Part shown: in pieces, positions 1-64,000 of the stretch
Numbering within the stretch: position 1 is the stretch's first letter
How the letters are laid out: the number at the start of each line of letters is the position of its first letter
IMG/VR virus record: IMGVR_UViG_3300035698_012959
Span: 3,404 to 67,403 of that record
DNA from: a virus
Length of the DNA stretch: 64,000 bases
Strand: one strand, 5' to 3'
Made by a program: the position numbers and the translations under genes
The notes under the pieces: model-generated
Databases searched by the model: none
What the model was told of the DNA's origin: nothing
Seen by the model: only the letters and a program-made list of their open reading frames with translations

Positions 1-424
1 CAGCTATCTCATTTATACTTAAACAAGTTTTATTAAATATAACATATGTTTCTGCTATTTTAAGTGTTGAAAAAAATATTCTTCGTGGATAAAGTTCTTT
101 TATATTTTCTGAAACAGTTAAACACATTATTGTATTTATTAAAAAAGGTTTATTTTCTACTGAAAAAACTTTATCTCCATCAAAAACGTCAACAGTATCT
201 TCTGTCGTTATAAAAAATATATTTTCTTGTTTCTCCCAAAAGTTACCTTTCAAAACAACTTTTATCTTTTTATTACAACACCCTACATAACCATCTTCAA
301 TAGAACTTTCCATTTGCTTCCGCTCCAATTCTTTAGCCACTGATATCACCTCGAATAAGTCATTATAAGCATCTTTATTAGATACTTTTAGTTGTTCTTC
401 TATATATTCTACTGCTGTTTTCAT
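1..424 (-). CDS. Hypothetical phage protein, partial (runs off window start); not in ORF track
   Basis: Manual translation from ATG at 424: MKTAVEYIEEQLKVSNKDAYNDLFEVISVAKELERKQMESS..., open to position 1; N-terminus resembles the MKxTAVE...AKEME type of small Bacteroidetes-phage protein. Confidence 0.7.
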   Translation of the reverse strand, partial: MKTAVEYIEEQLKVSNKDAYNDLFEVISVAKELERKQMESSIEDGYVGCCNKKIKVVLKGNFWEKQENIFFITTEDTVDVFDGDKVFSVENKPFLINTIMCLTVSENIKELYPRRIFFSTLKIAETYVIFNKTCLSINEIA

Positions 425-586
425 TTTATTACTAATTTTAGGTTTTTTAAAAATCCGCTACTGCGGTAATACTTTTACGTTGTAAAACATTTTAATACAT
501 TTTCTTGTTGCGTATTCTTATTCTATCAATCAATTCTGTATAATATAATTTATATGTCATAAATAATTTCTTTTTATACCCATACT

Positions 587-603
587 TAAATATAGTTAAG
601 AAA
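587..603 (-). promoter_or_regulatory. Putative early/host-RNAP promoter motif TTTC-N5-TATATTTA (leftward)
   Basis: Reverse complement reads TTTC TTAAC TATATTTA; divergent from the copy at 632-648. Confidence 0.5.
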
Positions 604-631
604 CTTTGAAAAAAATCTATTATTTTTAGAA

Positions 632-648
632 TTTCCTTGTTATATTTA
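632..648 (+). promoter_or_regulatory. Putative early/host-RNAP promoter motif TTTC-N5-TATATTTA
   Basis: TTTC CTTGT TATATTTA just upstream of ORF 672; same motif recurs before other non-structural genes. Confidence 0.5.
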
Positions 649-671
649 GATAAACAAAATTATATAATATA

Positions 672-920
672 ATGAAAATTAGTACACCAGAATTAACACT
701 TACTCCTGATATCCCTTATTCTATTAAGAAGGAATTTATGGAAAAATGGAATAGTAATCATCTGAGAGTTAAAGAAGTTGGAGAGGTTTTTAAAACTATC
801 AAGGATAAATTTGAAAATCAATTATCAAATAGAAATAAGACTATAATAAGATCGTACAATGAATCATTTGGTAATTTTTATACTATAGTAAGAAGAACAG
901 CCAGAAACAAATTTAAGTAA
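672..920 (+). CDS. Hypothetical protein
   Basis: 82 aa ORF after promoter-like motif, TAATG-coupled to next ORF. Confidence 0.6.
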   Translation: MKISTPELTLTPDIPYSIKKEFMEKWNSNHLRVKEVGEVFKTIKDKFENQLSNRNKTIIRSYNESFGNFYTIVRRTARNKFK

Positions 921-1150
921 TGGAAGATATAATATATAGTTTAAAGTTATATACTGAGAATGGTATAAAACCAGGTGGATTTTTAACCGCTGTTTTAGAA
1001 AACAATTTGATGGAATCATTTGGGAGAGCGGACCACATCAATAGAAACCGAATAGGTATTATATGTAATTACATATACAATGATTTACCATCATCATGTC
1101 ATGGATCCGCAGAGATTGTAAATGCGTGGAAAGGAAATAAACCAAATTAA
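920..1150 (+). CDS. Conserved phage hypothetical protein
   Basis: GIKPGGFLTAVLENNL..A/S..RAD motif typical of a small phage protein family. Confidence 0.7.
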   Translation: MEDIIYSLKLYTENGIKPGGFLTAVLENNLMESFGRADHINRNRIGIICNYIYNDLPSSCHGSAEIVNAWKGNKPN

Positions 1151-1161
1151 TAAAGAATAAT

Positions 1162-2028
1162 ATGACATGTTTATACCATAGTAAAGACCTAGATGGGTAT
1201 ACTTCAGGTGCTGTAGTTTTAAATAAATATCCCAAATGTAGAATGATTGGTTGGGATTATGGAGAAGTTATACCATTCAATGAATTACGAGAAGGGGAAG
1301 AAATAATTATGATTGATATATCATTCCCAATGGACGAAATGATTAAAATAAGTGAATTTAGTGGGGGTAAGTTAACTTGGATTGACCACCACAACCATGC
1401 CCTAATTGAATATAATGATTGTAAGGATATTAGAAAAAACGAAATTAAATACATATATGAAGATGGGATAGCAGCTTGTCTAATCGGGTGGAAGTATTTT
1501 AATCCTCAACTTGAAATTCCCACTGCGGTAGATTTGATAAGTAGGTATGATGTTTTTGATAAGACATCAATACCGTATTGGGATGATTATATTTTACCAT
1601 ATCAATTCTTTGCTAGAATAAATTATAATACCCCTCACGAATTTGATCAAACTTGGTTAAACGATGAATCAACATTTCATGATAATTTTAATAATTACAT
1701 AGAAATAGGTAAAAATATCATTAAATATCAAGAGATACAGGATAAGAAAGCATCAAAACATTCATTTGAAGCAATAATTGAGGGTAAAAAAGCATTATGT
1801 ATTAATCAATATTTATTTTCACCAGACACATTATCATCAATTTATAAAGATAATATAGAGAAATATGATGTTCTTGTTGGTATAATGTATACTGGGAATA
1901 AATGGATATATTCCCTAAGATCAACAGGAGTAGTTGATGTTTCCTTAATAGCAAAAACATATGGAGGGGGAGGTCATAAAATGGCAAGTGGGTTCGAAAG
2001 CTTAGAATTAATATTTACAAAAGAATAA
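1162..2028 (+). CDS. DHH/DHHA1 phosphoesterase (nanoRNase NrnB-like)
   Basis: YH..DLDG, IDIS, WIDHH, YSLRS and GGGGHKMASG motifs. Confidence 0.9.
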   Translation: MTCLYHSKDLDGYTSGAVVLNKYPKCRMIGWDYGEVIPFNELREGEEIIMIDISFPMDEMIKISEFSGGKLTWIDHHNHALIEYNDCKDIRKNEIKYIYEDGIAACLIGWKYFNPQLEIPTAVDLISRYDVFDKTSIPYWDDYILPYQFFARINYNTPHEFDQTWLNDESTFHDNFNNYIEIGKNIIKYQEIQDKKASKHSFEAIIEGKKALCINQYLFSPDTLSSIYKDNIEKYDVLVGIMYTGNKWIYSLRSTGVVDVSLIAKTYGGGGHKMASGFESLELIFTKE

Positions 2029-2029
2029 A

Positions 2030-3148
2030 ATGAAACAATATTTAAAATTATTACAAGACATTAAGGATTATGGTACAGAAAAACCAGCCGCTCGTGAAAA
2101 CATGCCTGGTACTACTTCGTTATTCGGTTACCAAAATAAATACGATTTAGCAGATGGTTTCCCTTTATTAACAACTAAGGAAATTAAATTTGAACATATA
2201 GTAACTGAATTATTATGGTTTTTAAGAGGAGATACGAATATTAAGTATCTAGTAGATAATAATTGCAACATATGGAATGAAGATGCATATAACTATTATG
2301 TAAAAGAGGTAGAAAAAAACAAGGAAGGTGAACCAATGCCACTTTCTCGATTTATTGAACTGATAAAGGGTAATACTGAAGAAGTAGATGTTTTAACAAA
2401 TTGGTTCCCAAGATATAAGTTAGGGGATTGCGGTCACCAATATGGAAAAACGTGGAGAAAATGGGAGAAAGGACCTTATAAAGTAATAGGTCATAGTGGA
2501 AGACAAAATGAGTGGGGTGTTGAAATTATAGATCAAATCCAAAATCTAATTCATAATTTAACGAATTCACCACAATCAAGAAGACACATATTAACTTCTA
2601 TAGATCCCACCCACGATGATGATCTAGCATTATATTGGTGCCATGCATTGACCCAATTTAATTGCAGGCCTATACAGTACGGATCAACTCACCCCCATCT
2701 TATTAAATACGATCTTAAACCTTCAGAAGTCCAACAGTTTGTGAAGGATAATGATTTCCCAACTCATTACTTAGACTGCCAGATGTATCAGCGTTCAGCT
2801 GATGTCTTTTTAGGTGTTCCTTATAATATAGCATCATATGCTTTATTAACAGAAATATTATGTAAAATATGTAATATGCTTCCAGGAGAATTTACTCATA
2901 CCTTCGGTGATGTCCATATTTATGATAATCATAAAGAACAAGTAGATAAATTATTAAAAAGAACACCTAGTAAGCTCCCACAACTTAAATTTGAATGGGG
3001 TTTTTCCCACCATATGGTACAGTGGGGTGTAGGTGATGTTTGGGGTACTAGCGAAATGTTGGAAACATTACAACCCGAATGGTTCACATTAGAAAATTAC
3101 AACCCCCAAGAAAAAATTAAAGCAAAACTTTCAACAGGATTAAAATGA
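2030..3148 (+). CDS. thyA: Thymidylate synthase
   Basis: FPLLTTK, ELLWFLRGDTN, SRRHIL, catalytic xCH (YWCH), YQRSADVFLGVPYNIASY, GDVHIY. Confidence 0.97.
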   Translation: MKQYLKLLQDIKDYGTEKPAARENMPGTTSLFGYQNKYDLADGFPLLTTKEIKFEHIVTELLWFLRGDTNIKYLVDNNCNIWNEDAYNYYVKEVEKNKEGEPMPLSRFIELIKGNTEEVDVLTNWFPRYKLGDCGHQYGKTWRKWEKGPYKVIGHSGRQNEWGVEIIDQIQNLIHNLTNSPQSRRHILTSIDPTHDDDLALYWCHALTQFNCRPIQYGSTHPHLIKYDLKPSEVQQFVKDNDFPTHYLDCQMYQRSADVFLGVPYNIASYALLTEILCKICNMLPGEFTHTFGDVHIYDNHKEQVDKLLKRTPSKLPQLKFEWGFSHHMVQWGVGDVWGTSEMLETLQPEWFTLENYNPQEKIKAKLSTGLK

Positions 3149-3318
3149 AAAATCAAACAAGAACAAGAGTAGTAATAACGGCAAGTAACCAAAAAGGAAT
3201 TATAGATGGTTACGTATCATTACATTCCCAAGTACATGCTATCGTAATATTAGATGAAAGTGAATTATTAGTTCATGTACCACTAAAAGAGTTGAGATTA
3301 ATTGTAAGGATAATATGA
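3145..3318 (+). CDS. Small hypothetical protein (57 aa), below ORF-track cutoff
   Basis: ATGA overlap with thyA stop; MKNQTRTRVVITASNQKGIIDGYV... fills the gap. Confidence 0.55.
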   Translation: MKNQTRTRVVITASNQKGIIDGYVSLHSQVHAIVILDESELLVHVPLKELRLIVRII

Positions 3319-3340
3319 TAAATATTTATTCAAAATTTAG

Positions 3341-3357
3341 TTTCCTACGTATATTTA
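3341..3357 (+). promoter_or_regulatory. Putative promoter motif TTTC-N5-TATATTTA
   Basis: TTTC CTACG TATATTTA upstream of ORF 3380. Confidence 0.5.
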
Positions 3358-3379
3358 TATGAGAACATAACGATACGAT

Positions 3380-3628
3380 ATGAAAGCATTCTTATTCGCT
3401 GATAAAAATAAATCAGCTTTTCTCCAAACATATAGAACATTAACAACTTCTTCTCCGTCATTATCTAATATAATAGATACACCGAAGAATAAACCAGAAT
3501 ACACACTATATGTCCCCAATGATGAAAGTGAGTTTGAATTATTAGGCGATCACGATTTCGGATTTAAAGTTACCACGATAAAAATAGATGATTTAATTAA
3601 ACAATTAACAAAACCAAATGCGTTATAA
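3380..3628 (+). CDS. Hypothetical protein
   Basis: 82 aa ORF in operon-like array. Confidence 0.6.
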   Translation: MKAFLFADKNKSAFLQTYRTLTTSSPSLSNIIDTPKNKPEYTLYVPNDESEFELLGDHDFGFKVTTIKIDDLIKQLTKPNAL

Positions 3629-3806
3629 ACAGCAAATAGAAAAAAGATTAGAATGGTTGGATAATATCAGAACCAAACTCGAATTCCAAATAAATAGGAG
3701 AGAACCTTTTGAGGAAATTGAAAAAACTTTAAACGAATTAAAAGCAACTACAGATAAAATTAGAGAGTTTGTGGGTCTCGAAGATAGTGAAACTTACGGA
3801 GCGTAA
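3618..3806 (+). CDS. Small coiled-coil hypothetical protein
   Basis: 62 aa, heptad pattern, overlaps upstream ORF. Confidence 0.6.
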   Translation: MRYKQQIEKRLEWLDNIRTKLEFQINRREPFEEIEKTLNELKATTDKIREFVGLEDSETYGA

Positions 3807-3823
3807 AAATTAAAAAATAAGTT

Positions 3824-4600
3824 ATGTTAACAGCAGTAGAAATACAAGACAATTGGGATGAAATTCTCCACATCATCACAACCAATATTACAGGAGATAG
3901 AAAAGATAAATTATTAGATTTTTATAAAAAATATGAAGATATACTACATATTATACCAGCTGCTAATAAGTTGCAGTACCATAACTGTTTTCCGGGGGGT
4001 TATATAGATCATGTTTTAAGAGTGACTAAAGCCGCTTTGAAGATAAATGAAGTATGGAATAGTTTTGGACAAAAACATAACTTTAGTGAAGAAGAATTAA
4101 TATTCTCAGCTATTAACCATGACCTAGGAAAAATGGGAGATGGTGAAAATGGAGCATGTTATGTAGAACAAACAGATCAATGGAGAAGAGATAAATTAGA
4201 TGAATTATATTCATTTAATACTAAAATATCATTTATGTCTGTCCCAGATAGAAGTTTAAGATTATTACAAAAGATGGGAGTAGAAGTAAGTGATAATGAA
4301 TGGTTAGCTATTAAACTACATGATGGTTTGTATGATGAAGCGAATAAAGCTTATTTGTTTAAATTCCAACCAGAACAAAAATTAAGAACTACTTTGCCAC
4401 TTATATTACATCAAGCAGATTTAATGGCCTCTAGGATAGAGTATGATAATCATTGGTGGGGTAAATTTAATGATCATAATGATACCAAATCAACCCCATT
4501 ATCAAAACCAGTAACACCTAAACCTCCCCAAAAGAAGGTGGTTAATGAAAATTTACCAAACGACTTAACATCAACATTTTCTAACTTTTTTAATAGTTAA
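3824..4600 (+). CDS. HD-domain phosphohydrolase
   Basis: YHNCFPGGYIDHVL, HDLGK, LHDG, LHQADL motifs. Confidence 0.9.
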   Translation: MLTAVEIQDNWDEILHIITTNITGDRKDKLLDFYKKYEDILHIIPAANKLQYHNCFPGGYIDHVLRVTKAALKINEVWNSFGQKHNFSEEELIFSAINHDLGKMGDGENGACYVEQTDQWRRDKLDELYSFNTKISFMSVPDRSLRLLQKMGVEVSDNEWLAIKLHDGLYDEANKAYLFKFQPEQKLRTTLPLILHQADLMASRIEYDNHWWGKFNDHNDTKSTPLSKPVTPKPPQKKVVNENLPNDLTSTFSNFFNS

Positions 4601-4602
4601 TC

Positions 4603-4869
4603 ATGAATATAACAATATCAATTCTAGCAGGTGCAGTAATCGTATTAGGATATATAGTATTAAATTTATTATTCAAAGTAATAAAACTCGAAAAAGCCGT
4701 AGATAAATATGACGGTCTGATGAATAATATAAGTGATCTAATACTTGAATCAGATTCTATATTTGGGGATAGCAATATCAGAAATGGATTTGAAAGTGAC
4801 GATGAAGTAGGTGGTTTCTTTCGTAACATGAAGGAAATGCAATCAAAATTGATGAAATTCACCCTATAA
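4603..4869 (+). CDS. Small membrane-anchored protein
   Basis: N-terminal hydrophobic helix, C-terminal FESDDEVGGFF. Confidence 0.65.
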   Translation: MNITISILAGAVIVLGYIVLNLLFKVIKLEKAVDKYDGLMNNISDLILESDSIFGDSNIRNGFESDDEVGGFFRNMKEMQSKLMKFTL

Positions 4870-4878
4870 ATAAAAAAT

Positions 4879-5799
4879 ATGAGTCAAAAAATTTTAGAAT
4901 CTACATTATCAACAATATTTGTTGAAAATAAAAATTGGAGTACATTTAAAGTTACAAAAAAAAAAAACATAATCCTTAGTAAGATATATCTACTTCCGTT
5001 GGATATCAGAGATACAGTAGTAAGTAACCTAAGTAAAATTAAGTCAAATAAAAAACTTGATCTTTACTTAGGTAACTCTATCTTATTCCTAGAAGAGAAG
5101 GTAGTTAAACCCAAGAGGAAAAAAAACATGTATTTTACCCAAGATACAGAAGATGCCATCATAGAGTACAATGGGTGTGATGATCAAATTAAAAAAAATA
5201 TTCTATATAATAACAGAATTGAACACGCTTTTTTTAAACTTACCCAAAATATAATTCATACTTTTAAATTTTATTACCTAGATGTAGATTCTATCGAAGA
5301 GTTACAACATCAGGTAATTACTTTTTTAATAGAGAAATTACCTTTATACCAATCAGGTAAAGGAAAAGCATACTCTTATTTTGGAACTATTGCCAAGAGA
5401 TATTTAATAGTATATAATAATAAAAATTATAGCAATCTACAAAATAAAGAACAACTAACAGAAGTTGATAAGGATAAAAATGTATTAAATGATCTTAATA
5501 ACCACTACACCCACGATTCTAACCTATCAGATTTTTTAGATTTATTTATTAGTTATGTAGAAAAGAATGTAGTGAAAATATTTAGAAAACCCAAAGACAT
5601 AAAAATAGCAAATGCTATATTAGAAGTATTTAGAAAAAGAGAAATGATTGAGATATTTAATAAGAAAGCTATATACATATATTTAAAAGAAATGGTTGAT
5701 GCTAAAACTTTTCAAATTACTCGAGTAATAACTAAATACAAAGTAGTTTATAAGAAATTATTTAACGAATACCATGATACGGGAGATGTGATCTTTTAA
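4879..5799 (+). CDS. Putative phage sigma factor (T4 gp55-like late transcription factor)
   Basis: YFTQDTEDAIIEYN and KAYSYFGTIAKRYLI resemble sigma region 2 of phage late sigma factors; lies just before the structural block. Confidence 0.6.
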   Translation: MSQKILESTLSTIFVENKNWSTFKVTKKKNIILSKIYLLPLDIRDTVVSNLSKIKSNKKLDLYLGNSILFLEEKVVKPKRKKNMYFTQDTEDAIIEYNGCDDQIKKNILYNNRIEHAFFKLTQNIIHTFKFYYLDVDSIEELQHQVITFLIEKLPLYQSGKGKAYSYFGTIAKRYLIVYNNKNYSNLQNKEQLTEVDKDKNVLNDLNNHYTHDSNLSDFLDLFISYVEKNVVKIFRKPKDIKIANAILEVFRKREMIEIFNKKAIYIYLKEMVDAKTFQITRVITKYKVVYKKLFNEYHDTGDVIF

Positions 5800-5807
5800 T
5801 TATATAC

Positions 5808-5816
5808 ATATTTATA
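5808..5816 (+). promoter_or_regulatory. Putative late promoter ATATTTATA
   Basis: Recurrent intergenic motif before structural/virion operons. Confidence 0.55.
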
Positions 5817-5830
5817 AGTAAAAAATCAAT

Positions 5831-6202
5831 ATGGATTTTACCCAAACAATATTTAAAAAAAAGACTTACGCTGATATATTAGAGAAAATATATAAAAATA
5901 CGGAGAAAAAAGAAAAAAGTATTGATGCTTTGATTAGTTCTTTGAAGGATAAAGTTATAGATGCTAATAGTGCCCTACAAATGGTACCATTAATTAAAGA
6001 ATATTTAAACGCCGGTTTAAAGAATGATGAAAACTTGATTAAGATGGTAGCTATTGTTCAAAGATCAGTAGATAGTGAAGATGGTGCTGAAGGTTTAGAA
6101 ATGTCTCAGGTAGAGAAAGATGAATTAGTTGCATTATCTAAATCATATCAACCAGAAGAAATAACAGCGGAAATAAAAAAATCTAAAACTAGTACTAAAT
6201 GA
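5831..6202 (+). CDS. Conserved hypothetical helical protein
   Basis: 123 aa, VPLIKEYL...KNDENLIKM. Confidence 0.7.
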   Translation: MDFTQTIFKKKTYADILEKIYKNTEKKEKSIDALISSLKDKVIDANSALQMVPLIKEYLNAGLKNDENLIKMVAIVQRSVDSEDGAEGLEMSQVEKDELVALSKSYQPEEITAEIKKSKTSTK

Positions 6203-7230
6203 AAAATGCTGCCATTAAAAGTAATAATAATAAAAGTTCCCCACCCATTAATAAAGTTGGTAAGGTATTTAAATCTATACTTTCGGTTGATGATGTTGAT
6301 GAAGAAACGTGGAAAAAGTATGGTGGTGAATTTACATTAGGTGGAGTATTATTTAGTAATTATCCAGACACTAGGCATATGTCTGATGTTGATGTTAATG
6401 AATGCGATATTGCTTTACCTTTATATCCTAATAACATATACGTTCCATTAAAAGGTGAATTGATTTATATAGTAAGTCTCCCAAATAAATCATATAATAA
6501 AAACAAACATGCTAAATCTAATTACTATATTACATCTATCAATTTATGGAATAATTACCACCATAATTCTATAAATTCTAATAAAGGAGTAGATTTTGTA
6601 GAACAAACTGATGTAAAAAATCAGTCTTTAAAGGTGGGTGATTATTTAATAAATGGTAGATGGGGGCATTCTATTTTATTTTCTTCATCCCCTGAAAGTG
6701 ACCCAATAATAAACATAACTAACAACTTATCGTATAAAAATATTAACCTAGATGGTTCTAATATAGTATTATCTAAAGGGGAGAATTTGGATTTAAACAT
6801 TCAAAATAGTGATTTGCAACAGTATGTGTATGAATATAAGTCTAATCAAACCCTCATTAAATCTCAGCGAGTAATCATATATTCTAGTGACGATGATATA
6901 ATATTATCCTCAAATAAGGACATCTTATTAAATGGAGTACAAAATAATATAGTTGGAAAGAATATAAATTTGATTAGTAAAAATATTCACATAGGTCCCC
7001 AGGAACATAAAGAATTTGCTTTATTGGGAGATACCACAATAAATTTAATAGAAGATTTAATAAAGTCTATTTCTTCATTTTCCACCTCCCTCAAAAATTC
7101 AGGTATAACCTCAGCAGGAGGAGTGAATTTTAGTAATGTGATGGCGGCATCATCAGTATTATCTAGTAAAATGAATAGTATATCAAAGCAAACATTAAAA
7201 TGTAAATCTAAATATATAACTTTATCATAA
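6199..7230 (+). CDS. Putative baseplate hub/spike protein (gp5-like)
   Basis: N-terminal OB-like PLKGELIYI, GRWGHSILF, beta-rich C-terminus, position upstream of gp25-like gene. Confidence 0.55.
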   Translation: MKNAAIKSNNNKSSPPINKVGKVFKSILSVDDVDEETWKKYGGEFTLGGVLFSNYPDTRHMSDVDVNECDIALPLYPNNIYVPLKGELIYIVSLPNKSYNKNKHAKSNYYITSINLWNNYHHNSINSNKGVDFVEQTDVKNQSLKVGDYLINGRWGHSILFSSSPESDPIINITNNLSYKNINLDGSNIVLSKGENLDLNIQNSDLQQYVYEYKSNQTLIKSQRVIIYSSDDDIILSSNKDILLNGVQNNIVGKNINLISKNIHIGPQEHKEFALLGDTTINLIEDLIKSISSFSTSLKNSGITSAGGVNFSNVMAASSVLSSKMNSISKQTLKCKSKYITLS

Positions 7231-8084
7231 TGATACCTAATACTAAATATAATATTGACCCAGAAAGGATATCTGAATATAAAAGTAGTATATCTAAATC
7301 TAAAAAGAATAGTTTAAAAACTAATGAAGGAATAAAAGGTAGAGTTTTAACAAAAACAAACTCGATAGACCCTGCAATTTTACTATCTAATACCTTGTTT
7401 AACTTTTCTGCTAATTATGGAACAAGTATTGCTTCCACAAATAAGGAAATTAACGATTCTATAGATTCTTTAAATGTTTATATAACAAATATAACAAGTA
7501 CTGAACAAGTAATAAAAGCTATTACTTCTAAAAATAATATAATAAATAAAATTGATAACAATGTTAGAAAATTTGAAACTCTGAGTAAGATATTTGATAC
7601 TATAAGTGTATTGTTACTCACGCTCCAAGTGGTGTTAAAAGTTATAAATAATATACCATTACCTATGCCTATATCAGTCACTTCAAAATTAAATCTTGTA
7701 ACTAAAATCATAGAAGGAGTAACAATATTTGTGTTGTCTTTTAATTTCATAAAAGAAATGATGGTTCAGTTAGAATTAGATAAACAAAGAATAAAAAATA
7801 TTGAACTAATATTAGAAGATAATTTAAATAATTTAGATACGGATGATTTAAAGTCATTTAATAATGATGTAATACAGGATCTAGATTATAATGTAATTTA
7901 TAAGGGATTTAAACTAAAAATAGAAATAGTTGATGATAAAGAAGCTATTTTACAAAGACAATCAGTTGCTGTAGATTCTAATAATAATATAGTATTAAGA
8001 TCAATCCCGTCATTTACAAGTAAACCACAACAATTAGTAGAAGAACTAAAATTAATAATAGATAAAGAGAATTTGAAACCATAA
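7230..8084 (+). CDS. Hypothetical helical protein with hydrophobic segments (baseplate region)
   Basis: 284 aa; C-terminal YKGFKLKIE...SF. Confidence 0.6.
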   Translation: MIPNTKYNIDPERISEYKSSISKSKKNSLKTNEGIKGRVLTKTNSIDPAILLSNTLFNFSANYGTSIASTNKEINDSIDSLNVYITNITSTEQVIKAITSKNNIINKIDNNVRKFETLSKIFDTISVLLLTLQVVLKVINNIPLPMPISVTSKLNLVTKIIEGVTIFVLSFNFIKEMMVQLELDKQRIKNIELILEDNLNNLDTDDLKSFNNDVIQDLDYNVIYKGFKLKIEIVDDKEAILQRQSVAVDSNNNIVLRSIPSFTSKPQQLVEELKLIIDKENLKP

Positions 8085-8092
8085 TATTTATA
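8084..8092 (+). promoter_or_regulatory. Putative late promoter ATATTTATA
   Basis: Immediately precedes ATG at 8096. Confidence 0.45.
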
Positions 8093-8095
8093 AGT

Positions 8096-8398
8096 ATGAA
8101 ATTAAGTGCATTAAGAAAAGAAATCGGGTTAGTAGTTAGAGAAGTCATTAGAGAAGAACTAGGATTCCTAAAAAAAGAAATGTTAAGTGAAGGTATGAAT
8201 TTTACCACAGATGATATTGATAGTTTTGCTAGCCGAGCAAGCAATTCAGGATCACGTCCACTTCTTCCATCCCCAAATACTTCAGTAGCTACCAAACCAC
8301 CCCAACTATTAGCGGGAGATGCTGGTGACCAATATGCTGATTTTTTTAAACAAACATTGGATTCTATGAAACCAGGTGAATTAAGTAATTATAGCTAA
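8096..8398 (+). CDS. Hypothetical protein with amphipathic leader (..VREVIREEL..MLSE)
   Basis: 100 aa; leader similar to other putative head-associated ORFs. Confidence 0.7.
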   Translation: MKLSALRKEIGLVVREVIREELGFLKKEMLSEGMNFTTDDIDSFASRASNSGSRPLLPSPNTSVATKPPQLLAGDAGDQYADFFKQTLDSMKPGELSNYS

Positions 8399-8400
8399 TA

Positions 8401-8802
8401 ATGAAACTATTAGGAAAAATAAATCACATTGATAATACAGATAAAGCAATTGGGATATCATTACCATTTAATGGTAAAGGTGTTTTTAATAAAACATACG
8501 ATACTAAAACTCAAATTAAAAGTAACTTAATAAACTTATTACTTACATATAAAGGAGAAAGAATAGAAAATCCTGAGTTTGGTGCTGATTTACCCCGATT
8601 ATTATTTGAACCTATAGACGATATATTATATGATAGAATTAAAAATAATATAACTAATAATGTAAGAATATATATTCCTCAAGTACTAATTGGAGAAATA
8701 AATATTGATCCTGATGAAGATAATAATACTATTATAGTTAACATAAAGTATAAAATAGTATTATCAAATACTTTAGATGAAATAAATATAGAAATAAAAT
8801 AA
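8401..8802 (+). CDS. Baseplate wedge subunit, gp25-like
   Basis: IKSNLINLLLTYKGERIENPEFGADLPRLLFE is the GPW/gp25 signature. Confidence 0.92.
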   Translation: MKLLGKINHIDNTDKAIGISLPFNGKGVFNKTYDTKTQIKSNLINLLLTYKGERIENPEFGADLPRLLFEPIDDILYDRIKNNITNNVRIYIPQVLIGEINIDPDEDNNTIIVNIKYKIVLSNTLDEINIEIK

Positions 8803-10589
8803 TGGATAATAAAACTATTAAATACGTAAATAAAGATTTTGATGCCCTTAAAAAATCACTCCTTGAATTCTCAAAAACCTACTTTCCGGACACATATAAT
8901 GACTTTTCTGAAGCAGAGCCTGGACATATGTTTATCGAAATGGCATCATATATTGGTGATGTTTTGTCTTTCTATACTGATAATCAGATACAGGAAAACT
9001 TTCTCTCTTTAGCAGAAAATAAAGAATCAATATACAATTTAGCATATATGTTTGGGTACCAACCTAGACTATCATATGCGGGTTCTACTAATTTGAGTAT
9101 GGAGCAATTAGTACCTTCAATAACATCCTCTAGTATAAAATATCCTAATTTGGATTACGCATTAACTATCCCAAAACATACTACTATTAAGTCCTCAGTA
9201 AATCTGTCTAATTTTACAATATTACATGAAGTAGATTTTAGAAATACAGGCTCAGTGGAAGTAAATTACTTTAATGAAGATTATTTCTTACTAAGTACAT
9301 CGGTTAAAGCATTAAATGCAGATATCAAAACTGTAAATATAACAGTATCTAATTCAACCAAGTTTTATACTACTAACATAATAGATGCTAAATTTATAAA
9401 GATATTAAGTATTACAGATCAAAATGAAAATTTATGGTACGAAGTACCTTATTTAGCCCAATCATCAATAATGGACGCTACTTCTAATTCTAATAGTAAT
9501 ATAGATAATGTTGACCATATATTAAGTTATAAAAAAGTTTTAAGGAGATTTACTACAAGAGTTAAACCAGAAGGAGATGTTGAATTACAGTTTGGGAGTG
9601 GTTTATTTCAAAATAACGATGATGAAGACATAATAATTAACCCAAATAATATATCTTTAGGATTAGTTAGTGAAGTTTCAACCTTGATAGATACATATAA
9701 TCCCAATTCTTTCAGTTTTACTAAAGAATATGGTATGATCCCACCAAATGGAACTGTATTAACTATTAGTTATTTATCTGGAGGTGGGATCGAGAGTAAT
9801 CTTGATACTAAAACATTAAATGGTAGTAATAACATAATAGGAGAATTTCTAACAGGAGGTAATCGATCATCATCTATAGAATCTGCTATTAGAAATAGTT
9901 TGGTATATTATAATAATGAGAAAGTAAGTGGAGGTGCAGGTCCTGATACTAATGAGCAGATAAAATTTAATACAATGCATGCCCAATCAGCTCAATTAAG
10001 AGCTGTTTCTAAAAATGATATAATGTTAAGAGCATTAACATTACCTCCTGAATATGGGAGTATAGCTAAATCTTATGTAAGTAGTAATTCTAATAAGCGT
10101 GTATTAGATCTTTATGTATTATCTTATGATAATAATAAAAAACTACAAATAGCTAATACTACATTAAAAAACAATTTACTGCAATATATTTCTCAATATA
10201 AAACATCACTAGATAGAATAATAATTAAAAATGCTTTTATAATCAATATAGGAATAGAATTTAGTATATCTATTGACCCCAAATTCAATAATAATGAAGT
10301 TTTAATAAAAAGTATAACTGCTATTAAAGAAGAATTTAGCACTGATAAAATGCAAATTAATAAACCAATTATTAAATCTAAAATAAATTCATTATTACTG
10401 AAAACACCAGGTGTTATTGCAGTACCTGATATAACTATAACTAATATTAATAGCGATACATATTCTCCATATAGTTACGATATGGGAAAAGCAACAAAAA
10501 ATAATATATTATACCCTTCCGTAGATCCTTGTATTTTTGAAATAAAATATCCTGATAATGATATAAAAGGTAGGATATATAATACATAA
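8802..10589 (+). CDS. Baseplate wedge subunit, gp6-like
   Basis: KDFDALK..YFPDTYNDFSE..G.MFIEMASYIGDVLSFY, LQFGSG, YLSGGG, QLRAVSKND. Confidence 0.9.
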   Translation: MDNKTIKYVNKDFDALKKSLLEFSKTYFPDTYNDFSEAEPGHMFIEMASYIGDVLSFYTDNQIQENFLSLAENKESIYNLAYMFGYQPRLSYAGSTNLSMEQLVPSITSSSIKYPNLDYALTIPKHTTIKSSVNLSNFTILHEVDFRNTGSVEVNYFNEDYFLLSTSVKALNADIKTVNITVSNSTKFYTTNIIDAKFIKILSITDQNENLWYEVPYLAQSSIMDATSNSNSNIDNVDHILSYKKVLRRFTTRVKPEGDVELQFGSGLFQNNDDEDIIINPNNISLGLVSEVSTLIDTYNPNSFSFTKEYGMIPPNGTVLTISYLSGGGIESNLDTKTLNGSNNIIGEFLTGGNRSSSIESAIRNSLVYYNNEKVSGGAGPDTNEQIKFNTMHAQSAQLRAVSKNDIMLRALTLPPEYGSIAKSYVSSNSNKRVLDLYVLSYDNNKKLQIANTTLKNNLLQYISQYKTSLDRIIIKNAFIINIGIEFSISIDPKFNNNEVLIKSITAIKEEFSTDKMQINKPIIKSKINSLLLKTPGVIAVPDITITNINSDTYSPYSYDMGKATKNNILYPSVDPCIFEIKYPDNDIKGRIYNT

Positions 10590-10614
10590 AAGATATTTAT
10601 TTTTTATCTTGTTG

Positions 10615-10622
10615 ATATTTAT
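10615..10622 (+). promoter_or_regulatory. Putative late promoter ATATTTAT
   Basis: Precedes likely ATG at 10645. Confidence 0.45.
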
Positions 10623-10644
10623 TGTAAATAAAAATACAATCTAC

Positions 10645-11721
10645 ATGGCTATCTTTAAAATTTTCCCTGAAAAAGATTCTACTATAATCAAAAAAACTCC
10701 TACAGTAAACGCGGGAAGAGATCCTATCGTTAATTTAGGAATAGATAATGATAACCCATCTCGTATGTTGGTCAAATATTCTAATACTGATTTGGTCAAT
10801 ATATTAAATAAAGTTGTAGAAGATAGTTCGATACAAAGTTTTAAAACTTATATAAAATATTATGTGGCTAATGCAAGTAATATCCCAACCGATTATACAG
10901 TAGAAGTCACCCCTATATCAGGTTCATGGGATGTAGGTACTGGAATGCAAAATGATAATATTAACCCCAAAAATGGAGTTAGTTGGGATAGCAGAGGAAC
11001 TGTAAATTGGGATAATGCCGGGGGGGATTTAGTAGATACAGAAGATACTTTGTATTTAAATTATATTTTTACTCAATCATTTCAAAATAATAGTAATAAA
11101 GATTTAACTATAGATATATCCCCATACATTGGACGATTTTATAATAGTTATATAAATGTATTATCACCTCATTATGGTTTACTAGAAGATAATGGTTTTT
11201 TAATTAATATAAAAGATGATTTAGTAACAGGCTCTAATTCGTATAACATATCTTATTTTAGTAGCAATACTCACACTATATATCCACCACATATTGAAAT
11301 AAGATGGAATGATGTCCATTACAATACAGGATCGTTAGAAAATTTAGAAGTTAATAAATTATTTACCACAAACATTCAATCAGATACTACTGAATTTTCA
11401 CAAAATACTACATATAGATTTAATATCCATAGTAGGGAAACACACCCTGTAAGAACATTTTCTACATCATCATTATACTTAGAAAATAAAATATTACCCC
11501 CAACTTCATATTATGCCTTATATGATGTTAAAGCTGATATAGTAATTATTGATTTTGATGAAGAATATACCAAAATATCATGTGATGAAAGTGGTAATTT
11601 TTTTAATATAAACATGAATGGACTTCAACCCGAAAGATACTATAAAATATTAATTAAATATGTATTGAATGGTAAATCTATCATCAAAAATAATAATTAT
11701 ATATTCAAAATAAACAAATAA
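10645..11721 (+). CDS. Virion structural protein (baseplate region)
   Basis: Likely start MAIFKIFPEKD at 10645 rather than TTG 10609; WDVGTG, GVSW, THTIYPP, GLQPERYYKILIK. Confidence 0.75.
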   Translation: MAIFKIFPEKDSTIIKKTPTVNAGRDPIVNLGIDNDNPSRMLVKYSNTDLVNILNKVVEDSSIQSFKTYIKYYVANASNIPTDYTVEVTPISGSWDVGTGMQNDNINPKNGVSWDSRGTVNWDNAGGDLVDTEDTLYLNYIFTQSFQNNSNKDLTIDISPYIGRFYNSYINVLSPHYGLLEDNGFLINIKDDLVTGSNSYNISYFSSNTHTIYPPHIEIRWNDVHYNTGSLENLEVNKLFTTNIQSDTTEFSQNTTYRFNIHSRETHPVRTFSTSSLYLENKILPPTSYYALYDVKADIVIIDFDEEYTKISCDESGNFFNINMNGLQPERYYKILIKYVLNGKSIIKNNNYIFKINK

Positions 11722-12041
11722 TGGAAATATTATCAATAGAAAAAACATATACAGATAATTCAGTACTTAACAAAATAATAAATACAGATTTTACTTTTTT
11801 CAAAAAACCACCTATTGAGGAAAATGAAATAACTACAGATGATTTTTTTGAATTTTATGAATCATTATTTTATGGTATAGATAAAGAAGGATTAGTTAAT
11901 TCACACAAATATATATTATCTAAAACACTAGATTATTTAGGTTTATCATTAAAAGATGATAATATTACTGAAGAGTTAATAAATGAAATCACAAGATTAA
12001 AGTCAGAATTATTAGAAATAAATAAAATAAATATTAATTAA
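11721..12041 (+). CDS. Hypothetical structural protein
   Basis: 106 aa, coupled to neighbours, FFEFYESLFY..SH.Y. Confidence 0.65.
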   Translation: MEILSIEKTYTDNSVLNKIINTDFTFFKKPPIEENEITTDDFFEFYESLFYGIDKEGLVNSHKYILSKTLDYLGLSLKDDNITEELINEITRLKSELLEINKININ

Positions 12042-12042
12042 T

Positions 12043-15000
12043 ATGCCAAAAATATTAATAGAAGGAAATATATCAGACATATACAGAGTTAATAGGTTAA
12101 AAGATGATGATAGAAATCTTTTAACTGAGGAAAATAAATCATATAATTTTGATATTAATAGTGATACTGTAGAACACCACATTCATGTAGGTAGTAATAT
12201 TATATATTCGAATCCAAATTATTCTAATTATACCCTTCCAAACAATATAGGTTACATAAATGATAATAAGACTAATACTATTAGTATAGATCCAGTAAAT
12301 GATTTGGAACTATTAGGATATACATCAGGTGAATTTACATCTGTTTACAACTTCCACCACAATTTATTAGACGAAGGATTTAAATTATTTATTAAGGAAA
12401 TATCAAGTGATAGATTAGAATTAAGACTATCTTCTCTAGACATAGAATCAGCAGTATTATATAATATTAAAAAGATCATAACTAATAGTAAAAATCAACA
12501 TTTACTTAATTTCGAAAATAATAAATTATTACTATTAATAAATGCGGGAATATTTGAAGAAGACTTAATTGTTAAATTATACGAACCCTTACCATTAGAT
12601 ATAAATTTAAAAACAAAATTAATAATATCTGAAGAAGTAACGAAACCATATAAATTCGATGTTAATTTAGATACTATATTAATTCCGGATCCAAAGCCAA
12701 GTATTGGAGGTCCCAATTTTGATATTGAAATAGAAACAAAAGCTACTATAAATAGTAATTTAGGAAACTTAAATAGTTTATTGTATGATAGTAGTGGAAG
12801 CGCGGATTATGGGGATTTATTAAATAATATAAATAATAATTCTTATAATATAAATGTAGATTATACTAATTTTGGGAGTTTTATACACTTCGGATCAGGA
12901 AATAAGAGAATTTCAAACTTTGTAAGTAAAATAACAAATATAGAAGGATACAACAATTCTATAACGTTAATAAATAGCAGTGATTCATCAGTAAAAGAAG
13001 TGGATGTAATCAAATATAGGACTAATATAGATGATATAATTAAAAATTTTGATGGATATGAACTATATTTATATAATAATTCATCATCTTTATCATATCC
13101 CAAATCCAACAGTATAAAACCATTCATTCAATCATCTTACACCTCTTCAGTAGCTCAAAGTTGGATAACTAGTTCTCTAGAAAGTTCATTACTGTACGAT
13201 GAGGAAAATAAAGATTATTTATATAATATAATACCATCATACATCCAAAATGATCCTATTAATTATACTGAATATTTCAAATTTATCGATATGATGGGGC
13301 ATTATTTTGATAATATATGGATTTATATTAAAAGTATAAGTCATATGTACGATAATAATAACAATATTAATATAGGATTGTCTCAAGATTTAACATATGA
13401 TATGTTAAAATCATTAAATGTTAAGATAAATAATAGTAGTTCAGATAAAGATATTAAAAATTATAACATAGGAGCTAACACAGGAAGTGTTCTATTTGAT
13501 AATGATTTTAGTTCATCAAGTTCTTTCTTAAATAATATACCTCAAAAAGAGATTAATAATGAATTATATAAAAGAATATTTCACAATATCCCCTTAATAA
13601 ATAAAAGTAAAGGTACTAATTTTAATATAAGAACTATACTAAGTATATTCGGTGTACCATCTTCTATCATGGATGTGAGAGAATATGGAGGACAAACCGT
13701 AAATAAATGGGGAGAACATGAAAATAATAATAAGGTAACGATTGAGGAAAATACAATAACAGGAAGTGTTTTATCAAGTGAAATATCATTAGTTGTTGAA
13801 AGTAAAAATATTGAGGATATAACATATGACGAAAGTAATTTTATAGATATTTCATTCTCTCCAATGGATTCAATTAATAGTTTAATATCAGCTTCAGTAA
13901 TCAATGAAAACAGCGAATTTAATATTAATCAATACTTAGGAGACCCTAATAATTACTATAGTGATAATTATGGGAAATTAGATTTTATCAAAAGATCCAA
14001 CATGGATAATGCCTTAGATTATCAATTAGATATTAACGGATTTAATAATGTAGTTAATTTATTTGATAATACATTGTTTAAATTAATAGAGGATTACATA
14101 CCAGCAAGTGGTAAATTAATATCAGGGATAACTATCAAATCTCCACTACTGGAAAGAAACAAGATTCATGCTAAAAAAATAACAACTGTAGTAAGTGAGG
14201 AAGATGTTATAGATTTATTACCAAATAACACACTTATTTCTGAAAAGATCGATTATGGGGTTGATTTGGATTTGAATATTAATGAAAGATTTAAGTCTTA
14301 TAATAATAACCCATATGCTCTAAATACTGTATTTAATGTAAATGATTTTAACCATAGTGATTTTGATGTATTAAAAGCTGTTGCTGATGGAAATAGAAAA
14401 TCATTAAATAAATATTTATTGTCCCCAATATTAAGCACATCAGGTAAGTATGATGAAATTACTTCAGACTTTTATTATGAATTAGCTGAAGTCCAAGATA
14501 ATAACTCTTACGGATTTAAGACATCCAGGTATGATGGTGTAAAATTAATTGCTAAAGAATACAATAAATACAATGAAGGTGATATATCATATGGTAAATT
14601 ACCAGTTATTGAAACATATTTCAGTAATATAGTGGTATTTACTGAGATAAGAGAAGATGAAAGATTTAATAACTATCTACCTAGTAGCATCCAATTAGTT
14701 TCATTAAAATATATAATCAATAAAGAAGGGGATTTAATAGAATTAAATTCAAAAAATAAAAACCTATTTGATATTCAGAATATATTCAAATTAGGAGGTT
14801 CATGTAATGTATCTCTATTTAATAACCAAAAATATACTGATCAAAAATCTACTGATGGGAAAAAAACGATATATAATAGTGGAATATCATATAAACCTAT
14901 ATTATATTTAAATCCAGCCGCAGATAAATCATTATTTTTTGATTTTCCACCTAATATAGAAAGTGAATTATTTTATTATGAGTCAATGAGTAGAGATATC

Positions 15001-16356
15001 CAATATGAATTTGTAACATTGGATGGTAAAGAAGAAGCTAATAAACTATTTAATGATGTAATATATGATGAACAAGAATCATTTATTGAAGGGCCAATAT
15101 ATAATTATTTTTCATGTAAAAACAAAGGTTCGTTTAATTTTGGGTATGAATTTAATATAAATGTTAAATTTACAAAACCCAATGATTTATTAAAACTAAA
15201 ATTAGATATATTTAAAGCTAATATAGATAATAATGGTTTAGCAAGTATCGGTCAAACAAATATAGGTTCATCTGATGAAATAGAATTTAACTCATCTCAA
15301 AGTGTAGTTGAAATTGATAAATCATTATTAACCAAAAATGTAAATTCTATGACTGTTGTTAAGGAATATGGTAATATTGGTGCTAATAATGATAATTACG
15401 TTAAATTAATTAAACTAAATAATACTGTTTCTCAAACTAATAAGTTATATAAAACTGAAATTAAGTTGGTATATAAAGAAGGTACGTCATCCGCACCTTC
15501 TAATGAATCTATATTTATATTTACTAATAAACCACCTTTATATGATGTTGATGATAAAATATTTAGAAATGCATCCGTGTATGTATACGGAAAATCACTT
15601 ACTGATACGGATATGTATGTTGATAGTATTAATAATACACTATCCTCATCACTATTATTTACGGGAACTACTAAATTTATAGATTTGGAGGTTAATGATA
15701 AAATATTTTTTAGATTGACTAAAACTGTAGATAGTACCCACCCACTTTTTGAAATTAAGTTAAATAAGGGATTTATTAAAAATAGTATAGATAAATTAAA
15801 TGGCGGTCAACCCTTTATAGAATTAGATTCCATAAACAATGAATTTATTCAGGGAGTGGAAGGAAATTTATCATTGGTGTTCAATCCCCAACTTACCAAA
15901 TTTACAGGATACACTCAAAATAGTAATAATCAAATTTTTGAAAATCTATATGGAGACATAGACTCACCACTAACATTTGATTCAGGTACCAGAATACTTA
16001 TAGAATACATATACAGTAATGCTCCAGCACAATTTGATATATACACAATACAATCCCATACTACTAATGATAATGGTCAATTAGTGTTGGATTTTTATGA
16101 AAACATTAAAGAATCGTTAATTAGAACAATATCTAGTAGTAATGGTACCATATCTAAGTTTGTTATACTATCACAGGAAAAAAATGAAAACAATATTTAT
16201 TTATCTTTTAATAAAAAAGAAGGTAATACTAGTTTTGGTTTTTTGATACCTAATGAACTTAGTGATGAATTTCTTGACAATTTAGATAATATTACATCTA
16301 AATTAAAAAATACTTTAATAGAAACAGGAAATAACAATAATGGTGGATCTTTTTAA
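12043..16356 (+). CDS. Large baseplate/wedge structural protein
   Basis: 1437 aa; FIDMMGHYFDNIWIY, KSKGT, FGVP..VREYGG resemble baseplate wedge (tail protein I-like) motifs. Confidence 0.7.
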   Translation: MPKILIEGNISDIYRVNRLKDDDRNLLTEENKSYNFDINSDTVEHHIHVGSNIIYSNPNYSNYTLPNNIGYINDNKTNTISIDPVNDLELLGYTSGEFTSVYNFHHNLLDEGFKLFIKEISSDRLELRLSSLDIESAVLYNIKKIITNSKNQHLLNFENNKLLLLINAGIFEEDLIVKLYEPLPLDINLKTKLIISEEVTKPYKFDVNLDTILIPDPKPSIGGPNFDIEIETKATINSNLGNLNSLLYDSSGSADYGDLLNNINNNSYNINVDYTNFGSFIHFGSGNKRISNFVSKITNIEGYNNSITLINSSDSSVKEVDVIKYRTNIDDIIKNFDGYELYLYNNSSSLSYPKSNSIKPFIQSSYTSSVAQSWITSSLESSLLYDEENKDYLYNIIPSYIQNDPINYTEYFKFIDMMGHYFDNIWIYIKSISHMYDNNNNINIGLSQDLTYDMLKSLNVKINNSSSDKDIKNYNIGANTGSVLFDNDFSSSSSFLNNIPQKEINNELYKRIFHNIPLINKSKGTNFNIRTILSIFGVPSSIMDVREYGGQTVNKWGEHENNNKVTIEENTITGSVLSSEISLVVESKNIEDITYDESNFIDISFSPMDSINSLISASVINENSEFNINQYLGDPNNYYSDNYGKLDFIKRSNMDNALDYQLDINGFNNVVNLFDNTLFKLIEDYIPASGKLISGITIKSPLLERNKIHAKKITTVVSEEDVIDLLPNNTLISEKIDYGVDLDLNINERFKSYNNNPYALNTVFNVNDFNHSDFDVLKAVADGNRKSLNKYLLSPILSTSGKYDEITSDFYYELAEVQDNNSYGFKTSRYDGVKLIAKEYNKYNEGDISYGKLPVIETYFSNIVVFTEIREDERFNNYLPSSIQLVSLKYIINKEGDLIELNSKNKNLFDIQNIFKLGGSCNVSLFNNQKYTDQKSTDGKKTIYNSGISYKPILYLNPAADKSLFFDFPPNIESELFYYESMSRDIQYEFVTLDGKEEANKLFNDVIYDEQESFIEGPIYNYFSCKNKGSFNFGYEFNINVKFTKPNDLLKLKLDIFKANIDNNGLASIGQTNIGSSDEIEFNSSQSVVEIDKSLLTKNVNSMTVVKEYGNIGANNDNYVKLIKLNNTVSQTNKLYKTEIKLVYKEGTSSAPSNESIFIFTNKPPLYDVDDKIFRNASVYVYGKSLTDTDMYVDSINNTLSSSLLFTGTTKFIDLEVNDKIFFRLTKTVDSTHPLFEIKLNKGFIKNSIDKLNGGQPFIELDSINNEFIQGVEGNLSLVFNPQLTKFTGYTQNSNNQIFENLYGDIDSPLTFDSGTRILIEYIYSNAPAQFDIYTIQSHTTNDNGQLVLDFYENIKESLIRTISSSNGTISKFVILSQEKNENNIYLSFNKKEGNTSFGFLIPNELSDEFLDNLDNITSKLKNTLIETGNNNNGGSF

Positions 16357-16364
16357 AAAATTAC

Positions 16365-16373
16365 ATATTTATA
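16365..16373 (+). promoter_or_regulatory. Putative late promoter ATATTTATA
   Basis: Intergenic, before ORF 16394. Confidence 0.55.
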
Positions 16374-16393
16374 AATAAAAAATACAATAAACA

Positions 16394-17050
16394 ATGGCTA
16401 TATTAAATAATAAATCCGTGGTTGTAGATGCTATACTAACTACTGCAGGTCGAGCTAAGTTAGCAATGAACGATGGATCTTTCAAAATAACCCAATTTGC
16501 TTTATCAGATGATGAAATAGATTATACTTTATATAATCCCAACCATCCTAGTGGTTCAGCTTTTTTTGGGGAAGCTATTGAAAAAACCCCATTAATGGAA
16601 GGATTACCTGACGGGAACCAAATGATGAAATATAAATTGGTTACTTTACCCAGAGGTACATCAAAACTACCAGTAATATCTTTAGGTTATTCAACTATTA
16701 ACATAAAGCAAGGAGCTTCTATAACAGTATCCCCTCAAACCCTAAATTATTTAGGTAATACTAGCACATTTGAAGCTAATGGTTATATATTAACAGTAGG
16801 AGATTCTCGATTATTGAGTAGTTTTAATAGTAACGGTACTAGTAAAGCATTAGATGTTAATTCTGTTAGTGTATCCACAGGAACTAAGTTAACTAAAACA
16901 ATAAATGGTACTTCATTTACACTTCAAGCGACTACATTAAATACATTATTTAATGAATCTTCAAATACTTTATCAACTACTATAACAGCAATTGGTAAAG
17001 ATTCTGGAGCTAGAATAACAATTCCTTTAATTATAACTAAAAACACATAA
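16394..17050 (+). CDS. Virion structural protein
   Basis: VDAILTTAGR..LA....FKITQFALSDDEIDY motif. Confidence 0.75.
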   Translation: MAILNNKSVVVDAILTTAGRAKLAMNDGSFKITQFALSDDEIDYTLYNPNHPSGSAFFGEAIEKTPLMEGLPDGNQMMKYKLVTLPRGTSKLPVISLGYSTINIKQGASITVSPQTLNYLGNTSTFEANGYILTVGDSRLLSSFNSNGTSKALDVNSVSVSTGTKLTKTINGTSFTLQATTLNTLFNESSNTLSTTITAIGKDSGARITIPLIITKNT

Positions 17051-17052
17051 TA

Positions 17053-18063
17053 ATGTCATTTGTAAAATTCGAACAAGATGAATCTGTTGTAAGTTTAGAA
17101 ACTATTATCCAACCAGCATGGGGGGATACATTAGATGAAATATCTAGTTTTTATACTTCTAGCATGCAAGATAAAAACTATTATTTAAATATATATAATG
17201 AAAATATTAATAATAATACTTCCGCATCTATTGATTTCAGTATCCAATATGGTAATTTAGTTGGAAGTGGATCTACTGATATAAATAGTGGAGTTGTAGG
17301 TTACAGTCCTACTCGTATATCTTACGGGCAGTATAGGACCTTAATTTATGGGGATGAAGAAAGTAATTTTAATTTTGGGATTAACACAGATTCAGAAGAT
17401 ATTATAGTTTTATCTATAGCAAGGAATAAGTTTAAAGAAAGTATACATCCCACATCTTTTAATTTAAAATTAACTAATGAAAGTGGTTCTTTAGAATTAA
17501 CTGATGATAGTAAAACTACAGTAACAACATCATTTATTGGATCTAATAAATACCACACTATAGTAAGTGGGAGTAATGGAGTAACTTCCGATGCGGCCGT
17601 TACTAACCCAGGTGGTAATTATGGATTCTTATTCCCTGATTTAGGATTGGTGGTTTTAAACCCTAACGCTCTAACACCTTCAGTAGCAAATGGTGGATTA
17701 ACTGTTATTACTAAAATAAATACTGATATAACAAATTCTGATCCTAATCCAAATTTAACTCAAGTAAGAAATTTAATTTCTAGTGGGGGGTCATTTAAAT
17801 TAAAATCTCAAGAAACTATATCATCTAGAATATTTTTTACCCGTCCAAAAAATAGTCATTTTAATTACACAACTAACCCATCTATAATAGATAGTAACGG
17901 AAATATATTATTTAGTTCACTTATTGATAACCCACAAACTTTTATTACAACAGTAGGATTGTATAATGATGATAATGAGTTACTGGCCGTTGCTAAACTT
18001 TCTAAACCATTAAGTAAATCATTTGTAACAGAAACATTATTTAAGGTTAAATTAAATTATTAA
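17053..18063 (+). CDS. Virion structural protein (tail/baseplate accessory)
   Basis: C-terminal FITTVGLYNDDNELLAVAKLSKP, paralogous to ORF 25195. Confidence 0.75.
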   Translation: MSFVKFEQDESVVSLETIIQPAWGDTLDEISSFYTSSMQDKNYYLNIYNENINNNTSASIDFSIQYGNLVGSGSTDINSGVVGYSPTRISYGQYRTLIYGDEESNFNFGINTDSEDIIVLSIARNKFKESIHPTSFNLKLTNESGSLELTDDSKTTVTTSFIGSNKYHTIVSGSNGVTSDAAVTNPGGNYGFLFPDLGLVVLNPNALTPSVANGGLTVITKINTDITNSDPNPNLTQVRNLISSGGSFKLKSQETISSRIFFTRPKNSHFNYTTNPSIIDSNGNILFSSLIDNPQTFITTVGLYNDDNELLAVAKLSKPLSKSFVTETLFKVKLNY

Positions 18064-18684
18064 ATGTCTTCCTTAAAAAAATTAAAAAGTGATGATATAT
18101 CTTTAAATTCTTATAAGGTACATAAGGAATGGATAATTAACAGCGATCCGTTTCCTGATAATGATTATATTAAGTATTTCAAAGGAGTAAAGAAACTTGA
18201 TAGATTCCTATTAGAAGATGATAGAAAATCTAATAATCACTATGACACTCTTAATTATGAATTAATTAATAATACATTTTATTACTCATTCGATGGGATA
18301 AATTTAGATACAGGATCATTAAGAAAATCTCTTTATCACGAAAACATCAATACTGGAAGTAATGAAAAAGAAAATACTCGATATAATAATTCATACCCTG
18401 AAATAATAAATGAATTTCCTACTACTGAGTATAGTGAAATATATATAATACAAATAGGAAAAGAAGTTATGGGTGAAAGGATAATGCCTTTATATTATAA
18501 AATCCTATCAAATTTATATGATATTAGAGATGATGGTTTTGGTAATTTATGTGACCATTTTAATAATAAAGTTCATGTAGGTAATATATTTTATAATCAT
18601 GGAATAGTTGTAATTACAAATCAAAATTATATTAATAAATTTCCTGAAATTCCAGTCGCAATTGATGACTACATAACAATATGA
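18064..18684 (+). CDS. Structural protein; apparent N-terminal half of a 17053 paralogue
   Basis: DDGFGNL...VGNIFYNHGIVVIT; ends with start of an Ig-like repeat PVAIDD. Confidence 0.7.
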   Translation: MSSLKKLKSDDISLNSYKVHKEWIINSDPFPDNDYIKYFKGVKKLDRFLLEDDRKSNNHYDTLNYELINNTFYYSFDGINLDTGSLRKSLYHENINTGSNEKENTRYNNSYPEIINEFPTTEYSEIYIIQIGKEVMGERIMPLYYKILSNLYDIRDDGFGNLCDHFNNKVHVGNIFYNHGIVVITNQNYINKFPEIPVAIDDYITI

Positions 18685-21600
18685 GTTTATATAGTAAAAT
18701 AATATACCCACTTATTAATGATTTACCTTCATTAAATGCATTAGACACAGGTTCAATTGTATTAGAAGGTAATGATTCAGATTTATTTACAATTAACGGT
18801 GATGGTTCACTAACATTTAATTCAGATTCGGTAGGTATATTTACTACATACTATACTGTAGATGGAGATAATGTTTACTTTGAAGGATCTGAGGTAATAA
18901 CAAGTAATAGTGGTAAAATAACTGTTGTTATAGATAATGTACCAACTCCAACCCCAACAAATACTCCTACAAATACAGGAACACCTACTAATACACCTAC
19001 AAATACAAATACACCTACTAATAGTTCAACTCCAAATATTACCCCTAGTAATACAGTTACTAAGACTACTACACCAACTCCAAGTAATAGACTAATAAAA
19101 TATACAGTACATAGCAAGTCATCTAATTGTGTTTTCCTATCAAGTTCCCCAACACCAACTCCTAGTAATACTCCCACATTATCAATAACTCCAAGTAATA
19201 CTTCAAGTGTAACTCCCACTACTACTCTAACAGTTACACCAACATCAACATCAGCTGTAACACCTACACCTACTCAAACACAAACAGGTACTCCTACAAA
19301 TACTCCAACAAATACGCCAACAAAAACACCAACAAATACACCAACATATTCTAGAACACCTAATGCAACAAATACTTCTACTCCATCTAACACTCCCACC
19401 AACACTTCAACTATTACTCCTACACAAACACCATCTACCACTCAAACCCCAACAAACACTCCAACTACTACTACTACATTAACATCCACACCTACTCAAA
19501 CACAAACAGGTACTCCTACAAATACCCCAACAAACACACCGACAACTACAGCTACTCTTTCTCCAACTCCATCCCAAACACCCCCACTCCCACGTGCTAA
19601 AAATAATACATTTGTTGTTTCACGAGGTGTTCCATTTTTCTTCACATTCCCTCCTCACGATACTGATGATAGTACTTGTACTCCAGATACTATATTAATA
19701 GATCAATTTAATAGTGAAGATTTTAGTGATGGTGATTTCTATTATGATCCCCCACTCCCCTATGACGGGAATGAATACTCACTATTGAGTACAGGAATGG
19801 AGTTTAATGAAGAAACGAATGGGGAAAATTTCCGAAATTATTTCAATTATCAGGTAGGTATAGATCACAGTACATCTACATTATCTTACTATTACAAAGG
19901 TGGCGATTGTAAAAACTATGTATCAAATTTGGGTACTATAACATTTGTATCACTAACCCCTACCCCTACACCTACAAATACTCCTACACCTACTAATACT
20001 CCTACACAAACACCTACTCAAACAGTAACTAATACACAAACACCTACTCAAACAGCAACTAACACTAAAACCCCTACCCAAACTTCTACCCCATCAAATA
20101 CTCCTTCAACAACTTTAACTCAAACACCATCTACCTCTCCTAGCAGAACACCTACTCAAACTAGAACACCATCTAACACTCCAACTCCTTCTGTTACATT
20201 AACTTTAACAGTATCTTCATCACCAACAGCTACTTTCACTCCATCTCCAACTCAAACACCAGACCCAACCCCTACTTCAGGTGATGTACCATCCCCTAGT
20301 ATTACTCCTACTCAAACTAAAACACCAACACCAACTCAAACAGGTACACCAGCTCAAACAAGTACACCAACTCAAACAGGTACACCAGCTCAAACAGAAA
20401 CACCTGTATCTACTCCTACTCAAACCCCCACTCAGACTTCGTCTCAAACAAAAACTCCAACCAAAACTCCTACTATAACTCCAACAAATACATCGACAAA
20501 TACAGGGACACCAACACAAACACCAACTAAAACTCCTCCAAATACTCCAACAAATACACCAACAAAAACCCAAACAGGTACCCCAACAAACACACCTACA
20601 GTTTCACCTACTAGAACAAATACACCTACACCATCATTAACACCACCAGTTCCGTATACCGAAGATAATACATTTACCGTTAAGCCAGGTTCTACATTTA
20701 ATTTTACATTTCCCACATATGATACTGATAATAGTACTTGTGCTCCAAATACTATATTAATAAATCAATTAAATGATGAAAATTTTGATACTGAAGAAGG
20801 ATTATATGTTATAATACCAGCCCCTCCTGGAGAAAATACTGTAGGGATGATTCAACCATTAAATACTGGATTAGAAATTAATGCTACTGTATATGGAGAG
20901 TATTTTACATATGATGTACCATTAAACCACATTACATCTACATTATCTTACTATTATAAAGGTGGTAATTGTAAAAACTATGTATCAAATTTGGGTACTA
21001 TAACATTTATATCCCCAACCCCAACACCTACGGTGACACCAACACCAACAATGACTCCATCATCAAGTCCACAAACATCATCATTTCAAATAATATCAAA
21101 TAACTCAGGAAGTTGTACTAGTGCAGCTGATTGGGGACCCGCAACATCATCATTTGATGGTAATTCATTAACTCATATTATTAAAACTATAAACATAGAA
21201 ACTGGTAAAACTATTGAATATACTAATGATAATATAAGTTGGTACACCGCAAGTATATCAAATAATGCTAGTGAATATATATACAATAATGTAAAATTAT
21301 TCGGTGTATCTAATAACCCATACAGTACATATAACTTCAGAATATTAGAAAATGATTCTGAGTGTTTAAATATAGAGGGAGTATTAGGTAATGTATATAC
21401 TAAAGCAAAATGGGGGAATAGTTCATTTTATTGTTTAGGAACTGAACCTAAGATAAATGTTCACATTAATAACATGACCTCATATGAATATGCATATGTG
21501 CGTTATAAAAAATCAACAGAACAAGTATATAGTGGGTGGATTGATACAGTAAAATTAAATAGTAATGAAGCGTCATTAGAGTTACCGGTAACGATTAATA

Positions 21601-22295
21601 CTACATATCATTTTGAGTTTACTATAGGAATAACATCTTCAGGAACACCAACAGAGAATATAAATCCAAATAAATTCACAACAACTAAATTTGGTATTTT
21701 ATCAGCAGGTGATTGTAGTAATTCAAATACAATTGTTAATATATCATTTAACCCTGATATTGGTGGTTATTTTAATGAAAATTCATTATCATCAATATCT
21801 AAAATCTATTCAGATAGTGGTGAAGAAGTTATTTCATTTACTTTATCATCCGGATATTCGATATCTAATGTATATGATTCTGAGGGGATAGTTAATGGGT
21901 TTAATAATAATAGCTTATCTATTAATAAAACCCCTTCAAGGAATATAGTTATTAATACAATACAAGAGGAAGATGATACATATTATAGTATCAATGTATT
22001 GCCAGTTGTTGGTAGTTCTAGTACAGTAGTAAATAACGATGCTGGTACTACAGAAGGGAGTTCAATTTATATTACAGGTTCAGATACAACAATATCAGCC
22101 ACCAATAAATTAGGGTATGAATTTGTTAGATTTAGAGGAGACCTCACATCAAATGATAATTCAGTAGATATAACAAACATAACATCCGATATGACTATAT
22201 ATGCTGAGTTTAGTATAGGTAGTTATTCACTTACATTGCAAGCTATAAAAAATAATATAGAGGGAGTATATAATGCAACAGTTAATATAACATAA
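18681..22295 (+). CDS. Thr/Pro-rich mucin-like fibre/adhesin with Ig-like domains
   Basis: 1204 aa; long TPT[NQS] tracts, two copies of a ~120 aa domain, C-terminal InlB-B-repeat-like units. Confidence 0.75.
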   Translation: MSLYSKIIYPLINDLPSLNALDTGSIVLEGNDSDLFTINGDGSLTFNSDSVGIFTTYYTVDGDNVYFEGSEVITSNSGKITVVIDNVPTPTPTNTPTNTGTPTNTPTNTNTPTNSSTPNITPSNTVTKTTTPTPSNRLIKYTVHSKSSNCVFLSSSPTPTPSNTPTLSITPSNTSSVTPTTTLTVTPTSTSAVTPTPTQTQTGTPTNTPTNTPTKTPTNTPTYSRTPNATNTSTPSNTPTNTSTITPTQTPSTTQTPTNTPTTTTTLTSTPTQTQTGTPTNTPTNTPTTTATLSPTPSQTPPLPRAKNNTFVVSRGVPFFFTFPPHDTDDSTCTPDTILIDQFNSEDFSDGDFYYDPPLPYDGNEYSLLSTGMEFNEETNGENFRNYFNYQVGIDHSTSTLSYYYKGGDCKNYVSNLGTITFVSLTPTPTPTNTPTPTNTPTQTPTQTVTNTQTPTQTATNTKTPTQTSTPSNTPSTTLTQTPSTSPSRTPTQTRTPSNTPTPSVTLTLTVSSSPTATFTPSPTQTPDPTPTSGDVPSPSITPTQTKTPTPTQTGTPAQTSTPTQTGTPAQTETPVSTPTQTPTQTSSQTKTPTKTPTITPTNTSTNTGTPTQTPTKTPPNTPTNTPTKTQTGTPTNTPTVSPTRTNTPTPSLTPPVPYTEDNTFTVKPGSTFNFTFPTYDTDNSTCAPNTILINQLNDENFDTEEGLYVIIPAPPGENTVGMIQPLNTGLEINATVYGEYFTYDVPLNHITSTLSYYYKGGNCKNYVSNLGTITFISPTPTPTVTPTPTMTPSSSPQTSSFQIISNNSGSCTSAADWGPATSSFDGNSLTHIIKTINIETGKTIEYTNDNISWYTASISNNASEYIYNNVKLFGVSNNPYSTYNFRILENDSECLNIEGVLGNVYTKAKWGNSSFYCLGTEPKINVHINNMTSYEYAYVRYKKSTEQVYSGWIDTVKLNSNEASLELPVTINTTYHFEFTIGITSSGTPTENINPNKFTTTKFGILSAGDCSNSNTIVNISFNPDIGGYFNENSLSSISKIYSDSGEEVISFTLSSGYSISNVYDSEGIVNGFNNNSLSINKTPSRNIVINTIQEEDDTYYSINVLPVVGSSSTVVNNDAGTTEGSSIYITGSDTTISATNKLGYEFVRFRGDLTSNDNSVDITNITSDMTIYAEFSIGSYSLTLQAIKNNIEGVYNATVNIT
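18940..20650 (+). repeat. Degenerate coding tandem repeats (TPTN/TPTQ, ~12-bp period)
   Basis: ACA/ACT-CCA/CCT-ACA-AAT arrays in several blocks. Confidence 0.9.
19871..21013 (+). repeat. Near-identical ~81-bp direct repeat pair (19871-19951 and 20933-21013)
   Basis: Both encode TSTLSYYYKGG[DN]CKNYVSNLGTITF with few nucleotide differences. Confidence 0.9.
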
Positions 22296-22297
22296 AA

Positions 22298-23413
22298 ATG
22301 GCAACAGGAATAATAACAGTAAATAATATAGTAAATAATACATCTAAATCACTTACTACATCCACATCAAATAATGATGATTATTTAGTTGGTTTTTTAG
22401 ATGAAGATAATGTTATAATAGATACAACATCCCCACTATCACTAGTAATAAATGATGATAGAAACATAACTGCATTTTATGATAAAAAATGTTTAGATTG
22501 TGAAGTTTACAATATAAATGGTGTTGATGATGGGTATGAAGCTGAATTTATAATATATGATGGGAATGGTTATAGTAATACAATAAATGTAAATCAAAAT
22601 TCTCTATTTCCTGTATATTTTACTAAATGTGACGACGAAAATATATCTTTAATAGTCACTACTGACCAAAATAGCACACCAGTCCCAAAATCATTTCTAT
22701 ATGTTGATTATAGTTTATCAAATTGTCTTACTTGTAGTGATGAAGATAGAGAGCCTGTGTTTGATTGTATTGATCAAGACCCAGTAGGTGAAGGAGAACA
22801 AGATAATGATTGTAGTTCAGGAATGGATTTATTGTTTATATTAGACAAGACAGGATCTATGGGGAATGCATTAAATGCTTTGAAAACTGGAATCACAGAA
22901 ATTGTGGGGGATATTACCAAAAAAACAAATAGTTATAGGTTAGGATTAACAACTGTGGGTGAAGGTATTTTTAATTTTGACTTTGTAAGGATCATAGTAG
23001 ATTTTGCTTCAAACAACTCTTCAGATTTTAATAAGAAGATTAAAGGAATTAAAGTTGGTGGGGGTGGGAATGATAATGCTGAACCAATGGGAAGAGGCTT
23101 AGAAAAAAGTATTAATGATAACGGTTTAGTATTTACAAATAGTAGTAAAATAATTATAATAATAACAGATAATAAAGTCAATGATAGTACTAAATTGATC
23201 CCTTCTTTAAGCTATTGTAATACAAATAATATATACCCTTACACTATGGTTTTGAGTTCTGCCGGTAATATAATAGATAGTTGGAAATCACATTATAATG
23301 ATTCATCATTTGGAGTAGCTGGTGGAGATAAATATGTATTAACATCACCTAATACTTCTGAAGGATTAAAAAATAAAATATCTGAATTATTATTAGGGAC
23401 TTTTTGTAAATGA
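22298..23413 (+). CDS. VWA-domain structural/adhesion protein
   Basis: DLLFILDKTGSM MIDAS motif, YRLGL, GGG.D.AE, IIIITD; Cys-rich linker. Confidence 0.85.
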   Translation: MATGIITVNNIVNNTSKSLTTSTSNNDDYLVGFLDEDNVIIDTTSPLSLVINDDRNITAFYDKKCLDCEVYNINGVDDGYEAEFIIYDGNGYSNTINVNQNSLFPVYFTKCDDENISLIVTTDQNSTPVPKSFLYVDYSLSNCLTCSDEDREPVFDCIDQDPVGEGEQDNDCSSGMDLLFILDKTGSMGNALNALKTGITEIVGDITKKTNSYRLGLTTVGEGIFNFDFVRIIVDFASNNSSDFNKKIKGIKVGGGGNDNAEPMGRGLEKSINDNGLVFTNSSKIIIIITDNKVNDSTKLIPSLSYCNTNNIYPYTMVLSSAGNIIDSWKSHYNDSSFGVAGGDKYVLTSPNTSEGLKNKISELLLGTFCK

Positions 23414-23421
23414 TATTTATA
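23413..23421 (+). promoter_or_regulatory. Putative late promoter ATATTTATA
   Basis: Intergenic, before ORF 23441. Confidence 0.5.
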
Positions 23422-23440
23422 ATTAAAGGTACATAAATAT

Positions 23441-25186
23441 ATGAATAATAGAATACAAGTTTCATTACAACAAGAAAACATTCAGTTGAATGGTGTTGAT
23501 GGTATTTTTATAGAATTAATCCCAATAACTCCAGATAGTGTTTTAAGTAATTATGATTTTAGTTACAAAGAAATAGGTTCATCAAATGGTACTATCCATT
23601 ATGAGGGTGATAGTACACACACATCTTTAGCAAAAAACGAAATATTTATAACAGGTTTAAGTTCCACAGACGCTGTTATTCAATTTATAATACAGAGGGG
23701 TAATTACCCTCCATTTAGATATACTACTAATTTTAGCCCTATCCCTGGAGATTATACTCCTTCTAATTGTTCTACTGGTTCTTTAACTGATAGAACTATT
23801 GTAGATAACTCAGACTCATATTATTATGATCGAAGTACCGATGAAGAAACTTTTTCATTTACTGGGAAATATGTTAATCCGTTAGGAACAACATCATTAG
23901 GAAATTGTAGTGGTAGTCCACAAAATATAGATATTACTGTTGTTGGTGGTACTTCTAATCTTAGTAATGTAGCTATAGGAGCCGATTTTATTATAACAAT
24001 TGATCAAGCTTACGGTGTAACAACATTTACCCAACCTAATGATAGTTTAATAGCAGCTATTATTACAGGTACACCTGATGGTGCTGATACGTGCTGTAAT
24101 GGAAGGAGTGAATTAATATTAGTATGTCCTGAAGAAAATATAGATGAGTATTCTAATATGATTACATCTACACCCACACAAACTTCAACACCAACTAATA
24201 CTCCTACACCAACACAAACACCAACTGTTACCCCAACTACCACACCTACTTTAACAGAAATAGAAGCAGATTGTATTGTTATTGAATATGAATCATTAGA
24301 GCATGCTTGTTCAATTTATAATAATTCAGACTTTGATTATGAGAATAATATAGATATATATGTTGATGGGTACATAAATGTAGGAGATAATGTTTATCTT
24401 GATTATAATAGGCAAAAAACCCTACCTGATGGATTCTATATAACAGGATGTTGTGGAACCGAAGTGTCTATAAGAGTGGTAGATGGAGTAATTATGGAAA
24501 GGAGATTATGTGCTGTGCCTTTATCCCCAACTCCAACATCAACCCAAACTTTAACTCCAACTTCTACACCTAACCACAGATCAAAAGAGATCATAATGCA
24601 TGAAAGTAATAAATTTGATTATAGTATATTGATATCAGATGGATCTTTTACCTCAACCCATACTGGTTTTGGAGGTAGTGGTACTAGTAATATATTTGCT
24701 AGAGTTGGAAGTTTAGTAACAGTTACTTTTAGTGAACCTACTTATGGATCATCTTTTGGATGGGAACCTTACATAATAACAGGTAATAACAGTGCAACAG
24801 TACCTTATACTTCAGAAACTTCTATTTTAGTAGGAGTTGATTTCGATTATATAATGTTTAAATCCTTCTTAGATAGTAGTGTTGTAGCTAATAATGATTT
24901 ATCTTATAAGAAACATTTACTAAGATATTATTATGATGGTAGTGATGCTGAACCTGAATCTAGAAGTGTTACTAATAGTTCAGTATTGTATACCGAAACT
25001 AATATTTATCCTAATTTAGTAAGTAATGCTAAAGTGTGGAAGTACAACGGTAGTACTTATGTTGATGCTATTACTGGGTATTATTATTTAGAATTATATG
25101 ATAACCAACACGCAAAAATATTTGTTTCTGGAGGTGTAATCCAGTCATTCCAAACATCACCCTTAGTTTATATTGAACCTAATTAA
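23441..25186 (+). CDS. Cys- and Thr/Pro-containing multidomain virion accessory protein
   Basis: 581 aa; TPT tracts, repeated LPDGFY/ITGYY...V.GGVI modules. Confidence 0.7.
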   Translation: MNNRIQVSLQQENIQLNGVDGIFIELIPITPDSVLSNYDFSYKEIGSSNGTIHYEGDSTHTSLAKNEIFITGLSSTDAVIQFIIQRGNYPPFRYTTNFSPIPGDYTPSNCSTGSLTDRTIVDNSDSYYYDRSTDEETFSFTGKYVNPLGTTSLGNCSGSPQNIDITVVGGTSNLSNVAIGADFIITIDQAYGVTTFTQPNDSLIAAIITGTPDGADTCCNGRSELILVCPEENIDEYSNMITSTPTQTSTPTNTPTPTQTPTVTPTTTPTLTEIEADCIVIEYESLEHACSIYNNSDFDYENNIDIYVDGYINVGDNVYLDYNRQKTLPDGFYITGCCGTEVSIRVVDGVIMERRLCAVPLSPTPTSTQTLTPTSTPNHRSKEIIMHESNKFDYSILISDGSFTSTHTGFGGSGTSNIFARVGSLVTVTFSEPTYGSSFGWEPYIITGNNSATVPYTSETSILVGVDFDYIMFKSFLDSSVVANNDLSYKKHLLRYYYDGSDAEPESRSVTNSSVLYTETNIYPNLVSNAKVWKYNGSTYVDAITGYYYLELYDNQHAKIFVSGGVIQSFQTSPLVYIEPN

Positions 25187-25194
25187 AAAAAGAA

Positions 25195-25485
25195 ATGGAT
25201 AATACAATGACTTTCAGTAATGAATATACAATACATGAGAAAAATATAATATGTACTATAGAAGAAAATGAATTTAATTTATCATACAACCCTACATTAA
25301 ATTATATTAATAGTGGGAGTGTTGAATTTAAAAATATTGTTGATTCTAAATATTTCCATTCGTATATTACCACTGTAGGATTATACGATGATGATGATGA
25401 ATTATTAATGGTAGCTAAATTAGCACAACCTATCCCTAATTCTAATTCTATGAATTTGAATTTTTTGATCAAGATAGATTTTTAA
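25195..25485 (+). CDS. Structural protein; apparent C-terminal half of a 17053 paralogue
   Basis: EFNLSYNP...YITTVGLYDDDDELLMVAKLAQP matches C-terminus of ORF 17053. Confidence 0.75.
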   Translation: MDNTMTFSNEYTIHEKNIICTIEENEFNLSYNPTLNYINSGSVEFKNIVDSKYFHSYITTVGLYDDDDELLMVAKLAQPIPNSNSMNLNFLIKIDF

Positions 25486-25499
25486 AAATAATTGATATT

Positions 25500-25970
25500 A
25501 TGCTAAACAATTGGACTTATAATGATGGTAATGGGAATACTAAAATAATAGAAAAACTCGATGATTTTCCATTAAATACGTTCGGATTTATATATAAGAT
25601 AGTAAATATAAATACAGGAAAGTATTATATTGGGAAAAAATCTCTCATCCATAATAAAAGACATAAATTAACAAAAAAACAATTATCTGAAATAACAGGA
25701 AAAGGGAGAAGACCAAAAACTGAAATTCTGAAAGTGGAAAATGATTGGTTATTATATAATGGCAGTTCAAAACCCCTACTTAAAGACATAAAAGAATTAG
25801 GAGGAGGGGTTTTCCAGAAGAAAATAATACAAATATGTTATAGTAAGAAACAACTTTCATATTATGAAATCTTTAATCAAATTATGAATGATGTTTTAAC
25901 CGATGATAATTCTTATAATGATAATATATCAGGTAAGTTTTTTAGGAAAGATTTGGTAGTGATTTTATGA
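25500..25970 (+). CDS. GIY-YIG family endonuclease
   Basis: FGFIYKIVNINTGKYYIGKK, Y.GSS, YYE, YNDNI. Confidence 0.88.
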   Translation: MLNNWTYNDGNGNTKIIEKLDDFPLNTFGFIYKIVNINTGKYYIGKKSLIHNKRHKLTKKQLSEITGKGRRPKTEILKVENDWLLYNGSSKPLLKDIKELGGGVFQKKIIQICYSKKQLSYYEIFNQIMNDVLTDDNSYNDNISGKFFRKDLVVIL

Positions 25971-25972
25971 AG

Positions 25973-25989
25973 TTTCTCACGTATATTTA
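25973..25989 (+). promoter_or_regulatory. Putative promoter motif TTTC-N5-TATATTTA
   Basis: TTTC TCACG TATATTTA upstream of primase. Confidence 0.5.
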
Positions 25990-26012
25990 GGTTAAGGAAA
26001 AAGAAAAGAATT

Positions 26013-26948
26013 TTGGATAAAGAAAAAGGAGTTATAAATATATTAGAATCAATATTGGGTAAGGGGAAAAAAAAGTCACAAGGTAATTGGGCTTTTAAAT
26101 GTCCTAACCCTAAATGTAACCATGTTAAAAATAAACTAGAAATAAACATTAATGAAGGGTATAAATACCACTGTTGGGTATGTAATTACAGAGGAAGTGG
26201 ACTAGTACCATTATTGAATGCTCTAAAATTAACTAAAAATAAAAAAGCCGAAATACTAGAACATTGTGGTATATTAGATGATATTAAATATAAACCATTT
26301 ATTCAGGATTTAAAACCTATCGGATTACCTGAGGAATTCATCCCATTTTATACTAAAACCGATAGTAGTTTAACAAATTTAAAACAATCTCAGTTTCTTA
26401 ACTACCTTAAGTATAGAGGTGTAACACAAGATGAGATACTTAAATATAATATAGGATTTTGTGTTAAAGGTAAATATGATAATTGTATTATCCTTCCCTC
26501 ATATGATGAGAACAATAACATAAATTTCTTTACAGGTAAAAACGTTGAATCAAATACATATAATAATCCGGTTTTTACTAAAGATATAATAGGTTTTGAT
26601 TATTTTATTAATTGGGATTTACCAATAACAATAGTAGAAGGACCATTTGATGCTATAACGGCTAAAAGAAATACTATCCCATTATTTGGTAAACAAATAC
26701 AGGATAACCTGATGAAGAAAATTATGGAATCTAAAGTAGATAAAATATACATATGCTTAGATCCAGATGCTATTAGAAATGCGATCGAATATTGTGAATT
26801 GTTAATGAATTATGGTAAAGAAATATATTTAATTGAATTATTTGAAGGTGATATAAATTCGATTGGTTTTGATTCATTTTTAGAAAATCTAGAAAAAGTA
26901 AAACCTATGACCTTCGAACATATGATAAAAATAAAACTAAATTTATGA
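26013..26948 (+). CDS. DNA primase (Zn finger + TOPRIM)
   Basis: CPNPKCNH...HCWVC, YLKYRG, IVEGPFDA, LDPDA; start uncertain (TTG). Confidence 0.9.
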   Translation: MDKEKGVINILESILGKGKKKSQGNWAFKCPNPKCNHVKNKLEININEGYKYHCWVCNYRGSGLVPLLNALKLTKNKKAEILEHCGILDDIKYKPFIQDLKPIGLPEEFIPFYTKTDSSLTNLKQSQFLNYLKYRGVTQDEILKYNIGFCVKGKYDNCIILPSYDENNNINFFTGKNVESNTYNNPVFTKDIIGFDYFINWDLPITIVEGPFDAITAKRNTIPLFGKQIQDNLMKKIMESKVDKIYICLDPDAIRNAIEYCELLMNYGKEIYLIELFEGDINSIGFDSFLENLEKVKPMTFEHMIKIKLNL

Positions 26949-27694
26949 GAGAAATAACATACAGTAATGATAATAAACAAATTAATTTCTTAGATCAGCG
27001 TTTCTATCCTTACAAGGATGAATACTTCCCATCAGTAACTACAGTACTAAATTACTTTCCTAAGAATCAATATTTTAATAATTGGTTAAAAGATGTAGGA
27101 CATAATTCAACATTTATTGCTCAAAAAGCCGCTGATGAAGGAACAGCAACACACCACGCTATAGAGCAATTACTATTAGGTAAAGAATTATTATGGATGG
27201 ATAAATATAAAAATGCCAATTATTCATTGAAGGTATGGAAGATGATATTAATATTTCAGGATTTCTGGAATACAATAAAACCAACACTAATATCAACAGA
27301 GCAAAAATTAATTCATATAAAATATAAATATGCTGGTACTATGGATATAGCATTAGAAATGCCTGATAAGAAAGTTTGGGAATTAGATATTAAAACATCA
27401 AATAATATTCATACTTCAATGCATCTCCAAACTGCCGCTTACGCAAAAGCATATAACGACAATCCATTAAATAAAAGACCTATTGAAAAAAGAGGGATAT
27501 TATGGTTAAAGAGTAAATCTAGAAAATTTCAAAACGATAGTAAAAGAATAAAAGGTAAAGGTTGGGAAATAATTACATCTCAACATTCCATGGAACAAGA
27601 TTTCCAAACATTCATGAATATATATGATATATATAAGATGGAAAACAAATCTAAACCATACTTCGAAATATACCCAACAAGAATAAAGTTATGA
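26945..27694 (+). CDS. PD-(D/E)XK exonuclease (Cas4/RecB-like)
   Basis: PSVTTVL, GTATH, E.KL, YAGTMD, DIKTS, QTAAY. Confidence 0.88.
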   Translation: MREITYSNDNKQINFLDQRFYPYKDEYFPSVTTVLNYFPKNQYFNNWLKDVGHNSTFIAQKAADEGTATHHAIEQLLLGKELLWMDKYKNANYSLKVWKMILIFQDFWNTIKPTLISTEQKLIHIKYKYAGTMDIALEMPDKKVWELDIKTSNNIHTSMHLQTAAYAKAYNDNPLNKRPIEKRGILWLKSKSRKFQNDSKRIKGKGWEIITSQHSMEQDFQTFMNIYDIYKMENKSKPYFEIYPTRIKL

Positions 27695-28371
27695 GAAAAA
27701 AACCAAAATGTATATTAATATTTGGATCACCAGCTTCTGGTAAAACATCATTCTATGATGAATTAAAAATAGATAAAAATAATTACAATTATTTAAATGT
27801 AGACAAATACGTAGAAGATGAGAATGGAGATTGTTATAATAATTTAGCTAAAGCTTCTTCTAAGATATTTAAAGATGATTTGCCTGATAATATATTAAGT
27901 GGTCAAGATATAATATTAGACACAACAGGTTCTAGTTTTAAAAGAATGCAAGGTATAAATTTTGATTTATTATATTATTCATATGATATATCATGTCATA
28001 TGATTTATGTGGATCCAGTAATTGCTCTCATAAGAAATAAAACTAGAAAACGTATATTACCAGCGTTTGTTATTCTCAACGAATGGTGTAAGGTATATTC
28101 AAATATTAATCATTACAAGTTACTATTCCATAATAAATTTTCACTCCATACACCATATACTACTCCACCAACACTCGATATTAATGAAAGAATGGTAAAG
28201 GAAAAATTAGATAATTATATCGAAGAAATTGGAGGATTACAAAATTACACTTCAACATTCAGGAAGACTCCATTAACAGCTGAAGAATTAGTCAATAGAT
28301 ACAAACAGTGGGATTCAGCGACACAATCGGTAAATCAATGTTATAATTCAATCATTAAAAATTTATATTAA
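27691..28371 (+). CDS. P-loop kinase (AAA_33/zeta-toxin-like)
   Basis: GSPASGKT Walker A, LNVD, ILDTTG, RN..R.R lid. Confidence 0.82.
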   Translation: MRKKPKCILIFGSPASGKTSFYDELKIDKNNYNYLNVDKYVEDENGDCYNNLAKASSKIFKDDLPDNILSGQDIILDTTGSSFKRMQGINFDLLYYSYDISCHMIYVDPVIALIRNKTRKRILPAFVILNEWCKVYSNINHYKLLFHNKFSLHTPYTTPPTLDINERMVKEKLDNYIEEIGGLQNYTSTFRKTPLTAEELVNRYKQWDSATQSVNQCYNSIIKNLY

Positions 28372-28844
28372 TGAATGTGTCTATATACCCGGGTTCATTT
28401 AAACCCCCACATAAAGCACATTTTAATATAGTTAAAAATATTTATGCGGAATCAGATAAAGTTATTATATTTATATCCGAAAAAGGAAGAGAAGGAATTG
28501 AAATAGAACAATCATTAAATGTATGGAATCATTTTAAAAAATATATTGGAGAAAATATTGACATTATAGTAAGTTGTAAATCTCCAGTATATGATACTTA
28601 CAAAGAAATCAAATCAAACCCTAATAATAATTATAAAGTATTATACGGTAAAAATGATAAAAGAAGATTTCAAGATATGAATGGATATAATAATGTTACT
28701 ATTATTGATACCGGAAATATAGAAAGTATAAATGCCACTGATTTAAGAAAATTATTACGTAATAATGAATCTATAAGAAAATATATACCTGAATCTATTC
28801 CTATACAAGAATATAAAAACATACTATATAGAAATGAAGATTAA
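28371..28844 (+). CDS. HIGH-motif nucleotidyltransferase (cytidylyltransferase-like)
   Basis: YPGSFKPPHKAH and INATDLR. Confidence 0.85.
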   Translation: MNVSIYPGSFKPPHKAHFNIVKNIYAESDKVIIFISEKGREGIEIEQSLNVWNHFKKYIGENIDIIVSCKSPVYDTYKEIKSNPNNNYKVLYGKNDKRRFQDMNGYNNVTIIDTGNIESINATDLRKLLRNNESIRKYIPESIPIQEYKNILYRNED

Positions 28845-29571
28845 ACAAATATTGATTGAGGTACTGAATAAAAGTAAAAAGAATGAAAAAAGTTGGGGGA
28901 CATTAGTTCCTCCTTCAACCTTAAAACCTGGTGATGAATTATTTACATATGCTGGTACCGACGCAGTAGAACTAATTAAAGCAGTTCCGTTCTCTCAATA
29001 TTCCCTAATATCACAATATGATAGTGCTCAAACTATTAATGATATTGTTAGTGGTTTTGATGATGATAATGTAGATAAAGAAAGAGATTGGTTAGTTGCT
29101 GTAAAACATGTAATGAATAGCGACAAAGCTGAGGTTAATTATGTGTTTGTTTATGGCTATAATGGAGCTTATTTATCTATTAGGAATAATATACACGAGT
29201 CATATCAGCCTATGGTGCATAAAGGTCTTATGGATAATATTGTAAAAATGGTATGTAGTGACTTGCAAATGGACCCACCTAATAGTATTACGTTCCTTAG
29301 AGATGAATCATATACAAAACAACATTCAAGTTTTGGTGGTTATCAACCATCCACAAAAGATGTAATTGTAGTAACGTATAAAAGAAATTTAGCTGACTCA
29401 ACACGTAGTTTATGCCATGAACTTTACCATCATTATCAAAATGTAAATAATAATTTACCGTCTAATGCTGGTGCTGATGGAGATGAATTCGAAAACGCAG
29501 CAAATGCTTATGCTGGATCTATTATGAGAAAAATTGGTAGAAAATACCCCGAAATATATGAATATGAATGA
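28834..29571 (+). CDS. HEXXH zinc-metallopeptidase-like protein with N-terminal leader and variable domain
   Basis: SFGGY, RSLCHELYHHYQ, ENAANAYAG; leader MKIKQILIE. Confidence 0.75.
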   Translation: MKIKQILIEVLNKSKKNEKSWGTLVPPSTLKPGDELFTYAGTDAVELIKAVPFSQYSLISQYDSAQTINDIVSGFDDDNVDKERDWLVAVKHVMNSDKAEVNYVFVYGYNGAYLSIRNNIHESYQPMVHKGLMDNIVKMVCSDLQMDPPNSITFLRDESYTKQHSSFGGYQPSTKDVIVVTYKRNLADSTRSLCHELYHHYQNVNNNLPSNAGADGDEFENAANAYAGSIMRKIGRKYPEIYEYE

Positions 29572-30043
29572 AAAAATAACACATATCTATCTAGATATGG
29601 ATGGAGTTTTGGTTGCTTTTAGCGTTGGTTATCTAAAATTAACAGGAATAGATATAACAGGAGTCTTCCGTAGTGATGATAAATTCTGGAAACCTATAGA
29701 TAAAGCTGGGTCTACTTTTTGGTCCGAATTAAAATGGACTGTTGATGGTCCTGAGTTATATGATTATCTAAAAAACACTGATATTGAATTAAATATCCTT
29801 TCCGCTCCTTCGATGAATGAATCTTCAAGGATAGGTAAAAAAGAATGGGTAAAATTAAATACCCCAGAAACAGACCTGATATTAGAACCAGCATATAGAA
29901 AGAGAAAATATGCTAATTCTACCAGTTTATTGATAGATGATAGAGAAATTAATATAAAGCAATGGGTATCATCTGGTGGGGTAGGTATCATTCATACTAA
30001 TACAATCAATACAATTAAATTACTTAAAGAACTAAATATATAA
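29534..30043 (+). CDS. HAD-family 5'(3')-deoxyribonucleotidase-like protein
   Basis: YLDMDGVL, ILSAP, GKKEW, LIDDR; true start probably an ATG near 29558-29564. Confidence 0.88.
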   Translation: MVENTPKYMNMNEKITHIYLDMDGVLVAFSVGYLKLTGIDITGVFRSDDKFWKPIDKAGSTFWSELKWTVDGPELYDYLKNTDIELNILSAPSMNESSRIGKKEWVKLNTPETDLILEPAYRKRKYANSTSLLIDDREINIKQWVSSGGVGIIHTNTINTIKLLKELNI

Positions 30044-30044
30044 T

Positions 30045-30635
30045 ATGCAGAGTGGACACTTAAAAAAAGAATTTAATGAATCTGATATTACCCGTATAAG
30101 GAATTTAGTAAAGGGTAAGTATGGAGAAAAATCTAAATCTCAAGTTGGTTTCTCAAGATCAAAAAATGAAGTAAAATACAAAAATGGTGATAGGTGGGTA
30201 GTAGGAAATACTCATTGGAAAATGGAAGGTGGTGTAGTGCAGAACATACCAAACCTTAATATAATTCGTAAACAAATCACAACTCCATTATTCTGCCCCT
30301 CATGTAGTAATTTAATGAAGGGTAAATTTGATAATAAGATGTATAAAATACATAAAAAATGTTTTGATTGTGTTATTGTATATGAAACTAGATTAAAAGC
30401 AGAAGGAACATTTGATGAATATCAGAAAAAGTTAATGATGGCTAATGCTAAGGATGTACTACATGATCTTAATGATGGACTTGATAACTTTATCGATAAT
30501 TTTTATGATGTAGAACAAATAATGACTGAAATAGGTGATATAGAAGATTGGGAAGGAAGTAGAGTTGACAAAGAAACTATAAAAAAAGATATAATTAATC
30601 ATTTGAAAGAAATCGAGAGCCAAATATTAAACTAG
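30045..30635 (+). CDS. Conserved phage hypothetical protein with Cys pairs (possible Zn ribbon)
   Basis: PLFCPSC...KCFDC. Confidence 0.7.
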   Translation: MQSGHLKKEFNESDITRIRNLVKGKYGEKSKSQVGFSRSKNEVKYKNGDRWVVGNTHWKMEGGVVQNIPNLNIIRKQITTPLFCPSCSNLMKGKFDNKMYKIHKKCFDCVIVYETRLKAEGTFDEYQKKLMMANAKDVLHDLNDGLDNFIDNFYDVEQIMTEIGDIEDWEGSRVDKETIKKDIINHLKEIESQILN

Positions 30636-30662
30636 ATTCTCATATACTGTACTGATTATTTG

Positions 30663-30687
30663 AAAGGGACCTTGTGTCCCTTTTATT
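30663..30687 (+). terminator. Rho-independent terminator
   Basis: AAAGGGAC-cttgt-GTCCCTTT followed by T-rich tract. Confidence 0.85.
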
Positions 30688-30706
30688 GTCTAAATTTTTT
30701 TGTTTG

Positions 30707-30715
30707 ATATTTATA
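30707..30715 (+). promoter_or_regulatory. Putative late promoter ATATTTATA
   Basis: Between terminator and ORF 30737. Confidence 0.6.
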
Positions 30716-30736
30716 TATGAATAAAAAAGAACTTTA

Positions 30737-31036
30737 ATGAAGAAAACTCAATTAGTAAAATTAGTAAAAGAAGGTATGTCAAATCATTTAAGTATGATTG
30801 ATGAAGCCGGAACAATTGCGGCAAATGAAGCTAAATTATCTAAAATGGCTAGTTATATTGACGAAGGTAATAAGATAGGAAAAGTTTTTGATAATAAATT
30901 ATTTGATAAATTCTTAAGTAGCCAAACTTTAAAAACGGTAAAAAAAGAATTATCAAAAGGAATATCTCAAATTCAAAAACAGTATGATAAACTTCAAACT
31001 GCCCAATTGAAATTGACTACTAGCAGTAAAAAATGA
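30737..31036 (+). CDS. Hypothetical protein with MKKTQLVKLVKE leader
   Basis: 99 aa, basic helical. Confidence 0.7.
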   Translation: MKKTQLVKLVKEGMSNHLSMIDEAGTIAANEAKLSKMASYIDEGNKIGKVFDNKLFDKFLSSQTLKTVKKELSKGISQIQKQYDKLQTAQLKLTTSSKK

Positions 31037-31638
31037 AAACCCACCTAATCTATATATTAATAATATTAGGTTTAATAGGAGGTTTAATATTTCAGAAAAA
31101 TTATTATATAAATCAGAAACCAACTATTGAAACCATAATTGATACAAATACTGAATATAGTAAAAAAATAAAACCTAAAACTACTAAACCTAAAATAATT
31201 TACCAAGAAGTAATAAAAACAATTGACAGGCCATACCCTGTATTAGTAAAAGGTAAAACAGATACTATCGAAATAATCAGAGACTTTAATACTTTAAAGG
31301 TATTTAATGATGTGATAACTTTTGATTCTTTGGGGGATATCAATATTACAGATTATGTATTTAATAATAATATAGTAAGTAGAAAAGTAGAAAATAATAT
31401 ACGAATACCTATTACAACTAATACTATTACAAATACTGTATTATATCCACCAAAAAACAATTTGTACTTAGGTATGAACACTGTATTTAATAATAGTAAT
31501 ATATTATATGTTGGACCTAATATAATGTTACAGACCAAAAAGAAAACCATATATTTTATAGGGGTAGGATTAAATCCATTGGATTTAACAAATTTCCATT
31601 ATAGTGTTGGATTTGGTATTAAAATAGGAAAAAAATAA
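31033..31638 (+). CDS. Membrane-anchored protein with C-terminal amphipathic beta strands (possible lysis/spanin-like)
   Basis: N-terminal TM helix; ends YFIGVG...YSVGFGIKIGKK. Confidence 0.55.
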   Translation: MKTHLIYILIILGLIGGLIFQKNYYINQKPTIETIIDTNTEYSKKIKPKTTKPKIIYQEVIKTIDRPYPVLVKGKTDTIEIIRDFNTLKVFNDVITFDSLGDINITDYVFNNNIVSRKVENNIRIPITTNTITNTVLYPPKNNLYLGMNTVFNNSNILYVGPNIMLQTKKKTIYFIGVGLNPLDLTNFHYSVGFGIKIGKK

Positions 31639-31640
31639 GA

Positions 31641-32252
31641 ATGAAAAGATCCCAATTAATTGATTTAATAACTACAAGTGTTAAAGCTAATAAAATTAAT
31701 GTAGATAAAAAAACAGCTAGAGATAGTCCGGTAATGGGCGATAAAACATCCGAAGATATCGTACGAATGTTTCCTTATGTTAATGATACATTAGTAGATC
31801 TTATGTCTATGGATTATAAGTTATTTATTGGAAAAATCGAATGGGTAGCACCAAAACCAACTACTTTTAGAGTCACATTAAAGAATGGAAATGATTTTTA
31901 TTTGACTTGGAATAGTGCTGAATTTATGGTTAATATAAATGGATTAGATTTTGATTTAGGTTCAGTAAGTGATGAATTAAGATGTATCAAGCAGATAAAA
32001 GATTCATTAATATATGGTCCCTTCAATAAAAATGAAGATGATGGGGTAGAAAATGACATATCTGATACAGACAAATCATCTGGCTCTGGAGGTGGTGGTT
32101 TAGACAACCCATTTGATGGAAGTGGGGGAGGTGATGATTTTGACGATAGTGATGATGATTTATTCGCTGGTGATGATATTGATGATCCTGTAGAAACAGG
32201 AGAAGATGAAATTGGTCCTGATGATGGTGAAGAAATAGACATGGAAGTTTAA
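31641..32252 (+). CDS. Hypothetical protein with acidic Gly/Asp tail
   Basis: MKRSQL leader, WVAPKPTTFRV.LKNG core, acidic C-terminus. Confidence 0.7.
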   Translation: MKRSQLIDLITTSVKANKINVDKKTARDSPVMGDKTSEDIVRMFPYVNDTLVDLMSMDYKLFIGKIEWVAPKPTTFRVTLKNGNDFYLTWNSAEFMVNINGLDFDLGSVSDELRCIKQIKDSLIYGPFNKNEDDGVENDISDTDKSSGSGGGGLDNPFDGSGGGDDFDDSDDDLFAGDDIDDPVETGEDEIGPDDGEEIDMEV

Positions 32253-32590
32253 TGAAAATATCAATAACAGAAATATTAAAAGTAGTATTATTTGAGTCTC
32301 AAATAAATGAGGAAACAAAAAATATTAATATAGAAGAAGCTATAAGACTTGTTAAAGCTAGTAATGGTGCTATATTTACTGTTCTTTTTACTAAAAAAGA
32401 CGGTAGTGATAGGTTAATGAATGCTAGATTAGGAGTTAAAAAACATCTAAGAGGGGGAGATCTACCGTATGACCCTGTAGCTAAAGGCTTATTACCAGTT
32501 TTTGATATGCAGATAAAACAATATCGAATGATATCATTATCAAAAATAAAAAATGTAAAAATTAATAACAACATATACAATGTTGTTTAA
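32252..32590 (+). CDS. SH3/Sm-like beta-barrel phage protein (WYL_2-like)
   Basis: IFTVLFTKKDGSDRLMNARLGV...VFDMQ...YRMI. Confidence 0.7.
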   Translation: MKISITEILKVVLFESQINEETKNINIEEAIRLVKASNGAIFTVLFTKKDGSDRLMNARLGVKKHLRGGDLPYDPVAKGLLPVFDMQIKQYRMISLSKIKNVKINNNIYNVV

Positions 32591-32613
32591 TAAGTTATAA
32601 TAATCAAATAAAA

Positions 32614-33588
32614 ATGAAAGATTTTAATTATTTAAACTCTGTATCACAGAGTAATGGAAGAGAACTCTCCAACATATTAAATATACCAATAGATAGGTTT
32701 AAATCCCACACAAAGTCAAGAATTATTCTTCTTTCTGACCAACCTAGAAAAATATTATGTAATAAATTAATTAGTTTGGGGTATAAGTATAATTCTAATA
32801 TGAGTGGTTCATCACTTGGTGGGTTTTACTTTAAGGAATCACAAATAATAATTAAACCAACTTCTAATGGTAAGACAGCTACATCAGGTATTGAAAATGA
32901 ATTATCTTTTATAGAATTAATAAATAATCATATAACAGATAAACCAATTACTTTAAGATTTAATAACTACATAGTAGAAAATGTGTATAAATGTGTAGAT
33001 GCTTCTAAAAACAATGCAAGAAGTTACTTTAAATCTGACGCACAATTGTTAGATATAAAAGATAATGTATTGTGTAATATTTCTCTTAAAAAACAAAACG
33101 CTATTAGGTGGGAAAGCTCTAAATCTAGAACTATAAATGGAGAAAACATATTTAAAATTTTAATAGATAGAATTCAAAATAATAAATACCTTAATCTAAT
33201 ATTAAAAGAAACCTTAGAAAAGAAAAATAAATTTAAATTTTTTGATAGTAGTGACGGGAGTAAGGTGTCTAAAGTTATTGTTAGTGGATTTCCTTCATAT
33301 TTATTGGAAGAGACCATATTCGGTAATGACAATCCCAAAACTATAGTTATTAAAGAGGATTTTGAGATGTTTGATAATTATACTTTTAGCGACAACATAC
33401 TAAACATAAAATGCTTTAAATTATATACTAAAATAGAAGATATAATAAATACTGATGATAAACCAGTAATGGCTTTATACCATCATATAAACCAGAAATA
33501 TGGTATCGAATTTAGATCATTTAGTAAAAAGTTATTTTATGATAAAAATAATAAAATATTAGAAACAGTTAGAGAAATAAAATGGTAA
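32614..33588 (+). CDS. Putative PD-(D/E)XK restriction-like endonuclease
   Basis: GIENE, KSDAQL...NISLKK pattern. Confidence 0.55.
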   Translation: MKDFNYLNSVSQSNGRELSNILNIPIDRFKSHTKSRIILLSDQPRKILCNKLISLGYKYNSNMSGSSLGGFYFKESQIIIKPTSNGKTATSGIENELSFIELINNHITDKPITLRFNNYIVENVYKCVDASKNNARSYFKSDAQLLDIKDNVLCNISLKKQNAIRWESSKSRTINGENIFKILIDRIQNNKYLNLILKETLEKKNKFKFFDSSDGSKVSKVIVSGFPSYLLEETIFGNDNPKTIVIKEDFEMFDNYTFSDNILNIKCFKLYTKIEDIINTDDKPVMALYHHINQKYGIEFRSFSKKLFYDKNNKILETVREIKW

Positions 33589-33648
33589 AATTGACATAAT
33601 ACTAAATTAATTAATGCTTATAAATTCGTATTTATATTATTCTTCGAA

Positions 33649-33665
33649 TTTCTTTATTATATTTA
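33649..33665 (+). promoter_or_regulatory. Putative promoter motif TTTC-N5-TATATTTA
   Basis: Ends 4 nt before ATG 33670. Confidence 0.45.
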
Positions 33666-33669
33666 TAGG

Positions 33670-34011
33670 ATGAGATTAGCAATAGTAGGAAGTAGAGAAT
33701 TTACCAATTATCAAAAACTAAAAGACATATTGGACCCGTTCAAAGAACAAGTATCTTTAGTAGTATCTGGGGGAGCCAGAGGTGCTGATAGATTAGCTGA
33801 AAGGTGGGCTGATGATAGCGGTATTGAGAAAATGATAATTAAAGCTGAGTGGGAAAAATATGGTGACGCCGCTGGATTTATGAGAAATGAAGATATAGTG
33901 ATAAATTGTAATAAGTGTATTGCTTTTTGGGATGGTAAATCATCTGGCACTAAAAGTACTATAGCGTTTTGTAAAAGGTACAATAAACCTCACGTAGTGA
34001 TTAGTATATGA
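33670..34011 (+). CDS. SLOG family protein (YspA/DUF2493-like)
   Basis: AIVGSR, VSGGARGAD, AGFMRN, FWDGKSSGT. Confidence 0.9.
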   Translation: MRLAIVGSREFTNYQKLKDILDPFKEQVSLVVSGGARGADRLAERWADDSGIEKMIIKAEWEKYGDAAGFMRNEDIVINCNKCIAFWDGKSSGTKSTIAFCKRYNKPHVVISI

Positions 34012-34121
34012 CAAAATTAGAAGATATAATAAATGAAATACAAATAAATCAAAAATCTATACTAGGGGATGGTGAAGAATCTGCAGTATATTCTAGCGTA
34101 CTAAAAAAAGATATAATATGA
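34008..34121 (+). pseudogene. 37-aa remnant: leader plus start of a kinase-like Gly loop
   Basis: MTKLEDIINEIQINQKSILGDGEESAVYSSVLKKDII; ATGA-coupled on both sides. Confidence 0.45.
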
Positions 34122-35461
34122 ATAAAAGAATAGTTATTGTAGGTGCTGGTGTTGCCGGAATAAATGCTGCTACCAAATTAATTGATGAAGGCTACCCTGG
34201 TAACCTAATTACAGTAATAGATAAAGGACAAGATCCATATAATAGACCTGAATCAGAATTAATGGAAGGTATGTTAGGTGCTGGAGGTTGGAGTGATGGT
34301 AAATTAACGTATCACACATCCATAGGTGGTCAATTATCAAAATATTGTGGGGATGAAAAAGCGATGGAATTGATGGATCAAGTAATATCCAATTTTAGGC
34401 GTTTCCACCCAAAACCAGAAGAAATCTTTATGTCTGATCCTAAAGCTGAACCTGATTTTATTAAACCACATTTTGGATTACGATTATTTCCTGTATGGCA
34501 TATTGGTTCAAATTACCTACATAAAATCGCCATAAACTGGTATGAATTTTTACTCGAAAATAAAGTTAATTTTGAGTGGGGGGCTGAAGTTTGGGATATT
34601 GATTTTAAGTCAAGTATAGTAAGTGCCAAAGGTGAAGAAGAGATGGAATTTTGGTATGAAAAACTAATATTTGGTGTAGGTAAATCCGGAATTGATCTAG
34701 GTAAGAAATTAACAGAATTATATAAACTTAAAACCGAACCAAAATCAGTACAGATAGGCGTTAGATTTGAAGCACCCCAAAAATACTTCCAAAAATTAAT
34801 TGATGTTAGTTATGATTTTAAATTATATCAAAAACCAACTGATAAAGTATCGTTAAGGTCTTTTTGTACTAATAATAATGCCGCTTATGTAGCTGTTGAA
34901 GAAACATACGGTGATATAAGTTATAATGGACATGCTAAAAAAGGTGAAGAATTTAGAAACGATATGACTAACTTTGGTATTTTAATGGAAATTAAAGGAA
35001 TTGATAATCCATTTGAATGGTGCAGAGAAATAGTTCAGAAATTTCAACGTAATGTAGAGGAACCAGATACCAGTGCAAAAAACACTAGCCGATATTATCA
35101 GTCTGGATTATATTATTCTCCTTCGGGTAGGAGACCTTCAAATACTTCAGAAGGAGATAAAGTTAAATGTTTCCAAACATATGATATAGATAATATTAGG
35201 AGTATCTTGGGTGGGTATTTTGAACACATTGAAGAATTCATAAATTGCTTAAAATTGGTATTCCCAAATATAAATAATGACTATGGTATGTACCTTCCCG
35301 AAGTTAAATACCTATCACCCGAACCCTTAGTTGATTATGAAAATTTATCAATAATAAACCACCCAAAAGTGCATTTTGTTGGTGATGCTTTAAGTGCTAG
35401 AGGTATTACAGTATCAGGTTCTCAAGGGATATATGTTGCCGAAAATATACTAATAAAATGA
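34118..35461 (+). CDS. FAD-dependent oxidoreductase (COG2509-like)
   Basis: IVIVGAGVAG, GAGGWSDGKL, IGVRFE, RSFC, FVGD..ARGI. Confidence 0.9.
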   Translation: MNKRIVIVGAGVAGINAATKLIDEGYPGNLITVIDKGQDPYNRPESELMEGMLGAGGWSDGKLTYHTSIGGQLSKYCGDEKAMELMDQVISNFRRFHPKPEEIFMSDPKAEPDFIKPHFGLRLFPVWHIGSNYLHKIAINWYEFLLENKVNFEWGAEVWDIDFKSSIVSAKGEEEMEFWYEKLIFGVGKSGIDLGKKLTELYKLKTEPKSVQIGVRFEAPQKYFQKLIDVSYDFKLYQKPTDKVSLRSFCTNNNAAYVAVEETYGDISYNGHAKKGEEFRNDMTNFGILMEIKGIDNPFEWCREIVQKFQRNVEEPDTSAKNTSRYYQSGLYYSPSGRRPSNTSEGDKVKCFQTYDIDNIRSILGGYFEHIEEFINCLKLVFPNINNDYGMYLPEVKYLSPEPLVDYENLSIINHPKVHFVGDALSARGITVSGSQGIYVAENILIK

Positions 35462-35970
35462 ATTACAATAAAAAACGATTACAAGAACTAGCTGGGATAG
35501 ACATACATGAAGGAAAACAAGTTGGCACGTTATATCATTTTACCAACTTTGAAGGTTTGAATGGGATATTATCTTCTAATTTATTGAAAGTGGGGGATGA
35601 TGCTAATTTTGAGACTGGAGGTAATATAGGAAATGTGTCATTAACTCGTGATAAAAATCTTTGGTATTTCTCCTTCCGTCTTGAATTAGATGGTGATAAA
35701 ATGTCCGATAAATACAAAATAACCCCATACCAGTGGAATGGGGGTGATCAAGAAGCAGAGGAGTATATTGAAAGAGATATATCTGATATAAGTTCATACT
35801 TACTAAGTATAACAGTTTGGGTTAATAACCCTGATGATACCATAAGTAAATCTATAATCAATCGTATAATTAAAATGTATCCTAATTTGGAATTCGTGTA
35901 TCAAGATTTTAGAGGAAAGGATTTCATCGAGTTTCCAAACCCCCAACCCACAAAATATAACATAAAATGA
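35458..35970 (+). CDS. Putative ADP-ribosyltransferase-fold protein with capsid-targeting-like leader
   Basis: RLQELAGIDIHE leader, then LYHFT...IL, VSLTRD, EAEE (H-S-E type pattern). Confidence 0.55.
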   Translation: MNYNKKRLQELAGIDIHEGKQVGTLYHFTNFEGLNGILSSNLLKVGDDANFETGGNIGNVSLTRDKNLWYFSFRLELDGDKMSDKYKITPYQWNGGDQEAEEYIERDISDISSYLLSITVWVNNPDDTISKSIINRIIKMYPNLEFVYQDFRGKDFIEFPNPQPTKYNIK

Positions 35971-36043
35971 AATAAAATAAACGAATTATAGCAATAACAT
36001 ATTTTAGGTATACTATGTAAACTCCAAGACTTATAAGTAAAAG

Positions 36044-36059
36044 TTTCTTTGTATATTAA
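36044..36059 (+). promoter_or_regulatory. Putative promoter motif TTTC-N4-TATATTAA
   Basis: Upstream of AAA ATPase gene; nearly the same as 44204-44219. Confidence 0.45.
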
Positions 36060-36097
36060 AATAATTAAAAAGTATTTTTACATATAAATATTAAGTT

Positions 36098-37264
36098 ATG
36101 CTATCAAACAACAATTCATCAGTAAACATTGATGAGTTAAAAATCGTTTTAAAACATCTAGTAACGAACAACCAATTCCTCCAATCCAGTGGTAAAATAC
36201 CTAAAGCTATTGAAGTAGTTGGTGAATCAGGTATTGGTAAAACCAGTGCTATGCTGCAATTAGGGAAAGAATTAAATTTACCTATAGTAAAAATTAATTT
36301 AACTCAAATTGAAGAATTAGGAGATTTAGTTGGATTCCCTGTCAAAGAATCCCAAATGGTGAAGGGAGAAGATGATGTTTGGATTGAAGAAAGTTACATA
36401 CAGCATTACTTAAATGATGGTTATGTACCTAGCAACAACAAACGAATGGCTTATGCCCCACCATCTTGGATATCTAGTGCCATGGAAGGAGGAATATTAC
36501 TACTGGATGATTGGAATAGAGCTGATATGAGATTTATTCAAGCAGTAATGGAGTTAATAGACAGACAGTCATATATAAGTTGGTCTTTACCTAAAAACTG
36601 GCATATAATATTAACTGCTAATCCTGATGACAAAGGTTACATAGTAAATAGTATTGATCAAGCACAAAAAACAAGATTTATTTCACTTAACTTAAATTTT
36701 GATATTAATTGCTGGGCTGAGTGGGCCGAAAGTGAAGGTTTAGATAGTAGATGTATTAATTTCCTATTACTTCACCCTGAATTAATGGAAGGTGAAGTTA
36801 ATAGTAGAAGTGTTTCTATGTTTTTTGATTCTATATCATCCATTAAGGTATTTTCTGATGAATTGAATTTAATATCATTAATAGGAAATGGATGTGTTGG
36901 TGAAGAGTTTTCTACTTTGTTTACTTTATTTATTAATAATAAATTAGATAAAATAATATCACCTGAAAAAATATTATCATTAGATAAAGTACATGTTAAT
37001 GGCATACTTAAATCTATTATAGGATCAGGTGATGATTATAGAGCAGATTTATCATCTACTATTGCTTTAAGAATGATAAATTACATCAAGTATAACGATG
37101 TAGATAGTATGAATGTTATAGATAGATTAGTTTATATATTAGAAGATGATATATTTACTACTGATATAAGTTTTAATATAGTTAAAACTATATTTAATAA
37201 CGATAAGAAAAAATATAATAAAATGACACTTAATCCTTCATTAGTAAAATACATATTATCATGA
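36098..37264 (+). CDS. MoxR-like AAA+ ATPase
   Basis: GESGIGKT, GDLVGFP, ILLLDDWNRA, LTANP, KTRF. Confidence 0.9.
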   Translation: MLSNNNSSVNIDELKIVLKHLVTNNQFLQSSGKIPKAIEVVGESGIGKTSAMLQLGKELNLPIVKINLTQIEELGDLVGFPVKESQMVKGEDDVWIEESYIQHYLNDGYVPSNNKRMAYAPPSWISSAMEGGILLLDDWNRADMRFIQAVMELIDRQSYISWSLPKNWHIILTANPDDKGYIVNSIDQAQKTRFISLNLNFDINCWAEWAESEGLDSRCINFLLLHPELMEGEVNSRSVSMFFDSISSIKVFSDELNLISLIGNGCVGEEFSTLFTLFINNKLDKIISPEKILSLDKVHVNGILKSIIGSGDDYRADLSSTIALRMINYIKYNDVDSMNVIDRLVYILEDDIFTTDISFNIVKTIFNNDKKKYNKMTLNPSLVKYILS

Positions 37265-38298
37265 TATACTCTTCTCGAAAATTCTTTTCACCTACTACGC
37301 AATTTGGTGGTACATCCAAATATCGTAGCTATTACTCTAAACAAGTATTTATTGGCAAAAGTGAAATAGTGGATATCATCTCCACTATAGAAAATTGGAT
37401 ATCAAAAAACGAAGCTAATAAAGATATTATAGGTAATAAAAAAATATATACTGGTAAATACTGTGATATACCTAGATATGTTATCAAAGATTTTATTGAC
37501 GCTAATCATTACCACAGAACATCTAAAATTCATCATGCTGATAATATTATCTCCTCAAAAGCACCCTTTATGACCATGCTAAGAGAATTAAAAATATACG
37601 AGAAAAATAAACCAACAGACTATATTGCCATACCTGACACGAAAGATAATCAAGAATTGTTATGTGGGTTAATAGTGAATCATGAACCATATGTATCTTC
37701 AAAACATCAACATCATATATTATTACCTGTAGTCGAATCTAAACATTTCCCAGATTTAATTCCTGATAATTATCATGTATTTTATAATACCAACTTATTG
37801 GACATGTTTGATTTTGTATTACAAGATAAACATGTTATATTTGATGATGAATTTAATAATATAATAGTAGAAGATAATGATTTTGATGATATGTCTTTTG
37901 AAAATTTTGAATTAATATCTAATGTAATTACAAGCAATGATGCAGATAATATATCATTAGCCATTAATTTAATGAATAACTATAATGTTGCTAAAGATAC
38001 ATTTTATATATCTACTATACTGAATTTATACTATAATAATTTATTTCGTTTAAAAGATAGTAGTAAAACAGTTAAACCTTTGAATTCAAATATAAAATCA
38101 ATAACAAATTATCTCGACACCCAAGGAATAAATTACAAAGATAGTTGGTGTATATTTATGGAAAATATATTCCCATTAGTTGGTGATGATTTATTAGATA
38201 ATTATAATTTAATACTAAATAAACTCGTAGAGGATGAATTAAGACGTAAAGGTTTAAAAATCAATTTAAATAATATTCAATTAAAACATAAGTTATGA
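37261..38298 (+). CDS. Hypothetical protein, possible BRCT-like domain
   Basis: KKIY...IPR..IK...RTSKIHHADNII; lies between AAA and VWA genes. Confidence 0.6.
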   Translation: MIYSSRKFFSPTTQFGGTSKYRSYYSKQVFIGKSEIVDIISTIENWISKNEANKDIIGNKKIYTGKYCDIPRYVIKDFIDANHYHRTSKIHHADNIISSKAPFMTMLRELKIYEKNKPTDYIAIPDTKDNQELLCGLIVNHEPYVSSKHQHHILLPVVESKHFPDLIPDNYHVFYNTNLLDMFDFVLQDKHVIFDDEFNNIIVEDNDFDDMSFENFELISNVITSNDADNISLAINLMNNYNVAKDTFYISTILNLYYNNLFRLKDSSKTVKPLNSNIKSITNYLDTQGINYKDSWCIFMENIFPLVGDDLLDNYNLILNKLVEDELRRKGLKINLNNIQLKHKL

Positions 38299-39422
38299 AT
38301 AAAGACATACATAAGCATGTAAGATTATTACTAATTAAAGAACCACTGTATGGATTATTTCTAATATCATTAATAAAGAAAACCTCACCAATCATTGACA
38401 CCGCTTGTGTTGCCATAAATGGATTGAATACTGAATTAATAATAAATAATGATTATTGGGAAAGTTTAGATAATAAATCTAAATTAGGACTACTAAAACA
38501 TGAATTGTTACATATTGTATTTTTTCATTTATTGAATATGGATCAGTATAATGATAAAACATTATATAATGTAGCTTGTGATTTGGAAGTAAACCAATAT
38601 ATATCTGATGACTATAAAGGTGATAAATGGGAGGGTATAGAAATAGATGAGGGTTTGTTTAAAGCTATGAATCTGAAATTAAAAGCCGGAGCAAGGTATT
38701 ACTATGATAAATTATCTGAACAATGTGATAAAGATAGTAATTTCAAACGATTCATTAATGGTTTAAGACCTGGTCATTCATTGTGGGTAAATACCAAAGA
38801 ATTAACAAATAAAGAACTTATAAAAAGGCAAATTAAAGGTAAATTAATAGAGTGTAGTAAAGGAATAGCCACTACACCACTAGAACTTACAGAGTTAGTG
38901 AAGGAAGAATACACACCTACAGTAGTGGATTGGAAAAGTATACTAAGGTTATTTGGTTCTTCGTCTCATATTACTTACACTAAAAAAACAAGATATAAGA
39001 GTAGTAATAGATTTAAAGATTCACCTGGATTGAGAGTGATGAAAGAGAAAAAAGTATTAGTAGCAATTGATACCTCAGGTTCTATATCTAATAATGATTT
39101 TAAAGATTTCTTTAATGAATTAATTCATATTGATAAGCTGGGTGTTAAAATAACAATATTAGAGGCTGATGTAGTTATACATAATGAGTATAAATTTAGA
39201 AAAGATAAAATGCCTGAGTTTAAAGGTAGAGGTGGCACCAATTTTGATGATGTTATGAATTATTGTAATAAAAATTCAAACCAATATACCAATCTAATAT
39301 ATTTTACTGATGGAGTAGCTCCACCCCCCACAGTAAACATAAGACAACATATATTATGGGCTCATACGAATAATCAATCATTAAATGAAGATTTACCTGG
39401 AATGAAAATTAATATTAAATGA
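38295..39422 (+). CDS. Metallopeptidase-like + VWA protein (DUF2201-like)
   Basis: LLKHELLH, NVACDLEVNQ, AIDTSGSI, GRGGTNF, YFTDG. Confidence 0.9.
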   Translation: MNKDIHKHVRLLLIKEPLYGLFLISLIKKTSPIIDTACVAINGLNTELIINNDYWESLDNKSKLGLLKHELLHIVFFHLLNMDQYNDKTLYNVACDLEVNQYISDDYKGDKWEGIEIDEGLFKAMNLKLKAGARYYYDKLSEQCDKDSNFKRFINGLRPGHSLWVNTKELTNKELIKRQIKGKLIECSKGIATTPLELTELVKEEYTPTVVDWKSILRLFGSSSHITYTKKTRYKSSNRFKDSPGLRVMKEKKVLVAIDTSGSISNNDFKDFFNELIHIDKLGVKITILEADVVIHNEYKFRKDKMPEFKGRGGTNFDDVMNYCNKNSNQYTNLIYFTDGVAPPPTVNIRQHILWAHTNNQSLNEDLPGMKINIK

Positions 39423-39447
39423 AAATTAATATTAAATAAATTATTAT

Positions 39448-39456
39448 ATATTTATA
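39448..39456 (+). promoter_or_regulatory. Putative late promoter ATATTTATA
   Basis: Intergenic, before ORF 39484. Confidence 0.55.
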
Positions 39457-39483
39457 ATAAAAACAATACATAAATATAAAATA

Positions 39484-39927
39484 ATGAATTATAATTTAAA
39501 TGAAATGGCTCAGATTAGTGGTGAGTTAAAAGGAGCTATAGAAAGAGTAATAGAAGAAAATCCAGAAGAAAATGGATTAGTACTTAAAAAAATCATTAGA
39601 AAAGACAGTGGAGTACAATCTGCACTTGATGGTGATCAACTATATGATAATCAATTGAATAAATTCATAGCACTTCAGAAAGGTGAGCGTACACTATCTC
39701 AAAGAGGAAGAAAACCTGGTGAAGTGACATCTCAACTATCAATTATTAAATCCATTTTATCTAAATCATCTGAGGGGATAAGTGATTTCAGTGATGATGA
39801 AATAAAAATGGTTGATAAATTACATTCATTAGTTAATGGAGGTGAAAGTGTTGAAGAAAATGATTATAGCATTAACAGACTTCAAGAGTTAGCTGGGATC
39901 GAATCTAAAAAAAAACTTTGGAAGTAA
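39484..39927 (+). CDS. Hypothetical, putative internal head protein
   Basis: MNYNLNE|MA start, QRGRKP (AT-hook-like), C-terminal RLQELAGI. Confidence 0.7.
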   Translation: MNYNLNEMAQISGELKGAIERVIEENPEENGLVLKKIIRKDSGVQSALDGDQLYDNQLNKFIALQKGERTLSQRGRKPGEVTSQLSIIKSILSKSSEGISDFSDDEIKMVDKLHSLVNGGESVEENDYSINRLQELAGIESKKKLWK

Positions 39928-39934
39928 TAGATTA

Positions 39935-40153
39935 GTGGAGTTTGGGGGTATAAGTTCTAATAGTCCAATTGATAATTTATCCCATAAATCAAAAATATAT
40001 TTAGAAAATGAAACTGAAGGTTTCATAAATTCAATATTATTTGATTCTGATATGCTCCATAATGATAATGATATAGATTCACCTACACTAGAAGCTACGT
40101 CTTTATTGTATGTAGTGGAAGTGTTGACTAAAAGAATAACTCAATACAAATAA
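39935..40153 (+). CDS. Hypothetical; possibly frameshifted continuation of ORF 39484
   Basis: GTG start only; joins 39484 if the A9 run at 39907-39915 is A8. Confidence 0.5.
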   Translation: MEFGGISSNSPIDNLSHKSKIYLENETEGFINSILFDSDMLHNDNDIDSPTLEATSLLYVVEVLTKRITQYK

Positions 40154-40158
40154 AAAAC

Positions 40159-40755
40159 ATGAAATTAACAAAAATAATCAAAACTGTTCTCCAAGAGTAT
40201 AACCCACAACGAGAAAAAGAACGTGAATCTCCATCCCCCGAGGTACATCCTGATACAAAACCACTAGAACGTCCAACCAGAAGACGTACACTAACCCCTC
40301 CTACAGAAGCTCCACGCACTAAACCTAAAGCAGAAAATTTTGAAGACAAAATTTCTAGCAGATATTCTGACATGAAAGATAAAAGCAGAATGCAAGAATT
40401 AGCAGGTATGCCACGGGATGAAAGGGGTCAATTTGATGATGAGGAATACCGAGATGAAGAAGCAGATGAACGTAAATACTGGGGTGTCGGTGATGATGAT
40501 ATAATGGAAAATGAAGAATTCGAAGATAACTACTCACATCTAAGTGATACTGATATTATAGAGTGGGCTAATGATAATGATCTGGATTATGACTTAGATT
40601 TCGATGGTAATTTAATAGACAGGCAAGGAATATTAGATACTATATTAGGATTGACGGGGGAGTATGACGATGATGAATATGGTGATTATGAAGAAGACCC
40701 ATTTATGGATGATTTTGACCCGGCAGGAGGCAGAGGTTTGAGCTCTTACATCTAA
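40159..40755 (+). CDS. Acidic low-complexity putative internal head protein
   Basis: MKLTKIIKTVLQE leader, Pro/Arg block, RMQELAGM, Asp/Glu-rich tail. Confidence 0.7.
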   Translation: MKLTKIIKTVLQEYNPQREKERESPSPEVHPDTKPLERPTRRRTLTPPTEAPRTKPKAENFEDKISSRYSDMKDKSRMQELAGMPRDERGQFDDEEYRDEEADERKYWGVGDDDIMENEEFEDNYSHLSDTDIIEWANDNDLDYDLDFDGNLIDRQGILDTILGLTGEYDDDEYGDYEEDPFMDDFDPAGGRGLSSYI

Positions 40756-40797
40756 AAAATGATTAAATTATGAAAATATTAAAACAAAAATAAACTA

Positions 40798-42219
40798 ATG
40801 AAATATAAAGATATATTTTCAGATCAAACACTAGCCAAATTAAATAGACAATCAGCCGATAATTTAAAAAAAGTACTCAAAGGTAAAACGTTAATGCAGT
40901 CAATGCATGGTGCTCACGGGGTGTTACAACAAATAATACAAATTGAGAGGCCCCACTTAGAAGAACTAGAAATATTAGCCCAAAATATTTTAAGGGGAAT
41001 ATATCCTATCATTGAGGATAATGATATAACACTAGATGTTCAAATTACCGACGATGTTTCTATAAACGAAATAAAATTAAATAAACGTGTAGATTTTACG
41101 GTAGAATATTGGTATAGATATAGAGGAGAAAAAGAAACTGATACTATCACAGTAAAAGCGACAGATGAAAAAGACGCTATCAAAATAGCTAAAAAACAAG
41201 CTCCCAAAAACTCAATCCCTAGTAGTTTTTCAATTTCAAAATCATTAAATGAATCTAATGATGAAACAACAAGAAGAGTAATAAACGGCATAACACAAGG
41301 AGCGGCATTAAGGAACACGTTTGCATTCTATATGTTTAAGGAACATTTAGATAAAATAGACCCAACATTAGTAGATAAATATAAAGCATTAATGGATGAT
41401 GTATTTGGTATTTATGATGATGATAATGCTATTGCAATGTTTTTAGCAGCTATATCAACAGGTCAAGAAACAGGAGGGGGGTATAGTAAAGTTACTATAA
41501 ATGAAATAAAATTACGTGAACCTGGTAATATAATCGAAAAGTTAAAATACCATTATGGTAAATTTAATGCTATTTTTAGTAAAAATATAAGGAAATTATA
41601 CCAGCTCGAAGATGATTTTATGACTATAGTTGCCCAACACGTTCCTTCATATTCTGAATATGGACTATCGTGGGACGCCGATGGGTATGGAGATGGGATA
41701 TTTGAGGAAGATAACTTTATAAGGGAATTAGAGGTATTATATGTAGAGTTAGAAGCTGAATATAATAAAATTAATAATTTAGATGATTTGAATGAAGATG
41801 ACTCATCATCTGGGGGTGTTACTATAACAGCAAGAGGAGTTTGTTTTCCTATATTATTACATGAAATGATTAAGGGATTATACGAATTAATATCATTACA
41901 TGGTTTTAAAGGTGACAAAGAACAAAATCAACAAGTTGTTGATAAAGTAGATAAGTTAGAAAATGAGCCTGAAGATTTAAGGTACGGAAAGTACATATAC
42001 GATGCTATAAACACATTATATATAAATAGTGATTATGATGATCCAAGAATGAGAGAATATTTCCTTCAAGAGATATATGGGTTAGATAATGATGTGTTTT
42101 TTGAGTTTGTGGATAATTTAATTAATGAGATATTAGATAGTAAACAAAAGGAATGGATCGCTAGGACTTTTAAAGAAATTTTCTTAGATTTACGAAATGA
42201 TAATATTGACAATTTATAA
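40798..42219 (+). CDS. Putative head protein carrying two xNE-flanked inserted cassettes
   Basis: Core RRVINGITQGAA ... FPILLHEMIKG; inserts 41071-41253 and 41506-41796. Confidence 0.7.
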   Translation: MKYKDIFSDQTLAKLNRQSADNLKKVLKGKTLMQSMHGAHGVLQQIIQIERPHLEELEILAQNILRGIYPIIEDNDITLDVQITDDVSINEIKLNKRVDFTVEYWYRYRGEKETDTITVKATDEKDAIKIAKKQAPKNSIPSSFSISKSLNESNDETTRRVINGITQGAALRNTFAFYMFKEHLDKIDPTLVDKYKALMDDVFGIYDDDNAIAMFLAAISTGQETGGGYSKVTINEIKLREPGNIIEKLKYHYGKFNAIFSKNIRKLYQLEDDFMTIVAQHVPSYSEYGLSWDADGYGDGIFEEDNFIRELEVLYVELEAEYNKINNLDDLNEDDSSSGGVTITARGVCFPILLHEMIKGLYELISLHGFKGDKEQNQQVVDKVDKLENEPEDLRYGKYIYDAINTLYINSDYDDPRMREYFLQEIYGLDNDVFFEFVDNLINEILDSKQKEWIARTFKEIFLDLRNDNIDNL

Positions 42220-44199
42220 ATGAAAAAATATCTTTTACTAGAATACACAGACAAAACTGTAAATGCTATATTAAAACAATGGAAAGAAGATACCCCCAAT
42301 CTTAATACAGAATCTGCCTTAAGTTTAATACAAAATTTTGAAAGAATCAAAAGTGGTCTTAAAGACCATTTAGAAACATATAGTTTTCCTGATAAACCTG
42401 GTTTCTTGGATACAAACAGGCAACCATTTACTGATATATTCAAATATACAGCTTCTGAAGTAGCTACTCTTATAAGATCTATACCTGAAAGTAAGAAGAA
42501 AATAATAAAAGCAGCAGCAAAAAGATTTAAGCAAAAATTTCATACTGAACATGGCGCCGCTATATCTTATATAAGTCGATTTCTTGCTAATAAAGCTAAA
42601 ATCGAAATGGGGTTTGAGAAAGGTTTAGAAAGGGATGGTTTTAGTAAAGAAGCATTTTTGGAATACATACCTAATAATTTATATAGGAATGGTATGTATT
42701 TAGATCCTAGATATTGGGATTGGAATGATTTTGAAACATTACTTGATGCTGTTTTTCCTGAAGTTGAAGAGGAGGAAGAAGGAGCTGCTGAAGATGGAGA
42801 AAATCTAGCTATGTTGAATGGTGATTTGATATATGATAAAAATAATTTAGAAATATATAGTGTTAGTGATGTTGAAAAATGCATTAAGTACAAACCAGTA
42901 GTTTCAGGTGATAATCCTATTAATTGGTGTATATCAGCTAAAGGTAACACTCAATATGATTATAGAAGACTAAATGATGAAGCTCCAACATTCTTTATGG
43001 TAGCTGATAGAGATCAGGATTCTAGTCTAGGTAAAGATAGATTTGAGAATCCGTTTCACGCTTGGGTATTACAAGTAACTAATAAGGAAACATATTTAAT
43101 AACAAATGCTGATAATCGTAGAGATTTACGAGTAGATAGTTGGGAGGAAATAAATACAGTAGTAGATCCAAGAACATGGAATAAAATAAAAGGTTTAAAA
43201 GATGTATTTAAACACAAGCCTTTGGATGATATTGAATTATTCAGGAAAATGTATGCAAATAAACCATTAACTTTAGGTGATTTTAAAGCACTAGATATAG
43301 ATAATAAAAAGTTATATATACTCGCTAAAGGAGGGAAAAATGAAATCCCCGAACCAATATTAAGAATACTTCCTTTAATAAAAGTCAAGGAAGATGGAAG
43401 ATCTACAAATGCTGCTGAATTAGCTATGAAAACTGGACAAATGTTTACATGGGAATTATTACAAGATTCCCCAAAACTAGCTGAAAGGTATACTGTTATT
43501 AGATTTAGACATGGTACAGGTAATGGAAAGTTAGTTCCATTAAAATTCGTTCAATACCTTGATGATAGTGGTAAAACAGAATATATTAAACTATTTGAAG
43601 ATTATATAAGTTGTAAATATATTGAGGAGTATTTCGGGGAAAAACATTTATTAGAATACATCAACAATAAAGCCAAGAATTTAGAATTTGTTGAGAGTGG
43701 TTATACCCATCTTATAAAAAACCCAAAACTAAGACAAATACAGGAAGCAGTTTCTGAGTTATCTAGAAATTGGTATACATCTAAATCTTTTGATATGTCA
43801 CGTGAAAAATTAGAACAATTAACATTACCACCAGAACTAGTGTGGTTTGATGAAAAGTACCTTTATGATGACTTTATGAAGTTAGATAGTAAAACTATCA
43901 ATGATATAATATCTGTATCTGAATTTACAGCTAGAGATATCAAAAAATATAATGAATTTAATTACATGGTTCCCTTACTAATTAAAGATGGTAAAGGTAG
44001 CTACAATTTCTTATTGCCAAAACCATCTAAAAGTTATTATCATGATGATTGGATATTAGTAGATAAAAATAAAAAAACAGTACAAGATAATATAAATGGT
44101 AATACATCAACATTTAATAATACCCAATTATCTTCTGGTTATAAACCAGGTGAGGTAAGGATTTTAGAACCTAAAAATTTAAAGTTAGTAGAAAAATAA
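42220..44199 (+). CDS. Large hypothetical protein with WCIS motif, putative head/ejection protein
   Basis: MKKYLLLE leader; NWCISAKG..YDY.R (PcfJ-like pattern). Confidence 0.65.
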   Translation: MKKYLLLEYTDKTVNAILKQWKEDTPNLNTESALSLIQNFERIKSGLKDHLETYSFPDKPGFLDTNRQPFTDIFKYTASEVATLIRSIPESKKKIIKAAAKRFKQKFHTEHGAAISYISRFLANKAKIEMGFEKGLERDGFSKEAFLEYIPNNLYRNGMYLDPRYWDWNDFETLLDAVFPEVEEEEEGAAEDGENLAMLNGDLIYDKNNLEIYSVSDVEKCIKYKPVVSGDNPINWCISAKGNTQYDYRRLNDEAPTFFMVADRDQDSSLGKDRFENPFHAWVLQVTNKETYLITNADNRRDLRVDSWEEINTVVDPRTWNKIKGLKDVFKHKPLDDIELFRKMYANKPLTLGDFKALDIDNKKLYILAKGGKNEIPEPILRILPLIKVKEDGRSTNAAELAMKTGQMFTWELLQDSPKLAERYTVIRFRHGTGNGKLVPLKFVQYLDDSGKTEYIKLFEDYISCKYIEEYFGEKHLLEYINNKAKNLEFVESGYTHLIKNPKLRQIQEAVSELSRNWYTSKSFDMSREKLEQLTLPPELVWFDEKYLYDDFMKLDSKTINDIISVSEFTARDIKKYNEFNYMVPLLIKDGKGSYNFLLPKPSKSYYHDDWILVDKNKKTVQDNINGNTSTFNNTQLSSGYKPGEVRILEPKNLKLVEK

Positions 44200-44203
44200 A
44201 AAG

Positions 44204-44219
44204 TTTCTTATTATATTAA
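44204..44219 (+). promoter_or_regulatory. Putative promoter motif TTTC-N4-TATATTAA
   Basis: Ends 4 nt before ATG 44224. Confidence 0.45.
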
Positions 44220-44223
44220 TGTT

Positions 44224-44514
44224 ATGAAAGTCCATAAGAAAGTAGAAAAAAGAGGTAGACCGAAGATCATAGATAATGAAATTAAACCTGACATATTCGA
44301 AAGAGTATATGAAGATTTCGAAGTTCGATCTGTTTGGAAGTATAACCTAAACATATCTAGAAATGGACCTATATCTACTGAACACTTCCATAAAGTAGAA
44401 GGACCCGTTGTTATAGAAGATGATTATTTACCTAAGACACAAAGAAAATACATTAATCCCCAAAATGGGAAAGAAGTTGGATATACTAGAGCTAAGAATC
44501 TAGGTATAATATGA
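44224..44514 (+). CDS. Hypothetical basic protein
   Basis: KRGRPK AT-hook-like motif; YINPQNGKEVGYTRA. Confidence 0.7.
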   Translation: MKVHKKVEKRGRPKIIDNEIKPDIFERVYEDFEVRSVWKYNLNISRNGPISTEHFHKVEGPVVIEDDYLPKTQRKYINPQNGKEVGYTRAKNLGII

Positions 44515-44882
44515 GTAAATTTTGGGATGTTGATTATATAAACCAAAAGAGAAGAAAAAAAGAATCAGCCAAATATGTAAAATTACCATTAAAGAGAAAA
44601 AAAGTAAAGAAAAAATTCACACATGGTCAAGAATTATTTGAGAATTCGAAGGAAAATGTGATGATAAGTGCCCAAAATAAAATATTTAATAGAGGTATAT
44701 ATCATGTGGATGACGAAAATACAATACCTATAAGTAAACAATATGTAAGTATAGTATTAAGTAAAAACAGTCAACAGATGAAAAAAGAATATAATATATT
44801 ATTAGAAATGTTGTCACTTTTACCATTCCCCCCAATTCAATTTTATGAAAAATGGTTTGAAAATAACAAAATAACAAAATAA
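44511..44882 (+). CDS. Hypothetical protein
   Basis: 123 aa Lys-rich ORF, ATGA overlap. Confidence 0.55.
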   Translation: MSKFWDVDYINQKRRKKESAKYVKLPLKRKKVKKKFTHGQELFENSKENVMISAQNKIFNRGIYHVDDENTIPISKQYVSIVLSKNSQQMKKEYNILLEMLSLLPFPPIQFYEKWFENNKITK

Positions 44883-44892
44883 CAAACAATAT

Positions 44893-45414
44893 ATGAGAAT
44901 AGGAATAACAGGAACTATGAGTGTTGGTAAAACAACATTAGTAAAAGCATTATCAAAACTCCCACAATTTAAAGATTATCACATAGCTACTGAACGTTCA
45001 GAATACTTAAGAGACTTAGGTATTCCTCTTAACACAAATTCAACTGTATTAGGCCAGTTAATTTTTACAGCAGAAAGAGCTACTGAATTAATCCATGATA
45101 ATATTATTACAGATAGAACTATTTGGGATGTGTGTGCTTTTACTTCATCTTCTAACAACATCAACAGTACCGATAAATCAATATTAACAAATAATATATC
45201 CTTACTTAGAGATAAATATGACTATGTATTTTATATAAATCCTGATGGTATCGATTTAGAATATAATGGGGTAAGAGAAACCGATATTAATTTTAGAAAG
45301 GAGGTAGATTACTTAATATGTGGTTTATTGGCGTTAAATAAACCCAAAAATATTTTGACCATAAGCGGCACAACAGAAGAACGAATATCACAAATACTAT
45401 CTTACATAAAATAA
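44893..45414 (+). CDS. NadR-type/AAA_28 nucleoside or nucleotide kinase
   Basis: IGITGTMSVGKTTL, ITDRT, YDYVFY, GVRE. Confidence 0.85.
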   Translation: MRIGITGTMSVGKTTLVKALSKLPQFKDYHIATERSEYLRDLGIPLNTNSTVLGQLIFTAERATELIHDNIITDRTIWDVCAFTSSSNNINSTDKSILTNNISLLRDKYDYVFYINPDGIDLEYNGVRETDINFRKEVDYLICGLLALNKPKNILTISGTTEERISQILSYIK

Positions 45415-45418
45415 CCCA

Positions 45419-45427
45419 ATATTTATA
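45419..45427 (+). promoter_or_regulatory. Putative late promoter ATATTTATA
   Basis: 3 nt before ATG 45431. Confidence 0.5.
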
Positions 45428-45430
45428 CAC

Positions 45431-46393
45431 ATGAATGTACAACAAATAATAAAAGAAGAAGTAGTAAAAGTTCTTAAAGAACAAACTGCTATAGTCAATA
45501 ACCATATAGTATCATACGAAGATGATGATGAATTAGAAATTATAAAAAAAGATGATGCTGTAAAAAGTATAAAAAAAGTAGACGGTACAGTAATAAAAGA
45601 AATGGCTGGTAAACCATCCATACATTATTCACTAAAACCCAACCATGAAGAAAAACTAAAAAAATATATAGTAAGAACTAAAAAGGATTCAATAATAACT
45701 ATAGTTACTAAATTAACTGAATTACTAAAAATAAAGCCTAATCAAACTGTAATGGATTTATTTACTCAGATTAGAGAAATATATAAAGGTCAGGTAGACA
45801 TATTAGCTAAGGTTAAGAATCACCAAAATATTAAATATTATTTATGGGGGGGGTTAACATCAGATAAATTTAATGCTAGATACTTAGATGTAAAAGATCC
45901 GGTAACTGGTATCAATTATACTAAAGGTAATTTGAACGCGATAGATTGGACTCCATTTTCAAGAACTAAAGATGCTAAAGAATTAGATGATTTCGAAAAA
46001 TCAAAAATACTAAAAATAAGTAATCCCGAAGAATTTGAAAAAATAGCTCAAAACCGTAAGAAAAATGCTAATCCGATCACAGATGCTGTGATAGAATACA
46101 AAATACTTAGAGGTAAATATTTCAAACATAAAAATGGTAAGGATGCCTCTTCACAAAACCACTTTCCAGTCATCCAAGGTAAAATGAATGATTTATTAAA
46201 TATAGATGTTGCCGTCGCTATATTATATCAATGGGATAAAGAATATATTACATTACCATTAGATAATCCATTAAAAATATTTGGTGAAAGGAATGGTCTT
46301 ACTGATGGTATGAAATCCCCACAACTTACATCCAAATACAAAACTACTCTCAATCAATTAATTAAAGATAAAAAAGTAGTATCTTTAGGTTAA
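45431..46393 (+). CDS. Hypothetical protein, putative internal head protein
   Basis: MNVQQIIKEEVVKVLKE leader and internal VIKE|MA. Confidence 0.65.
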   Translation: MNVQQIIKEEVVKVLKEQTAIVNNHIVSYEDDDELEIIKKDDAVKSIKKVDGTVIKEMAGKPSIHYSLKPNHEEKLKKYIVRTKKDSIITIVTKLTELLKIKPNQTVMDLFTQIREIYKGQVDILAKVKNHQNIKYYLWGGLTSDKFNARYLDVKDPVTGINYTKGNLNAIDWTPFSRTKDAKELDDFEKSKILKISNPEEFEKIAQNRKKNANPITDAVIEYKILRGKYFKHKNGKDASSQNHFPVIQGKMNDLLNIDVAVAILYQWDKEYITLPLDNPLKIFGERNGLTDGMKSPQLTSKYKTTLNQLIKDKKVVSLG

Positions 46394-46422
46394 TCCCCCC
46401 CTACATTACTCATAGGTCTAAT

Positions 46423-46431
46423 ATATTTATA
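46423..46431 (+). promoter_or_regulatory. Putative late promoter ATATTTATA
   Basis: Before terminase gene. Confidence 0.55.
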
Positions 46432-46447
46432 TACAAATATATGGCTT

Positions 46448-49204
46448 ATGAGTACTCCTTTCGATTATAAACAAGTAATAAGATTAGAATACGCAAAATG
46501 TGCGAGTGACCCAGTTCACTTCATGAGAAAATTTTGTATGATTCAACATCCTACTAAAAGTAGGATATTATTTAATCTATATCCATTCCAAGAAAGTGTA
46601 TTAAACCAATTTATTGTAAAGAATAATAATATTATTCTTAAATCAAGACAACTCGGGATATCAACTTTAGTAGCTGGTTATTCTTTATGGTTGATGTTAT
46701 TCAATACAGACAAAAACATTTTATGTGTTGCTACTAAGCAAGATACAGCTAAAAACATGGTTACGAAAGTAACATTCATGTATGATAATTTACCATCATG
46801 GTTAAAAGGTAAGAAAAAACCTCTAGAGAATAACAAATTATCTCTAAAATTAACTAACGGGTCATTAATTAAAGCAGTTTCAGCCGCCGCAGATGCAGGT
46901 AGATCAGAAGCCGTATCATTTTTAATTATTGACGAAGCCGCATTTATCGAAAATATAGAAACTATATACGGTGCGGCTCAACAAACTCTAAGTACCGGTG
47001 GTGGTTGTGTTGTATTATCAACTCCTAACGGTAGTGGTAATTGGTTTCACAAACAATATACTAAAGCTACTAACGGAGAAAATTCATTTAACCCATTAAG
47101 ACTACCATGGACCGTTCATCCCGAAAGAAGCGAAGGTTGGAGAAAAATACAGGAAGACGATTTAGGTACCAGATTGGCCGCTCAAGAGTGTTTTAGTGGG
47201 GATACTATAATATATACTATAAATGGACCTAAATTTATAAAAGATATTGAGATAGGAAATAAAGTATTGAGTCATGATGGTACATATAATAATGTTATAA
47301 AAACCATGAGTCATATTACTAATAAAGCTGTAGAAATAAAAGGAGGTTTAAATAATATAAGCAAGTATACTACATTAAACCACCCTTTCCTAAATACACA
47401 TAACGAATGGGAAGATGTAGAATCAATAATATCTACTAATAATAAGGTAATATTATTTCCTGTCGATGTAAAATATAATAATTCTTATAGTACAATAGAT
47501 CTAAAAAATCATATAATATCTAATAATCCAAAATATTTTCCACTAAAATATAATGATGAAAGTATATGGTTAACAAAAACCAATATCCTTAATAGAAACA
47601 TAAAATTTGATTATGATTTAGGATTTTTAGTTGGATGTTTCCTGTCAGAGGGTTCTTTAGCTAATAATAAGGTGGAGTTTTCATTTAATGGTAAAACAGA
47701 AAGAGATGGCTTTCCCATACAAATAGAAAATATATTAAATAGTAAATTTAATATAAATAAATTCTCATATTACACTTCCAAAATATGGTCTGGTAGTAGT
47801 AAATTGTATATAAAGGATCAAATATTCCATAATTTCATAAAATTATGCATACAGGGGGGTAGTTTATGTCACCAAAAATCCCTAAGTGAATTCTTCTATG
47901 ATAATGCCAATTTAGAAACTTTAAGAGGTATTATGGATGGTGTGTTAGTTGGGGATGGGATGTTGAAAGATGAATATAATATAAGCCTTTTATTGACCTC
48001 AAGGAAATTGATATATGATATACTTTATATAAGTAATTTATTAGGTATACATAATGTTACTATAAAAGAAGGTAAATCAATAAATCCCAGAGATTCTTCT
48101 ATTTACAAACCTAATTATACTTTAACATGGTTAAAAACTAAAACAAATTCCCAATCAAAAATATTTAGCGATAGAACTAAAAATATAGTATTTAATCAAA
48201 AATCTTCTAACAAATTCATATTTGATGTTAACCCCAATGTTAGTTTAAAAATAAACCCCACCCAACATAACATTACAGTATTTAATTTAGAAGTAGAAAA
48301 CACCCACACATATACAACAGAATATGGGGTTGTGCATAATTGTGATTGTGACTTTTCCTCATCTGGTGATACATTACTAAATAAAGATACAATAAAATAT
48401 TATGAAGATAATATTATGGAACCCGTTGAACGAAGGGGAATAAATAGTAATTATTGGATATTTCGCAGAGCAAGAAATGATAAAGATTATGCCGTAATAG
48501 TTGATACTTCTAGAGGAGACAGCAATGATTATTCTACAGTCCAAGTAATAGATATAGAAAACATGGAACAAGTTGCTGAACTTAAAGACATGATTTCCCC
48601 TAAAGATTTAGGAAACTTGATTGTTGCCATAGCTTCTGAATATAATGATGCCCTTCTGATAGTAGAAAACAATAATATGGGTTATCAAACTGTTACTACA
48701 GCAATTGATAGAGGTTATAAAAATGTATATTATTCTCCCAAAAACGATCAAATAACTGCGGATCAATGGATTAATAAGATGCAAAATCAAGACCAACTAA
48801 CTCCAGGATTCAATACTTCAGTTAAGACAAGACCTTTAATAATAGAAAAGTTCAGAGAATTTATGGATAATAAAGTATTCATTATTAATTCAAGAAGAAC
48901 TGTAGATGAAACTAAAACATTTATTTGGAAAAATCACAAAGCCCAAGCCCAATCAGGGTACAATGATGATTTAATAATACCATTAGGTATAGTTGCTTAT
49001 TTACGAGATACTGCTTTAAGATTCAAAAAAAATAATCTTGAATTAACTAAAATTTCAATAGCTAACATAACTAATATTAATGATAATAACCCACAGTCTG
49101 TACCTAACATCCCTAATGACAGTAGACGACCTAATCTATACACACCAAATCCTTATAAAATGATGGTAGGAGGTAAAGTAGAAGATATTAGTTGGCTACT
49201 CTGA
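46448..49204 (+). CDS. terL: Terminase large subunit (T4 gp17-like) with intein
   Basis: LYPFQ, LKSRQLGIST, IIDEAAFI, STPNG, VDTSRG..DYS, VENN, YNDDL. Confidence 0.97.
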   Translation: MSTPFDYKQVIRLEYAKCASDPVHFMRKFCMIQHPTKSRILFNLYPFQESVLNQFIVKNNNIILKSRQLGISTLVAGYSLWLMLFNTDKNILCVATKQDTAKNMVTKVTFMYDNLPSWLKGKKKPLENNKLSLKLTNGSLIKAVSAAADAGRSEAVSFLIIDEAAFIENIETIYGAAQQTLSTGGGCVVLSTPNGSGNWFHKQYTKATNGENSFNPLRLPWTVHPERSEGWRKIQEDDLGTRLAAQECFSGDTIIYTINGPKFIKDIEIGNKVLSHDGTYNNVIKTMSHITNKAVEIKGGLNNISKYTTLNHPFLNTHNEWEDVESIISTNNKVILFPVDVKYNNSYSTIDLKNHIISNNPKYFPLKYNDESIWLTKTNILNRNIKFDYDLGFLVGCFLSEGSLANNKVEFSFNGKTERDGFPIQIENILNSKFNINKFSYYTSKIWSGSSKLYIKDQIFHNFIKLCIQGGSLCHQKSLSEFFYDNANLETLRGIMDGVLVGDGMLKDEYNISLLLTSRKLIYDILYISNLLGIHNVTIKEGKSINPRDSSIYKPNYTLTWLKTKTNSQSKIFSDRTKNIVFNQKSSNKFIFDVNPNVSLKINPTQHNITVFNLEVENTHTYTTEYGVVHNCDCDFSSSGDTLLNKDTIKYYEDNIMEPVERRGINSNYWIFRRARNDKDYAVIVDTSRGDSNDYSTVQVIDIENMEQVAELKDMISPKDLGNLIVAIASEYNDALLIVENNNMGYQTVTTAIDRGYKNVYYSPKNDQITADQWINKMQNQDQLTPGFNTSVKTRPLIIEKFREFMDNKVFIINSRRTVDETKTFIWKNHKAQAQSGYNDDLIIPLGIVAYLRDTALRFKKNNLELTKISIANITNINDNNPQSVPNIPNDSRRPNLYTPNPYKMMVGGKVEDISWLL
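47189..48340 (+). mobile_element. Intein (384 aa) with LAGLIDADG homing endonuclease
   Basis: AQE|CFSGDT...TLNHPF...VGCFLSEG...IMDGVLVGDG...VFNLEV...VVHN|CDCDF. Confidence 0.95.
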
Positions 49205-49213
49205 TATTTTTTG

Positions 49214-49221
49214 ATATTTAT
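49214..49221 (+). promoter_or_regulatory. Putative late promoter ATATTTAT
   Basis: Before portal gene. Confidence 0.5.
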
Positions 49222-49239
49222 CAATAAAAAATATATTAA

Positions 49240-51135
49240 ATGGCTGTTGACACTAGTATTTTTGGGCAGTTGAAACGTTTGTTTTCAACTGATGTTATAA
49301 TTCGTAATGTAGGGGGTAATAAGTTAAAGGTTGTTGATACTGAACGTATTCAGTCTTATGGAAATGTCAAGACAAATTCATTAGTAGACAGATATAACAG
49401 AATTCATATGGGTAGTAATAGGAATGCCTATACCCCAACAATGAATTACCAAACCTTAAGAAATCAATTATATACTGATTATGAAGGGATGGATCAAGAC
49501 CCTATTTTAGCTTCTGCATTAGATATAATAGCGGATGAATGTACATTAAAAAATGAGCAAGGTGAAATTTTAGCAATAAATTCACCTAATGAAAATATAC
49601 AGCAAGTATTATATAATTTATTTTATGATGTTTTAAATATCGAATTTAATTTATGGTCTTGGATTAGAACTATGTGTAAGTATGGTGATGCTTATCTTTA
49701 CATGGAGATAGCAGAGAAGTTTGGTATAATAAATGTATTACCAGTATCAAGTTATGATGTCATAAGACAAGAAGGGCAAGATCCAGAACGACCATCATAT
49801 GTATCATTTAAAGTTGGTGAAGATGGCTCTAGATATGCTTTAGGTTATGCCGGAGGTATAAATAGAGATATAGAAAATTATGAAATGGCCCATTTCAGAT
49901 TATTATCTGATTATAACTACCTTCCTTATGGCCGTTCATACATGGAACCCGCACGTAAAGTATTTAAGCAACTTTCATTAATGGAAGATGCTATGCTAGT
50001 TCATAGAGTAATGAGAGCTCCAGAAAAAAGGATTTATTACGTAGATGTAGGTTCTATACCTCCAAACGAAGTAGATGCTTACATGGAGAAAATAAAAAAT
50101 AATATTAAAAAAACTCCATATATTGATCCAGAAACTGGAGATTATAACCTCAAATATAACATGCAAAGTGTTAATGAGGATTTTTATATACCTAGAAGGG
50201 GAAATAATGATGGTGGTACACAAATTGATACTTTAAAAGGATTAGAATATAATGCCATCGAAGATGTTGAGTATCTAAGAGATAAAATGTTGTCATCATT
50301 AAAAATCCCAAAAGCATTTTTTGGTTATGAAAAAGATCTAGAAGGAAAAGCAACTTTAGCCGCCGAAGATATTAGATTCGCTAGAACAATTGAGAGAATA
50401 CAAAGAATTGTAACAAGTGAATTACATAAAATAGCATTAGTTCATTTATACACACAAGGATTTGATGATGAGCAATTAGTTGATTTTGAACTAACACTAC
50501 ATTCTCCTTCCATCATATATGAACAAGAAAAAGTAGCATTATTAAAAGAAAAGACCGCATTAGCCATTGACATGGTTGATTCTAATTTATTCCCATCTGA
50601 TTGGGTATATGATAATGTATTTAACTTAAGTGAAGATAAATTAAATAGTTTAAGACAATTAGTTGTCGAGGATAAAAAACGTTCTTTCAGATTAAACCAA
50701 TTAGAAAATGAAGGTAACGATCCAGCGGCAAGTGGTACATCATACGGTACACCCCATGACTTAGCCGCGCTTTATGGTAGAGGGAGAATGGCTAAAGGTG
50801 ATGTTCCTTCAGGATATGACGAAAAAGAAACTGCAGGTAGGCCTAAAGAAAGAGCTTCTTCATATGATACCCAAAACTCTAACTTAGGTAAAGATGTAAT
50901 GGGAAGCGATGCTTTAGGAGATAAAATCCCCCATTCCATAAAAACATCTTACAAAGGTAAAACCCCATTATCTATAAGTGAAGGAAAACATATTTATCAT
51001 AGAGATGTAGATATATATAACAATGATACTGATGAATCGGAAGATTTTGAAGAAGAAGATATTTATGATGATGGAGATATTGATGAAAATTATGAGTCTG
51101 CGTTACTGAATGAATCCATGATAATTAAAGAATGA
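49240..51135 (+). CDS. Portal protein (T4 gp20-like)
   Basis: ALDIIADE, LMEDAMLVHRVMRAPEKRIYYVDVG, EDFYIPRR, IDTLKG, LKIPK, EDIRF. Confidence 0.96.
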   Translation: MAVDTSIFGQLKRLFSTDVIIRNVGGNKLKVVDTERIQSYGNVKTNSLVDRYNRIHMGSNRNAYTPTMNYQTLRNQLYTDYEGMDQDPILASALDIIADECTLKNEQGEILAINSPNENIQQVLYNLFYDVLNIEFNLWSWIRTMCKYGDAYLYMEIAEKFGIINVLPVSSYDVIRQEGQDPERPSYVSFKVGEDGSRYALGYAGGINRDIENYEMAHFRLLSDYNYLPYGRSYMEPARKVFKQLSLMEDAMLVHRVMRAPEKRIYYVDVGSIPPNEVDAYMEKIKNNIKKTPYIDPETGDYNLKYNMQSVNEDFYIPRRGNNDGGTQIDTLKGLEYNAIEDVEYLRDKMLSSLKIPKAFFGYEKDLEGKATLAAEDIRFARTIERIQRIVTSELHKIALVHLYTQGFDDEQLVDFELTLHSPSIIYEQEKVALLKEKTALAIDMVDSNLFPSDWVYDNVFNLSEDKLNSLRQLVVEDKKRSFRLNQLENEGNDPAASGTSYGTPHDLAALYGRGRMAKGDVPSGYDEKETAGRPKERASSYDTQNSNLGKDVMGSDALGDKIPHSIKTSYKGKTPLSISEGKHIYHRDVDIYNNDTDESEDFEEEDIYDDGDIDENYESALLNESMIIKE

Positions 51136-51980
51136 ATATAAAGCACAATAAACTAAAAAATACAGGTATATTATATGAATTGTTAATTAACCAATTAACA
51201 TCAGATGTATTCCACGATAAAGATTCAAAAGTAATATCTATTATAAAAGAGTTTTATAGTAATACTGAAATATCTAAAGAATATAAGCTGTATAAAACTA
51301 TATTAACATCCCAGTATGATAATGTAGGTAAAGCAAATAATGTGTTAGAAGCTATTAATGAAACTCATACAAAAATAAACAAGAAAAAATTAAAACAAGA
51401 AAAATACCGTTTAATTAATGAAATAAAATCTAATTATGATATCAAAGATTTTTTTAGACATAAAATCCCAAATTATAAAGTGCATGCCTCTATATATAAT
51501 TTGTTAGAATTTAACTCTACAGTAGATTTTATATCCCCACAATTCGTCATTAATAATAAAATAACATTACTAGAATATATAACAAATATTAATAGTAATG
51601 AGGATATAAAAGACGATACATTAAATGAATTTAAAAATACTGAAAAAGGTACACGTTTATTGATATACCAATCTTTAGTTGATAAATTTAATACAAAATA
51701 CACTAGTCTGTCAGAAGGGCAAAAAGGTATATTAAGTCAATACATTAATAATATGAATAATCCTCTATTATTGAAAGAATGTATAAATAACCACATTAAG
51801 AATATTAAAAGAAAATTAAAATCATGTGTAGTAAATAATAATGTTATTAAGATTAAATTGGAAGAGATAAACAGAATATTGATTCCTTTAGGGAAAGGTG
51901 ACTATGTCAAAGATGACGATTTTATAAATATACTACAATATTATGAGTTAATTAAAGAAATCAAATTAATAAGCGAATGA
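51132..51980 (+). CDS. Conserved head-region hypothetical protein
   Basis: IKHNKLKNTGILYELL, EKYRLINEIK, FNTKY..L. Confidence 0.75.
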   Translation: MNIKHNKLKNTGILYELLINQLTSDVFHDKDSKVISIIKEFYSNTEISKEYKLYKTILTSQYDNVGKANNVLEAINETHTKINKKKLKQEKYRLINEIKSNYDIKDFFRHKIPNYKVHASIYNLLEFNSTVDFISPQFVINNKITLLEYITNINSNEDIKDDTLNEFKNTEKGTRLLIYQSLVDKFNTKYTSLSEGQKGILSQYINNMNNPLLLKECINNHIKNIKRKLKSCVVNNNVIKIKLEEINRILIPLGKGDYVKDDDFINILQYYELIKEIKLISE

Positions 51981-53137
51981 AAAGGTCTCAACTTAGTGAA
52001 TTGATAAATGGGAAATTGAAAGAAATGAATGCCACTTCGGGTGGGGAAGCTTATGCTCCCCCTCTAGGTAAAAAAGTGGATGAAATTAAATTAAGAGAAC
52101 CAGGTGCTTCACATATAATTCGTGATCCGCATAGAATATCAACTTTACCTAAACTTAATTTAACAATAGGAAAGTATAATGTTTCTAAAGACAAAGTTGG
52201 ATTACAGGTACCTTTTGGTACTGTAACTAAAATGACATTAAACAGAGCTAGAAACGTATTTGACAAATTAGGTATTACTATTGAAAAAGCATTTTTAGGT
52301 TGGTTGGTAAGATCACATGAATATACGAATGATGATGGGGAAGTGAAAAAAAATTTCTATGTAAATATACGTACAACTTATTTATTATCTACTTACAAAA
52401 ATAAACCTGTAATGTTTGTTCAAAATCAAACTTCATCTAATCTAGCAGGGCAGGCATATTTGTATAGTGAATATTTTAAATCCGGTAAATCATTAAGATT
52501 AAAACCAGACAATCCACCAAAAATCCACACACACCATAGCGGGGCCTCAACTAGTAAGTACCAATGGCAAGATAGTAGTGATGTAAAAGCAGATGATGCC
52601 ACCACAAGTAAAGAAATGATTTTAAGAGCATTAAAATACGATCAATTAAGTGAAGTTAAATTAAGAGAACCTGGAGTGTTAGCTAGTTACAAAGAAGAAG
52701 CAATAGCTGATTTAACAGATTTAAAACAATCATATTTTGACGTTAACGATAATGACGACAATTATAATAAAGCCGTAAGTTACATACGAGGTGCAAAGGA
52801 TGAAATGGAATTAAGTCGAAGATTGGAAAGAGTATTTAAAGACCCAAGTGTTTTAGATGATATTAAATATAGAATAAATAATGACGGTGGTACATTAAAT
52901 GAAATATCTACTCGCAAATTTAACAAACGAATATCAAGAGTAAGTCCATTAAGTAAAGTTAATAGATCTATTAGTGAAATTAGTAAAAGATTAAAAGAAA
53001 TTAATTCAGTGATAGGACACACTTCAAAATTAATGAATGAATCTGGGAGTGGTAATAGTAGAACTAAAGAAAAAATTGCTAAATTATTAGTCGATATCAC
53101 AAACACAAGAACTAATTTAAGAAATTTAATGAAATGA
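51977..53137 (+). CDS. Putative head protein carrying two tandem E|[IV]KLREPG cassettes
   Basis: MKRSQL leader, cassettes 52085-52654 and 52655-52903, basic coiled-coil C-terminus. Confidence 0.7.
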   Translation: MKRSQLSELINGKLKEMNATSGGEAYAPPLGKKVDEIKLREPGASHIIRDPHRISTLPKLNLTIGKYNVSKDKVGLQVPFGTVTKMTLNRARNVFDKLGITIEKAFLGWLVRSHEYTNDDGEVKKNFYVNIRTTYLLSTYKNKPVMFVQNQTSSNLAGQAYLYSEYFKSGKSLRLKPDNPPKIHTHHSGASTSKYQWQDSSDVKADDATTSKEMILRALKYDQLSEVKLREPGVLASYKEEAIADLTDLKQSYFDVNDNDDNYNKAVSYIRGAKDEMELSRRLERVFKDPSVLDDIKYRINNDGGTLNEISTRKFNKRISRVSPLSKVNRSISEISKRLKEINSVIGHTSKLMNESGSGNSRTKEKIAKLLVDITNTRTNLRNLMK

Positions 53138-53757
53138 TAAAACTATCAAATATATTAAAAGAAATCAGATTAAGAGAACCCAAAAATCATGCTTATGTGT
53201 CTATGGATGATGTAAAACTAGGTATGGAATTTCTAATACATGATATGGAAAATTACTTATCTAATTCTAAAAATGATTTCACAGAAATACCACCTGATGA
53301 AATGGGGTATGTTATTATTAATGAATTTTATGATTTGATAGTGTTCCATATTAAAGAACATTTAAAAAATAACGATAATGAGATTTATTTCGATATAGAA
53401 AGTAATAAAGATATTTATGAGTATCTAACAAATATTGAAGGTAGTGATATAATACAAATTATTATAGATGAATTAATTGTTCCTGCGGGATATAAATTAA
53501 TAACACCACAAAACACTAAATATTTTATAGGAAGTTTTATAGATCGAAATAAATCTACTGGAACCGAATTCATCAATCAAACTCACATTAGTGATCCAAG
53601 TTTATGGAAAGAATATATAAAAGATGGAAATGGATTCGATGATTTTTTAGATTTAATTGATTTTAATATAGATAAAATAATTAATGGCCTTAATGAAGGA
53701 GATATAAATAGTATTTTAGTAAATGAATTGGGATTACCAGTAGAAGAATTTAATTAA
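53134..53757 (+). CDS. Hypothetical, putative internal head protein
   Basis: MIKLSNILKE|IRLREPK. Confidence 0.7.
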   Translation: MIKLSNILKEIRLREPKNHAYVSMDDVKLGMEFLIHDMENYLSNSKNDFTEIPPDEMGYVIINEFYDLIVFHIKEHLKNNDNEIYFDIESNKDIYEYLTNIEGSDIIQIIIDELIVPAGYKLITPQNTKYFIGSFIDRNKSTGTEFINQTHISDPSLWKEYIKDGNGFDDFLDLIDFNIDKIINGLNEGDINSILVNELGLPVEEFN

Positions 53758-53764
53758 ATAAAAA

Positions 53765-54607
53765 ATGAAAAGTATAAAACAACAATACATAGATCTTAAT
53801 GAAAATAAAATGAGCAAAGCTCAATTTATGAGAAATGCTAGAATGACATTACCTCATTTGATTAGCTCAACCAACAACTTTACAGATGCTGTAAAGATAT
53901 TGACTAATAAAGGTATATTACTGGAAGTGAAAGCTAAGAAACAAGTTACAATTGAACCTCAATATCAATACCACCCACACGAATTAGAATTGGGAATTGA
54001 AGACGAAGGTGGGGCTGATGAACAGGATATGTTTGATAAGCTTAAAGAAAAAGTAGTAAAAAACTTAGAAAAAGATGCAAATTATTACACACATAAAAAG
54101 GGTGGAATAAAAAAACGTACCAAGGCTAAAGAAGATCAATTTAAATATAGAGAGATAAAAAAGAAATATATTTCAGATAATCAAATGGAAAAATCTAAGG
54201 AAAAAATAGTTGAAACTAAACTACGTAAATTAGTTAGAAAAGCTATACTTCTTGAATTATCATCAGATTCATTTAAGAGCTATGCTCGAAAATCAACAGC
54301 CAGGGGAGAAACAAAAAGAGTAGGGAAAGGTTCTCAAAACTTCTTTCATCAATTTATGGGAAAATCTTTACTAGGTGGTGAAATAACAAACATATCATAC
54401 ATAGAGGAAATTAAAGAAGTTGGAGTAGAAATTACAGCAAATCATAGCGATATGTATATCAATTATTCAGTAGAGGATGATAATTGGGGAATGGATAAAC
54501 CCGTGGATAGAAAAGATGCAAGAATTCTATCACTAATAGCTAAAAAAATTAATCCTAATACCAAATATGGGAGTGGTAGCAAAGGATTTAAGATAAAAGG
54601 ATATTAA
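53765..54607 (+). CDS. Hypothetical modular head-region protein
   Basis: Segments delimited by LNE, LLE, ILLE; ELELGI.DE...KNLEKDANYYT module. Confidence 0.7.
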   Translation: MKSIKQQYIDLNENKMSKAQFMRNARMTLPHLISSTNNFTDAVKILTNKGILLEVKAKKQVTIEPQYQYHPHELELGIEDEGGADEQDMFDKLKEKVVKNLEKDANYYTHKKGGIKKRTKAKEDQFKYREIKKKYISDNQMEKSKEKIVETKLRKLVRKAILLELSSDSFKSYARKSTARGETKRVGKGSQNFFHQFMGKSLLGGEITNISYIEEIKEVGVEITANHSDMYINYSVEDDNWGMDKPVDRKDARILSLIAKKINPNTKYGSGSKGFKIKGY

Positions 54608-54619
54608 TAAAATAGAACA

Positions 54620-55249
54620 ATGAAACAACTATTAGTAGATACTATATTATTTGAAGTAGAACCAAGCGTTATTAATGAAAATATTAAAAATGGTGGTACA
54701 TTAACTGTTAAAGGTCCAATACAAAAAGCGGAGACTAAAAACGGTAATGGTCGGGTATACTCTAGAGAAATATTAAATAGAGAATTCAAAAAATATAACG
54801 AAGGTCCCATTAAAGAAAGTAGATCAACAGGTGAGTTGGATCACCCCGATTCACCTGTTATTAACTTAAAGAATGTATCACATATCATACGTAATATATG
54901 GTGGGATGGTGATACTGTTATGGGGGAAATAGAAGTATTAACTACACCTTCAGGTAATATATTAAAAGAATTAATTAAATGTGGGGTAAAAGTAGGAGTA
55001 TCATCTCGAGGTATGGGTTCTGTTAAACAAATAGGTGAAACCGTTGAAGTACAAGAAGATTTTGAACTATTATGTATTGATTTTGTCTCAACACCTTCCA
55101 CTCCGGGAGCTTACATGGATTCCATAAATGAATCATTAAATTTATCAACACCTCCTGTAGAATCATTATATACTAATATTGATAATTTAATAACCGAAAT
55201 ATTGTGTAATCGCATAGGATATTGTCCTTGCGATTTACCTACTAATTAA
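54620..55249 (+). CDS. Prohead core protease (T4 gp21-like)
   Basis: NGNGRVY, GELDHP, NVSH, GVSSRGMGS, DFVSTPS. Confidence 0.95.
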   Translation: MKQLLVDTILFEVEPSVINENIKNGGTLTVKGPIQKAETKNGNGRVYSREILNREFKKYNEGPIKESRSTGELDHPDSPVINLKNVSHIIRNIWWDGDTVMGEIEVLTTPSGNILKELIKCGVKVGVSSRGMGSVKQIGETVEVQEDFELLCIDFVSTPSTPGAYMDSINESLNLSTPPVESLYTNIDNLITEILCNRIGYCPCDLPTN

Positions 55250-55294
55250 ATATAAACATCAGGATATTATTCTTCGTTTTGATTGTTTTGGTTC

Positions 55295-55409
55295 ATATGT
55301 ATCGCCGATTTACGATATGTTATCTCTAATATAACATTTAAAATAATTATTTTTCAATTTTTACATTGGACTTTTATATGCATCTGAGTATATATAATAA
55401 TAAGTCTCC
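55295..55409 (+). promoter_or_regulatory. Late-promoter variant (ATATGTAT) plus structured leader of the scaffold/capsid operon
   Basis: Hairpin ATGTTAT/ATAACAT 55317-55337 and imperfect stem 55368-55409. Confidence 0.4.
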
Positions 55410-55441
55410 AAACTCTACGTAAAGAACAATAACAAAAAAAC

Positions 55442-56566
55442 ATGATAAAAAAGAAAAACAAAACTAATGATCTTTTAAAAGAAGCAATTGCTGACGCTCA
55501 AAGAATCAAACAAACAGCATTAGAAAATGCTAAAATGGTAATAGAAGAAAGCCTATCACCAAAAATCAAAAAAATCCTTTCAGAAAAACTGAATGAGATG
55601 GCAGATGATGATCTTGATGAAGGTATGTATGATTCCGATGAAGATTTAGACATTGATGAAATTCTTAGAGAATTAGAAGAAGATGATCTTAATGAAAATG
55701 AAGATTTAGACGAAGCCGCTGGTGATGATGAAGATAAACCAAAGCCAAAAGCAAAACCTAAAACTGACGATAAACCAAAACCAAAACCAAAGGCCAAGCC
55801 GAAATCAGAAGATGATGACGATGATGACGAGGATGATGATGAAGGATTCGGTGATGATGACGATGATGATCTAGGTGTTGAAGATGATATGTCTGACGGT
55901 GATGGTGATTTAGGTGGTGAAGAGCAAGACGTTAAAGATATGAGTGCATCTGAATTATCAGAGTTAATTACATCAATTATACAAGGTGTAATGGGGACCG
56001 GTGAGGAAGATGGATTAGGTGGAAGTGATATTGGACCTATTGGAGCCGAAGATGGATTAGATTCAGGTAGGGATGATATTGGATTTGGTGATGATATGGA
56101 AGGTGAAGAAGACGATATTGACATTAGTGAAGATGAGTATGGAATTGAAGAAGACGAAGATGATATGGTTTACGAATCATTGAAACAAATTAATAAATTA
56201 CGTGAAGAGTTAAAAGAAACTAATTTATTAAATTCTAAATTACTATACATGAATAAGGTGTTTGCAGGTCAACAATTAAATGAGCAAGAAAAGATTGGTG
56301 TGATGAAAGCATTTGATAAAGCTGATTCAGTAAAGGAAGCAAAATTAATCTTTGAAACTATTCAAACTAGACCAAAAAGAAAAGAAACAGCAAATTCTAG
56401 AAATAGAAAAACAAAGTATAGAAGCACAGCAGGAAAAAGACAGATTAGAGAAGTTAAAGGCAGTGCTTCAAGCGTATTAGGTGGAAGTATGAGAAAACCA
56501 ATCGTTAAAGTTAACGAAACAGTTGCCAGATGGCAGAAATTGGCAGGATTAGATACATCAAAATAA
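55442..56566 (+). CDS. Prohead scaffold/core protein
   Basis: Between protease and capsid genes; LLKEAIADA, highly acidic middle, LLNSKLLY, C-terminal RWQKLAGL. Confidence 0.85.
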   Translation: MIKKKNKTNDLLKEAIADAQRIKQTALENAKMVIEESLSPKIKKILSEKLNEMADDDLDEGMYDSDEDLDIDEILRELEEDDLNENEDLDEAAGDDEDKPKPKAKPKTDDKPKPKPKAKPKSEDDDDDDEDDDEGFGDDDDDDLGVEDDMSDGDGDLGGEEQDVKDMSASELSELITSIIQGVMGTGEEDGLGGSDIGPIGAEDGLDSGRDDIGFGDDMEGEEDDIDISEDEYGIEEDEDDMVYESLKQINKLREELKETNLLNSKLLYMNKVFAGQQLNEQEKIGVMKAFDKADSVKEAKLIFETIQTRPKRKETANSRNRKTKYRSTAGKRQIREVKGSASSVLGGSMRKPIVKVNETVARWQKLAGLDTSK

Positions 56567-56594
56567 AAAAATAAATTAAACAATAAATATAAAA

Positions 56595-58190
56595 ATGAAT
56601 TTAAAAACACTTTTAGAAAGTTCAAACCAAGAATTAGTAGCCAGTAAAAAGGAATCTAATGCACTTGTGAACAAATGGATATCTAGTGGATTACTAGAAG
56701 GTTTTTCTAATGATCATGATAGAAATAACATGGCCGTTATATTAGAAAACCAAACAAAAAGACTACTTAACGAAGCCAACGTAACAGGTGGTACAAGTAG
56801 CATGAATGGTGGAAACGGAGAGAATTGGGCAGGAGTAGCATTACCATTAGTACGAAGAGTATTTGGTGAGATAGTTGCAAAGGATTTCCTTTCAGTACAA
56901 CCAATGTCATTACCTGCAGGTCTAGTATTTTACCTAGATTTTAAGTATGGATCAACTAAATCTGGTAATACAGCTGGTGATTCATTATATGGTAACCAAG
57001 CTACTAATCACCCAAATGTTCAAGGGTTAGATGTAGATGGTGGATTGTATGGAGAGGGTAAATTTGGATATTCTCTAAATTTATCAAGTGGAAGTGCTTC
57101 ACCTTCAGCAACATCTTCAGCTACGTGGAGTGATATTAATCATGATACTACATTCGACACAGCTAGTTTTAGCGTGATTAGTGTACCAACTAGCTCAATG
57201 ACCAGTTTAGATACTGATGTAATTAGAGCAATTACAGTAAGTTCAGCATCTGTACAGTACCCAGTAATGCAACAATTTACAAAATTGTCTGGTGGTAATA
57301 TTAATATAGTTATAAAAGCTACTGATATTGTAGATGCAAACACAGGATCATGGGTTGCTTTATATCCTAAAGCGACTTCTATGGAAAATAGAGGAGATTT
57401 TGAAGATAGAACAGGAGATGATTTATCAATCCCATCTATTGATGTTAAACTAAAATCTGAAGCAATTGTTGCAAAAACTAGAAAGTTAAAAGCACAATGG
57501 ACACCGGAATTTAGTCAAGATTTAAATGCATACCACAACATTGATGGTGAAGCTGAATTAACAAGTATGTTAAGTAATTATATCGCTCTTGAAGTTGATT
57601 TAGAATTACTAGATATGTTAAAGAATGATGCGGCAACAACAGGTTATTGGTCAGCAGTTAATAACGAACAATGGAATGGAGTAGATGGCTTTACTCAAAC
57701 TACAGCAACCACAGGTGGTTTTTATAATACTCAAGGTGGATGGTTTTCTACATTAGGAACTGTGTTTCAACAAGTATCAAATAAGATACACCAAAAAACA
57801 CTGAAAGGTGGAGCGAGTTTCGCAGTAGTTTCTCCAGCAGTAGCAACAATTCTAGAATCAATTCCCGGATTTGCGGCTGATGGTGATGGTGAAAAAGCAG
57901 AATTTAATTTAGGTATATCTAAAATGGGTTCATTAAATAGTAGGTATAAGGTTTATAAAAATCCATACCAAACATCTAATGAAATATTAATGGGATACAA
58001 AGGCGGACAATTCCTAGATACAGGAGCTGTTTATGCACCGTATATTCCCTTAATGATGACTCCATTAGTTTATGATCCTATCAACTTTACACCTAGAAAA
58101 GGTTTGCTTACTAGATATGCTAAGAAGATGGTAAGACCTGAATTTTATGGTAAAATATATGTTAAAGGATTAGAATCGTTAGGATATTAA
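56595..58190 (+). CDS. Major capsid protein (T4 gp23-like)
   Basis: LPLVRRVF, VQPMSLPAGLVFYLDF, AKTRKLKAQWTPE..QDL.AYH, YAPYIPL, FTPRKG..TRYA. Confidence 0.97.
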   Translation: MNLKTLLESSNQELVASKKESNALVNKWISSGLLEGFSNDHDRNNMAVILENQTKRLLNEANVTGGTSSMNGGNGENWAGVALPLVRRVFGEIVAKDFLSVQPMSLPAGLVFYLDFKYGSTKSGNTAGDSLYGNQATNHPNVQGLDVDGGLYGEGKFGYSLNLSSGSASPSATSSATWSDINHDTTFDTASFSVISVPTSSMTSLDTDVIRAITVSSASVQYPVMQQFTKLSGGNINIVIKATDIVDANTGSWVALYPKATSMENRGDFEDRTGDDLSIPSIDVKLKSEAIVAKTRKLKAQWTPEFSQDLNAYHNIDGEAELTSMLSNYIALEVDLELLDMLKNDAATTGYWSAVNNEQWNGVDGFTQTTATTGGFYNTQGGWFSTLGTVFQQVSNKIHQKTLKGGASFAVVSPAVATILESIPGFAADGDGEKAEFNLGISKMGSLNSRYKVYKNPYQTSNEILMGYKGGQFLDTGAVYAPYIPLMMTPLVYDPINFTPRKGLLTRYAKKMVRPEFYGKIYVKGLESLGY

Positions 58191-58216
58191 TACTAACAAT
58201 AGTATAATTTATTAAT

Positions 58217-58249
58217 GAAGGCCGAATCAATGATTCGGTCTTCTTTGTT
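58217..58249 (+). terminator. Rho-independent terminator after capsid gene
   Basis: GAAGGCCGAATC-aat-GATTCGGTCTTC followed by TTTGTT. Confidence 0.88.
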
Positions 58250-58296
58250 ACATACATAATAAATATGTGATATTTTAACTAATACTATATTTGTCG

Positions 58297-58305
58297 ATAT
58301 TTATA
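58297..58305 (+). promoter_or_regulatory. Putative late promoter ATATTTATA
   Basis: After terminator, before neck gene. Confidence 0.6.
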
Positions 58306-58325
58306 ATCAAAACAATAAGTAATAA

Positions 58326-59480
58326 ATGGCTAATATATCTATATACAACGGTACTTCTACTTTTACTTCCGGATCTACTCCATTTGGTTTTTATGACGAT
58401 GATGCCGCTTTCCAGTTAGATGCCGATAGAGTAGTAAAATGGTCTGCTTCCAGGTTAGGATGGCCCATAACTGACATTGAATTAAATAGTGGATCGTTTT
58501 ATGCCGCATTTGAAGAATCAACTACAACATATGGTACTGAAGTACATCAATGGAAGATTAGAGAAAATTACTATTCACTTGAAGGAACAACCACATCAAC
58601 TAACTTAAATAACAAAGTAATTACTCCTAGTTTAGGCTCATTACTTAGATTGTCTAAAACATATGGAGCTGAAGCAGGTTCCGGTGGGAATGTAACATAC
58701 CATAGTGGTAGTATAGTAACACAGCAAGGACAACAAACATATAACTTAAATGAATGGGCTCTAGCATCAGCATCATTAGCTCCAGGTGATAGTATAGAAA
58801 TAAAAAAAGTATTCCACCAAAGTCCACCCGCTATTGTTAGATATTTTGACCCATATGCTGGTACTGGTACTGGTATTCAGTCATTATTAGAAACATTCAA
58901 TTTTGGTTCATATTCACCTGGTATAAATTTTATGTTAATGCCTATATATTTTGATATCCAAAAGGTACAGGCTATTAAATTAAATGATGAAATCAGAAAA
59001 TCAAATTATTCATTCGAACTAATAAATAATAACTTAAAAATATTTCCAATCCCAACACGCTCATCATTTATAAAGTTTGAATTTATTAAGGTATCAGAAC
59101 GCGATAGTTCAATTAATAACAATCAAGGTTCTAATTTGATAACAGATGTATCTAATGTACCATATGAAAACCCTAATTACACAGATATAAATTCTACAGG
59201 TAGGCAATGGATATTTCAATATACTTTAAGTATAATTAAAGAAATGTTAGCGTATATTAGAGGAAAATATAGTACAATTCCAATTCCTGGTAGTGAAGTA
59301 ACATTAAACCAAAGTGATTTATTAACTGATGCTAGAAATGAAAAGGAAACTTTGATAGGATCATTAAGGGAAATGTTGGAGGATTCCTCACGAAATAAAC
59401 AATTAGAAAAGAAAGATCAAGAAGAAGGATATTTAAAAAAAACACTTACTAATATACCTTTAGCAATTTACATAGGATAA
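58326..59480 (+). CDS. Neck/head-tail adaptor protein (gp13-like)
   Basis: RLGWPITDIEL, LKIFP.P, WIFQY...KEML..IRGKY..IP.PG..VTLN. Confidence 0.8.
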   Translation: MANISIYNGTSTFTSGSTPFGFYDDDAAFQLDADRVVKWSASRLGWPITDIELNSGSFYAAFEESTTTYGTEVHQWKIRENYYSLEGTTTSTNLNNKVITPSLGSLLRLSKTYGAEAGSGGNVTYHSGSIVTQQGQQTYNLNEWALASASLAPGDSIEIKKVFHQSPPAIVRYFDPYAGTGTGIQSLLETFNFGSYSPGINFMLMPIYFDIQKVQAIKLNDEIRKSNYSFELINNNLKIFPIPTRSSFIKFEFIKVSERDSSINNNQGSNLITDVSNVPYENPNYTDINSTGRQWIFQYTLSIIKEMLAYIRGKYSTIPIPGSEVTLNQSDLLTDARNEKETLIGSLREMLEDSSRNKQLEKKDQEEGYLKKTLTNIPLAIYIG

Positions 59481-59484
59481 TAAA

Positions 59485-59823
59485 ATGAGAAGACACAAAA
59501 TAATGACATTACTGAAAGAACAATTTCAAATGTATTCGATTCAAGCTATACTTAAATGTAATGATAAAAAAAACGTTACAGAAATATACAATGAAATAAG
59601 AGGGATTGAAGATATTGTAGTAGTTACAATTTTACCTAATGAGCAAATTAATGCTAAGAATAAAATTAGTAAAAATTACCATTATTCATTACTTAAAGTA
59701 AAGTTTGATGCTTCAGATCCCGAAGTTGAGATACATAAAATTAGAAAACTAATATCATCTGTATATGGTGTGCACAATTTTCTCCCACGAATGAAAACTT
59801 TATCAAAAATTAGAAATTATTAA
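59485..59823 (+). CDS. Hypothetical protein
   Basis: 112 aa, leader ends LLKE; IRGIEDIVVV. Confidence 0.7.
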   Translation: MRRHKIMTLLKEQFQMYSIQAILKCNDKKNVTEIYNEIRGIEDIVVVTILPNEQINAKNKISKNYHYSLLKVKFDASDPEVEIHKIRKLISSVYGVHNFLPRMKTLSKIRNY

Positions 59824-59826
59824 AAT

Positions 59827-60315
59827 ATGCCATTATTCGGTTCTTTCAGAGATATAAATTTATTCGAATCATTAAATAATGAGTTGTTAGGTAAAATAAT
59901 AGAACAGATGGTAGGATATTATAAAATTGATTTGGAAAAAACCCCAATTAATTTATATGGAGAATCATTAACTAAAATATACAATAATCCTATATTAGTA
60001 GAGTGTTTAATAGAAAGAAACCCACAATCAACAGAAACAAATGATTTTGGGGGGGACATTGAAAGAAAAATTAATGTTAAACTTTTAAGGAGTAAATTAG
60101 TTGAAATTGATTTAGTTACTGAGCGAGGAGATATAATACTGTGGGAAGACAATTTTTACGAAGTCGATAATATTATTGAAGACCAACTTATAGTTGGGAA
60201 AAACCCTGATTATTCGTATGATCCTGACGTAGACAAACATGGAGGTAGCTTCTCTATTGTATTAGAATGTCATTACACTAGACCGGAAAAAGTGGGGATA
60301 ACAAAAAATAGATAA
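59827..60315 (+). CDS. Head closure/neck protein (gp14-like)
   Basis: NLYGES, GDII.W...YEV; position after adaptor. Confidence 0.7.
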   Translation: MPLFGSFRDINLFESLNNELLGKIIEQMVGYYKIDLEKTPINLYGESLTKIYNNPILVECLIERNPQSTETNDFGGDIERKINVKLLRSKLVEIDLVTERGDIILWEDNFYEVDNIIEDQLIVGKNPDYSYDPDVDKHGGSFSIVLECHYTRPEKVGITKNR

Positions 60316-60318
60316 TTT

Positions 60319-61146
60319 ATGGAAGATAAAAGAATAAAACCATTATCACTGACTCCAGATGAGGCAGTGCAAAATAATATAAAACCAACCATTAAAGGTT
60401 CTAATAAAATTAGTAATAATAAAGGGAATGATTTATCTGTTTTAAGTAATGATTTACCTAAATTTAATGTTGGGTTCGAAGATATAGATGAAGCTATTAT
60501 GTATTATTTTGAAGAAAAAATACAACCATATATTACCCAAAATAATCAGAGAGTTAAAGTTCCTATAGTGTATGGTGATCCGGAAAAATGGGTTAGTATG
60601 CAAAAATATGGATTTTATAGAGATAAAAATGGAAAATTATTCAACCCAATGATTATAATTAGAAAATCTAATATTGAAAATAATAGAAATATAGGTAATA
60701 AATTAGACGGTAATAAGCCTAGTTTACACCATACTGTTGAGCAGAAATACAATAGAAGAAACGGATATGATAATTTTTCAGTGTTAAATAACAGAAATCC
60801 CGAAAAAACATTCATTGCAGTTGCTATTCCTGATTATGTTACAATAACATATGATTGTATTATAAATACTGAATATAACGGACAAATAAATAAAATTATT
60901 GAAGCTATAAATTTTACCTCGGATTCATATTGGGGTATACCCAATAAATTTCTCTTCAAAACTAAAATAGATTCATATTCACTACCTATAGAATTAAATG
61001 GTGGGGGGGATAGAATAATTAAATCAAATTTTACATTAATAATAAATGGGTATATCATCCCAGATACTGTAAATGCAGAAATGGTAAGCATGAAAGGTTT
61101 TAATTCATTAACTAATGTAAATTTCGTACAAGAAACAATAATATAA
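60319..61146 (+). CDS. Tail completion/sheath stabiliser (gp15-like)
   Basis: KVPIVYG.PEKW, PDYVTITY, INGYIIP. Confidence 0.7.
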   Translation: MEDKRIKPLSLTPDEAVQNNIKPTIKGSNKISNNKGNDLSVLSNDLPKFNVGFEDIDEAIMYYFEEKIQPYITQNNQRVKVPIVYGDPEKWVSMQKYGFYRDKNGKLFNPMIIIRKSNIENNRNIGNKLDGNKPSLHHTVEQKYNRRNGYDNFSVLNNRNPEKTFIAVAIPDYVTITYDCIINTEYNGQINKIIEAINFTSDSYWGIPNKFLFKTKIDSYSLPIELNGGGDRIIKSNFTLIINGYIIPDTVNAEMVSMKGFNSLTNVNFVQETII

Positions 61147-61149
61147 TAA

Positions 61150-64000
61150 ATGGCGTCTCCAATAATATTAAAAAATAGTAGTAAAAAGAACCATATTCCA
61201 TTCACTTCTGATTTAATGCTAGGTGAAATGGCAATCAATACATATGATGGGGAGGTTTATCTTAAAACTAGGATACATGGTAAAGAAAAAATAATATCTG
61301 TAGGATCTACTAAATCTACTAATCATGCTATAACGGGTTCTAACACATTTAATGGAGATCAAATAATAAGTGGTAGTCTATACGTTTCTTCAGGTTCATT
61401 AACAGTAGAGGATGGAATAACAGGTTCATTACATGGAACATCATCATGGGCCTTAAATTCCCAAACATCATCAACCACAAATATTGCTGTTGGGGTAGGT
61501 TCACCTAATATAAATAATTTACAAGGATATATAGATAATACAGGTTCATCAGGATTTTTTAAAGGTGGTGATATATCAGATGGAGGAAGTGGTACAGTAA
61601 ATGTTTCATCAGGTTCAGGATTTATCAGAACAATTGATGATGAAAATGCCGAATTACAATCCTTCAGATGGAATGGTTCATCAGGGATAGCAGTATCAGA
61701 TGATACAACACAATATATTTATGTAGATTATCAAGGAAATATATCATTAAATCCAAGTGAATTTCTTGAAAAACCAAACAAAATACAAATTGGTGTTGTA
61801 ACAAATGAGAGTGGTGATATTGTTTCAGCATTAACCCTTGGAGTAAGGTTACAAGAGAGTGTTGCTAGTGATGGTAGGTTTATCAAACAAGTACACGGTG
61901 TATCAAGAGATAAAAGGAAGGGTGGACTTGCTATGGGTCAATCATCAACCCCCGATAGAGATGTAGACTTATCATCTGGTGTTTTATGGTGGGGTCGAAC
62001 AGAATATCATATATCATCATTAGATACATCTGGTTCAGATACATTTGAAGCATATACAAGCGCTGGAAGGGTAGATGCGGCCGCATCACAATGGCCTAAT
62101 AAGCAATTTGATAATAATGGAACATTAACAAATATATCATCAAACATTCTTAGTAATAATAACTTTTTCGCTAATTTATTCTTCTATATATTACCTACGA
62201 GTAAGCTTGTTATGGTGTATGGACGAACCCAATATAACTCAGAAGCCGCAGCCAATACTGAGAGTGTGCCAACTTCATCATTACCAACTAAAATAACAGA
62301 GACAGGTATTCTTATTGCTAGGTTTACATTCCAAGCATACCTTAACACAGCAACTATATCATCAGCTTTTGATACAACATTTACACAAACACCAGCATCC
62401 GACCATAGTACTCTTTCAAAACTAACATGGAATACATCAGGTCATTCGGGAGTAGATAAACGACTAGCTGGATTTGATAGTTCAGGAGAGGCCATAGAAT
62501 ATACATTGAGTGGAACAGGCACAGAAATACCAACAACAGTATCTCCTGTATTTACAACACCTCAACTTGGAGTTGCAACATCAACATCTATTGATGGACG
62601 TAATATAAGTACTGATGGCTCAAAATTAGATGATATTGAATTACTTGCCGATGTTACAGATGCAATTAACGTAACAGCCGCAGGAGCATTAATGGATAGT
62701 GAGTTAACTTCTATTACTGATGTTAAAGCTATGGACCAAAGTGTAATAAGTGGGGCTAGTCCATTATTTATTACAACAAATATGACTGACGCTACAAACA
62801 AGCGATTTATGTCAAATGCTCAAGAAGCCAAGATCGATTATATAACAATAACACAGGATGTAGACTTAGACCAACTAGAAATTGATGTTGCCGCTCTAGC
62901 CAATGGGATGGTTTATAAAGGAGATTGGGATGCTAGTACAGGAACATTTCCTGGAAATGATGTAGCACAAACCGGATGGTTCTACTATGTGTCAGTAGGT
63001 GGAACAGTAAATTCAATTTCATTTCTAGCTGGAGATAATATTGTTGCTACAACGGACAATGCGTCTTCAACAACTTATTCATCAAACTGGTCTAAACATG
63101 ATAATACAGATGCTATAACTTCAGTAGCCGGAAAAACAGGAAATGTAACAATAGTTGCAGGTGACTTATCAGACTTTCAATCAACTGTACAATCAAATAA
63201 ACTTTCAGACTTTGCAGCAACAACATCAGCAGAATTAGCAGGTATTATTTCAAACGAAACAGGTTCAGGGTTGCTAGTATTTAATAGTTCGCCAACATTA
63301 ATAACTCCAGCATTGGGAACACCATCAGCTTTAGTAGCAACTAATGCAACAGGAACAGCATCAGGTCTTACAGCAGGTAATGTTACAACAAACGCAAACC
63401 TTACAGGTCATATTACATCATCAGGAAACGCTACAGTCCTTGGTTCATTTACATCAGCACAACTTGCAACAGCATTAACAAACGAAACAGGTTCAGGTTC
63501 AGCAGTCTTTGCCAATACCCCAACACTTGTAACACCAGATATTGGTGCAGCAACAGGAACAACCCTAAACGTAACAGGAACAGGGGATAGTTCGTTTAAT
63601 GGTAAAGTAGGTATAGGAACAGCAACCCCAACTGGTCTTCTTGATTTACGAGGAGCAAATGCTCTTGGTTCTGAATTAAAAATAGGAGGAACAAGTGACA
63701 ATGTTGGTAATTACATTTCTCTATATGGTTCAGCAACAAACGCAGGTAATTCATACATTCATACAAACTACTATGCTAGTGATGGTGCACTTGTACTTGG
63801 AACATATGCCAACAGAACTAACCAATTATTCCTTGCTACAGACGGTAAAGTAGGTATAGGGACAGACGACCCAGGGTATAAACTTGAAGTTGATGGTACT
63901 TTGGGAACTGGAACTATTACCCAAACAGGAACAGGAACATACGGGAGCTATAACAGTACAGGTTCAGGGAATGCTTACGCTCAATATAAGTACAACGGAA
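61150..64000 (+). CDS. Tail fibre protein, partial (runs off window end); not in ORF track
   Basis: MASPIILKNSS...LGEMAINTYDG N-terminal anchor; Ser/Thr/Gly-rich shaft, YKGDWDAS, NETGSG repeats, GKVGIGT..P repeats at 63601 and 63844 in frame. Confidence 0.85.
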   Translation, partial: MASPIILKNSSKKNHIPFTSDLMLGEMAINTYDGEVYLKTRIHGKEKIISVGSTKSTNHAITGSNTFNGDQIISGSLYVSSGSLTVEDGITGSLHGTSSWALNSQTSSTTNIAVGVGSPNINNLQGYIDNTGSSGFFKGGDISDGGSGTVNVSSGSGFIRTIDDENAELQSFRWNGSSGIAVSDDTTQYIYVDYQGNISLNPSEFLEKPNKIQIGVVTNESGDIVSALTLGVRLQESVASDGRFIKQVHGVSRDKRKGGLAMGQSSTPDRDVDLSSGVLWWGRTEYHISSLDTSGSDTFEAYTSAGRVDAAASQWPNKQFDNNGTLTNISSNILSNNNFFANLFFYILPTSKLVMVYGRTQYNSEAAANTESVPTSSLPTKITETGILIARFTFQAYLNTATISSAFDTTFTQTPASDHSTLSKLTWNTSGHSGVDKRLAGFDSSGEAIEYTLSGTGTEIPTTVSPVFTTPQLGVATSTSIDGRNISTDGSKLDDIELLADVTDAINVTAAGALMDSELTSITDVKAMDQSVISGASPLFITTNMTDATNKRFMSNAQEAKIDYITITQDVDLDQLEIDVAALANGMVYKGDWDASTGTFPGNDVAQTGWFYYVSVGGTVNSISFLAGDNIVATTDNASSTTYSSNWSKHDNTDAITSVAGKTGNVTIVAGDLSDFQSTVQSNKLSDFAATTSAELAGIISNETGSGLLVFNSSPTLITPALGTPSALVATNATGTASGLTAGNVTTNANLTGHITSSGNATVLGSFTSAQLATALTNETGSGSAVFANTPTLVTPDIGAATGTTLNVTGTGDSSFNGKVGIGTATPTGLLDLRGANALGSELKIGGTSDNVGNYISLYGSATNAGNSYIHTNYYASDGALVLGTYANRTNQLFLATDGKVGIGTDDPGYKLEVDGTLGTGTITQTGTGTYGSYNSTGSGNAYAQYKYNG

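Follow-up and report, generated by a model that had tools for sequence, protein, structure and literature searches.

Portable peptide tags on unrelated proteins around T4-type phage head genes, consistent with prohead loading and protease release

Three short peptide elements recur in otherwise unrelated proteins encoded near the head genes of an uncultured T4-like phage, in a stretch of 64,000 nucleotides (the window). The elements are conserved at the peptide level and are portable between proteins, homology boundaries fall exactly at xxE sites, and the neighboring head genes are of the T4 type. The best reading, which we consider probable, is a T4-style system of capsid targeting and release by the prohead protease, widened to polyprotein-like carriers. 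T4-type cargo loading would here be written as a three-part peptide code. Two kinds of address are proposed: a short N-terminal leader of amphipathic character (M-x-K-L-x-x-[IL]-L-x-E), and a peptide that repeats the final dozen scaffold residues (R-[LMWF]-[QK]-[QEK]-L-A-G-[IL]). Either would recruit its protein to the prohead core during assembly, most likely via the scaffold tail's own contact. Directly behind the address, a release site ([LIV]-x-E, often [LI]-N-E) would be cut after Glu by the prohead protease (S77, gp21-like), which would also trim the capsid propeptide and shred the scaffold. An opener, I-K-[VI]-N-[NK]-P ([IV]-[KR]-L-R-E-P in the window), would begin each freed domain. 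Cargo domains would also be joined to, or put into surface loops of, the carriers ORF40798, ORF42220, ORF51977 and ORF53765. As the same grammar attaches cargo to carriers, maturation would free a variable repertoire inside the head, made up of enzymes and small, mostly acidic proteins and including an ADP-ribosyltransferase (ART)-fold enzyme, and this cargo would be present in the virion and be injected along with the DNA.

The head module of the window is of the T4 type and comprises genes for the portal, an S77 protease, the scaffold and a capsid protein resembling gp23.

49240..51135, plus strand: portal protein, T4 gp20 family (Pfam Portal_T4, 2e-71)
51132..51980, plus strand: ORF51132, conserved head-module protein rich in [LIVM]xE, with homologues in 77 of 82 loci
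54620..55249, plus strand: prohead protease, T4 gp21 family (Pfam Peptidase_S77, 1e-28; phrog_207, 4e-55)
55121-55141, plus strand: protease site SINE|S, behind the catalytic domain
55442..56566, plus strand: acidic scaffold protein (22 [LIVM]xE sites, 9.6 expected, z 4.6)
56510-56518, plus strand: predicted scaffold release site VNE
56528-56551, plus strand: scaffold tail tag RWQKLAGL
56595..58190, plus strand: major capsid protein, gp23 family (Pfam Gp23, 2.4e-71)

An earlier note on this DNA had drawn an analogy with T4, and the S77 protease, the gp20 and gp23 homologues and the T4 gene order are all present; portal, core genes, protease, scaffold and capsid follow one another as do T4 genes 20-67-68-21-22-23. 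The enrichment of [LIVM]xE sites is highest in the scaffold, followed by ORF51132 (13 sites, 5.8 expected, z 3.45), whose product is a probable core or scaffold component, and by ORF51977 (z 2.5). The sites LLE, LLE and LNE are found in the capsid N-terminus as described earlier, and the segment 56595-56774, ending LLNE|A, is probably the propeptide. In all 19 aligned capsid proteins, L-x-x-E60 is invariant and position 58 (P3) is L, I or V; the residue following the Glu is A, G, S or V in the clade. T4 gp23 has LTE at residues 63-65, followed by Ala. An [LI]xE|[GS] site lies at the matching place of the protease in the four relatives inspected. The scaffold C-termini (20 of 20 aligned) end R-x-x-x-L-A-(G)-[IL], with R, L and A invariant and G nearly so, and in 15 of the 20, as read by eye from the alignment, [LIVT]-x-E is located about 8 residues upstream.

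The three peptide elements lie where the earlier note had placed them, and R.Q.LAG matches the scaffold C-terminus. In a six-frame translation of the whole 67.4-kb record, the opener E[IV][KR]LREP has four matches, all in coding frames of three ORFs (window positions 41503 in ORF40798, 52082 and 52652 in ORF51977, and 53161 in ORF53134). The tag R.Q.LAG has four matches in four ORFs, at the N-terminus of ORF35458 (35476), at the C-termini of ORF39484 (39877) and the scaffold (56528), and inside ORF40159 (40387). Degenerate opener copies are present at 41068 (EIKLNKR) and 44152 (EVRILEP). At least one strong element is found in some 12-13 window ORFs, and the tag-bearing ORFs are unrelated as claimed, with no paralogy found among them. 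However, the statement that more than a dozen ORFs share the three elements is overstated, because no ORF in the window has leader, opener and R.Q.LAG together. Of the proposed plug-in grammar, the architecture (portable tags, carriers, xxE boundaries) is directly backed by comparison with relatives. EIKLREP is only the local form of an opener found widely, E-IK[VI]N[NK]P, which had been missed.

Fifteen exact 7-mers, including RLQELAG(I) and EIKLREP(G), are common to different ORFs, compared to a mean of 0.87 and a maximum of 4 in 100 shuffles of 68 ORFs. Only close to the head genes is there an enrichment of leaders that end in [LIV]xE. Between 28834 and 58190, the first [LIV]xE ends at residue 5-20 in 17 of 32 ORFs (7.4 ± 2.4 in shuffles, 17 being reached in 0 of 1000), and the strict amphipathic pattern is found in 7 of 32 (1.1 in shuffles, reached in 1 of 1000). 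The corresponding numbers for the rest of the window are 10 of 34 (7.4 in shuffles, reached in 206 of 1000) and 3 of 34 (1.2, reached in 131 of 1000). Some of the loose leaders belong to enzymes, for example an AAA ATPase and DUF2201. Loose leaders are common by chance, which accounts for about 7 of the 17, and chance or the compositional bias of an AT-rich genome might be held to explain the motifs in general. The excess of shared 7-mers, the confinement of leader enrichment to the vicinity of the head genes and the conservation of the motifs across hundreds of proteins of other records leave this explanation a negligible probability. As the source of the opener and the tag, the two strong motifs, chance is already refuted.

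The codons of R.Q.LAG and of the opener vary at wobble positions between the window copies, and motif conservation is therefore that of a peptide rather than a DNA repeat; selection on the motifs acts at the peptide level. Alternatively, the motifs could be conserved intragenic DNA elements (promoters, cassette-exchange recombination sites or mobile mini-elements), with the peptides as by-products. Cargo domains clearly move between genes and genomes, and conserved flanks could favour recombination. However, motif codons differ synonymously both in the window and in nine copies in a complete 175-kb genome (G002), the DNA upstream of six N-terminal G002 copies is unrelated, and no motif is found in other frames or on the other strand, which makes this alternative very improbable.

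The candidate cargo proteins of the window are listed below; each leader marked as strict follows the strict amphipathic pattern.

28834..28860, plus strand: strict leader MKIKQILIE of ORF28834 (245 aa, HELYHH inside)
30737..30772, plus strand: strict leader MKKTQLVKLVKE of ORF30737 (99 aa)
32252..32311, plus strand: strict leader MKISITEILKVVLFE-SQINE of ORF32252 (112 aa)
35458..35970, plus strand: ORF35458, predicted ART-fold enzyme
35476-35499, plus strand: scaffold-tail tag RLQELAGI of ORF35458
35503-35526, plus strand: boundary IHE|GKQVG of ORF35458
39484..39927, plus strand: ORF39484 (147 aa), with C-terminal tag RLQELAGI at 39877-39900
40159..40755, plus strand: ORF40159 (198 aa, acidic tail), with strict leader MKLTKIIKTVLQE at 40159-40197
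40387-40410, plus strand: internal tag RMQELAGM of ORF40159
45431..45457, plus strand: strict leader MNVQQIIKE of ORF45431 (320 aa)
53134..53757, plus strand: ORF53134 (207 aa, orphan), with strict leader MIKLSNILKE at 53134-53163
53161-53181, plus strand: opener (E)IRLREP of ORF53134, directly behind the leader

The C-terminal 115 residues of ORF28834 are homologous to the ends of proteins of 871-1358 residues from other phages, and the listed homologues of ORF30737 have similar leaders at their starts. ORF32252 matches phrog_2267 and, weakly, WYL_2; its homology with relatives begins at residue 15-25, behind the leader, and its PHROG domain also sits within a tag-bearing 513-aa protein (P0176). 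Residues 2-93 of ORF39484 have homologues in 6 loci. Homologues of ORF40159 are stand-alone proteins of 81-82 residues or are fused behind ..NLNE of a 477-aa protein. Two of the tags argue against a role in cargo loading, as that of ORF40159 is internal with no canonical [LIV]xE behind it, and that of ORF39484 is C-terminal. A search for homologues of ORF53134 of 113-363 residues found none, and its leader-plus-opener layout is also seen in L093:2268 and L121:1420.

The fold of ORF35458 is suggested by a weak Pfam match to Tox-ART-HYD1 (8.3e-5, below the cut-off) and by an AF2 model (pLDDT 71). With VIA-align, the best Z scores of this model against Tpt1/DarT are 9.5, 8.2 and 8.2, and nearly all of the 50 matches listed are ADP-ribosyltransferase-type proteins. 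In the family alignment (22 of the 32 proteins found), the Glu ahead of [AGR]KQVG is invariant. Among the aligned homologues, 16 of 21 have the leader MIK[LF]x[DN][LI][LI]..E at the same boundary, in place of the MNYNKKRLQELAGIDIHE of the window. By this alignment, one predicted ART-fold enzyme bears either of two tags at a single boundary.

The same motifs are found within larger proteins.

40798..42219, plus strand: ORF40798, conserved carrier with a core of ~338 aa and two inserts
41068-41253, plus strand: insert 1 of ORF40798, EIKLNKR...SLNE (alignment with homologues)
41503-41796, plus strand: insert 2 of ORF40798, EIKLREPG...DLNE (alignment with homologues)
42220..44199, plus strand: ORF42220, second carrier family, with leader MKKYLLLE at 42220-42243
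44152-44172, plus strand: degenerate opener EVRILEP of ORF42220
51977..53137, plus strand: ORF51977, head-core carrier, with conserved N-terminus at 51977-52084 (family alignment)
52082-52102 and 52652-52672, plus strand: openers 1 and 2 of ORF51977
52085-52633, plus strand: cargo domain X of ORF51977
52904-53134, plus strand: conserved C-terminal core of ORF51977, behind TLNE
53765..54607, plus strand: ORF53765, N-terminal 54 aa conserved up to ILLE| (53765-53926), hypervariable beyond (family alignment)

When the carriers are aligned with homologues from related phages, the homology boundaries coincide exactly with the position after [LI]xE, and the inserted or appended domains always have an opener at the start and xLNE at the end. 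ORF40798 has 174 homologues of 293-827 residues, and the number of openers per homologue rises with length, from 0.02 at up to 345 residues (n=58) through 0.57 (n=21) and 1.46 (n=24) to 2.59 above 600 residues (n=17). The ORF42220 family has a conserved mature start, E|Y[ST][DE]K, behind either a leader or a fused upstream domain, and its members have C-terminal openers. No known function or fold was found for these two carriers. ORF51977 occupies the position of T4 gp67/gp68, and the G002 orthologue of ORF53765 has two openers. Domain X, inserted in ORF51977, is 36-38% identical (E 6e-28) to domains of L090, L121 and L085/L086. It stands alone behind leader plus opener in L090, is appended to the ORF40798 core in L121, and in L085 is flanked by the ORF40798 and ORF42220 families within one ORF of 1238 aa.

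These boundaries might also reflect uncut structural junction peptides, connectors or short strands that insulate folds, unrelated to the capsid and conserved since they permit a domain to be inserted or appended without harm to the host protein. In the AF2 model of the ORF40798 core (pLDDT 87), inserts enter at a disordered loop, at a hairpin turn and at the C-terminus, and opener and closer would adjoin in space at the base of the insert. Moreover, the carriers have no proven virion role, and the residue behind the Glu at the opener is Ile or Val, unlike the small residue of the capsid and T4 gp23 sites. However, the opener also stands directly behind the leaders of stand-alone small proteins, where there is nothing to insulate, and these proteins lack a conserved closer at the C-terminus. 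The scaffold C-terminus and the partner tag are identical, two different leaders interchange at one Glu boundary, and the [LI]xE protease signature is found at every junction, with the S77 protease encoded in all five tag-rich records tested. Junction peptides are thus an unlikely explanation. For prohead loading and release, the Ile or Val (compared to A/G/S/V at the capsid site of the clade) is unfavorable as well; the opener could be cut elsewhere, or be no cut site at all. Excising inserts from loops would also leave ORF40798 and ORF42220 nicked.

The comparison set comprises about 170 related loci. The scaffold-tail tag R[LMWF][QK][QEK]LAG[IL] is present on unrelated small proteins of these relatives, and every domain that is inserted or appended begins with the widespread opener. 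Around the protease (81 loci), the tag has 15 matches in plus-strand ORFs and 0 in minus-strand ORFs; 80 loci around ORF40798 homologues have 36 tag and 56 opener matches on the plus strand and none on the minus strand. At E≤0.001, a composite-tag profile matches 175 of 1.84 billion cluster representatives. The tag is in the first 15 residues of 122 of the 150 matches listed, and among these matches the 121 cargo parts behind it form 78 unrelated groups. The profile has 18 matches in G002 and 0 in T4, the control. In G002, 12 of 15 tagged ORFs are concentrated near the head genes, in a region that makes up 24% of the genome and was picked post hoc. Flavobacterium phage immuto, a cultured relative, has two tagged ORFs. 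The profile has no match in Microcystis phage Mel-JY01, whose capsid protein is 48% identical, so the code does not extend to the whole clade.

The tags may instead be genuine interaction or processing signals with another destination, on proteins that are neither packaged nor injected. They could dock on a cytoplasmic or membrane hub, perhaps the ORF51132 protein, or mark proteins that the protease would destroy or activate at a set time, outside the capsid. The tag has no assigned receptor, and ORF51132, conserved as it is, has no assigned role. In addition, 74% of 99 small tagged proteins are acidic, unlike the T4 internal proteins, which are basic according to the available text of PMC9026906. 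On the other hand, such leaders suffice for packaging in T4, as far as the same text describes them (PMC9026906). The scaffold invariably ends in the tag and is known only from the prohead interior; tagged genes cluster with head genes, and openers are found on head-core genes in the T4 gp67/gp68 position. Another destination is accordingly improbable.

In the available text of PMC9026906, PMC3012670 and PMC5694885, T4 has capsid targeting sequences (CTS) of 10 residues with cleavage after Glu, diverse internal proteins behind the conserved CTS, and a packaged ADP-ribosyltransferase, Alt. The T4 system (IPI, IPII, IPIII and Alt, with the CTS removed by gp21) and the one proposed here have in common the S77 protease, the families of the portal and capsid proteins, and the order of the head genes. 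With the T4 leaders taken as these papers describe them, both have short N-terminal leaders ending [LI]xE on unrelated proteins, and diverse, fast-changing cargo behind a conserved tag; the putative ART-fold enzyme would correspond to Alt. Unlike T4, a conserved opener follows the predicted cut site here, and tags are also found internally, where they delimit the domains that are inserted in conserved carriers or strung onto them. The proposed second address copies the scaffold tail, whereas the C-terminus of T4 gp22 has no such tag, a point against the cargo reading.

Herpesvirus assemblin and scaffold have a common C-terminal tail, which binds the major capsid protein and is removed at the M-site. 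As proposed here, a short scaffold tail serves as capsid-binding handle with a protease site just upstream, and another protein bears it for co-packaging. In comparison, the herpesvirus protease is of another family with no known sequence relation, and is the one extra passenger, as opposed to many unrelated ones here. Encapsulin cargo-loading peptides are likewise short terminal peptides on unrelated proteins, which they send into an HK97-fold shell, but their sequences differ, and protease release, DNA and delivery are not known for them.

When papers were searched by string, the exact tag sequences of 6 and 7 residues were not found in print. The available text of PMC5694885 and PMC9026906 describes inner-head and ejection proteins of the giant phages phiKZ, 201phi2-1 and SPN3US, with propeptide targeting and A/S/G-x-E processing, and contains no description of a short portable tag, scaffold-tail mimicry or an opener motif. 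As proposed here, a gp21-related protease cuts after Glu and many head proteins are processed; the propeptides are inferred there to target proteins into the prohead, with redundant sites. Unlike the tags of the window, these propeptides often exceed 100 residues and are members of paralogous families (PMC5694885, PMC9026906, available text).

The virus record is 67.4 kb in length (completeness rating 41%), of which the window covers 64 kb. The G+C content of the window is about 28%, the plus strand holds nearly all of the genes, and no tRNA genes were found in the window. The head genes are as follows, each ORF being named after its start position.

46448-58190, plus strand: T4-type head module (Pfam, PHROGs)
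46448-49204: terminase large subunit, 918 aa, with a ~370-aa intein-like insert (start CFSGDT, end VVHNC)
Portal: Pfam Portal_T4, 2e-71
ORF51132, ORF51977, ORF53134 and ORF53765: four unannotated ORFs of the head module
ORF54620: prohead protease (Peptidase_S77, PF03420, 1e-28, score 100.6 with a cut-off of 27 bits; phrog_207, 4e-55)
Scaffold: 374 aa, acidic
Capsid protein: gp23-type, 2.4e-71

The order of these genes (portal, core, protease, scaffold, gp23-type capsid) is the same as that of T4 genes 20-67-68-21-22-23, and the four unannotated ORFs therefore occupy the place of the T4 prohead-core genes. No homologue of 113-363 aa was found for ORF53134. Among cultured phages the closest is Flavobacterium phage immuto, whose capsid protein is 55% identical. 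The terminase insert has weak Pfam Hint and intein matches. The terminase of the related locus L002 (530 aa) does not have the insert, and the match in G002, a complete 175-kb related genome, is full-length (925 columns, 53% identity).

A very basic ORF of 42-46 aa, ending Y[QR]GQG[RK], is conserved just upstream of the protease in related loci (L010:7650-7778, L019:8336-8464, L002:9864-10004), and the window yielded no counterpart. The protease tail is Cys-rich (C-x5-C-x-C, window 55190-55246; C-x5-C-x2-C or C-x5-C-x-C in relatives). In phage Mel-JY01 (L163, 17576-17803), a gene for ribosomal protein S21 is annotated between protease and scaffold, inside the head module.

The earlier note had described three short peptide elements on unrelated ORFs, namely an amphipathic N-terminal leader ending [LIV]xE, an opener that starts variable domains (E[IV][KR]LREP in the window), and a tag copying the C-terminus of the scaffold (R.Q.LAG in the window). 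Scanning all six frames of the complete record gives four matches of the opener in three ORFs and four matches of the scaffold-tail tag in four ORFs (including the scaffold C-terminus), and all eight are in the coding frame. The motif codons of the window copies vary at wobble positions. Exact 7-mers common to different ORFs number 15, compared to a mean of 0.87 and a maximum of 4 in 100 shuffles. Within 28834-58190, the first [LIV]xE ends at residue 5-20 in 17 of 32 ORFs (shuffled, 7.4 ± 2.4; 17 or more in 0 of 1000), about 7 of these loose leaders being expected by chance; outside this region the count is 10 of 34 ORFs, compared to 7.4 expected. A strict amphipathic leader is present in 7 of the 32 ORFs of the region (1.1 expected) and 3 of the 34 elsewhere (1.2 expected). 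The [LIV]NE motif occurs 25 times within the region, compared to 11 ± 3.2, and 12 times outside it, compared to 13. No paralogy was seen among the tag-bearing ORFs. From these results the three elements are real, but no single ORF carries all of them.

The scaffold-tail tag (R[LMWF][QK][QEK]LAG[IL]) is conserved well beyond the window. The scaffolds of 20 relatives end in R-x-x-x-L-A-(G)-[IL], with R, L and A invariant, and most have [LIVT]xE about 8 residues upstream of this tail. In comparison, the C-terminus of T4 gp22 does not have the tag. In immuto and IMG/VR relatives it is found at the N-terminus of small unrelated ORFs, and in L002 it is C-terminal in a 619-aa ORF that precedes the terminase gene. 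The tag occurs 36 times in 80 further loci, always in plus strand ORFs. A composite-tag profile of 30 positions matches 175 cluster representatives among 1.84 billion at E ≤ 0.001, and 34 at ≤ 1e-10. Among the 150 matches listed, tag and opener are both present in 126, the tag lies within the first 15 residues in 122, and the 121 cargo parts of at least 40 aa (cargo being the domains behind the tags) form 78 groups that show no similarity to one another and have at most 29 members. Among 99 tagged proteins of up to 140 aa, 74% are net acidic. The profile has 18 matches in G002, 2 in immuto and 2 weak ones in this record, with no match in T4 or Mel-JY01. In immuto, which infects Flavobacterium sp. 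LMO8, the tagged ORFs are gp083 and a second one near 25.1 kb. All five tag-rich records tested encode an S77 protease (50-57% identity).

In G002, 15 distinct ORFs, among them the scaffold and the ORF51977 and ORF53765 orthologues, have a tag or opener. Of these, 12 are located in a region surrounding the head genes that makes up 24% of the genome; the binomial probability (7e-6) is optimistic because the region was picked after seeing the data. The nine motif copies examined in this genome vary at synonymous sites, and the six N-terminal copies among them have unrelated upstream DNA. An origin of the motifs as DNA repeats was dropped, since the codons differ both in the window and in G002.

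The opener is best followed in the carriers, the conserved proteins that hold inserted or appended domains (ORF40798, ORF42220, ORF51977 and ORF53765). ORF40798 has 174 homologues of 293-827 aa, and their alignment gives a core of ~338 aa with three insertion points, located in a disordered loop, at a hairpin turn and at the C-terminus of the core (AF2 model, pLDDT 87). Each insert of the family starts with [LI][DNK]E-I[KT][VI]N[KN]P and ends with xLNE. The number of openers per protein rises with length among the 120 homologues listed, from 0.02 at up to 345 aa (n=58) to 0.57 at 346-450 aa (n=21), 1.46 at 451-600 aa (n=24) and 2.59 above 600 aa (n=17). ORF40798 itself carries one insert that opens with EIKLNKR and another that opens with EIKLREPG. 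In 80 loci around ORF40798 homologues the opener is found 56 times, in many other proteins as well, often directly after a leader (MKLVDLLNE-IKVKSP; xIKLLNILSE-IRINKP, the same layout as MIKLSNILKE-IRLREP of the window) and also after the scaffold-tail tag (MNEIKRLQQLAGIITE-IKVNNP). The opener of the window is a local form of this widespread motif.

Database searches returned little for these proteins. The carrier core model has no match in the PDB at E ≤ 0.001 and a single match in BFVD, an uncharacterised protein of an uncultured phage. Pfam and PHROGs gave only noise for the carriers and 12 tagged proteins, except for phrog_2267 in P0176, a tag-bearing protein of 513 aa. The ORF40798 family is not present in 50,697 cultured-phage records, bar two weak matches in huge uncultured phages.

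Several known kinds of element were considered for the inserts and their motifs. Inteins would start with Cys, Ser or Thr and end with His-Asn followed by Cys, Ser or Thr; the inserts have Ile or Val as their first residue, behind a Glu, and L-N-E as their last three, and this origin was rejected. The motif resembles an intramolecular isopeptide or SnoopTag-like strand, an idea that was dropped because no C-terminal partner motif is conserved in the tagged proteins that stand alone. A 2A-like skipping motif was set aside because NPGP is not present, and a lipobox because Cys is not present.

The earlier note had also suggested checking whether domain swaps in the carriers break at xxE sites, and in the alignments the boundaries fall on the Glu for ORF35458, ORF42220, ORF51977 and domain X, a cargo piece of ORF51977. 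For ORF35458 (22 of the 32 proteins found were included in the alignment), 16 of the 21 aligned homologues begin with MIK[LF]x[DN][LI][LI]..E at the position occupied by MNYNKKRLQELAGIDIHE in the window, and the Glu before [AGR]KQVGTLYHFT is invariant. Two kinds of address thus stand in for one another at a single junction. The ORF42220 family starts at E-Y[ST][DE]K, which follows a leader in stand-alone proteins (MKKYLLLE, MKLTDILILE, MITFKKILQE) and ..QLNE or ..LLRE in proteins fused behind other domains. ORF51977 has ~33 N-terminal residues in common with its orthologues, as well as ~75 at the C-terminus, beginning directly behind TLNE. The ~270 residues in the middle are lineage-specific and form two pieces, both of which begin with E-[IV]KLREPG.

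Domain X (residues 36-219 of ORF51977) is 36-38% identical to domains in other contexts (E 6e-28), and its homology begins at the opener in every one. In L090 it stands alone behind MIKFREILAE-IGINRP, and in L121 it forms the end of a 647-aa protein with the ORF40798 core. One ORF of 1238 aa (L085:7357-11073) has domain X flanked by the ORF40798 and ORF42220 families, three parts that the window keeps in separate genes. Comparable domain strings were observed in L093:7603-12450 (1615 aa) and L113:5192-9694 (1500 aa). With the strict leader in excess, no paralogy, and leaders that end exactly at homology boundaries, the proposal of a short N-terminal putative propeptide ending [LI]-x-E on unrelated proteins is also upheld.

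Similar sites are found in the head proteins. Across 19 capsid proteins, E60 never varies, L, I or V stands at position 58, and the residue after E60 is A, G, S or V; the corresponding site in T4 gp23 is LTE at 63-65. The protease has an [LI]xE site followed by [GS] after the catalytic domain, both in the window and in the four relatives read. Enrichment of [LIVM]xE is highest in the scaffold (22 compared to 9.6, z 4.6), followed by ORF51132 (z 3.45) and ORF51977 (z 2.5). According to PMC9026906, T4 gp22, gp67 and gp68 are shredded, and the excess is as would be expected for such proteins. A complex prediction for the capsid protein with the last 45 scaffold residues gave a score of 0.07 (mark 0.32), uninformative either way. 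Main weak points of a T4-style reading are the residue after the Glu at the openers, Ile or Val, and carriers that database searches do not annotate.

Among the tagged proteins, ORF35458 has an ART fold in its model (pLDDT 71). A VIA-align search against 48,161 chains gives Z scores of 9.5 (Tpt1; rmsd 2.9, 107 aligned), 8.2 (DarT1, 130 aligned) and 8.2, and nearly all of the 50 matches listed are ADP-ribosyltransferase-type proteins. Foldseek agrees weakly (E 4e-3 and worse), and the Pfam match to Tox-ART-HYD1, limited to residues 25-57, scores 23.6 bits where the cut-off is 25 bits. Conserved positions across 22 sequences include H27, E101/E102 and, with few exceptions, Y86, which are candidates for an H-Y-E triad. 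The VIA-align alignments start at model residue 14-22, which places the tag outside the ART fold. ORF35458 parallels T4 Alt in kind, but not in ancestry. The other tagged ORFs are small, acidic or without known function; an HExxH motif is present in ORF28834.

The capsid targeting sequence (CTS) of T4 is the textbook route for carrying proteins along with phage DNA, and is used in engineering protein-delivering phages. The termini of T4 gp67, gp68, gp21, gp22, gp23 and gp24 are alike in style to the window leaders (M..QL[LI].E), a likeness by reading and not by statistic. The simplest account is a T4-style system with three parts, an address, a release site and an opener, that also takes in polyprotein-like carriers. 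We infer binding, cutting, packaging and injection entirely from T4 (PMC9026906, PMC3012670 and PMC5694885). The arrangement suggests a richer version of the T4 CTS, in which a portable scaffold-tail address and a fixed release-opener junction may be combined, with the junction reused to string cargo onto conserved proteins or insert it into them.

A broader reading, which we consider rather unlikely, is that the elements form a general protein-packaging language of a large uncultured aquatic T4-like phage clade. Cargo domains would be cut by the prohead protease from loops and ends of conserved carriers, like protein-level cassettes. The opener, I-K-V-N-x-P, would be retained on each freed domain as a second signal, beyond the prime side of the cut site, and might serve in ordered exit through portal and tail or in docking inside the head. 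If this broader reading were true, the injected effector sets of never-cultured phages could be mined from sequence only.

Full-text searches of the literature found such tags described for T4 and giant phages only, and the exact 6- and 7-residue tag strings that were sought did not turn up, the only hits being KKLAGL in an unrelated peptide-design paper and 'deikin' inside unrelated words. A wider search on the subject of capsid targeting returned papers on T4, P22 and SPN3US only, and one for virion proteomes returned none for this phage or a relative, including immuto and Mel-JY01. Besides being short and strongly conserved, the tags are specific (175 clusters, none in T4), which gives a handle for listing the probable injected proteins of uncultured phages. 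Such proteins are candidates for a role in anti-defence or host takeover, the putative enzyme with the ART fold being one of them here, and the tags may offer new packaging tags for phage engineering.

Several other features of the window were observed. The gene for an FAD-type oxidoreductase (34118-35461) is one of the most highly conserved in the region (70% identity, homologues in 69 loci), and it shares 4 bases with the start of the gene for the tagged ART-fold protein. At 36098-39422, a MoxR-like AAA_5 ATPase forms a conserved trio with a DUF2201 metallopeptidase/VWA protein and a further ORF, with homologues in L093, L135 and L139. ORF26013 (26013-26948), with a zinc finger-like N-terminus, and the C-terminal part of the orphan ORF53134 (53134-53757) have the exact 7-mer EGDINSI in common. 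The tail-region ORFs 17053-18063 and 25195-25485 share a C-terminal stretch of ~25 residues (..ITTVGLY.DD.ELL.VAKL..), and the large ORFs 18681-22295 and 23441-25186 have Pro/Thr-rich linkers with common TSTPTQT-type repeats. The GC skew is strongly negative at 18-22 kb despite plus strand coding. A tail fibre-like ORF of at least 950 aa, rich in Gly, Ser and Thr, occupies 61150-63999 and is open-ended at the window edge.

What the first reader, a model, noticed from the sequence alone, without database searches (positions are those of the whole stretch)
35476..56551. Accessory proteins mimic the scaffold C-terminal motif R-x-Q-x-L-A-G
Seen: scaffold ends RWQKLAGL (56528-56551); RLQELAGI occurs at the N-terminus of ORF 35458 (35476-35499) and near the end of ORF 39484 (39877-39900); RMQELAGM lies mid ORF 40159 (40387-40410). 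Established: in P22 and herpesviruses the scaffold C-terminal helix binds the coat protein. Inference: a position-independent coat-binding address used by passengers to enter the procapsid.
Basis: partly seen in the sequence, partly recalled or inferred. Interest (0 to 1): 0.78.

Follow-up and report, generated by a model that had tools for sequence, protein, structure and literature searches.

The report
Scaffold-tail address tag on phage cargo
In this uncultured T4-related water phage, three small proteins carry a copy of the short peptide that ends the head-scaffolding protein. Relatives put the same peptide, followed by head-protease cut sites, in front of over a thousand unrelated small proteins, so it is probably a clip-off label for loading cargo into the capsid, though no experiment has tested this.

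Summary
R-x-Q-x-L-A-G occurs exactly 4 times in six frames, all in + strand ORFs at the stated places. About 0.003 are expected, and the codons differ synonymously.

The window is a Far-T4-type phage with a gp23-like capsid protein, a gp21-like S77 protease and a gp22-like scaffold. The motif is the conserved extreme C-terminus of that scaffold: 120 of 120 listed homologues, plus four named phages (immuto, Mel-JY01, LR756508, RM378).

Relatives carry a roughly 25-residue N-terminal leader made of the same core followed by I-[TN]-E and L-N-E. That leader heads 1222 protein clusters. A profile built from leaders alone retrieves scaffold C-termini.

Two window families show address swapping:
- 31 of 32 homologues of ORF 35458 carry a different Glu-ended leader.
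- 2 of 5 homologues of ORF 39484 lack the C-terminal tail and carry another N-terminal leader.

Best reading (about 0.7): a prohead-entry address copied from the scaffold tail and released by the protease, a new variant of T4's capsid targeting sequence. That the partner is the capsid protein is inferred, not shown. No Far-T4 virion data exist. The only bench anchor is a distant jumbo-phage virion protein, CBB_213, which has two looser R-M-x-x-L-A-G copies.

This scan's earlier notes report the same scaffold-tail leader on other DNA. No hit for these motif strings was found in the paper library.

The parts
55442..56566 (+). gp22-like head scaffolding protein (374 aa, long acidic middle)
   Evidence: It lies between the S77 protease and the Gp23 capsid gene. 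The family has 1998 members. Homologues are in immuto, Mel-JY01 and LR756508.
56528..56551 (+). Scaffold C-terminal tail RWQKLAGL (residues 363-370), 4 residues before the stop
   Evidence: 120 of 120 listed homologues end in R-[WMFL]-[QK]-K-L-A-G-[IL] plus 0-4 residues; R363, K366, L367, A368, G369 invariant in 38 sequences; Mel-JY01, LR756508, RM378 tails.
35458..35511 (+). N-terminal leader of ORF 35458: MNYNKK-RLQELAGI-DIHE, with the tag at 35476-35499 and a putative I-x-E cut after Glu18
   Evidence: Glu18 invariant in 32 of 32; 31 of 32 homologues have a different leader, MIKLxD[IL]L..E, at the same place. models a helix at residues 3-12 and a low-confidence linker at 13-18.
35458..35970 (+). 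ORF 35458, 170 aa: candidate cargo with a possible ADP-ribosyltransferase-superfamily fold
   Evidence: Pfam Tox-ART-HYD1, E 8.3e-5, 23.6 bits, below the cut-off of 25. The AF2 model has pLDDT 71. The top Foldseek PDB match is tRNA 2'-phosphotransferase 7yw4, E 1.8e-3.
39484..39927 (+). ORF 39484, 147 aa, helical, unknown fold: candidate cargo or minor scaffold with a C-terminal tag
   Evidence: 3 of 5 family members end in a scaffold-like tail; the other 2 lack it and carry another N-terminal leader. No fold match.
39877..39900 (+). Tag copy RLQELAGI, residues 132-139 of 147
   Evidence: Leader-only profile E 1.1e-4 among 2113 ORFs.
40159..40755 (+). ORF 40159, 198 aa, Pro/basic then very acidic, probably disordered. 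It starts MKLTKIIKTVLQE, the second type of Glu-ended leader.
   Evidence: No relatives in 2.28 Mb of related loci. No Pfam or PHROG family.
40387..40410 (+). Tag copy RMQELAGM, residue 77 of 198. It would be near the N-terminus if the in-frame ATG five codons upstream of the motif's Arg is the start.
   Evidence: The profile match is weak (E 2.5e-2).
54620..55249 (+). gp21-like prohead protease (S77), the presumed enzyme that clips the tags
   Evidence: Pfam Peptidase_S77 1e-28, PHROG 207 4e-55, 34% identity to T4 gp21.
56595..58190 (+). gp23-like major capsid protein, the candidate docking partner
   Evidence: Pfam Gp23 2.4e-71, 26% identity to T4 gp23, 41-sequence alignment A2.
56760..56774 (+). 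RLLNE, residues 56-60 of the capsid protein: putative maturation cut after Glu60
   Evidence: It aligns with T4 gp23 SFLTE|AEIGG. T4 loses 65 N-terminal residues (PMC9546572). Glu60 is invariant in 41 sequences.

Best explanation
The peptide R-[WMLF]-Q-x-L-A-G-[ILM] is the conserved last helix of the head scaffolding protein of Far-T4-type phages. Copies of it on other proteins act as an address. During prohead assembly the copy docks where the scaffold tail docks. That site is most likely the inner face or N-terminal arm of the gp23-like capsid protein, or else another core component, so the tagged protein is enclosed.

The gp21-like protease then cuts at nearby [IL]-x-Glu sites: after the tag in N-terminal leaders, before it in C-terminal tails. 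This frees the cargo inside the head for delivery with the DNA.

Shown here: the shared peptide, its conservation, its modular spread on unrelated proteins, the flanking Glu-ended sites, and the presence of the T4-type protease and capsid protein.

Inferred: packaging, cutting, the docking partner and ejection.
For: 1. Scaffold tail. 120 of 120 listed scaffold homologues end in the motif. It is invariant in a 38-sequence alignment. It also ends the scaffolds of immuto, Mel-JY01, LR756508 and RM378, whose capsid proteins are 55-36% identical to the window's.

2. Mimicry beyond a 7-mer. An HMM built from 10 N-terminal leaders (no scaffold, none from the window) was searched against 2113 ORFs. 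It gave 56 hits at E<0.01: 11 training sequences or duplicates, 42 scaffold C-termini and 3 small tagged proteins, two of them window ORFs 39484 and 35458. There were no unrelated hits.

3. Modularity. A 7-sequence leader profile found 1222 clusters at E<=1e-3 among 1.84 billion representatives. In the best 150, 147 have the motif within the first 26 residues. Conservation ends sharply after L-N-E (Glu in 140 of 147 at +10 and in 136 of 147 at +15 from the Arg). The 115 bodies of 60 aa or more fall into 53 unrelated groups, and only 4 of 105 scanned have a Pfam family.

4. Same genomes. Ten long contigs were reached through the leader alone. Nine also encode a motif-ended scaffold, and each has 2-5 tagged proteins. 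All 41 pattern hits lie on one strand in each genome, with none on the other strand and none for the reversed-pattern control.

5. Address swapping in the window's own families. 31 of 32 homologues of ORF 35458 carry MIKLxD[IL]L..E instead, joined at the same invariant Glu. 3 of 5 members of the ORF 39484 family end in the tail; the other 2 lack it and start with MKK..L.EII..EI.

6. Protease logic. The S77 protease is 34% identical to T4 gp21. The capsid protein's RLLNE|A aligns with T4's maturation site.

7. Precedents read in papers. T4's 10-residue capsid targeting sequence loads unrelated proteins into the core, and the ADP-ribosyltransferase Alt is packaged and clipped at both ends (passages of PMC9026906 and PMC3012670). 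The 80alpha scaffold and SaPI1 CpmB share a C-terminal helix-and-hook that binds the capsid protein's N-arm (passages of PMC5644958).

8. Distant bench anchor. In Rak2-like jumbo phages the scaffold ends ..HLAGMTKK (EJP2) or ..RNAGISKNR (CBB). The acidic protein CBB_213 carries SRMLALAG and DRMSSLAG, and it was detected in purified virions (5 peptides, 18.9% coverage; Table 4 of PMC5259590).
Against: - No virion proteome, processing data or binding data exist for any Far-T4 tagged protein.
- The docking partner is unknown.
- The tag is dispensable for some relatives: a complete 166-kb genome (G001) has the motif only on its scaffold.
- The window's copies are short, diverged versions. Profile E-values among 2113 ORFs are only 1.1e-4, 1.8e-3 and 2.5e-2, and 5.5e-2 for the window's own scaffold tail.
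- The window's copies lack the canonical I-T-E-S-Q-L-N-E continuation.
- In the window's three accessory copies position 4 is Glu. [LM]-Q-E is therefore itself a possible protease site inside the tag.
- The three genes lie 15-20 kb from the head genes, among metabolic-type genes, and ORF 35458 overlaps an oxidoreductase gene.
- Ascertainment bias: the scaffold searches used words or patterns containing the motif, so '120 of 120' overstates independence. The four named phages found by capsid similarity are the unbiased sample.
- The Rak2-like motif is looser. CBB_213 is not homologous to ORF 40159.
Confidence: 0.7

Rival explanations
1. The tagged proteins are assembly modulators or minor scaffolds rather than passengers. 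By competing with the scaffold tail for its site they would tune head size, shape or scaffold exit, as SaPI1 CpmB does with the 80alpha scaffold.
For: ORF 39484 and two of its homologues carry the tag at the very C-terminus, as scaffolds do. CpmB binds the same capsid site through a shared C-terminal helix-and-hook (PMC5644958). ORF 40159 is acidic and disordered, like scaffolds.
Against: Most tags are N-terminal and followed by clip sites (147 of 150). They sit on at least 53 unrelated body types, one of them a nucleotidase family. ORF 35458 looks like an enzyme. Several tagged genes per genome fits cargo better than a regulator.
Confidence: 0.12
2. The motif is only a recognition or cleavage element for the prohead protease (L-Q-E cut), not a docking address.
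For: The window's three accessory copies read [LM]-Q-E, which fits the [IL]-x-Glu rule. The capsid protein's RLLNE aligns with T4's site.
Against: Position 4 is Lys in the window scaffold and in the 120 listed scaffolds. In 147 leaders it is K, Q, L, F or V in 131, and only 5 core strings have Glu there. The invariant residues (R, Q, L, A, G) are not part of the Glu-ended rule. Separate Glu-ended sites follow the motif at +10 and +15.
Confidence: 0.05
3. The shared helix binds a common partner that has nothing to do with capsid entry, for example a chaperone, the portal or terminase, a membrane assembly site or a host factor. The scaffold simply uses that partner too.
For: No binding data exist. 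T4 proheads assemble on the membrane with chaperone help (PMC9546572 passages). The window's tagged genes are not in the head module.
Against: The extreme C-terminus is the capsid-binding element in the scaffolds studied so far (80alpha; P22, phi29 and herpesvirus from recalled knowledge). The leaders end in sites like the capsid protein's own maturation site, and such sites only matter inside the prohead, where the protease acts.
Confidence: 0.1
4. Chance recurrence, or ordinary common descent of paralogous proteins.
For: The motif is short, and the pattern was defined after it was seen.
Against: Expected 0.003-0.004 against 4 observed. The reversed motif scored 0 against 77 in 923 kb. The protein bodies are unrelated. 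1222 clusters carry the leader.
Confidence: 0.01

Closest known systems
Phage T4 capsid targeting sequence (CTS) on internal proteins IPI-III, and the propeptides of Alt and gp24, removed by the gp21 protease
   Same: A short terminal peptide shared by unrelated proteins and ending in a Glu cut site, in a phage with gp21-, gp22- and gp23-type head genes. The cargo includes a possible ADP-ribosyltransferase-like enzyme, as Alt is in T4 (PMC9026906 and PMC3012670 passages).
   Different: The tag is about 25 residues, not 10. Its core is a copy of the scaffold's own C-terminal tail, whereas T4 gp22 ends ..VYAKVASRF with no such tail. It also occurs at C-termini and inside proteins, and it heads over a thousand protein clusters. 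Packaging and cutting are proven in T4 and untested here.
80alpha scaffolding protein and SaPI1 CpmB: shared C-terminal helix-and-hook (RIIK motif) that binds the capsid protein's N-arm
   Same: A second protein copies the last ~16 residues of the scaffold. Many tails here read ..R-M-Q-K-L-A-G-I-I-K, that is a helix followed by a short hydrophobic/basic hook.
   Different: CpmB comes from a satellite and redirects capsid size. Here the phage's own genes carry the copy, mostly at the N-terminus with clip sites, on many unrelated bodies. The structure and binding site are solved for 80alpha and unknown here.
Herpesvirus protease/scaffold nested genes and encapsulin cargo-loading peptides
   Same: A short terminal peptide that docks on the inside of an HK97-fold shell brings an enzyme or cargo into the particle.
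   Different: In herpesviruses the shared tail arises from nested reading frames of one gene. Encapsulin peptides are unrelated in sequence and are not clipped off by a maturation protease.
Rak2-like jumbo phage acidic virion protein (CBB_213 / EJP02_209)
   Same: An acidic, probably disordered protein with internal R-M-x-x-L-A-G helices, in phages whose scaffold ends ..LAGMTKK or ..NAGISKNR. It was detected in purified virions. Its make-up resembles window ORF 40159.
   Different: No detectable homology to ORF 40159. The motif lacks the Gln, and the scaffold tail is a looser match.

Membership tests
T4-type capsid targeting propeptide (CTS-like) | The same short terminal peptide on proteins that are otherwise unrelated | tested here: met
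   1222 clusters carry the leader. 115 bodies fall into 53 groups. In the window there are three unrelated ORFs plus the scaffold.
T4-type capsid targeting propeptide (CTS-like) | The peptide is bounded by a prohead-protease site ([IL]-x-Glu) | tested here: met
   By sequence only. Glu is at +10 in 140 of 147 and at +15 in 136 of 147 leaders. The window has IHE|G after the tag in ORF 35458, with that Glu invariant in 32 of 32. The capsid protein's RLLNE aligns with T4's site. Cutting itself was not measured.
T4-type capsid targeting propeptide (CTS-like) | The phage encodes a gp21-type protease, a gp22-type core and a gp23-type shell | tested here: met
   Pfam S77 1e-28 and Gp23 2.4e-71; BLASTP to T4 gp21 8e-22 and gp23 8e-30.
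T4-type capsid targeting propeptide (CTS-like) | Sequence likeness to T4's own 10-residue CTS | not tested
   T4's internal-protein genes were not fetched. T4 gp22 and gp24 termini show no R-x-Q-x-L-A-G.
T4-type capsid targeting propeptide (CTS-like) | Tag-dependent packaging into the head and removal of the tag | not testable with these tools
   This needs virion proteomics or reporter fusions in a cultured member.
Scaffold C-terminal capsid-binding element and its mimics (P22 gp8, 80alpha SP / CpmB) | A conserved element at the extreme C-terminus of the scaffolding protein | tested here: met
Scaffold C-terminal capsid-binding element and its mimics (P22 gp8, 80alpha SP / CpmB) | A second protein carries the same element | tested here: met
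Scaffold C-terminal capsid-binding element and its mimics (P22 gp8, 80alpha SP / CpmB) | The element is a helix followed by a hook | tested here: inconclusive
   The AF2 model of ORF 35458 puts residues 3-12 in a helix, but block pLDDT is about 50. The model of ORF 39484 has a helix at 128-136 with pLDDT in the 50s.
Scaffold C-terminal capsid-binding element and its mimics (P22 gp8, 80alpha SP / CpmB) | The element binds the capsid protein (N-arm / inner surface) | not testable with these tools
   No usable result was obtained here. This needs prohead cryo-EM or binding assays.
ADP-ribosyltransferase superfamily (for cargo ORF 35458) | A significant family or fold match and the catalytic residues | tested here: inconclusive
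   Pfam Tox-ART-HYD1 scores 23.6 bits, below the cut-off of 25. The top Foldseek match is Tpt1 7yw4, E 1.8e-3, TM 0.45/0.60. Invariant Y26-H27, S61-x-T63-R64 and E101-E102 are compatible but not diagnostic.

The most novel reading that the evidence does not exclude
Far-T4-type phages, abundant in fresh and sea water, may use one portable address, a copy of the scaffold's last helix, to load a very large and fast-changing repertoire of proteins into their capsids. Over a thousand clusters carry it, and almost all have no known family. The tag would occupy the same pocket on the capsid protein as the scaffold, so cargo partly replaces scaffold during assembly. It would then be clipped off and injected with the DNA.

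If so, these proteins form a large uncharted pool of first-minute host-takeover and anti-defence effectors. It would also be a natural phage counterpart of encapsulin cargo-loading peptides.
Probability: 0.4. Interest if true: 0.85.

Novelty: new variant of a known kind. Interest (0 to 1): 0.7.

Why it matters
How T4-type heads choose their internal proteins is understood only for T4's own 10-residue tag, and what that tag binds is still unknown. Here the tag is visibly a copy of the scaffold's tail. That gives a concrete, testable hypothesis for the docking step: cargo and scaffold share one site.

It also marks, by sequence alone, over a thousand families of small proteins of unknown function in abundant aquatic phages as candidate virion-delivered effectors.

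It suggests a short natural peptide for loading foreign proteins into phage capsids.

A cultured member exists in which all this can be tested: Flavobacterium phage immuto, with two tagged proteins.

Tried and rejected
- **Complex prediction.** The capsid protein (alignment A2) was folded with the scaffold tail, residues 325-374 (alignment A1). Result: no verdict (score 0.01; controls not run). It counts neither for nor against binding.
- **Related loci from the single scaffold protein.** The search used acidic low-complexity patterns and gave only 4 loci. I replaced it with the alignment-based search.
- **T4 comparison.** T4 gp22, gp21, gp67 and gp68 have no R-x-Q-x-L-A-G tail. The tail is therefore not a general T4 feature.
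- **Fold of ORF 39484.** The model has pLDDT 66, and no PDB match is better than E 0.65.
- **ORF 40159.** No relatives were found in 2.28 Mb of related loci. It has no homology to the jumbo-phage virion protein CBB_213. Its start codon could not be settled from the upstream DNA.
- **Late-promoter idea.** ATATTTATA lies upstream of ORF 39484 and of the terminase gene, among others. Its count (19) is not above shuffles (13.1, sd 3.8; 7 of 100 shuffles reach 19). GATATTTAT gives 9 against 5.0. Only the strand bias (15 to 4) is suggestive, so I do not use it as evidence.
- **Cargo functions.** Pfam named only 4 of 105 leader-bearing proteins, one family each.
- **Literature.** Motif strings were searched. 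The 6 papers found and the 10 listed of 45 were all irrelevant; the listed ones matched a dinosaur name. The Far-T4 paper PMC4360716 has no occurrence of 'gp22', 'prohead' or 'scaffold protein'. One search found nothing on Far-T4 propeptides. The supplements of the GAP32, Rak2 and phAPEC6 proteome papers, which I did not see, may bear on the jumbo-phage anchor.
- **** translated the wrong frame and was not used.
I resent it with the field added.

Full report
**What the window is**

The 64-kb window is most of a 67.4-kb, 29% G+C phage contig. Its head module is T4-like:
- a large terminase at 46448-49204;
- a portal-position ORF at 49240-51135;
- four ORFs of unknown family;
- a protease at 54620-55249 (Pfam Peptidase_S77 1e-28; PHROG head maturation protease 4e-55; 34% identical to T4 gp21);
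- an acidic 374-aa ORF at 55442-56566;
- a capsid protein at 56595-58190 (Pfam Gp23 2.4e-71; 26% identical to T4 gp23).

The nearest named phages by capsid protein are Flavobacterium phage immuto (54.7%), Microcystis phage Mel-JY01 (47.7%), the 484-kb metagenomic phage LR756508 (46.7%) and Rhodothermus phage RM378 (35.8%). RM378 is the reference for the 'Far-T4' group (PMC4360716, passages read), so I call this clade Far-T4-type.

**The observation**

R.Q.LAG occurs exactly four times in six frames. The expectation is 0.0027 from composition and 0.0039 from 20,000 shuffles of 68 ORFs. The four DNA copies use different synonymous codons for R, L, Q, A and G, so selection acts on the peptide.

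**The scaffold tail**

The acidic ORF is the scaffold by position and by family. A search with its C-terminal 140 residues found 1998 proteins at E<=1e-3. All 120 listed ones end in R-[WMFL]-[QK]-K-L-A-G-[IL] followed by 0-4 residues and the stop. In 38 full-length members R363, K366, L367, A368 and G369 are invariant.

These searches used words and patterns that include the motif, so they are biased. The unbiased sample is the four named phages reached through the capsid protein:
- immuto ends ..VSRWQKLAGIIK;
- Mel-JY01 ends ..VERMKKLAGIVK;
- LR756508 ends ..KSRMQKLADIS;
- RM378 ends ..LERIKRLAGL.

T4 gp22 has no such tail.

**Copies on other proteins in relatives**

Whole-record pattern scans found, besides the scaffold:
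- two small immuto proteins with the shared start MKKQILSEQF[RK]RMQ[KF]LAGIITES;
- three small ORFs in LR756508;
- three tandem 180-190-aa proteins in a 62-kb contig (G008), starting MAKQILNEQFRRMQ.LAGIITEEQLNE;
- single cases in other contigs.

A complete 166-kb genome (G001) had only the scaffold copy. In 84 scaffold-centred loci (923 kb) the motif R.[QK].LAG occurred 77 times, always on the scaffold's strand. The reversed motif occurred 0 times.

**Is it really the scaffold's tail that is copied?**

I built an HMM from 10 N-terminal leaders, with no scaffold and nothing from the window, and searched 2113 ORFs from all loci held at that point. At E<0.01 there were 56 hits:
- 11 were the training sequences or a duplicate.
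- 42 were scaffold C-termini. I recognised 34 by an internal scaffold word and 8 more by their length (334-457 aa) and tail position.
- 3 were small tagged proteins: a 160-aa ORF next to a scaffold, window ORF 39484 (E 1.1e-4) and window ORF 35458 (E 1.8e-3).

Nothing unrelated scored. Some alignments run over 13-20 residues. Window ORF 40159 (E 2.5e-2) and the window's own scaffold tail (E 5.5e-2) score weakly, so this phage has diverged versions of the tag.

**Breadth**

A 32-column profile of 7 leaders was searched against 1.84 billion representative proteins. It found 1222 at E<=1e-3 and 50 at E<=1e-10. Of the best 150:
- 147 have the motif starting within the first 26 residues, and 10 have more than one copy.
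- Anchored on the Arg, the consensus is M-[KA]-Q-[LQ]-I-N-E-x-[KR]-R-M-Q-x-L-A-G-[ILV]-I-[TN]-E-S-Q-L-N-E.
- R, Q, A and G are invariant in 147 of 147. Glu is at +10 in 140 and at +15 in 136. There is no conservation from +16 on.
- The 115 bodies of 60 aa or more form 53 single-linkage groups (one of 54 members, the rest of 6 or fewer).
- Pfam names only 4 of 105.

The reverse test started from loci found through the leader's upstream part, a pattern without L-A-G. I scanned ten long contigs, five of them complete 149-172-kb genomes with terminal repeats.
- All 41 pattern hits lie on one strand per genome, with 0 on the other strand and 0 for the reversed control.
- Nine of ten contigs hold a motif-ended scaffold. 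The tenth is a 61%-complete fragment.
- Each contig has 2-5 tagged proteins.
- One of the 41 hits is a chance match at the start of a 517-aa protein that looks like a chaperonin (my recollection, not tested).
- Two pairs of contigs (G014/G019 and G015/G018) share identical sequences and are probably the same phages, so about eight are independent.

**Address swapping in the window's own families**

ORF 35458 has 31 homologues. All keep the body and an invariant Glu18 followed by [GA]-K-Q-V-G. None has the scaffold-tail tag. Most instead start MIKLxD[IL]L..E (27 of the 31 begin MIKL or a shortened form of it), and the window protein alone starts MNYNKKRLQELAGIDIHE.

ORF 39484 has 4 homologues. 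Two end ..LNESFSRMQKLAGVIK, which is an L-N-E site followed by a scaffold-like tail. The other two lack the tail and start MKK..L.EII..EI.

This second, shorter Glu-ended leader also starts window ORFs 53134 (MIKLSNILKEIRLRE) and 40159 (MKLTKIIKTVLQE). It starts several small ORFs near capsid genes in relatives too. It resembles the 10-residue propeptide of T4 gp24, MAKINELLRE|S (10 residues removed according to PMC9546572). Two different peptides occupying the same slot in front of the same body is what interchangeable addresses would look like.

**Protease logic**

The capsid protein's RLLNE|ANVTG aligns with T4 gp23 SFLTE|AEIGG. T4 removes 65 N-terminal residues there (PMC9546572 passages). 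Glu60 is invariant in 41 clade members. The L-N-E that closes the leaders is thus the same kind of site as the shell protein's own maturation site.

In scaffolds a P-I-[VM]-E site usually lies about ten residues before the tail. The window scaffold has PIVK followed by VNE.

**The cargo in the window**

- *ORF 35458.* It gives a sub-threshold Pfam hit to an ADP-ribosyltransferase family (23.6 bits against a cut-off of 25). Its AF2 model (pLDDT 71) has one weak PDB match, tRNA 2'-phosphotransferase 7yw4, E 1.8e-3. The fold assignment is therefore inconclusive, but it recalls T4 Alt, a packaged ADP-ribosyltransferase clipped at both ends (PMC9026906 passages). In the model the tag is a separate helix (residues 3-12) joined by a low-confidence linker (13-18).
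- *ORF 39484.* It is helical with no fold match.
- *ORF 40159.* It is Pro/basic then acidic, with no relatives found.

**A distant bench anchor**

In Escherichia phage EJP2 (capsid protein 34% identical over two thirds of its length), the ORF before the capsid gene ends ..FLKEIEHLAGMTKK. Its homologues are annotated as scaffolding protein in several records. In phage CBB that ORF ends ..FLNEISRNAGISKNR.

An acidic protein (EJP02_209 / CBB_213 / BF gp209) carries SRMLALAG and [DG]RMS[ES]LAG. CBB_213 is listed among proteins found by ESI-MS/MS in CsCl-purified virions, with 5 unique peptides and 18.93% coverage (Table 4 in the main text of PMC5259590; locus tag checked).

So a protein with internal copies of a similar helix does reside in a virion. 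The motif there is looser, however, and the protein is not homologous to ORF 40159.

**Comparison with what is known**

- The system works like T4's capsid targeting sequence: a short peptide sufficient to load unrelated proteins into the core, later removed by gp21 (PMC9026906 and PMC3012670 passages).
- It differs in that the tag is a visible copy of the scaffold's C-terminal element. In that respect it resembles SaPI1 CpmB, which copies the C-terminal helix-and-hook of the 80alpha scaffold and binds the same site on the capsid protein's N-arm (PMC5644958 passages).
- The herpesvirus protease/scaffold pair and encapsulin loading peptides are further analogies, from recalled knowledge only.
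- Searches of the paper library for the motif strings found nothing relevant.
- Earlier notes of this scan describe the same scaffold-tail leader on other genomes. They are unchecked AI notes, and I use them only as leads.

**Verdict**

The reading 'address that brings passengers into the prohead' is well supported by comparative evidence but untested at the bench (confidence about 0.7). 'Coat-binding' is an inference from other scaffolds. 'Position-independent' is true only in a weak sense, since N-terminal leaders dominate. I class it as a new variant of a known kind.

Noticed in passing
window 41509-41523, 52088-52102, 52658-52672, 53170-53181: A second recurrent peptide, E-[IV]-[KR]-L-R-E-P-[GK], occurs four times, in ORFs 40798, 51977 (twice) and 53134. 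No copy was found in the ORFs of the 116 loci held at that point. L-R-E matches the Glu-ended protease rule and T4 gp24's LLRE|S, so these may be cut sites in core-like proteins. A cut before Pro would be unusual.
   Followed up: partly
window 53134-53178 and 40159-40197; homologues of ORF 35458 (A3): A second, shorter N-terminal leader, M(I)KLxx[IL][IL]xE, heads ORF 53134, ORF 40159, most homologues of ORF 35458 and about a dozen small ORFs near capsid genes in related loci. It looks like a T4-style 10-residue propeptide and seems interchangeable with the scaffold-tail tag.
   Followed up: partly
window 40798-42219 and 42220-44199; loci L215, L206: Homologues of these two adjacent, conserved ORFs carry the scaffold-tail tag in other genomes. 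In G014 the ORF 40798-like body runs on through ..GLDE-MKRMQKLAGIPVKEM.. into a further ~145-aa domain. In G015 the ORF 42220-like protein has ..EEFRRLQQLAGIITEM.. at residue 493. These could be polyproteins cut by the head protease, or merged gene calls.
   Followed up: partly
proteins P0159, P0161, P0166, P0173, P0182, P0225, P0230: 10 of the 150 best leader hits hold two copies of the tag. One 47-aa protein has two in tandem, and a 1005-aa protein has copies at residues 25 and 920.
   Followed up: no
window 46448-49204: The terminase large subunit is 918 aa, against about 525-530 aa in immuto and Mel-JY01. It contains a long insert bounded by ..ECFSGDT.. and ..VVHNCDC.., which reads like an intein. 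This comes from reading the translation and was not tested.
   Followed up: no
window 36098-39422: An AAA_5 ATPase (E 4.8e-5), an unknown 345-aa ORF and a DUF2201_N metallopeptidase plus VWA-like DUF2201 protein sit between the first and second tagged genes.
   Followed up: no
window 33670-35461: A YAcAr/SLOG-family protein (E 7e-15) and a pyridine-nucleotide-disulphide-oxidoreductase-like protein lie here. The stop codon of the latter overlaps the start of tagged ORF 35458.
   Followed up: no
window 3351, 16365, 30707, 33659, 39448, 46423, 58297 and others: ATATTTATA lies 20-35 bases upstream of several starts, including ORF 39484, the terminase gene and the gene after the capsid gene. It occurs 15 times on the + strand and 4 on the - strand. 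The total (19) is not above shuffles (13.1, sd 3.8).
   Followed up: partly
L248:1878-2852 (EJP2), L251:101-1030 (CBB_213), L250:301-1269 (BF gp209): An acidic virion protein of Rak2-like jumbo phages starts MK[NK][KQ]INEAS.., which resembles the first residues of the Far-T4 leader. It holds two R-M-x-x-L-A-G helices. CBB_213 was found in virions by mass spectrometry.
   Followed up: partly

Follow-up and report, generated by a model that had tools for sequence, protein, structure and literature searches.

A short peptide tag recurs in the window (the whole 64,000-nucleotide stretch of viral DNA analysed here) and, judged by comparison with related phages, is the local version of a clade-wide junction in which [LI]-x-E is followed by [IV]-K-[IV]-N-x-P. 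In its broader form, found across a clade of AT-rich, uncultured phages related to T4, this junction reads [LIV]-x-E directly followed by [IV]-[KR]-[IVL]-x-x-P and lies at the N-terminal edge of interchangeable modules. We consider it probable that the peptide is a junction at the edge of interchangeable modules of the phage head, cut by a gp21-type protease, with the tag constituting the primed-side half of the site. Most likely, the prohead protease would cut after the Glu and free modules that carry the tag as their new N-terminus.

A six-frame scan returned four strict matches to E-[IV]-[KR]-L-R-E-P-[GK] in the window, all on the + strand and all within long ORFs, and the core L-R-E-P is absent outside these four in any frame of the whole window. 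Copies 1 (52082..52105 (+), E-I-K-L-R-E-P-G after K-V-D, giving V-D-E-I-K-L-R-E-P-G at 52076-52105) and 2 (52652..52675 (+), E-V-K-L-R-E-P-G after Q-L-S, giving L-S-E-V-K-L-R-E-P-G at 52646-52675) lie in ORF 51977, copy 3 (53161-53184 (+), within L-K-E-I-R-L-R-E-P-K at 53155-53184) in ORF 53134, and copy 4 (41503-41526 (+), within I-N-E-I-K-L-R-E-P-G at 41497-41526) in ORF 40798. Two extra, degenerate copies are found at 41068 (S-I-N-E-I-K-L-N-K-R, site 1 of ORF 40798) and at 44152 (E-V-R-I-L-E-P-K, 44152..44175 (+)), the second near the C-terminus of ORF 42220-44199 with 7 residues after it. This second degenerate tag looks like a docking site without cargo; the homologues of ORF 42220 in L002, L003 and L007 bear one or two tagged C-terminal cassettes at the matching site.

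The four strict copies compare with 1.4e-5 expected by residue composition (that of the contig's 65 + strand ORFs of at least 70 aa, 20,178 aa). With the tag removed, the tagged segments are mutually unrelated (best BLASTP E-value 0.14 over all pairs), DNA likeness between copies is confined to 12–21 nt at the tag, and more than 100 copies occur among relatives. Chance or a recent local duplication is refuted by this expectation, by the unrelated protein and DNA flanks and by the copies in relatives; nothing speaks for it except the AT-rich, low-complexity composition of the genome, and we regard it as practically out of the question. The earlier note, which had reported the four copies with their codon differences and two tandem cassettes in ORF 51977, proved exact in its translations and right about the codons, and the motif extends beyond these copies. 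It had also named two outcomes that would undo its claim: a recent DNA duplication is contradicted by the unrelated flanks and the wide occurrence of the motif, and homology among the downstream domains by the BLASTP comparison.

The motif, moreover, is kept as peptide and not as DNA, as had been proposed. L-R-E-P is written TTA CGT GAA CCT in one form and TTA AGA GAA followed by CCA, CCT or CCC in the other, and across the window tags Arg varies between AGA and CGT, Pro among CCA, CCT and CCC, and Ile among ATT, ATC and ATA; the tags of one relative (G001; 20 tags from a P3-restricted pattern) use all four Pro codons and three Ile codons. Synonymous positions in the tags match the codon background of the genome, and selection therefore acts on the peptide. 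This bears on a reading that we find very improbable, in which the tag has no peptide function and is a recombination junction, a stretch of short DNA homology for cassette swaps that spread by copying. Such a junction would account for the presence of one cargo in several carriers, for empty sites and tag stubs that resemble excision scars, for tags more alike within than between genomes and for the 12–21 identical bases shared by copies; yet codon bias at 28% G+C is enough to leave that many identical bases, synonymous positions vary as freely as this bias permits, and the tag residues are kept across phages whose carrier proteins are just about 40–50% identical. The separate idea of the earlier note, that the tag may additionally serve as microhomology for shuffling, is favoured neither way by these data.

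ORF 51977 (51977..53137 (+), 386 aa) is built as a small base protein in the head-core position (aa 1–36 and aa 310–386) with two tagged cassettes at its own L-N-E joint. Cassette 1 (52085..52654 (+), aa 37–226, 190 aa) consists of the tag and an alpha/beta cargo domain and ends in L-S-E; cassette 2 (52655..52903 (+), aa 227–309, 83 aa) is helical and ends in T-L-N-E. Base-form relatives (P0136–P0139, 117–128 aa) have the matching N- and C-terminal parts fused directly at L-N-E, the counterpart in Flavobacterium phage immuto has 73 aa, and a further relative (P0128) is a base protein with a single cassette related to cassette 2. In ORF 53134 (53134..53757 (+), 207 aa), a 10-residue leader, M-I-K-L-x-N-I-L-K-E, precedes tag copy 3 and an orphan cargo, and in relatives, leaders of the M-I-x-L-x-x-I-L-x-E type also front homologues of cassette 1 as well as further small ORFs. 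ORF 40798 (40798..42219 (+), 473 aa) is a conserved carrier with a core of about 338 aa and two cassettes at conserved joints, aa 92–152 (degenerate tag, E at 41068) and aa 237–333 (tag copy 4), both ending in L-N-E.

AF2 modelling gave the cassette 1 cargo a confidently predicted alpha/beta fold (pLDDT >90 over about aa 51–180), and pLDDT fell below 50 in ORF 51977 at aa 24–46 (tag 1), at aa 225–233 (tag 2) and at the L-N-E joint, as it did at all four ORF 40798 joints (aa 87–98, 146–152, 235–243 and 326–339); the tagged joints are predicted by these models to be unstructured in the precursor. Pfam recognised no family in the four tagged window ORFs, and PHROGs returned nothing for carriers or base proteins, the sole match, to a ‘helicase loader’, being spurious (E 0.0066). 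A tblastn comparison of ORF 51977 with 50,697 phage records produced no match, a peptide-pattern scan of viral contigs for the same ORF produced four pattern matches, none of them confirmed, and a near-length protein search with ORF 53134 found no homologue but itself. At the level of structure, Foldseek against PDB found no match at E <= 0.001 for two whole-ORF AF2 models, and ESM Atlas gave no usable match by features and TM <0.4 by structure for cassette 1 and ORF 53134. In a wide VIA fold search with the whole ORF 51977 model, which barely probed the cargo domain, the matches were generic coiled coils and were confined to the helical hairpin at the C-terminus (Z about 9, common range). None of these searches assigned a function to a cargo of the window. 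An intein or other self-splicing insert was rejected as an identity for the cassettes: the inserts are mutually unrelated, and the tagged window ORFs matched no Pfam family.

Expanding the comparison to relatives, 103 copies of E-[IV]-[KRTSQ]-[IVL]-x-x-P were found in 46 of 120 homologues of ORF 40798, compared to a mean of 1.1 and a maximum of 4 in 200 shuffles; P3 is L or I in 96 of the 103, and P1 is Glu in all by construction of the pattern. A complete 175-kb relative has 26 tag copies in 15 ORFs, on the coding strand only, one ORF of 1615 aa in a relative bears 8 tags, and a DNA-pattern scan found at least two copies in 20 of 69 stretches. A tagged module takes one of three positions: it follows a short leader, is inserted in frame at a pre-existing [LI]-x-E joint of a conserved head-module carrier, or forms part of a polyprotein chain. 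Immuto and 74 of the 120 ORF 40798 homologues are tagless. For the tag flavour of this phage, a degenerate DNA pattern matched 0 stretches in viral contigs, a collection that may omit the window's record. Pfam matches in eight tagged relatives amounted to a NUDIX domain (P0122) and one tail-chaperone match below threshold, and divergent domains may escape detection.

Two further suggestions of the earlier note, lineage-specific tags and cassette shuffling, are borne out by these relatives. Tag identity averages 0.76 within a genome versus 0.55 between genomes, a gap reached in 0 of 3000 permutations. Homologues of the cassette 1 domain occupy varied positions in proteins of 122–1967 aa, and elsewhere among the phages the domain has no fewer than six further protein contexts; it follows tags or leaders at positions 16, 172, 265, 482, 548 and 777 of proteins of 275–1967 aa.

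An AT-rich (28% G+C), distant T4-type phage is represented in the window by its head module, which encodes a gp20-type portal (49240..51135 (+); PHROG 213, 5e-63), a T4 gp21-type prohead protease (54620..55249 (+); Pfam Peptidase_S77 PF03420 1e-28, 100.6 bits vs a cut-off of 27; PHROG 207, 4e-55), an acidic protein in the scaffold position (55442..56566 (+)) whose C-terminus bears R-W-Q-K-L-A-G-L, and a gp23-type major capsid protein (56595..58190 (+); PHROG 138, 1e-67; 54.7% identity to the immuto capsid protein). The order of portal, four small ORFs, protease, scaffold and capsid is identical in Flavobacterium phage immuto, and the tagged ORFs 51977 and 53134 sit between the portal and protease genes. 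In T4, gp67 and gp68 are placed between portal and protease. Both are core proteins of the T4 head (PMC9026906), and the position of the tagged ORFs fits a head-core context. Furthermore, an S77 protease was found in the window and in five of five tag-bearing relatives searched, and the tagged ORFs adjoin its gene in the window and in G001, a relative in which a scaffold C-terminus motif of the R-W-Q-K-L-A-G-L kind also stands ahead of 8 tags. We propose the protease at 54620..55249 as the enzyme that would cut the tagged joints.

Upon searching relatives for [IV]-[KRQT]-[IV]-N-x-P cores without any requirement for Glu, E preceded 80 of 82, and P3 was L, I, M or V in 73 of 82; P3 in the four window copies is I, L, L and V, the Val, neither Leu nor Ile, being that of copy 1. 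T4 gp21 cleaves after L/I-X-E (PMC9026906), and the tag, which had been placed after a protease-type site, indeed follows P3–P1 residues that fit this T4-type rule in the window and in relatives. The exact cut position is ambiguous in this phage because the tag itself holds L-R-E, which also fits the protease rule. A co-fold of the protease with residues 1–40 of ORF 53134, run without controls, scored 0.00 against a mark of 0.34, which speaks neither for nor against cutting.

Within the ORF 40798 family, site 1 is occupied by an insertion in 23 of 103 proteins, and 21 of these 23 open with the tag. At the other end, [LI]-x-E occurs in the last 12 residues of every site-1 (23/23) and every site-2 (17/17) insertion, compared to 14% of random 12-residue windows; judged from these sequences, the cassettes appear to be bounded at both ends by cut-type sites. 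Empty carrier sites read L-D-E-N-I-N-E, and tag stubs without cargo, L-D-E-I-K-[VI]-K and then a stop, are found at carrier C-termini. Candidate cut sites without a tag also exist, namely the C-terminal ends of cassettes and the capsid protein, where comparison of N-termini revealed a conserved L-N-E|A near residue 60; together with the tagless relatives, these sites suggest that cutting does not, as a rule, require the tag.

A joint that is not cut by the head protease at all, being served by another enzyme or persisting as an uncut linker or docking strand, seems unlikely to us. A candidate enzyme is the DUF2201_N metallopeptidase with a VWA domain (38295-39422; Pfam DUF2201_N 1.3e-10), a zincin-type gene 1.4 kb upstream of ORF 40798, and for polyvalent phage proteins, processing by metallopeptidase domains has been proposed (PMC5512222). 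However, an invariant Glu with L/I two residues earlier is the known S77 rule, it is the S77 gene that the tagged ORFs adjoin in the window and in G001, and N-terminal leaders of 9–18 residues end in the L/I-x-E-type rule and resemble removable propeptides. Separation during translation was considered as well. The 2A consensus requires Gly-Pro after Asn-Pro. 2A-type ribosome skipping was rejected: Gly follows the Pro in only 24 of 103 tags, and Pro is outside the six commonest residues at that next position.

Under the cleavage model that we favour, a leader or carrier would bring the module into the prohead core, where the gp21-type protease would cut after Glu at every joint, and each module, now beginning with the tag, would come free within the head. 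In this model the tag would most likely make up the primed half of a cut site that is portable and independent of the cargo fold; it would act as an extended, unstructured strand closed by Pro, and any module placed behind it would still be released.

The tag might, alternatively, be a signal on the mature cargo, an N-terminal I-K-[IVL]-x-x-P peptide laid bare by the protease (for head retention, portal or tail exit, or host stability), that co-evolves with a phage-specific receptor, a possibility that we find doubtful. The tag differs by lineage while the P3–P1 rule is constant, and the presumed cut sites that lack it, in the capsid protein and at cassette ends, imply cutting without a tag. 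Some relatives' ORFs start with M-N-E and then the tag, which leaves no room for a targeting leader; since three residues are too few to target anything, this arrangement hints at a possible role for the tag beyond that in cutting. Freed modules of 58–100 aa, finally, might otherwise escape like scaffold-type fragments, which leave the T4 head (PMC9026906). On the other hand, the tag is inseparable from the Glu, as the cores in relatives demonstrate, and the two may equally well form a single recognition unit; no partner for such a signal is known, and the four-residue tag stubs at carrier C-termini have no cargo to signal for.

A wider reading, to which we give limited credence, would combine a plug-and-play head address with a phage-specific retention or exit signal and with the spread of modules by tag-to-tag recombination. 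Any module bearing [LI]-x-E and the tag could then be placed behind a leader, at a carrier joint or within a polyprotein, and would be loaded, freed and delivered; the retained tag would act as a second signal for head retention or for exit through portal and tail, and its co-evolution with a receptor would explain the lineage flavours, while the modules themselves would spread by recombination from tag to tag.

Proteins that a phage packs in its head and injects along with its DNA are its first strike against host defences. All three T4 Ips, for their part, block type IV restriction enzymes (PMC12373910). The lack of a common fold makes injected head proteins very hard to spot in uncultured phages; a composite motif tied to the head protease rule would mark head cargo directly in sequence, at 4–6 sites in this 67-kb contig and at 26 in the complete relative. 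If the plug-and-play reading were true, sequence alone would suffice, by way of the tag, to identify every protein that an uncultured phage injects. Cargo repertoires could evolve as modules enter conserved head proteins at cut sites already present there, a route that leaves empty sites and stubs. For engineering, a tag usable at N-termini, in carriers and in chains would offer a simpler capsid-loading handle than the T4 CTS. Searches of open-access text for the tag and leader strings found only unrelated matches (lobster neuropeptides, plant synaptotagmin), and the open-access literature on polyprotein, prohead protease and ejection proteins yielded giant-phage and T4 papers only, in which the tag is undescribed.

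The inner-body and ejection proteins of the giant phages phiKZ, 201phi2-1 and SPN3US offer a parallel. Many of the head proteins there are cleaved behind the Glu of a short motif, propeptides are removed, and the cargo enters the head together with the DNA and is then ejected (PMC9026906, PMC5694885, PMC7411985 and PMC10052503). The sites of their gp21-like proteases are reported to have ‘extremely few other cleavage determinants’ (PMC9026906), whereas here six more residues after the presumed cut are conserved. Such conservation on the primed side is unusual for a gp21-type protease, given the very few determinants described for its sites (PMC9026906). The giant-phage proteins form paralogous families, in contrast to the swappable cassettes of the present system. 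Polyvalent proteins, with 2–15 distinct domains per polypeptide and genes beside virion genes, are thought to be packaged and then processed into parts (Iyer et al. 2017, PMC5512222). ORF 51977, a base protein with two cargo modules in a head module, is comparable, and one tagged relative (P0122) bears a NUDIX domain; in the tagged window ORFs, however, Pfam, which may miss divergent domains, detected neither an internal metallopeptidase domain nor the typical conflict domains, and each joint has a short, defined tag that suits the rule of the head protease.

Like the tagged modules, the T4 internal proteins (IPI, IPII, IPIII and Alt) go with a head module of the T4 type whose protease is of the S77 family, and in both systems unrelated small proteins carry one short conserved peptide beside an L/I-x-E site. 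Repoila et al. 1994 is reportedly the original paper on the variable internal-protein genes of T-even phages. Among T-even Ips the leader is the sole homology (PMC12373910). The T4 CTS is 10 residues long (PMC9026906), and the leader of ORF 53134, 10 residues ending in L-K-E, can be likened to it by length and end site; in the window such a leader is present in ORF 53134 only, the other three copies being internal. The conserved element of T4 precedes the cut and is discarded, whereas the window tag follows the Glu and would stay; unlike the CTS, window tags are also found internally, several per ORF, and at carrier insertion points. Because the conserved peptide is C-terminal of the Glu, in all four window copies as in 80 of the 82 cores from relatives, the tag is not a CTS in the T4 sense, though the leaders before it may be. 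We take the tag system as a variation on the T4 internal-protein/CTS theme.

A six-frame scan of the window recovered exactly four copies of the peptide tag E-[IV]-[KR]-L-R-E-P-[GK], all on the + strand and within long ORFs: 52082 and 52652 in ORF 51977, 53161 in ORF 53134 and 41503 in ORF 40798. The core L-R-E-P occurs at no further site in any of the six frames, and the amino acid make-up of the 65 long + strand ORFs on the contig (20,178 aa) predicts 1.4e-5 strict copies. Degenerate tags lie at 41068 (E-I-K-L-N-K-R, within ORF 40798) and at 44152 (E-V-R-I-L-E-P-K, eight residues ahead of the ORF 42220 stop). The four stretches translate exactly as given in the earlier note, and the codon differences it quoted are real; across the four copies the codons are ATT/GTT/ATC/ATA, AGA or CGT, and CCA/CCT/CCC/CCT. 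Because DNA similarity among the copies is restricted to 12–21 nt at the tag, and the segments downstream show no mutual similarity once the tag is removed (best BLASTP E-value 0.14), the tags are neither explained by a recent DNA duplication nor the heads of mutually homologous domains. The tag is a real, statistically solid feature, for which we infer a mechanism below.

A complete relative, G001 (175,065 bases, CheckV 100%, 28% G+C), carries 26 tag copies in 15 ORFs, on the coding strand throughout and including both ORFs immediately upstream of its protease. Among 20 of its tags, picked by a pattern restricted at P3 (the residue two before the Glu), Ile is encoded by 11 ATA, 7 ATT and 2 ATC, and Pro by 9 CCA, 7 CCT, 2 CCG and 2 CCC; these shares match the genome-wide ones, and Glu, Lys and Asn codons are also at background. 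Conservation is therefore of the peptide and of nothing beyond it, as the earlier note had claimed; a role purely in DNA-level recombination, to which the short DNA likeness at the tag could be ascribed, is very improbable.

ORF 40798, a carrier with two insertion sites, has 174 homologues (120 listed; core of ~338 aa, lengths to 827 aa). Of the 120 listed, 46 contain the skeleton E-[IV]-[KRTSQ]-[IVL]-x-x-P, with 103 copies in total; residue shuffles of the same 120 proteins gave 1.1 copies on average and never more than 4. Leu or Ile stands at P3 in 96 of the 103 copies, and their consensus reads [LI]-[DN]-E followed by I-K-[IV]-N-[KN]-P. In ten loci rich in tags, a search that did not require Glu gave 82 [IV]-[KRQT]-[IV]-N-x-P cores, 80 of them directly after a Glu and 73 with L, I, M or V at P3, so that tag and [LI]-x-E belong together as a single unit; judged by sequence, the window tag is the local version of a clade-wide junction. 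Among 80 viral loci retrieved via the carrier family, 8 contain at least two tags and most others none; a conserved motif of the portal, which matches the regex as well, was removed from these counts by eye. A DNA-level search for one frequent tag flavour matched 69 stretches, of which 23 hold no in-frame tag and so are chance matches; 20 (on 13 contigs), all of 25–31% G+C, hold at least two in-frame tags.

Each lineage has its own tag, a possibility already raised in the earlier note. After removal of four loci duplicating others, tag identity was 0.76 within genomes vs 0.55 between them, a gap reached in 0 of 3000 label permutations; with the window left out, the values were 0.76 and 0.60 (again 0 of 3000). 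Examples are I-Q-I-N-K-P in L013, V-K-I-N-N-P in L007 and K at +4 in L005 (all loci of relatives), and L-R-E at +3 to +5 is peculiar to the window. A degenerate DNA pattern for the window's flavour found none elsewhere among viral contigs, a collection that possibly excludes the window's own record.

The tag heads interchangeable modules, as evidenced by insertion at fixed joints, by a base protein and by cargo shared among different carriers. Site 1 is occupied by an insertion in 23 of 103 members of the ORF 40798 family, and in 21 of these the insert opens with a tag right after S-L-D-E; an [LI]-x-E lies at most 12 residues before the core resumes in 23/23 site-1 and 17/17 site-2 insertions, compared with 14% of random 12-residue windows. 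Family proteins without insertions show L-N-E or L-D-E-N-I-N-E at the joint. The latter, in which the left joint runs straight into the right one, is frequent in proteins without the site-1 insertion (P0003, P0007, P0008, P0017 and others). In some carriers the stop codon follows a stub of just four tag residues (L-D-E-I-K-[VI]-K); these stubs and the directly abutting joints resemble vacant docking sites or scars of excision.

In relatives of 117–128 aa, the N-terminal part of ORF 51977 runs into its C-terminal part at L-N-E; one relative carries cassette 2 alone and another a different tagged cassette, and the counterpart in Flavobacterium phage immuto has 73 aa. These comparisons indicate that ORF 51977, with the two tandem cassettes already recognized, is a base protein into which both were inserted exactly at its own joint. 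The cassette 1 domain occurs in 37 representative proteins of 98–1967 aa (a count including matches to the base part), after tags at positions 16, 172, 265, 482, 548 and 777, after 10-residue leaders, and fused to the C-terminus of an ORF 40798 family protein (P0022). Relatives also encode long chains, such as a 1615-aa ORF with 8 tags. Members of the ORF 42220 family in loci L002, L003 and L007 have one or two tagged cassettes at the C-terminus; the window copy has the degenerate tag alone. Fold searches returned no identity for cargo or carriers, and the sole cargo-side enzyme identified is a NUDIX hydrolase domain in the tagged relative P0122 (Pfam 7e-14, aa 137–259), directly before a tag and cassette 1 domain. 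The P0122 C-terminus and ORF 40159 (40159–40755) share a Pro/Lys/Thr-rich stretch (R-R-T-L-[TS]-P-P..A-P..T-K-P-K-A), and in L003 and L007 a short ORF starting M-K-[RK]-S-E-L lies directly upstream of the carrier gene, as ORF 40159 does. A small Cys-rich C-terminal module also recurs as a cassette (P0005, P0006, P0007, P0012, P0016, P0051, P0075), starting C-W-D-[GD]-Y-K-K and ending P-K-W-K-A-R-[YF]-W-S-C-K, with both ends not in every protein and a tag ahead of it in some and absent in others.

The virus contig measures 67.4 kb, of which the window covers 64 kb (G+C 24–38% in 2-kb steps), with long ORFs nearly all on one strand. The order around the tags, also found in immuto, is terminase large subunit, gp20-type portal (PHROG 213, 5e-63), four ORFs (282, 386, 207 and 280 aa), S77/gp21-type prohead protease (Pfam 1e-28; PHROG 207, 4e-55), an acidic scaffold-position protein and a gp23-type capsid protein (PHROG 138, 1e-67), which is 54.7% identical to that of immuto and has matches in 2,464 phage records, T4-like ones for the most part. 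Three of the four tag copies sit in the two middle ORFs of the portal–protease interval, the position occupied in T4 by core genes 67 and 68. A core role is described for gp67 and gp68 in PMC9026906. The terminase ORF (46448–49204) has 918 aa vs 473–536 aa in L002, L003 and L007, and its Pfam match covers aa 42–234 only; the extra middle part, with a Cys start and His-Asn-Cys end by eye, looks intein-like, and no intein family matched at E <= 0.001. Just upstream of the tagged carriers, a block at 36098–39422 encodes an AAA_5 ATPase (36098–37264), another ORF and a DUF2201_N metallopeptidase with a VWA-like domain (38295–39422), and similar ORFs (N-termini compared by eye) stand at the equal place in L002, L003 and L007.

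ORF 53134 opens with a 10-residue leader ending L-K-E, and such leaders occur on other small ORFs of relatives with or without a tag. G001 has nine copies of R-[LM]-Q-[QE]-L-A-G-I: eight stand immediately ahead of a tag, and one forms the C-terminal end of the scaffold-position protein. The scaffold-position proteins of the window (56531–56563), G001 and immuto all end in R-[LMW]-Q-[EKQ]-L-A-G-[ILM]. Scaffolding protein C-termini bind coat protein. The motif is perhaps a scaffold-derived peptide for docking to the capsid, and if the scaffold C-terminus binds coat here, L-A-G-I leaders would dock cargo to the shell likewise. The motif recurs in the window at 35479 (ORF 35458 N-terminus), 39880 (ORF 39484 C-terminus) and 40390 (inside ORF 40159). 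ORF 35458 (35458–35970, 170 aa), with the leader at its start and then I-H-E, weakly matches Tox-ART-HYD1, an ADP-ribosyltransferase family (Pfam E 8.3e-5; 23.6 bits, under the cut-off of 25), and is possibly equivalent to T4 Alt, an enzyme that is packaged in the head and acts on the host bacterium. Immuto, which has no tag, has a recurrent ~25-residue N-terminal leader ending L-K-E on three unrelated ORFs (2736–4036, 10346–10573), a type that precedes tags in P0121, P0123 and L013.

In AF2 models every joint falls in a low-confidence segment flanked by confidently folded parts (aa 24–46, 225–233 and 303–310 of ORF 51977; aa 87–98, 146–152, 235–243 and 326–339 of ORF 40798), which fits predicted exposed linkers. 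We consider it probable that a leader or carrier would bring each module into the prohead, where the S77 protease would cut after the Glu at every joint and release modules with the tag as N-terminus, the tag most likely supplying the primed side of a cut site that is portable and independent of the fold. Against this reading stand the candidate capsid site (after the Glu of L-N-E-A) and the cassette ends, both without a tag, the existence of tagless relatives, Val at P3 of copy 1 and an L-R-E within the window tag itself. That the tag is instead a signal on the mature protein, as some relatives' ORFs starting M-N-E and then tag might suggest, is unlikely; cutting by the metallopeptidase at 38295, or no cutting at all, is more doubtful still.

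No published description of the tag or the L-A-G-I leader was found in open-access text. The closest known system is that of the T4 internal proteins, unrelated cargo with a leader alone in common (PMC12373910), which gp21 removes after L/I-x-E according to PMC9026906; that paper also gives the T4 leader (CTS) 10 residues, equal to that of ORF 53134. Unlike in T4, the conserved element here follows the predicted cut, the tag recurs inside proteins, and modules are inserted at the predicted cut sites of conserved carriers. Polyvalent proteins, as portrayed in PMC5512222, have the multi-module, packaged theme in common but use in-built metallopeptidases.
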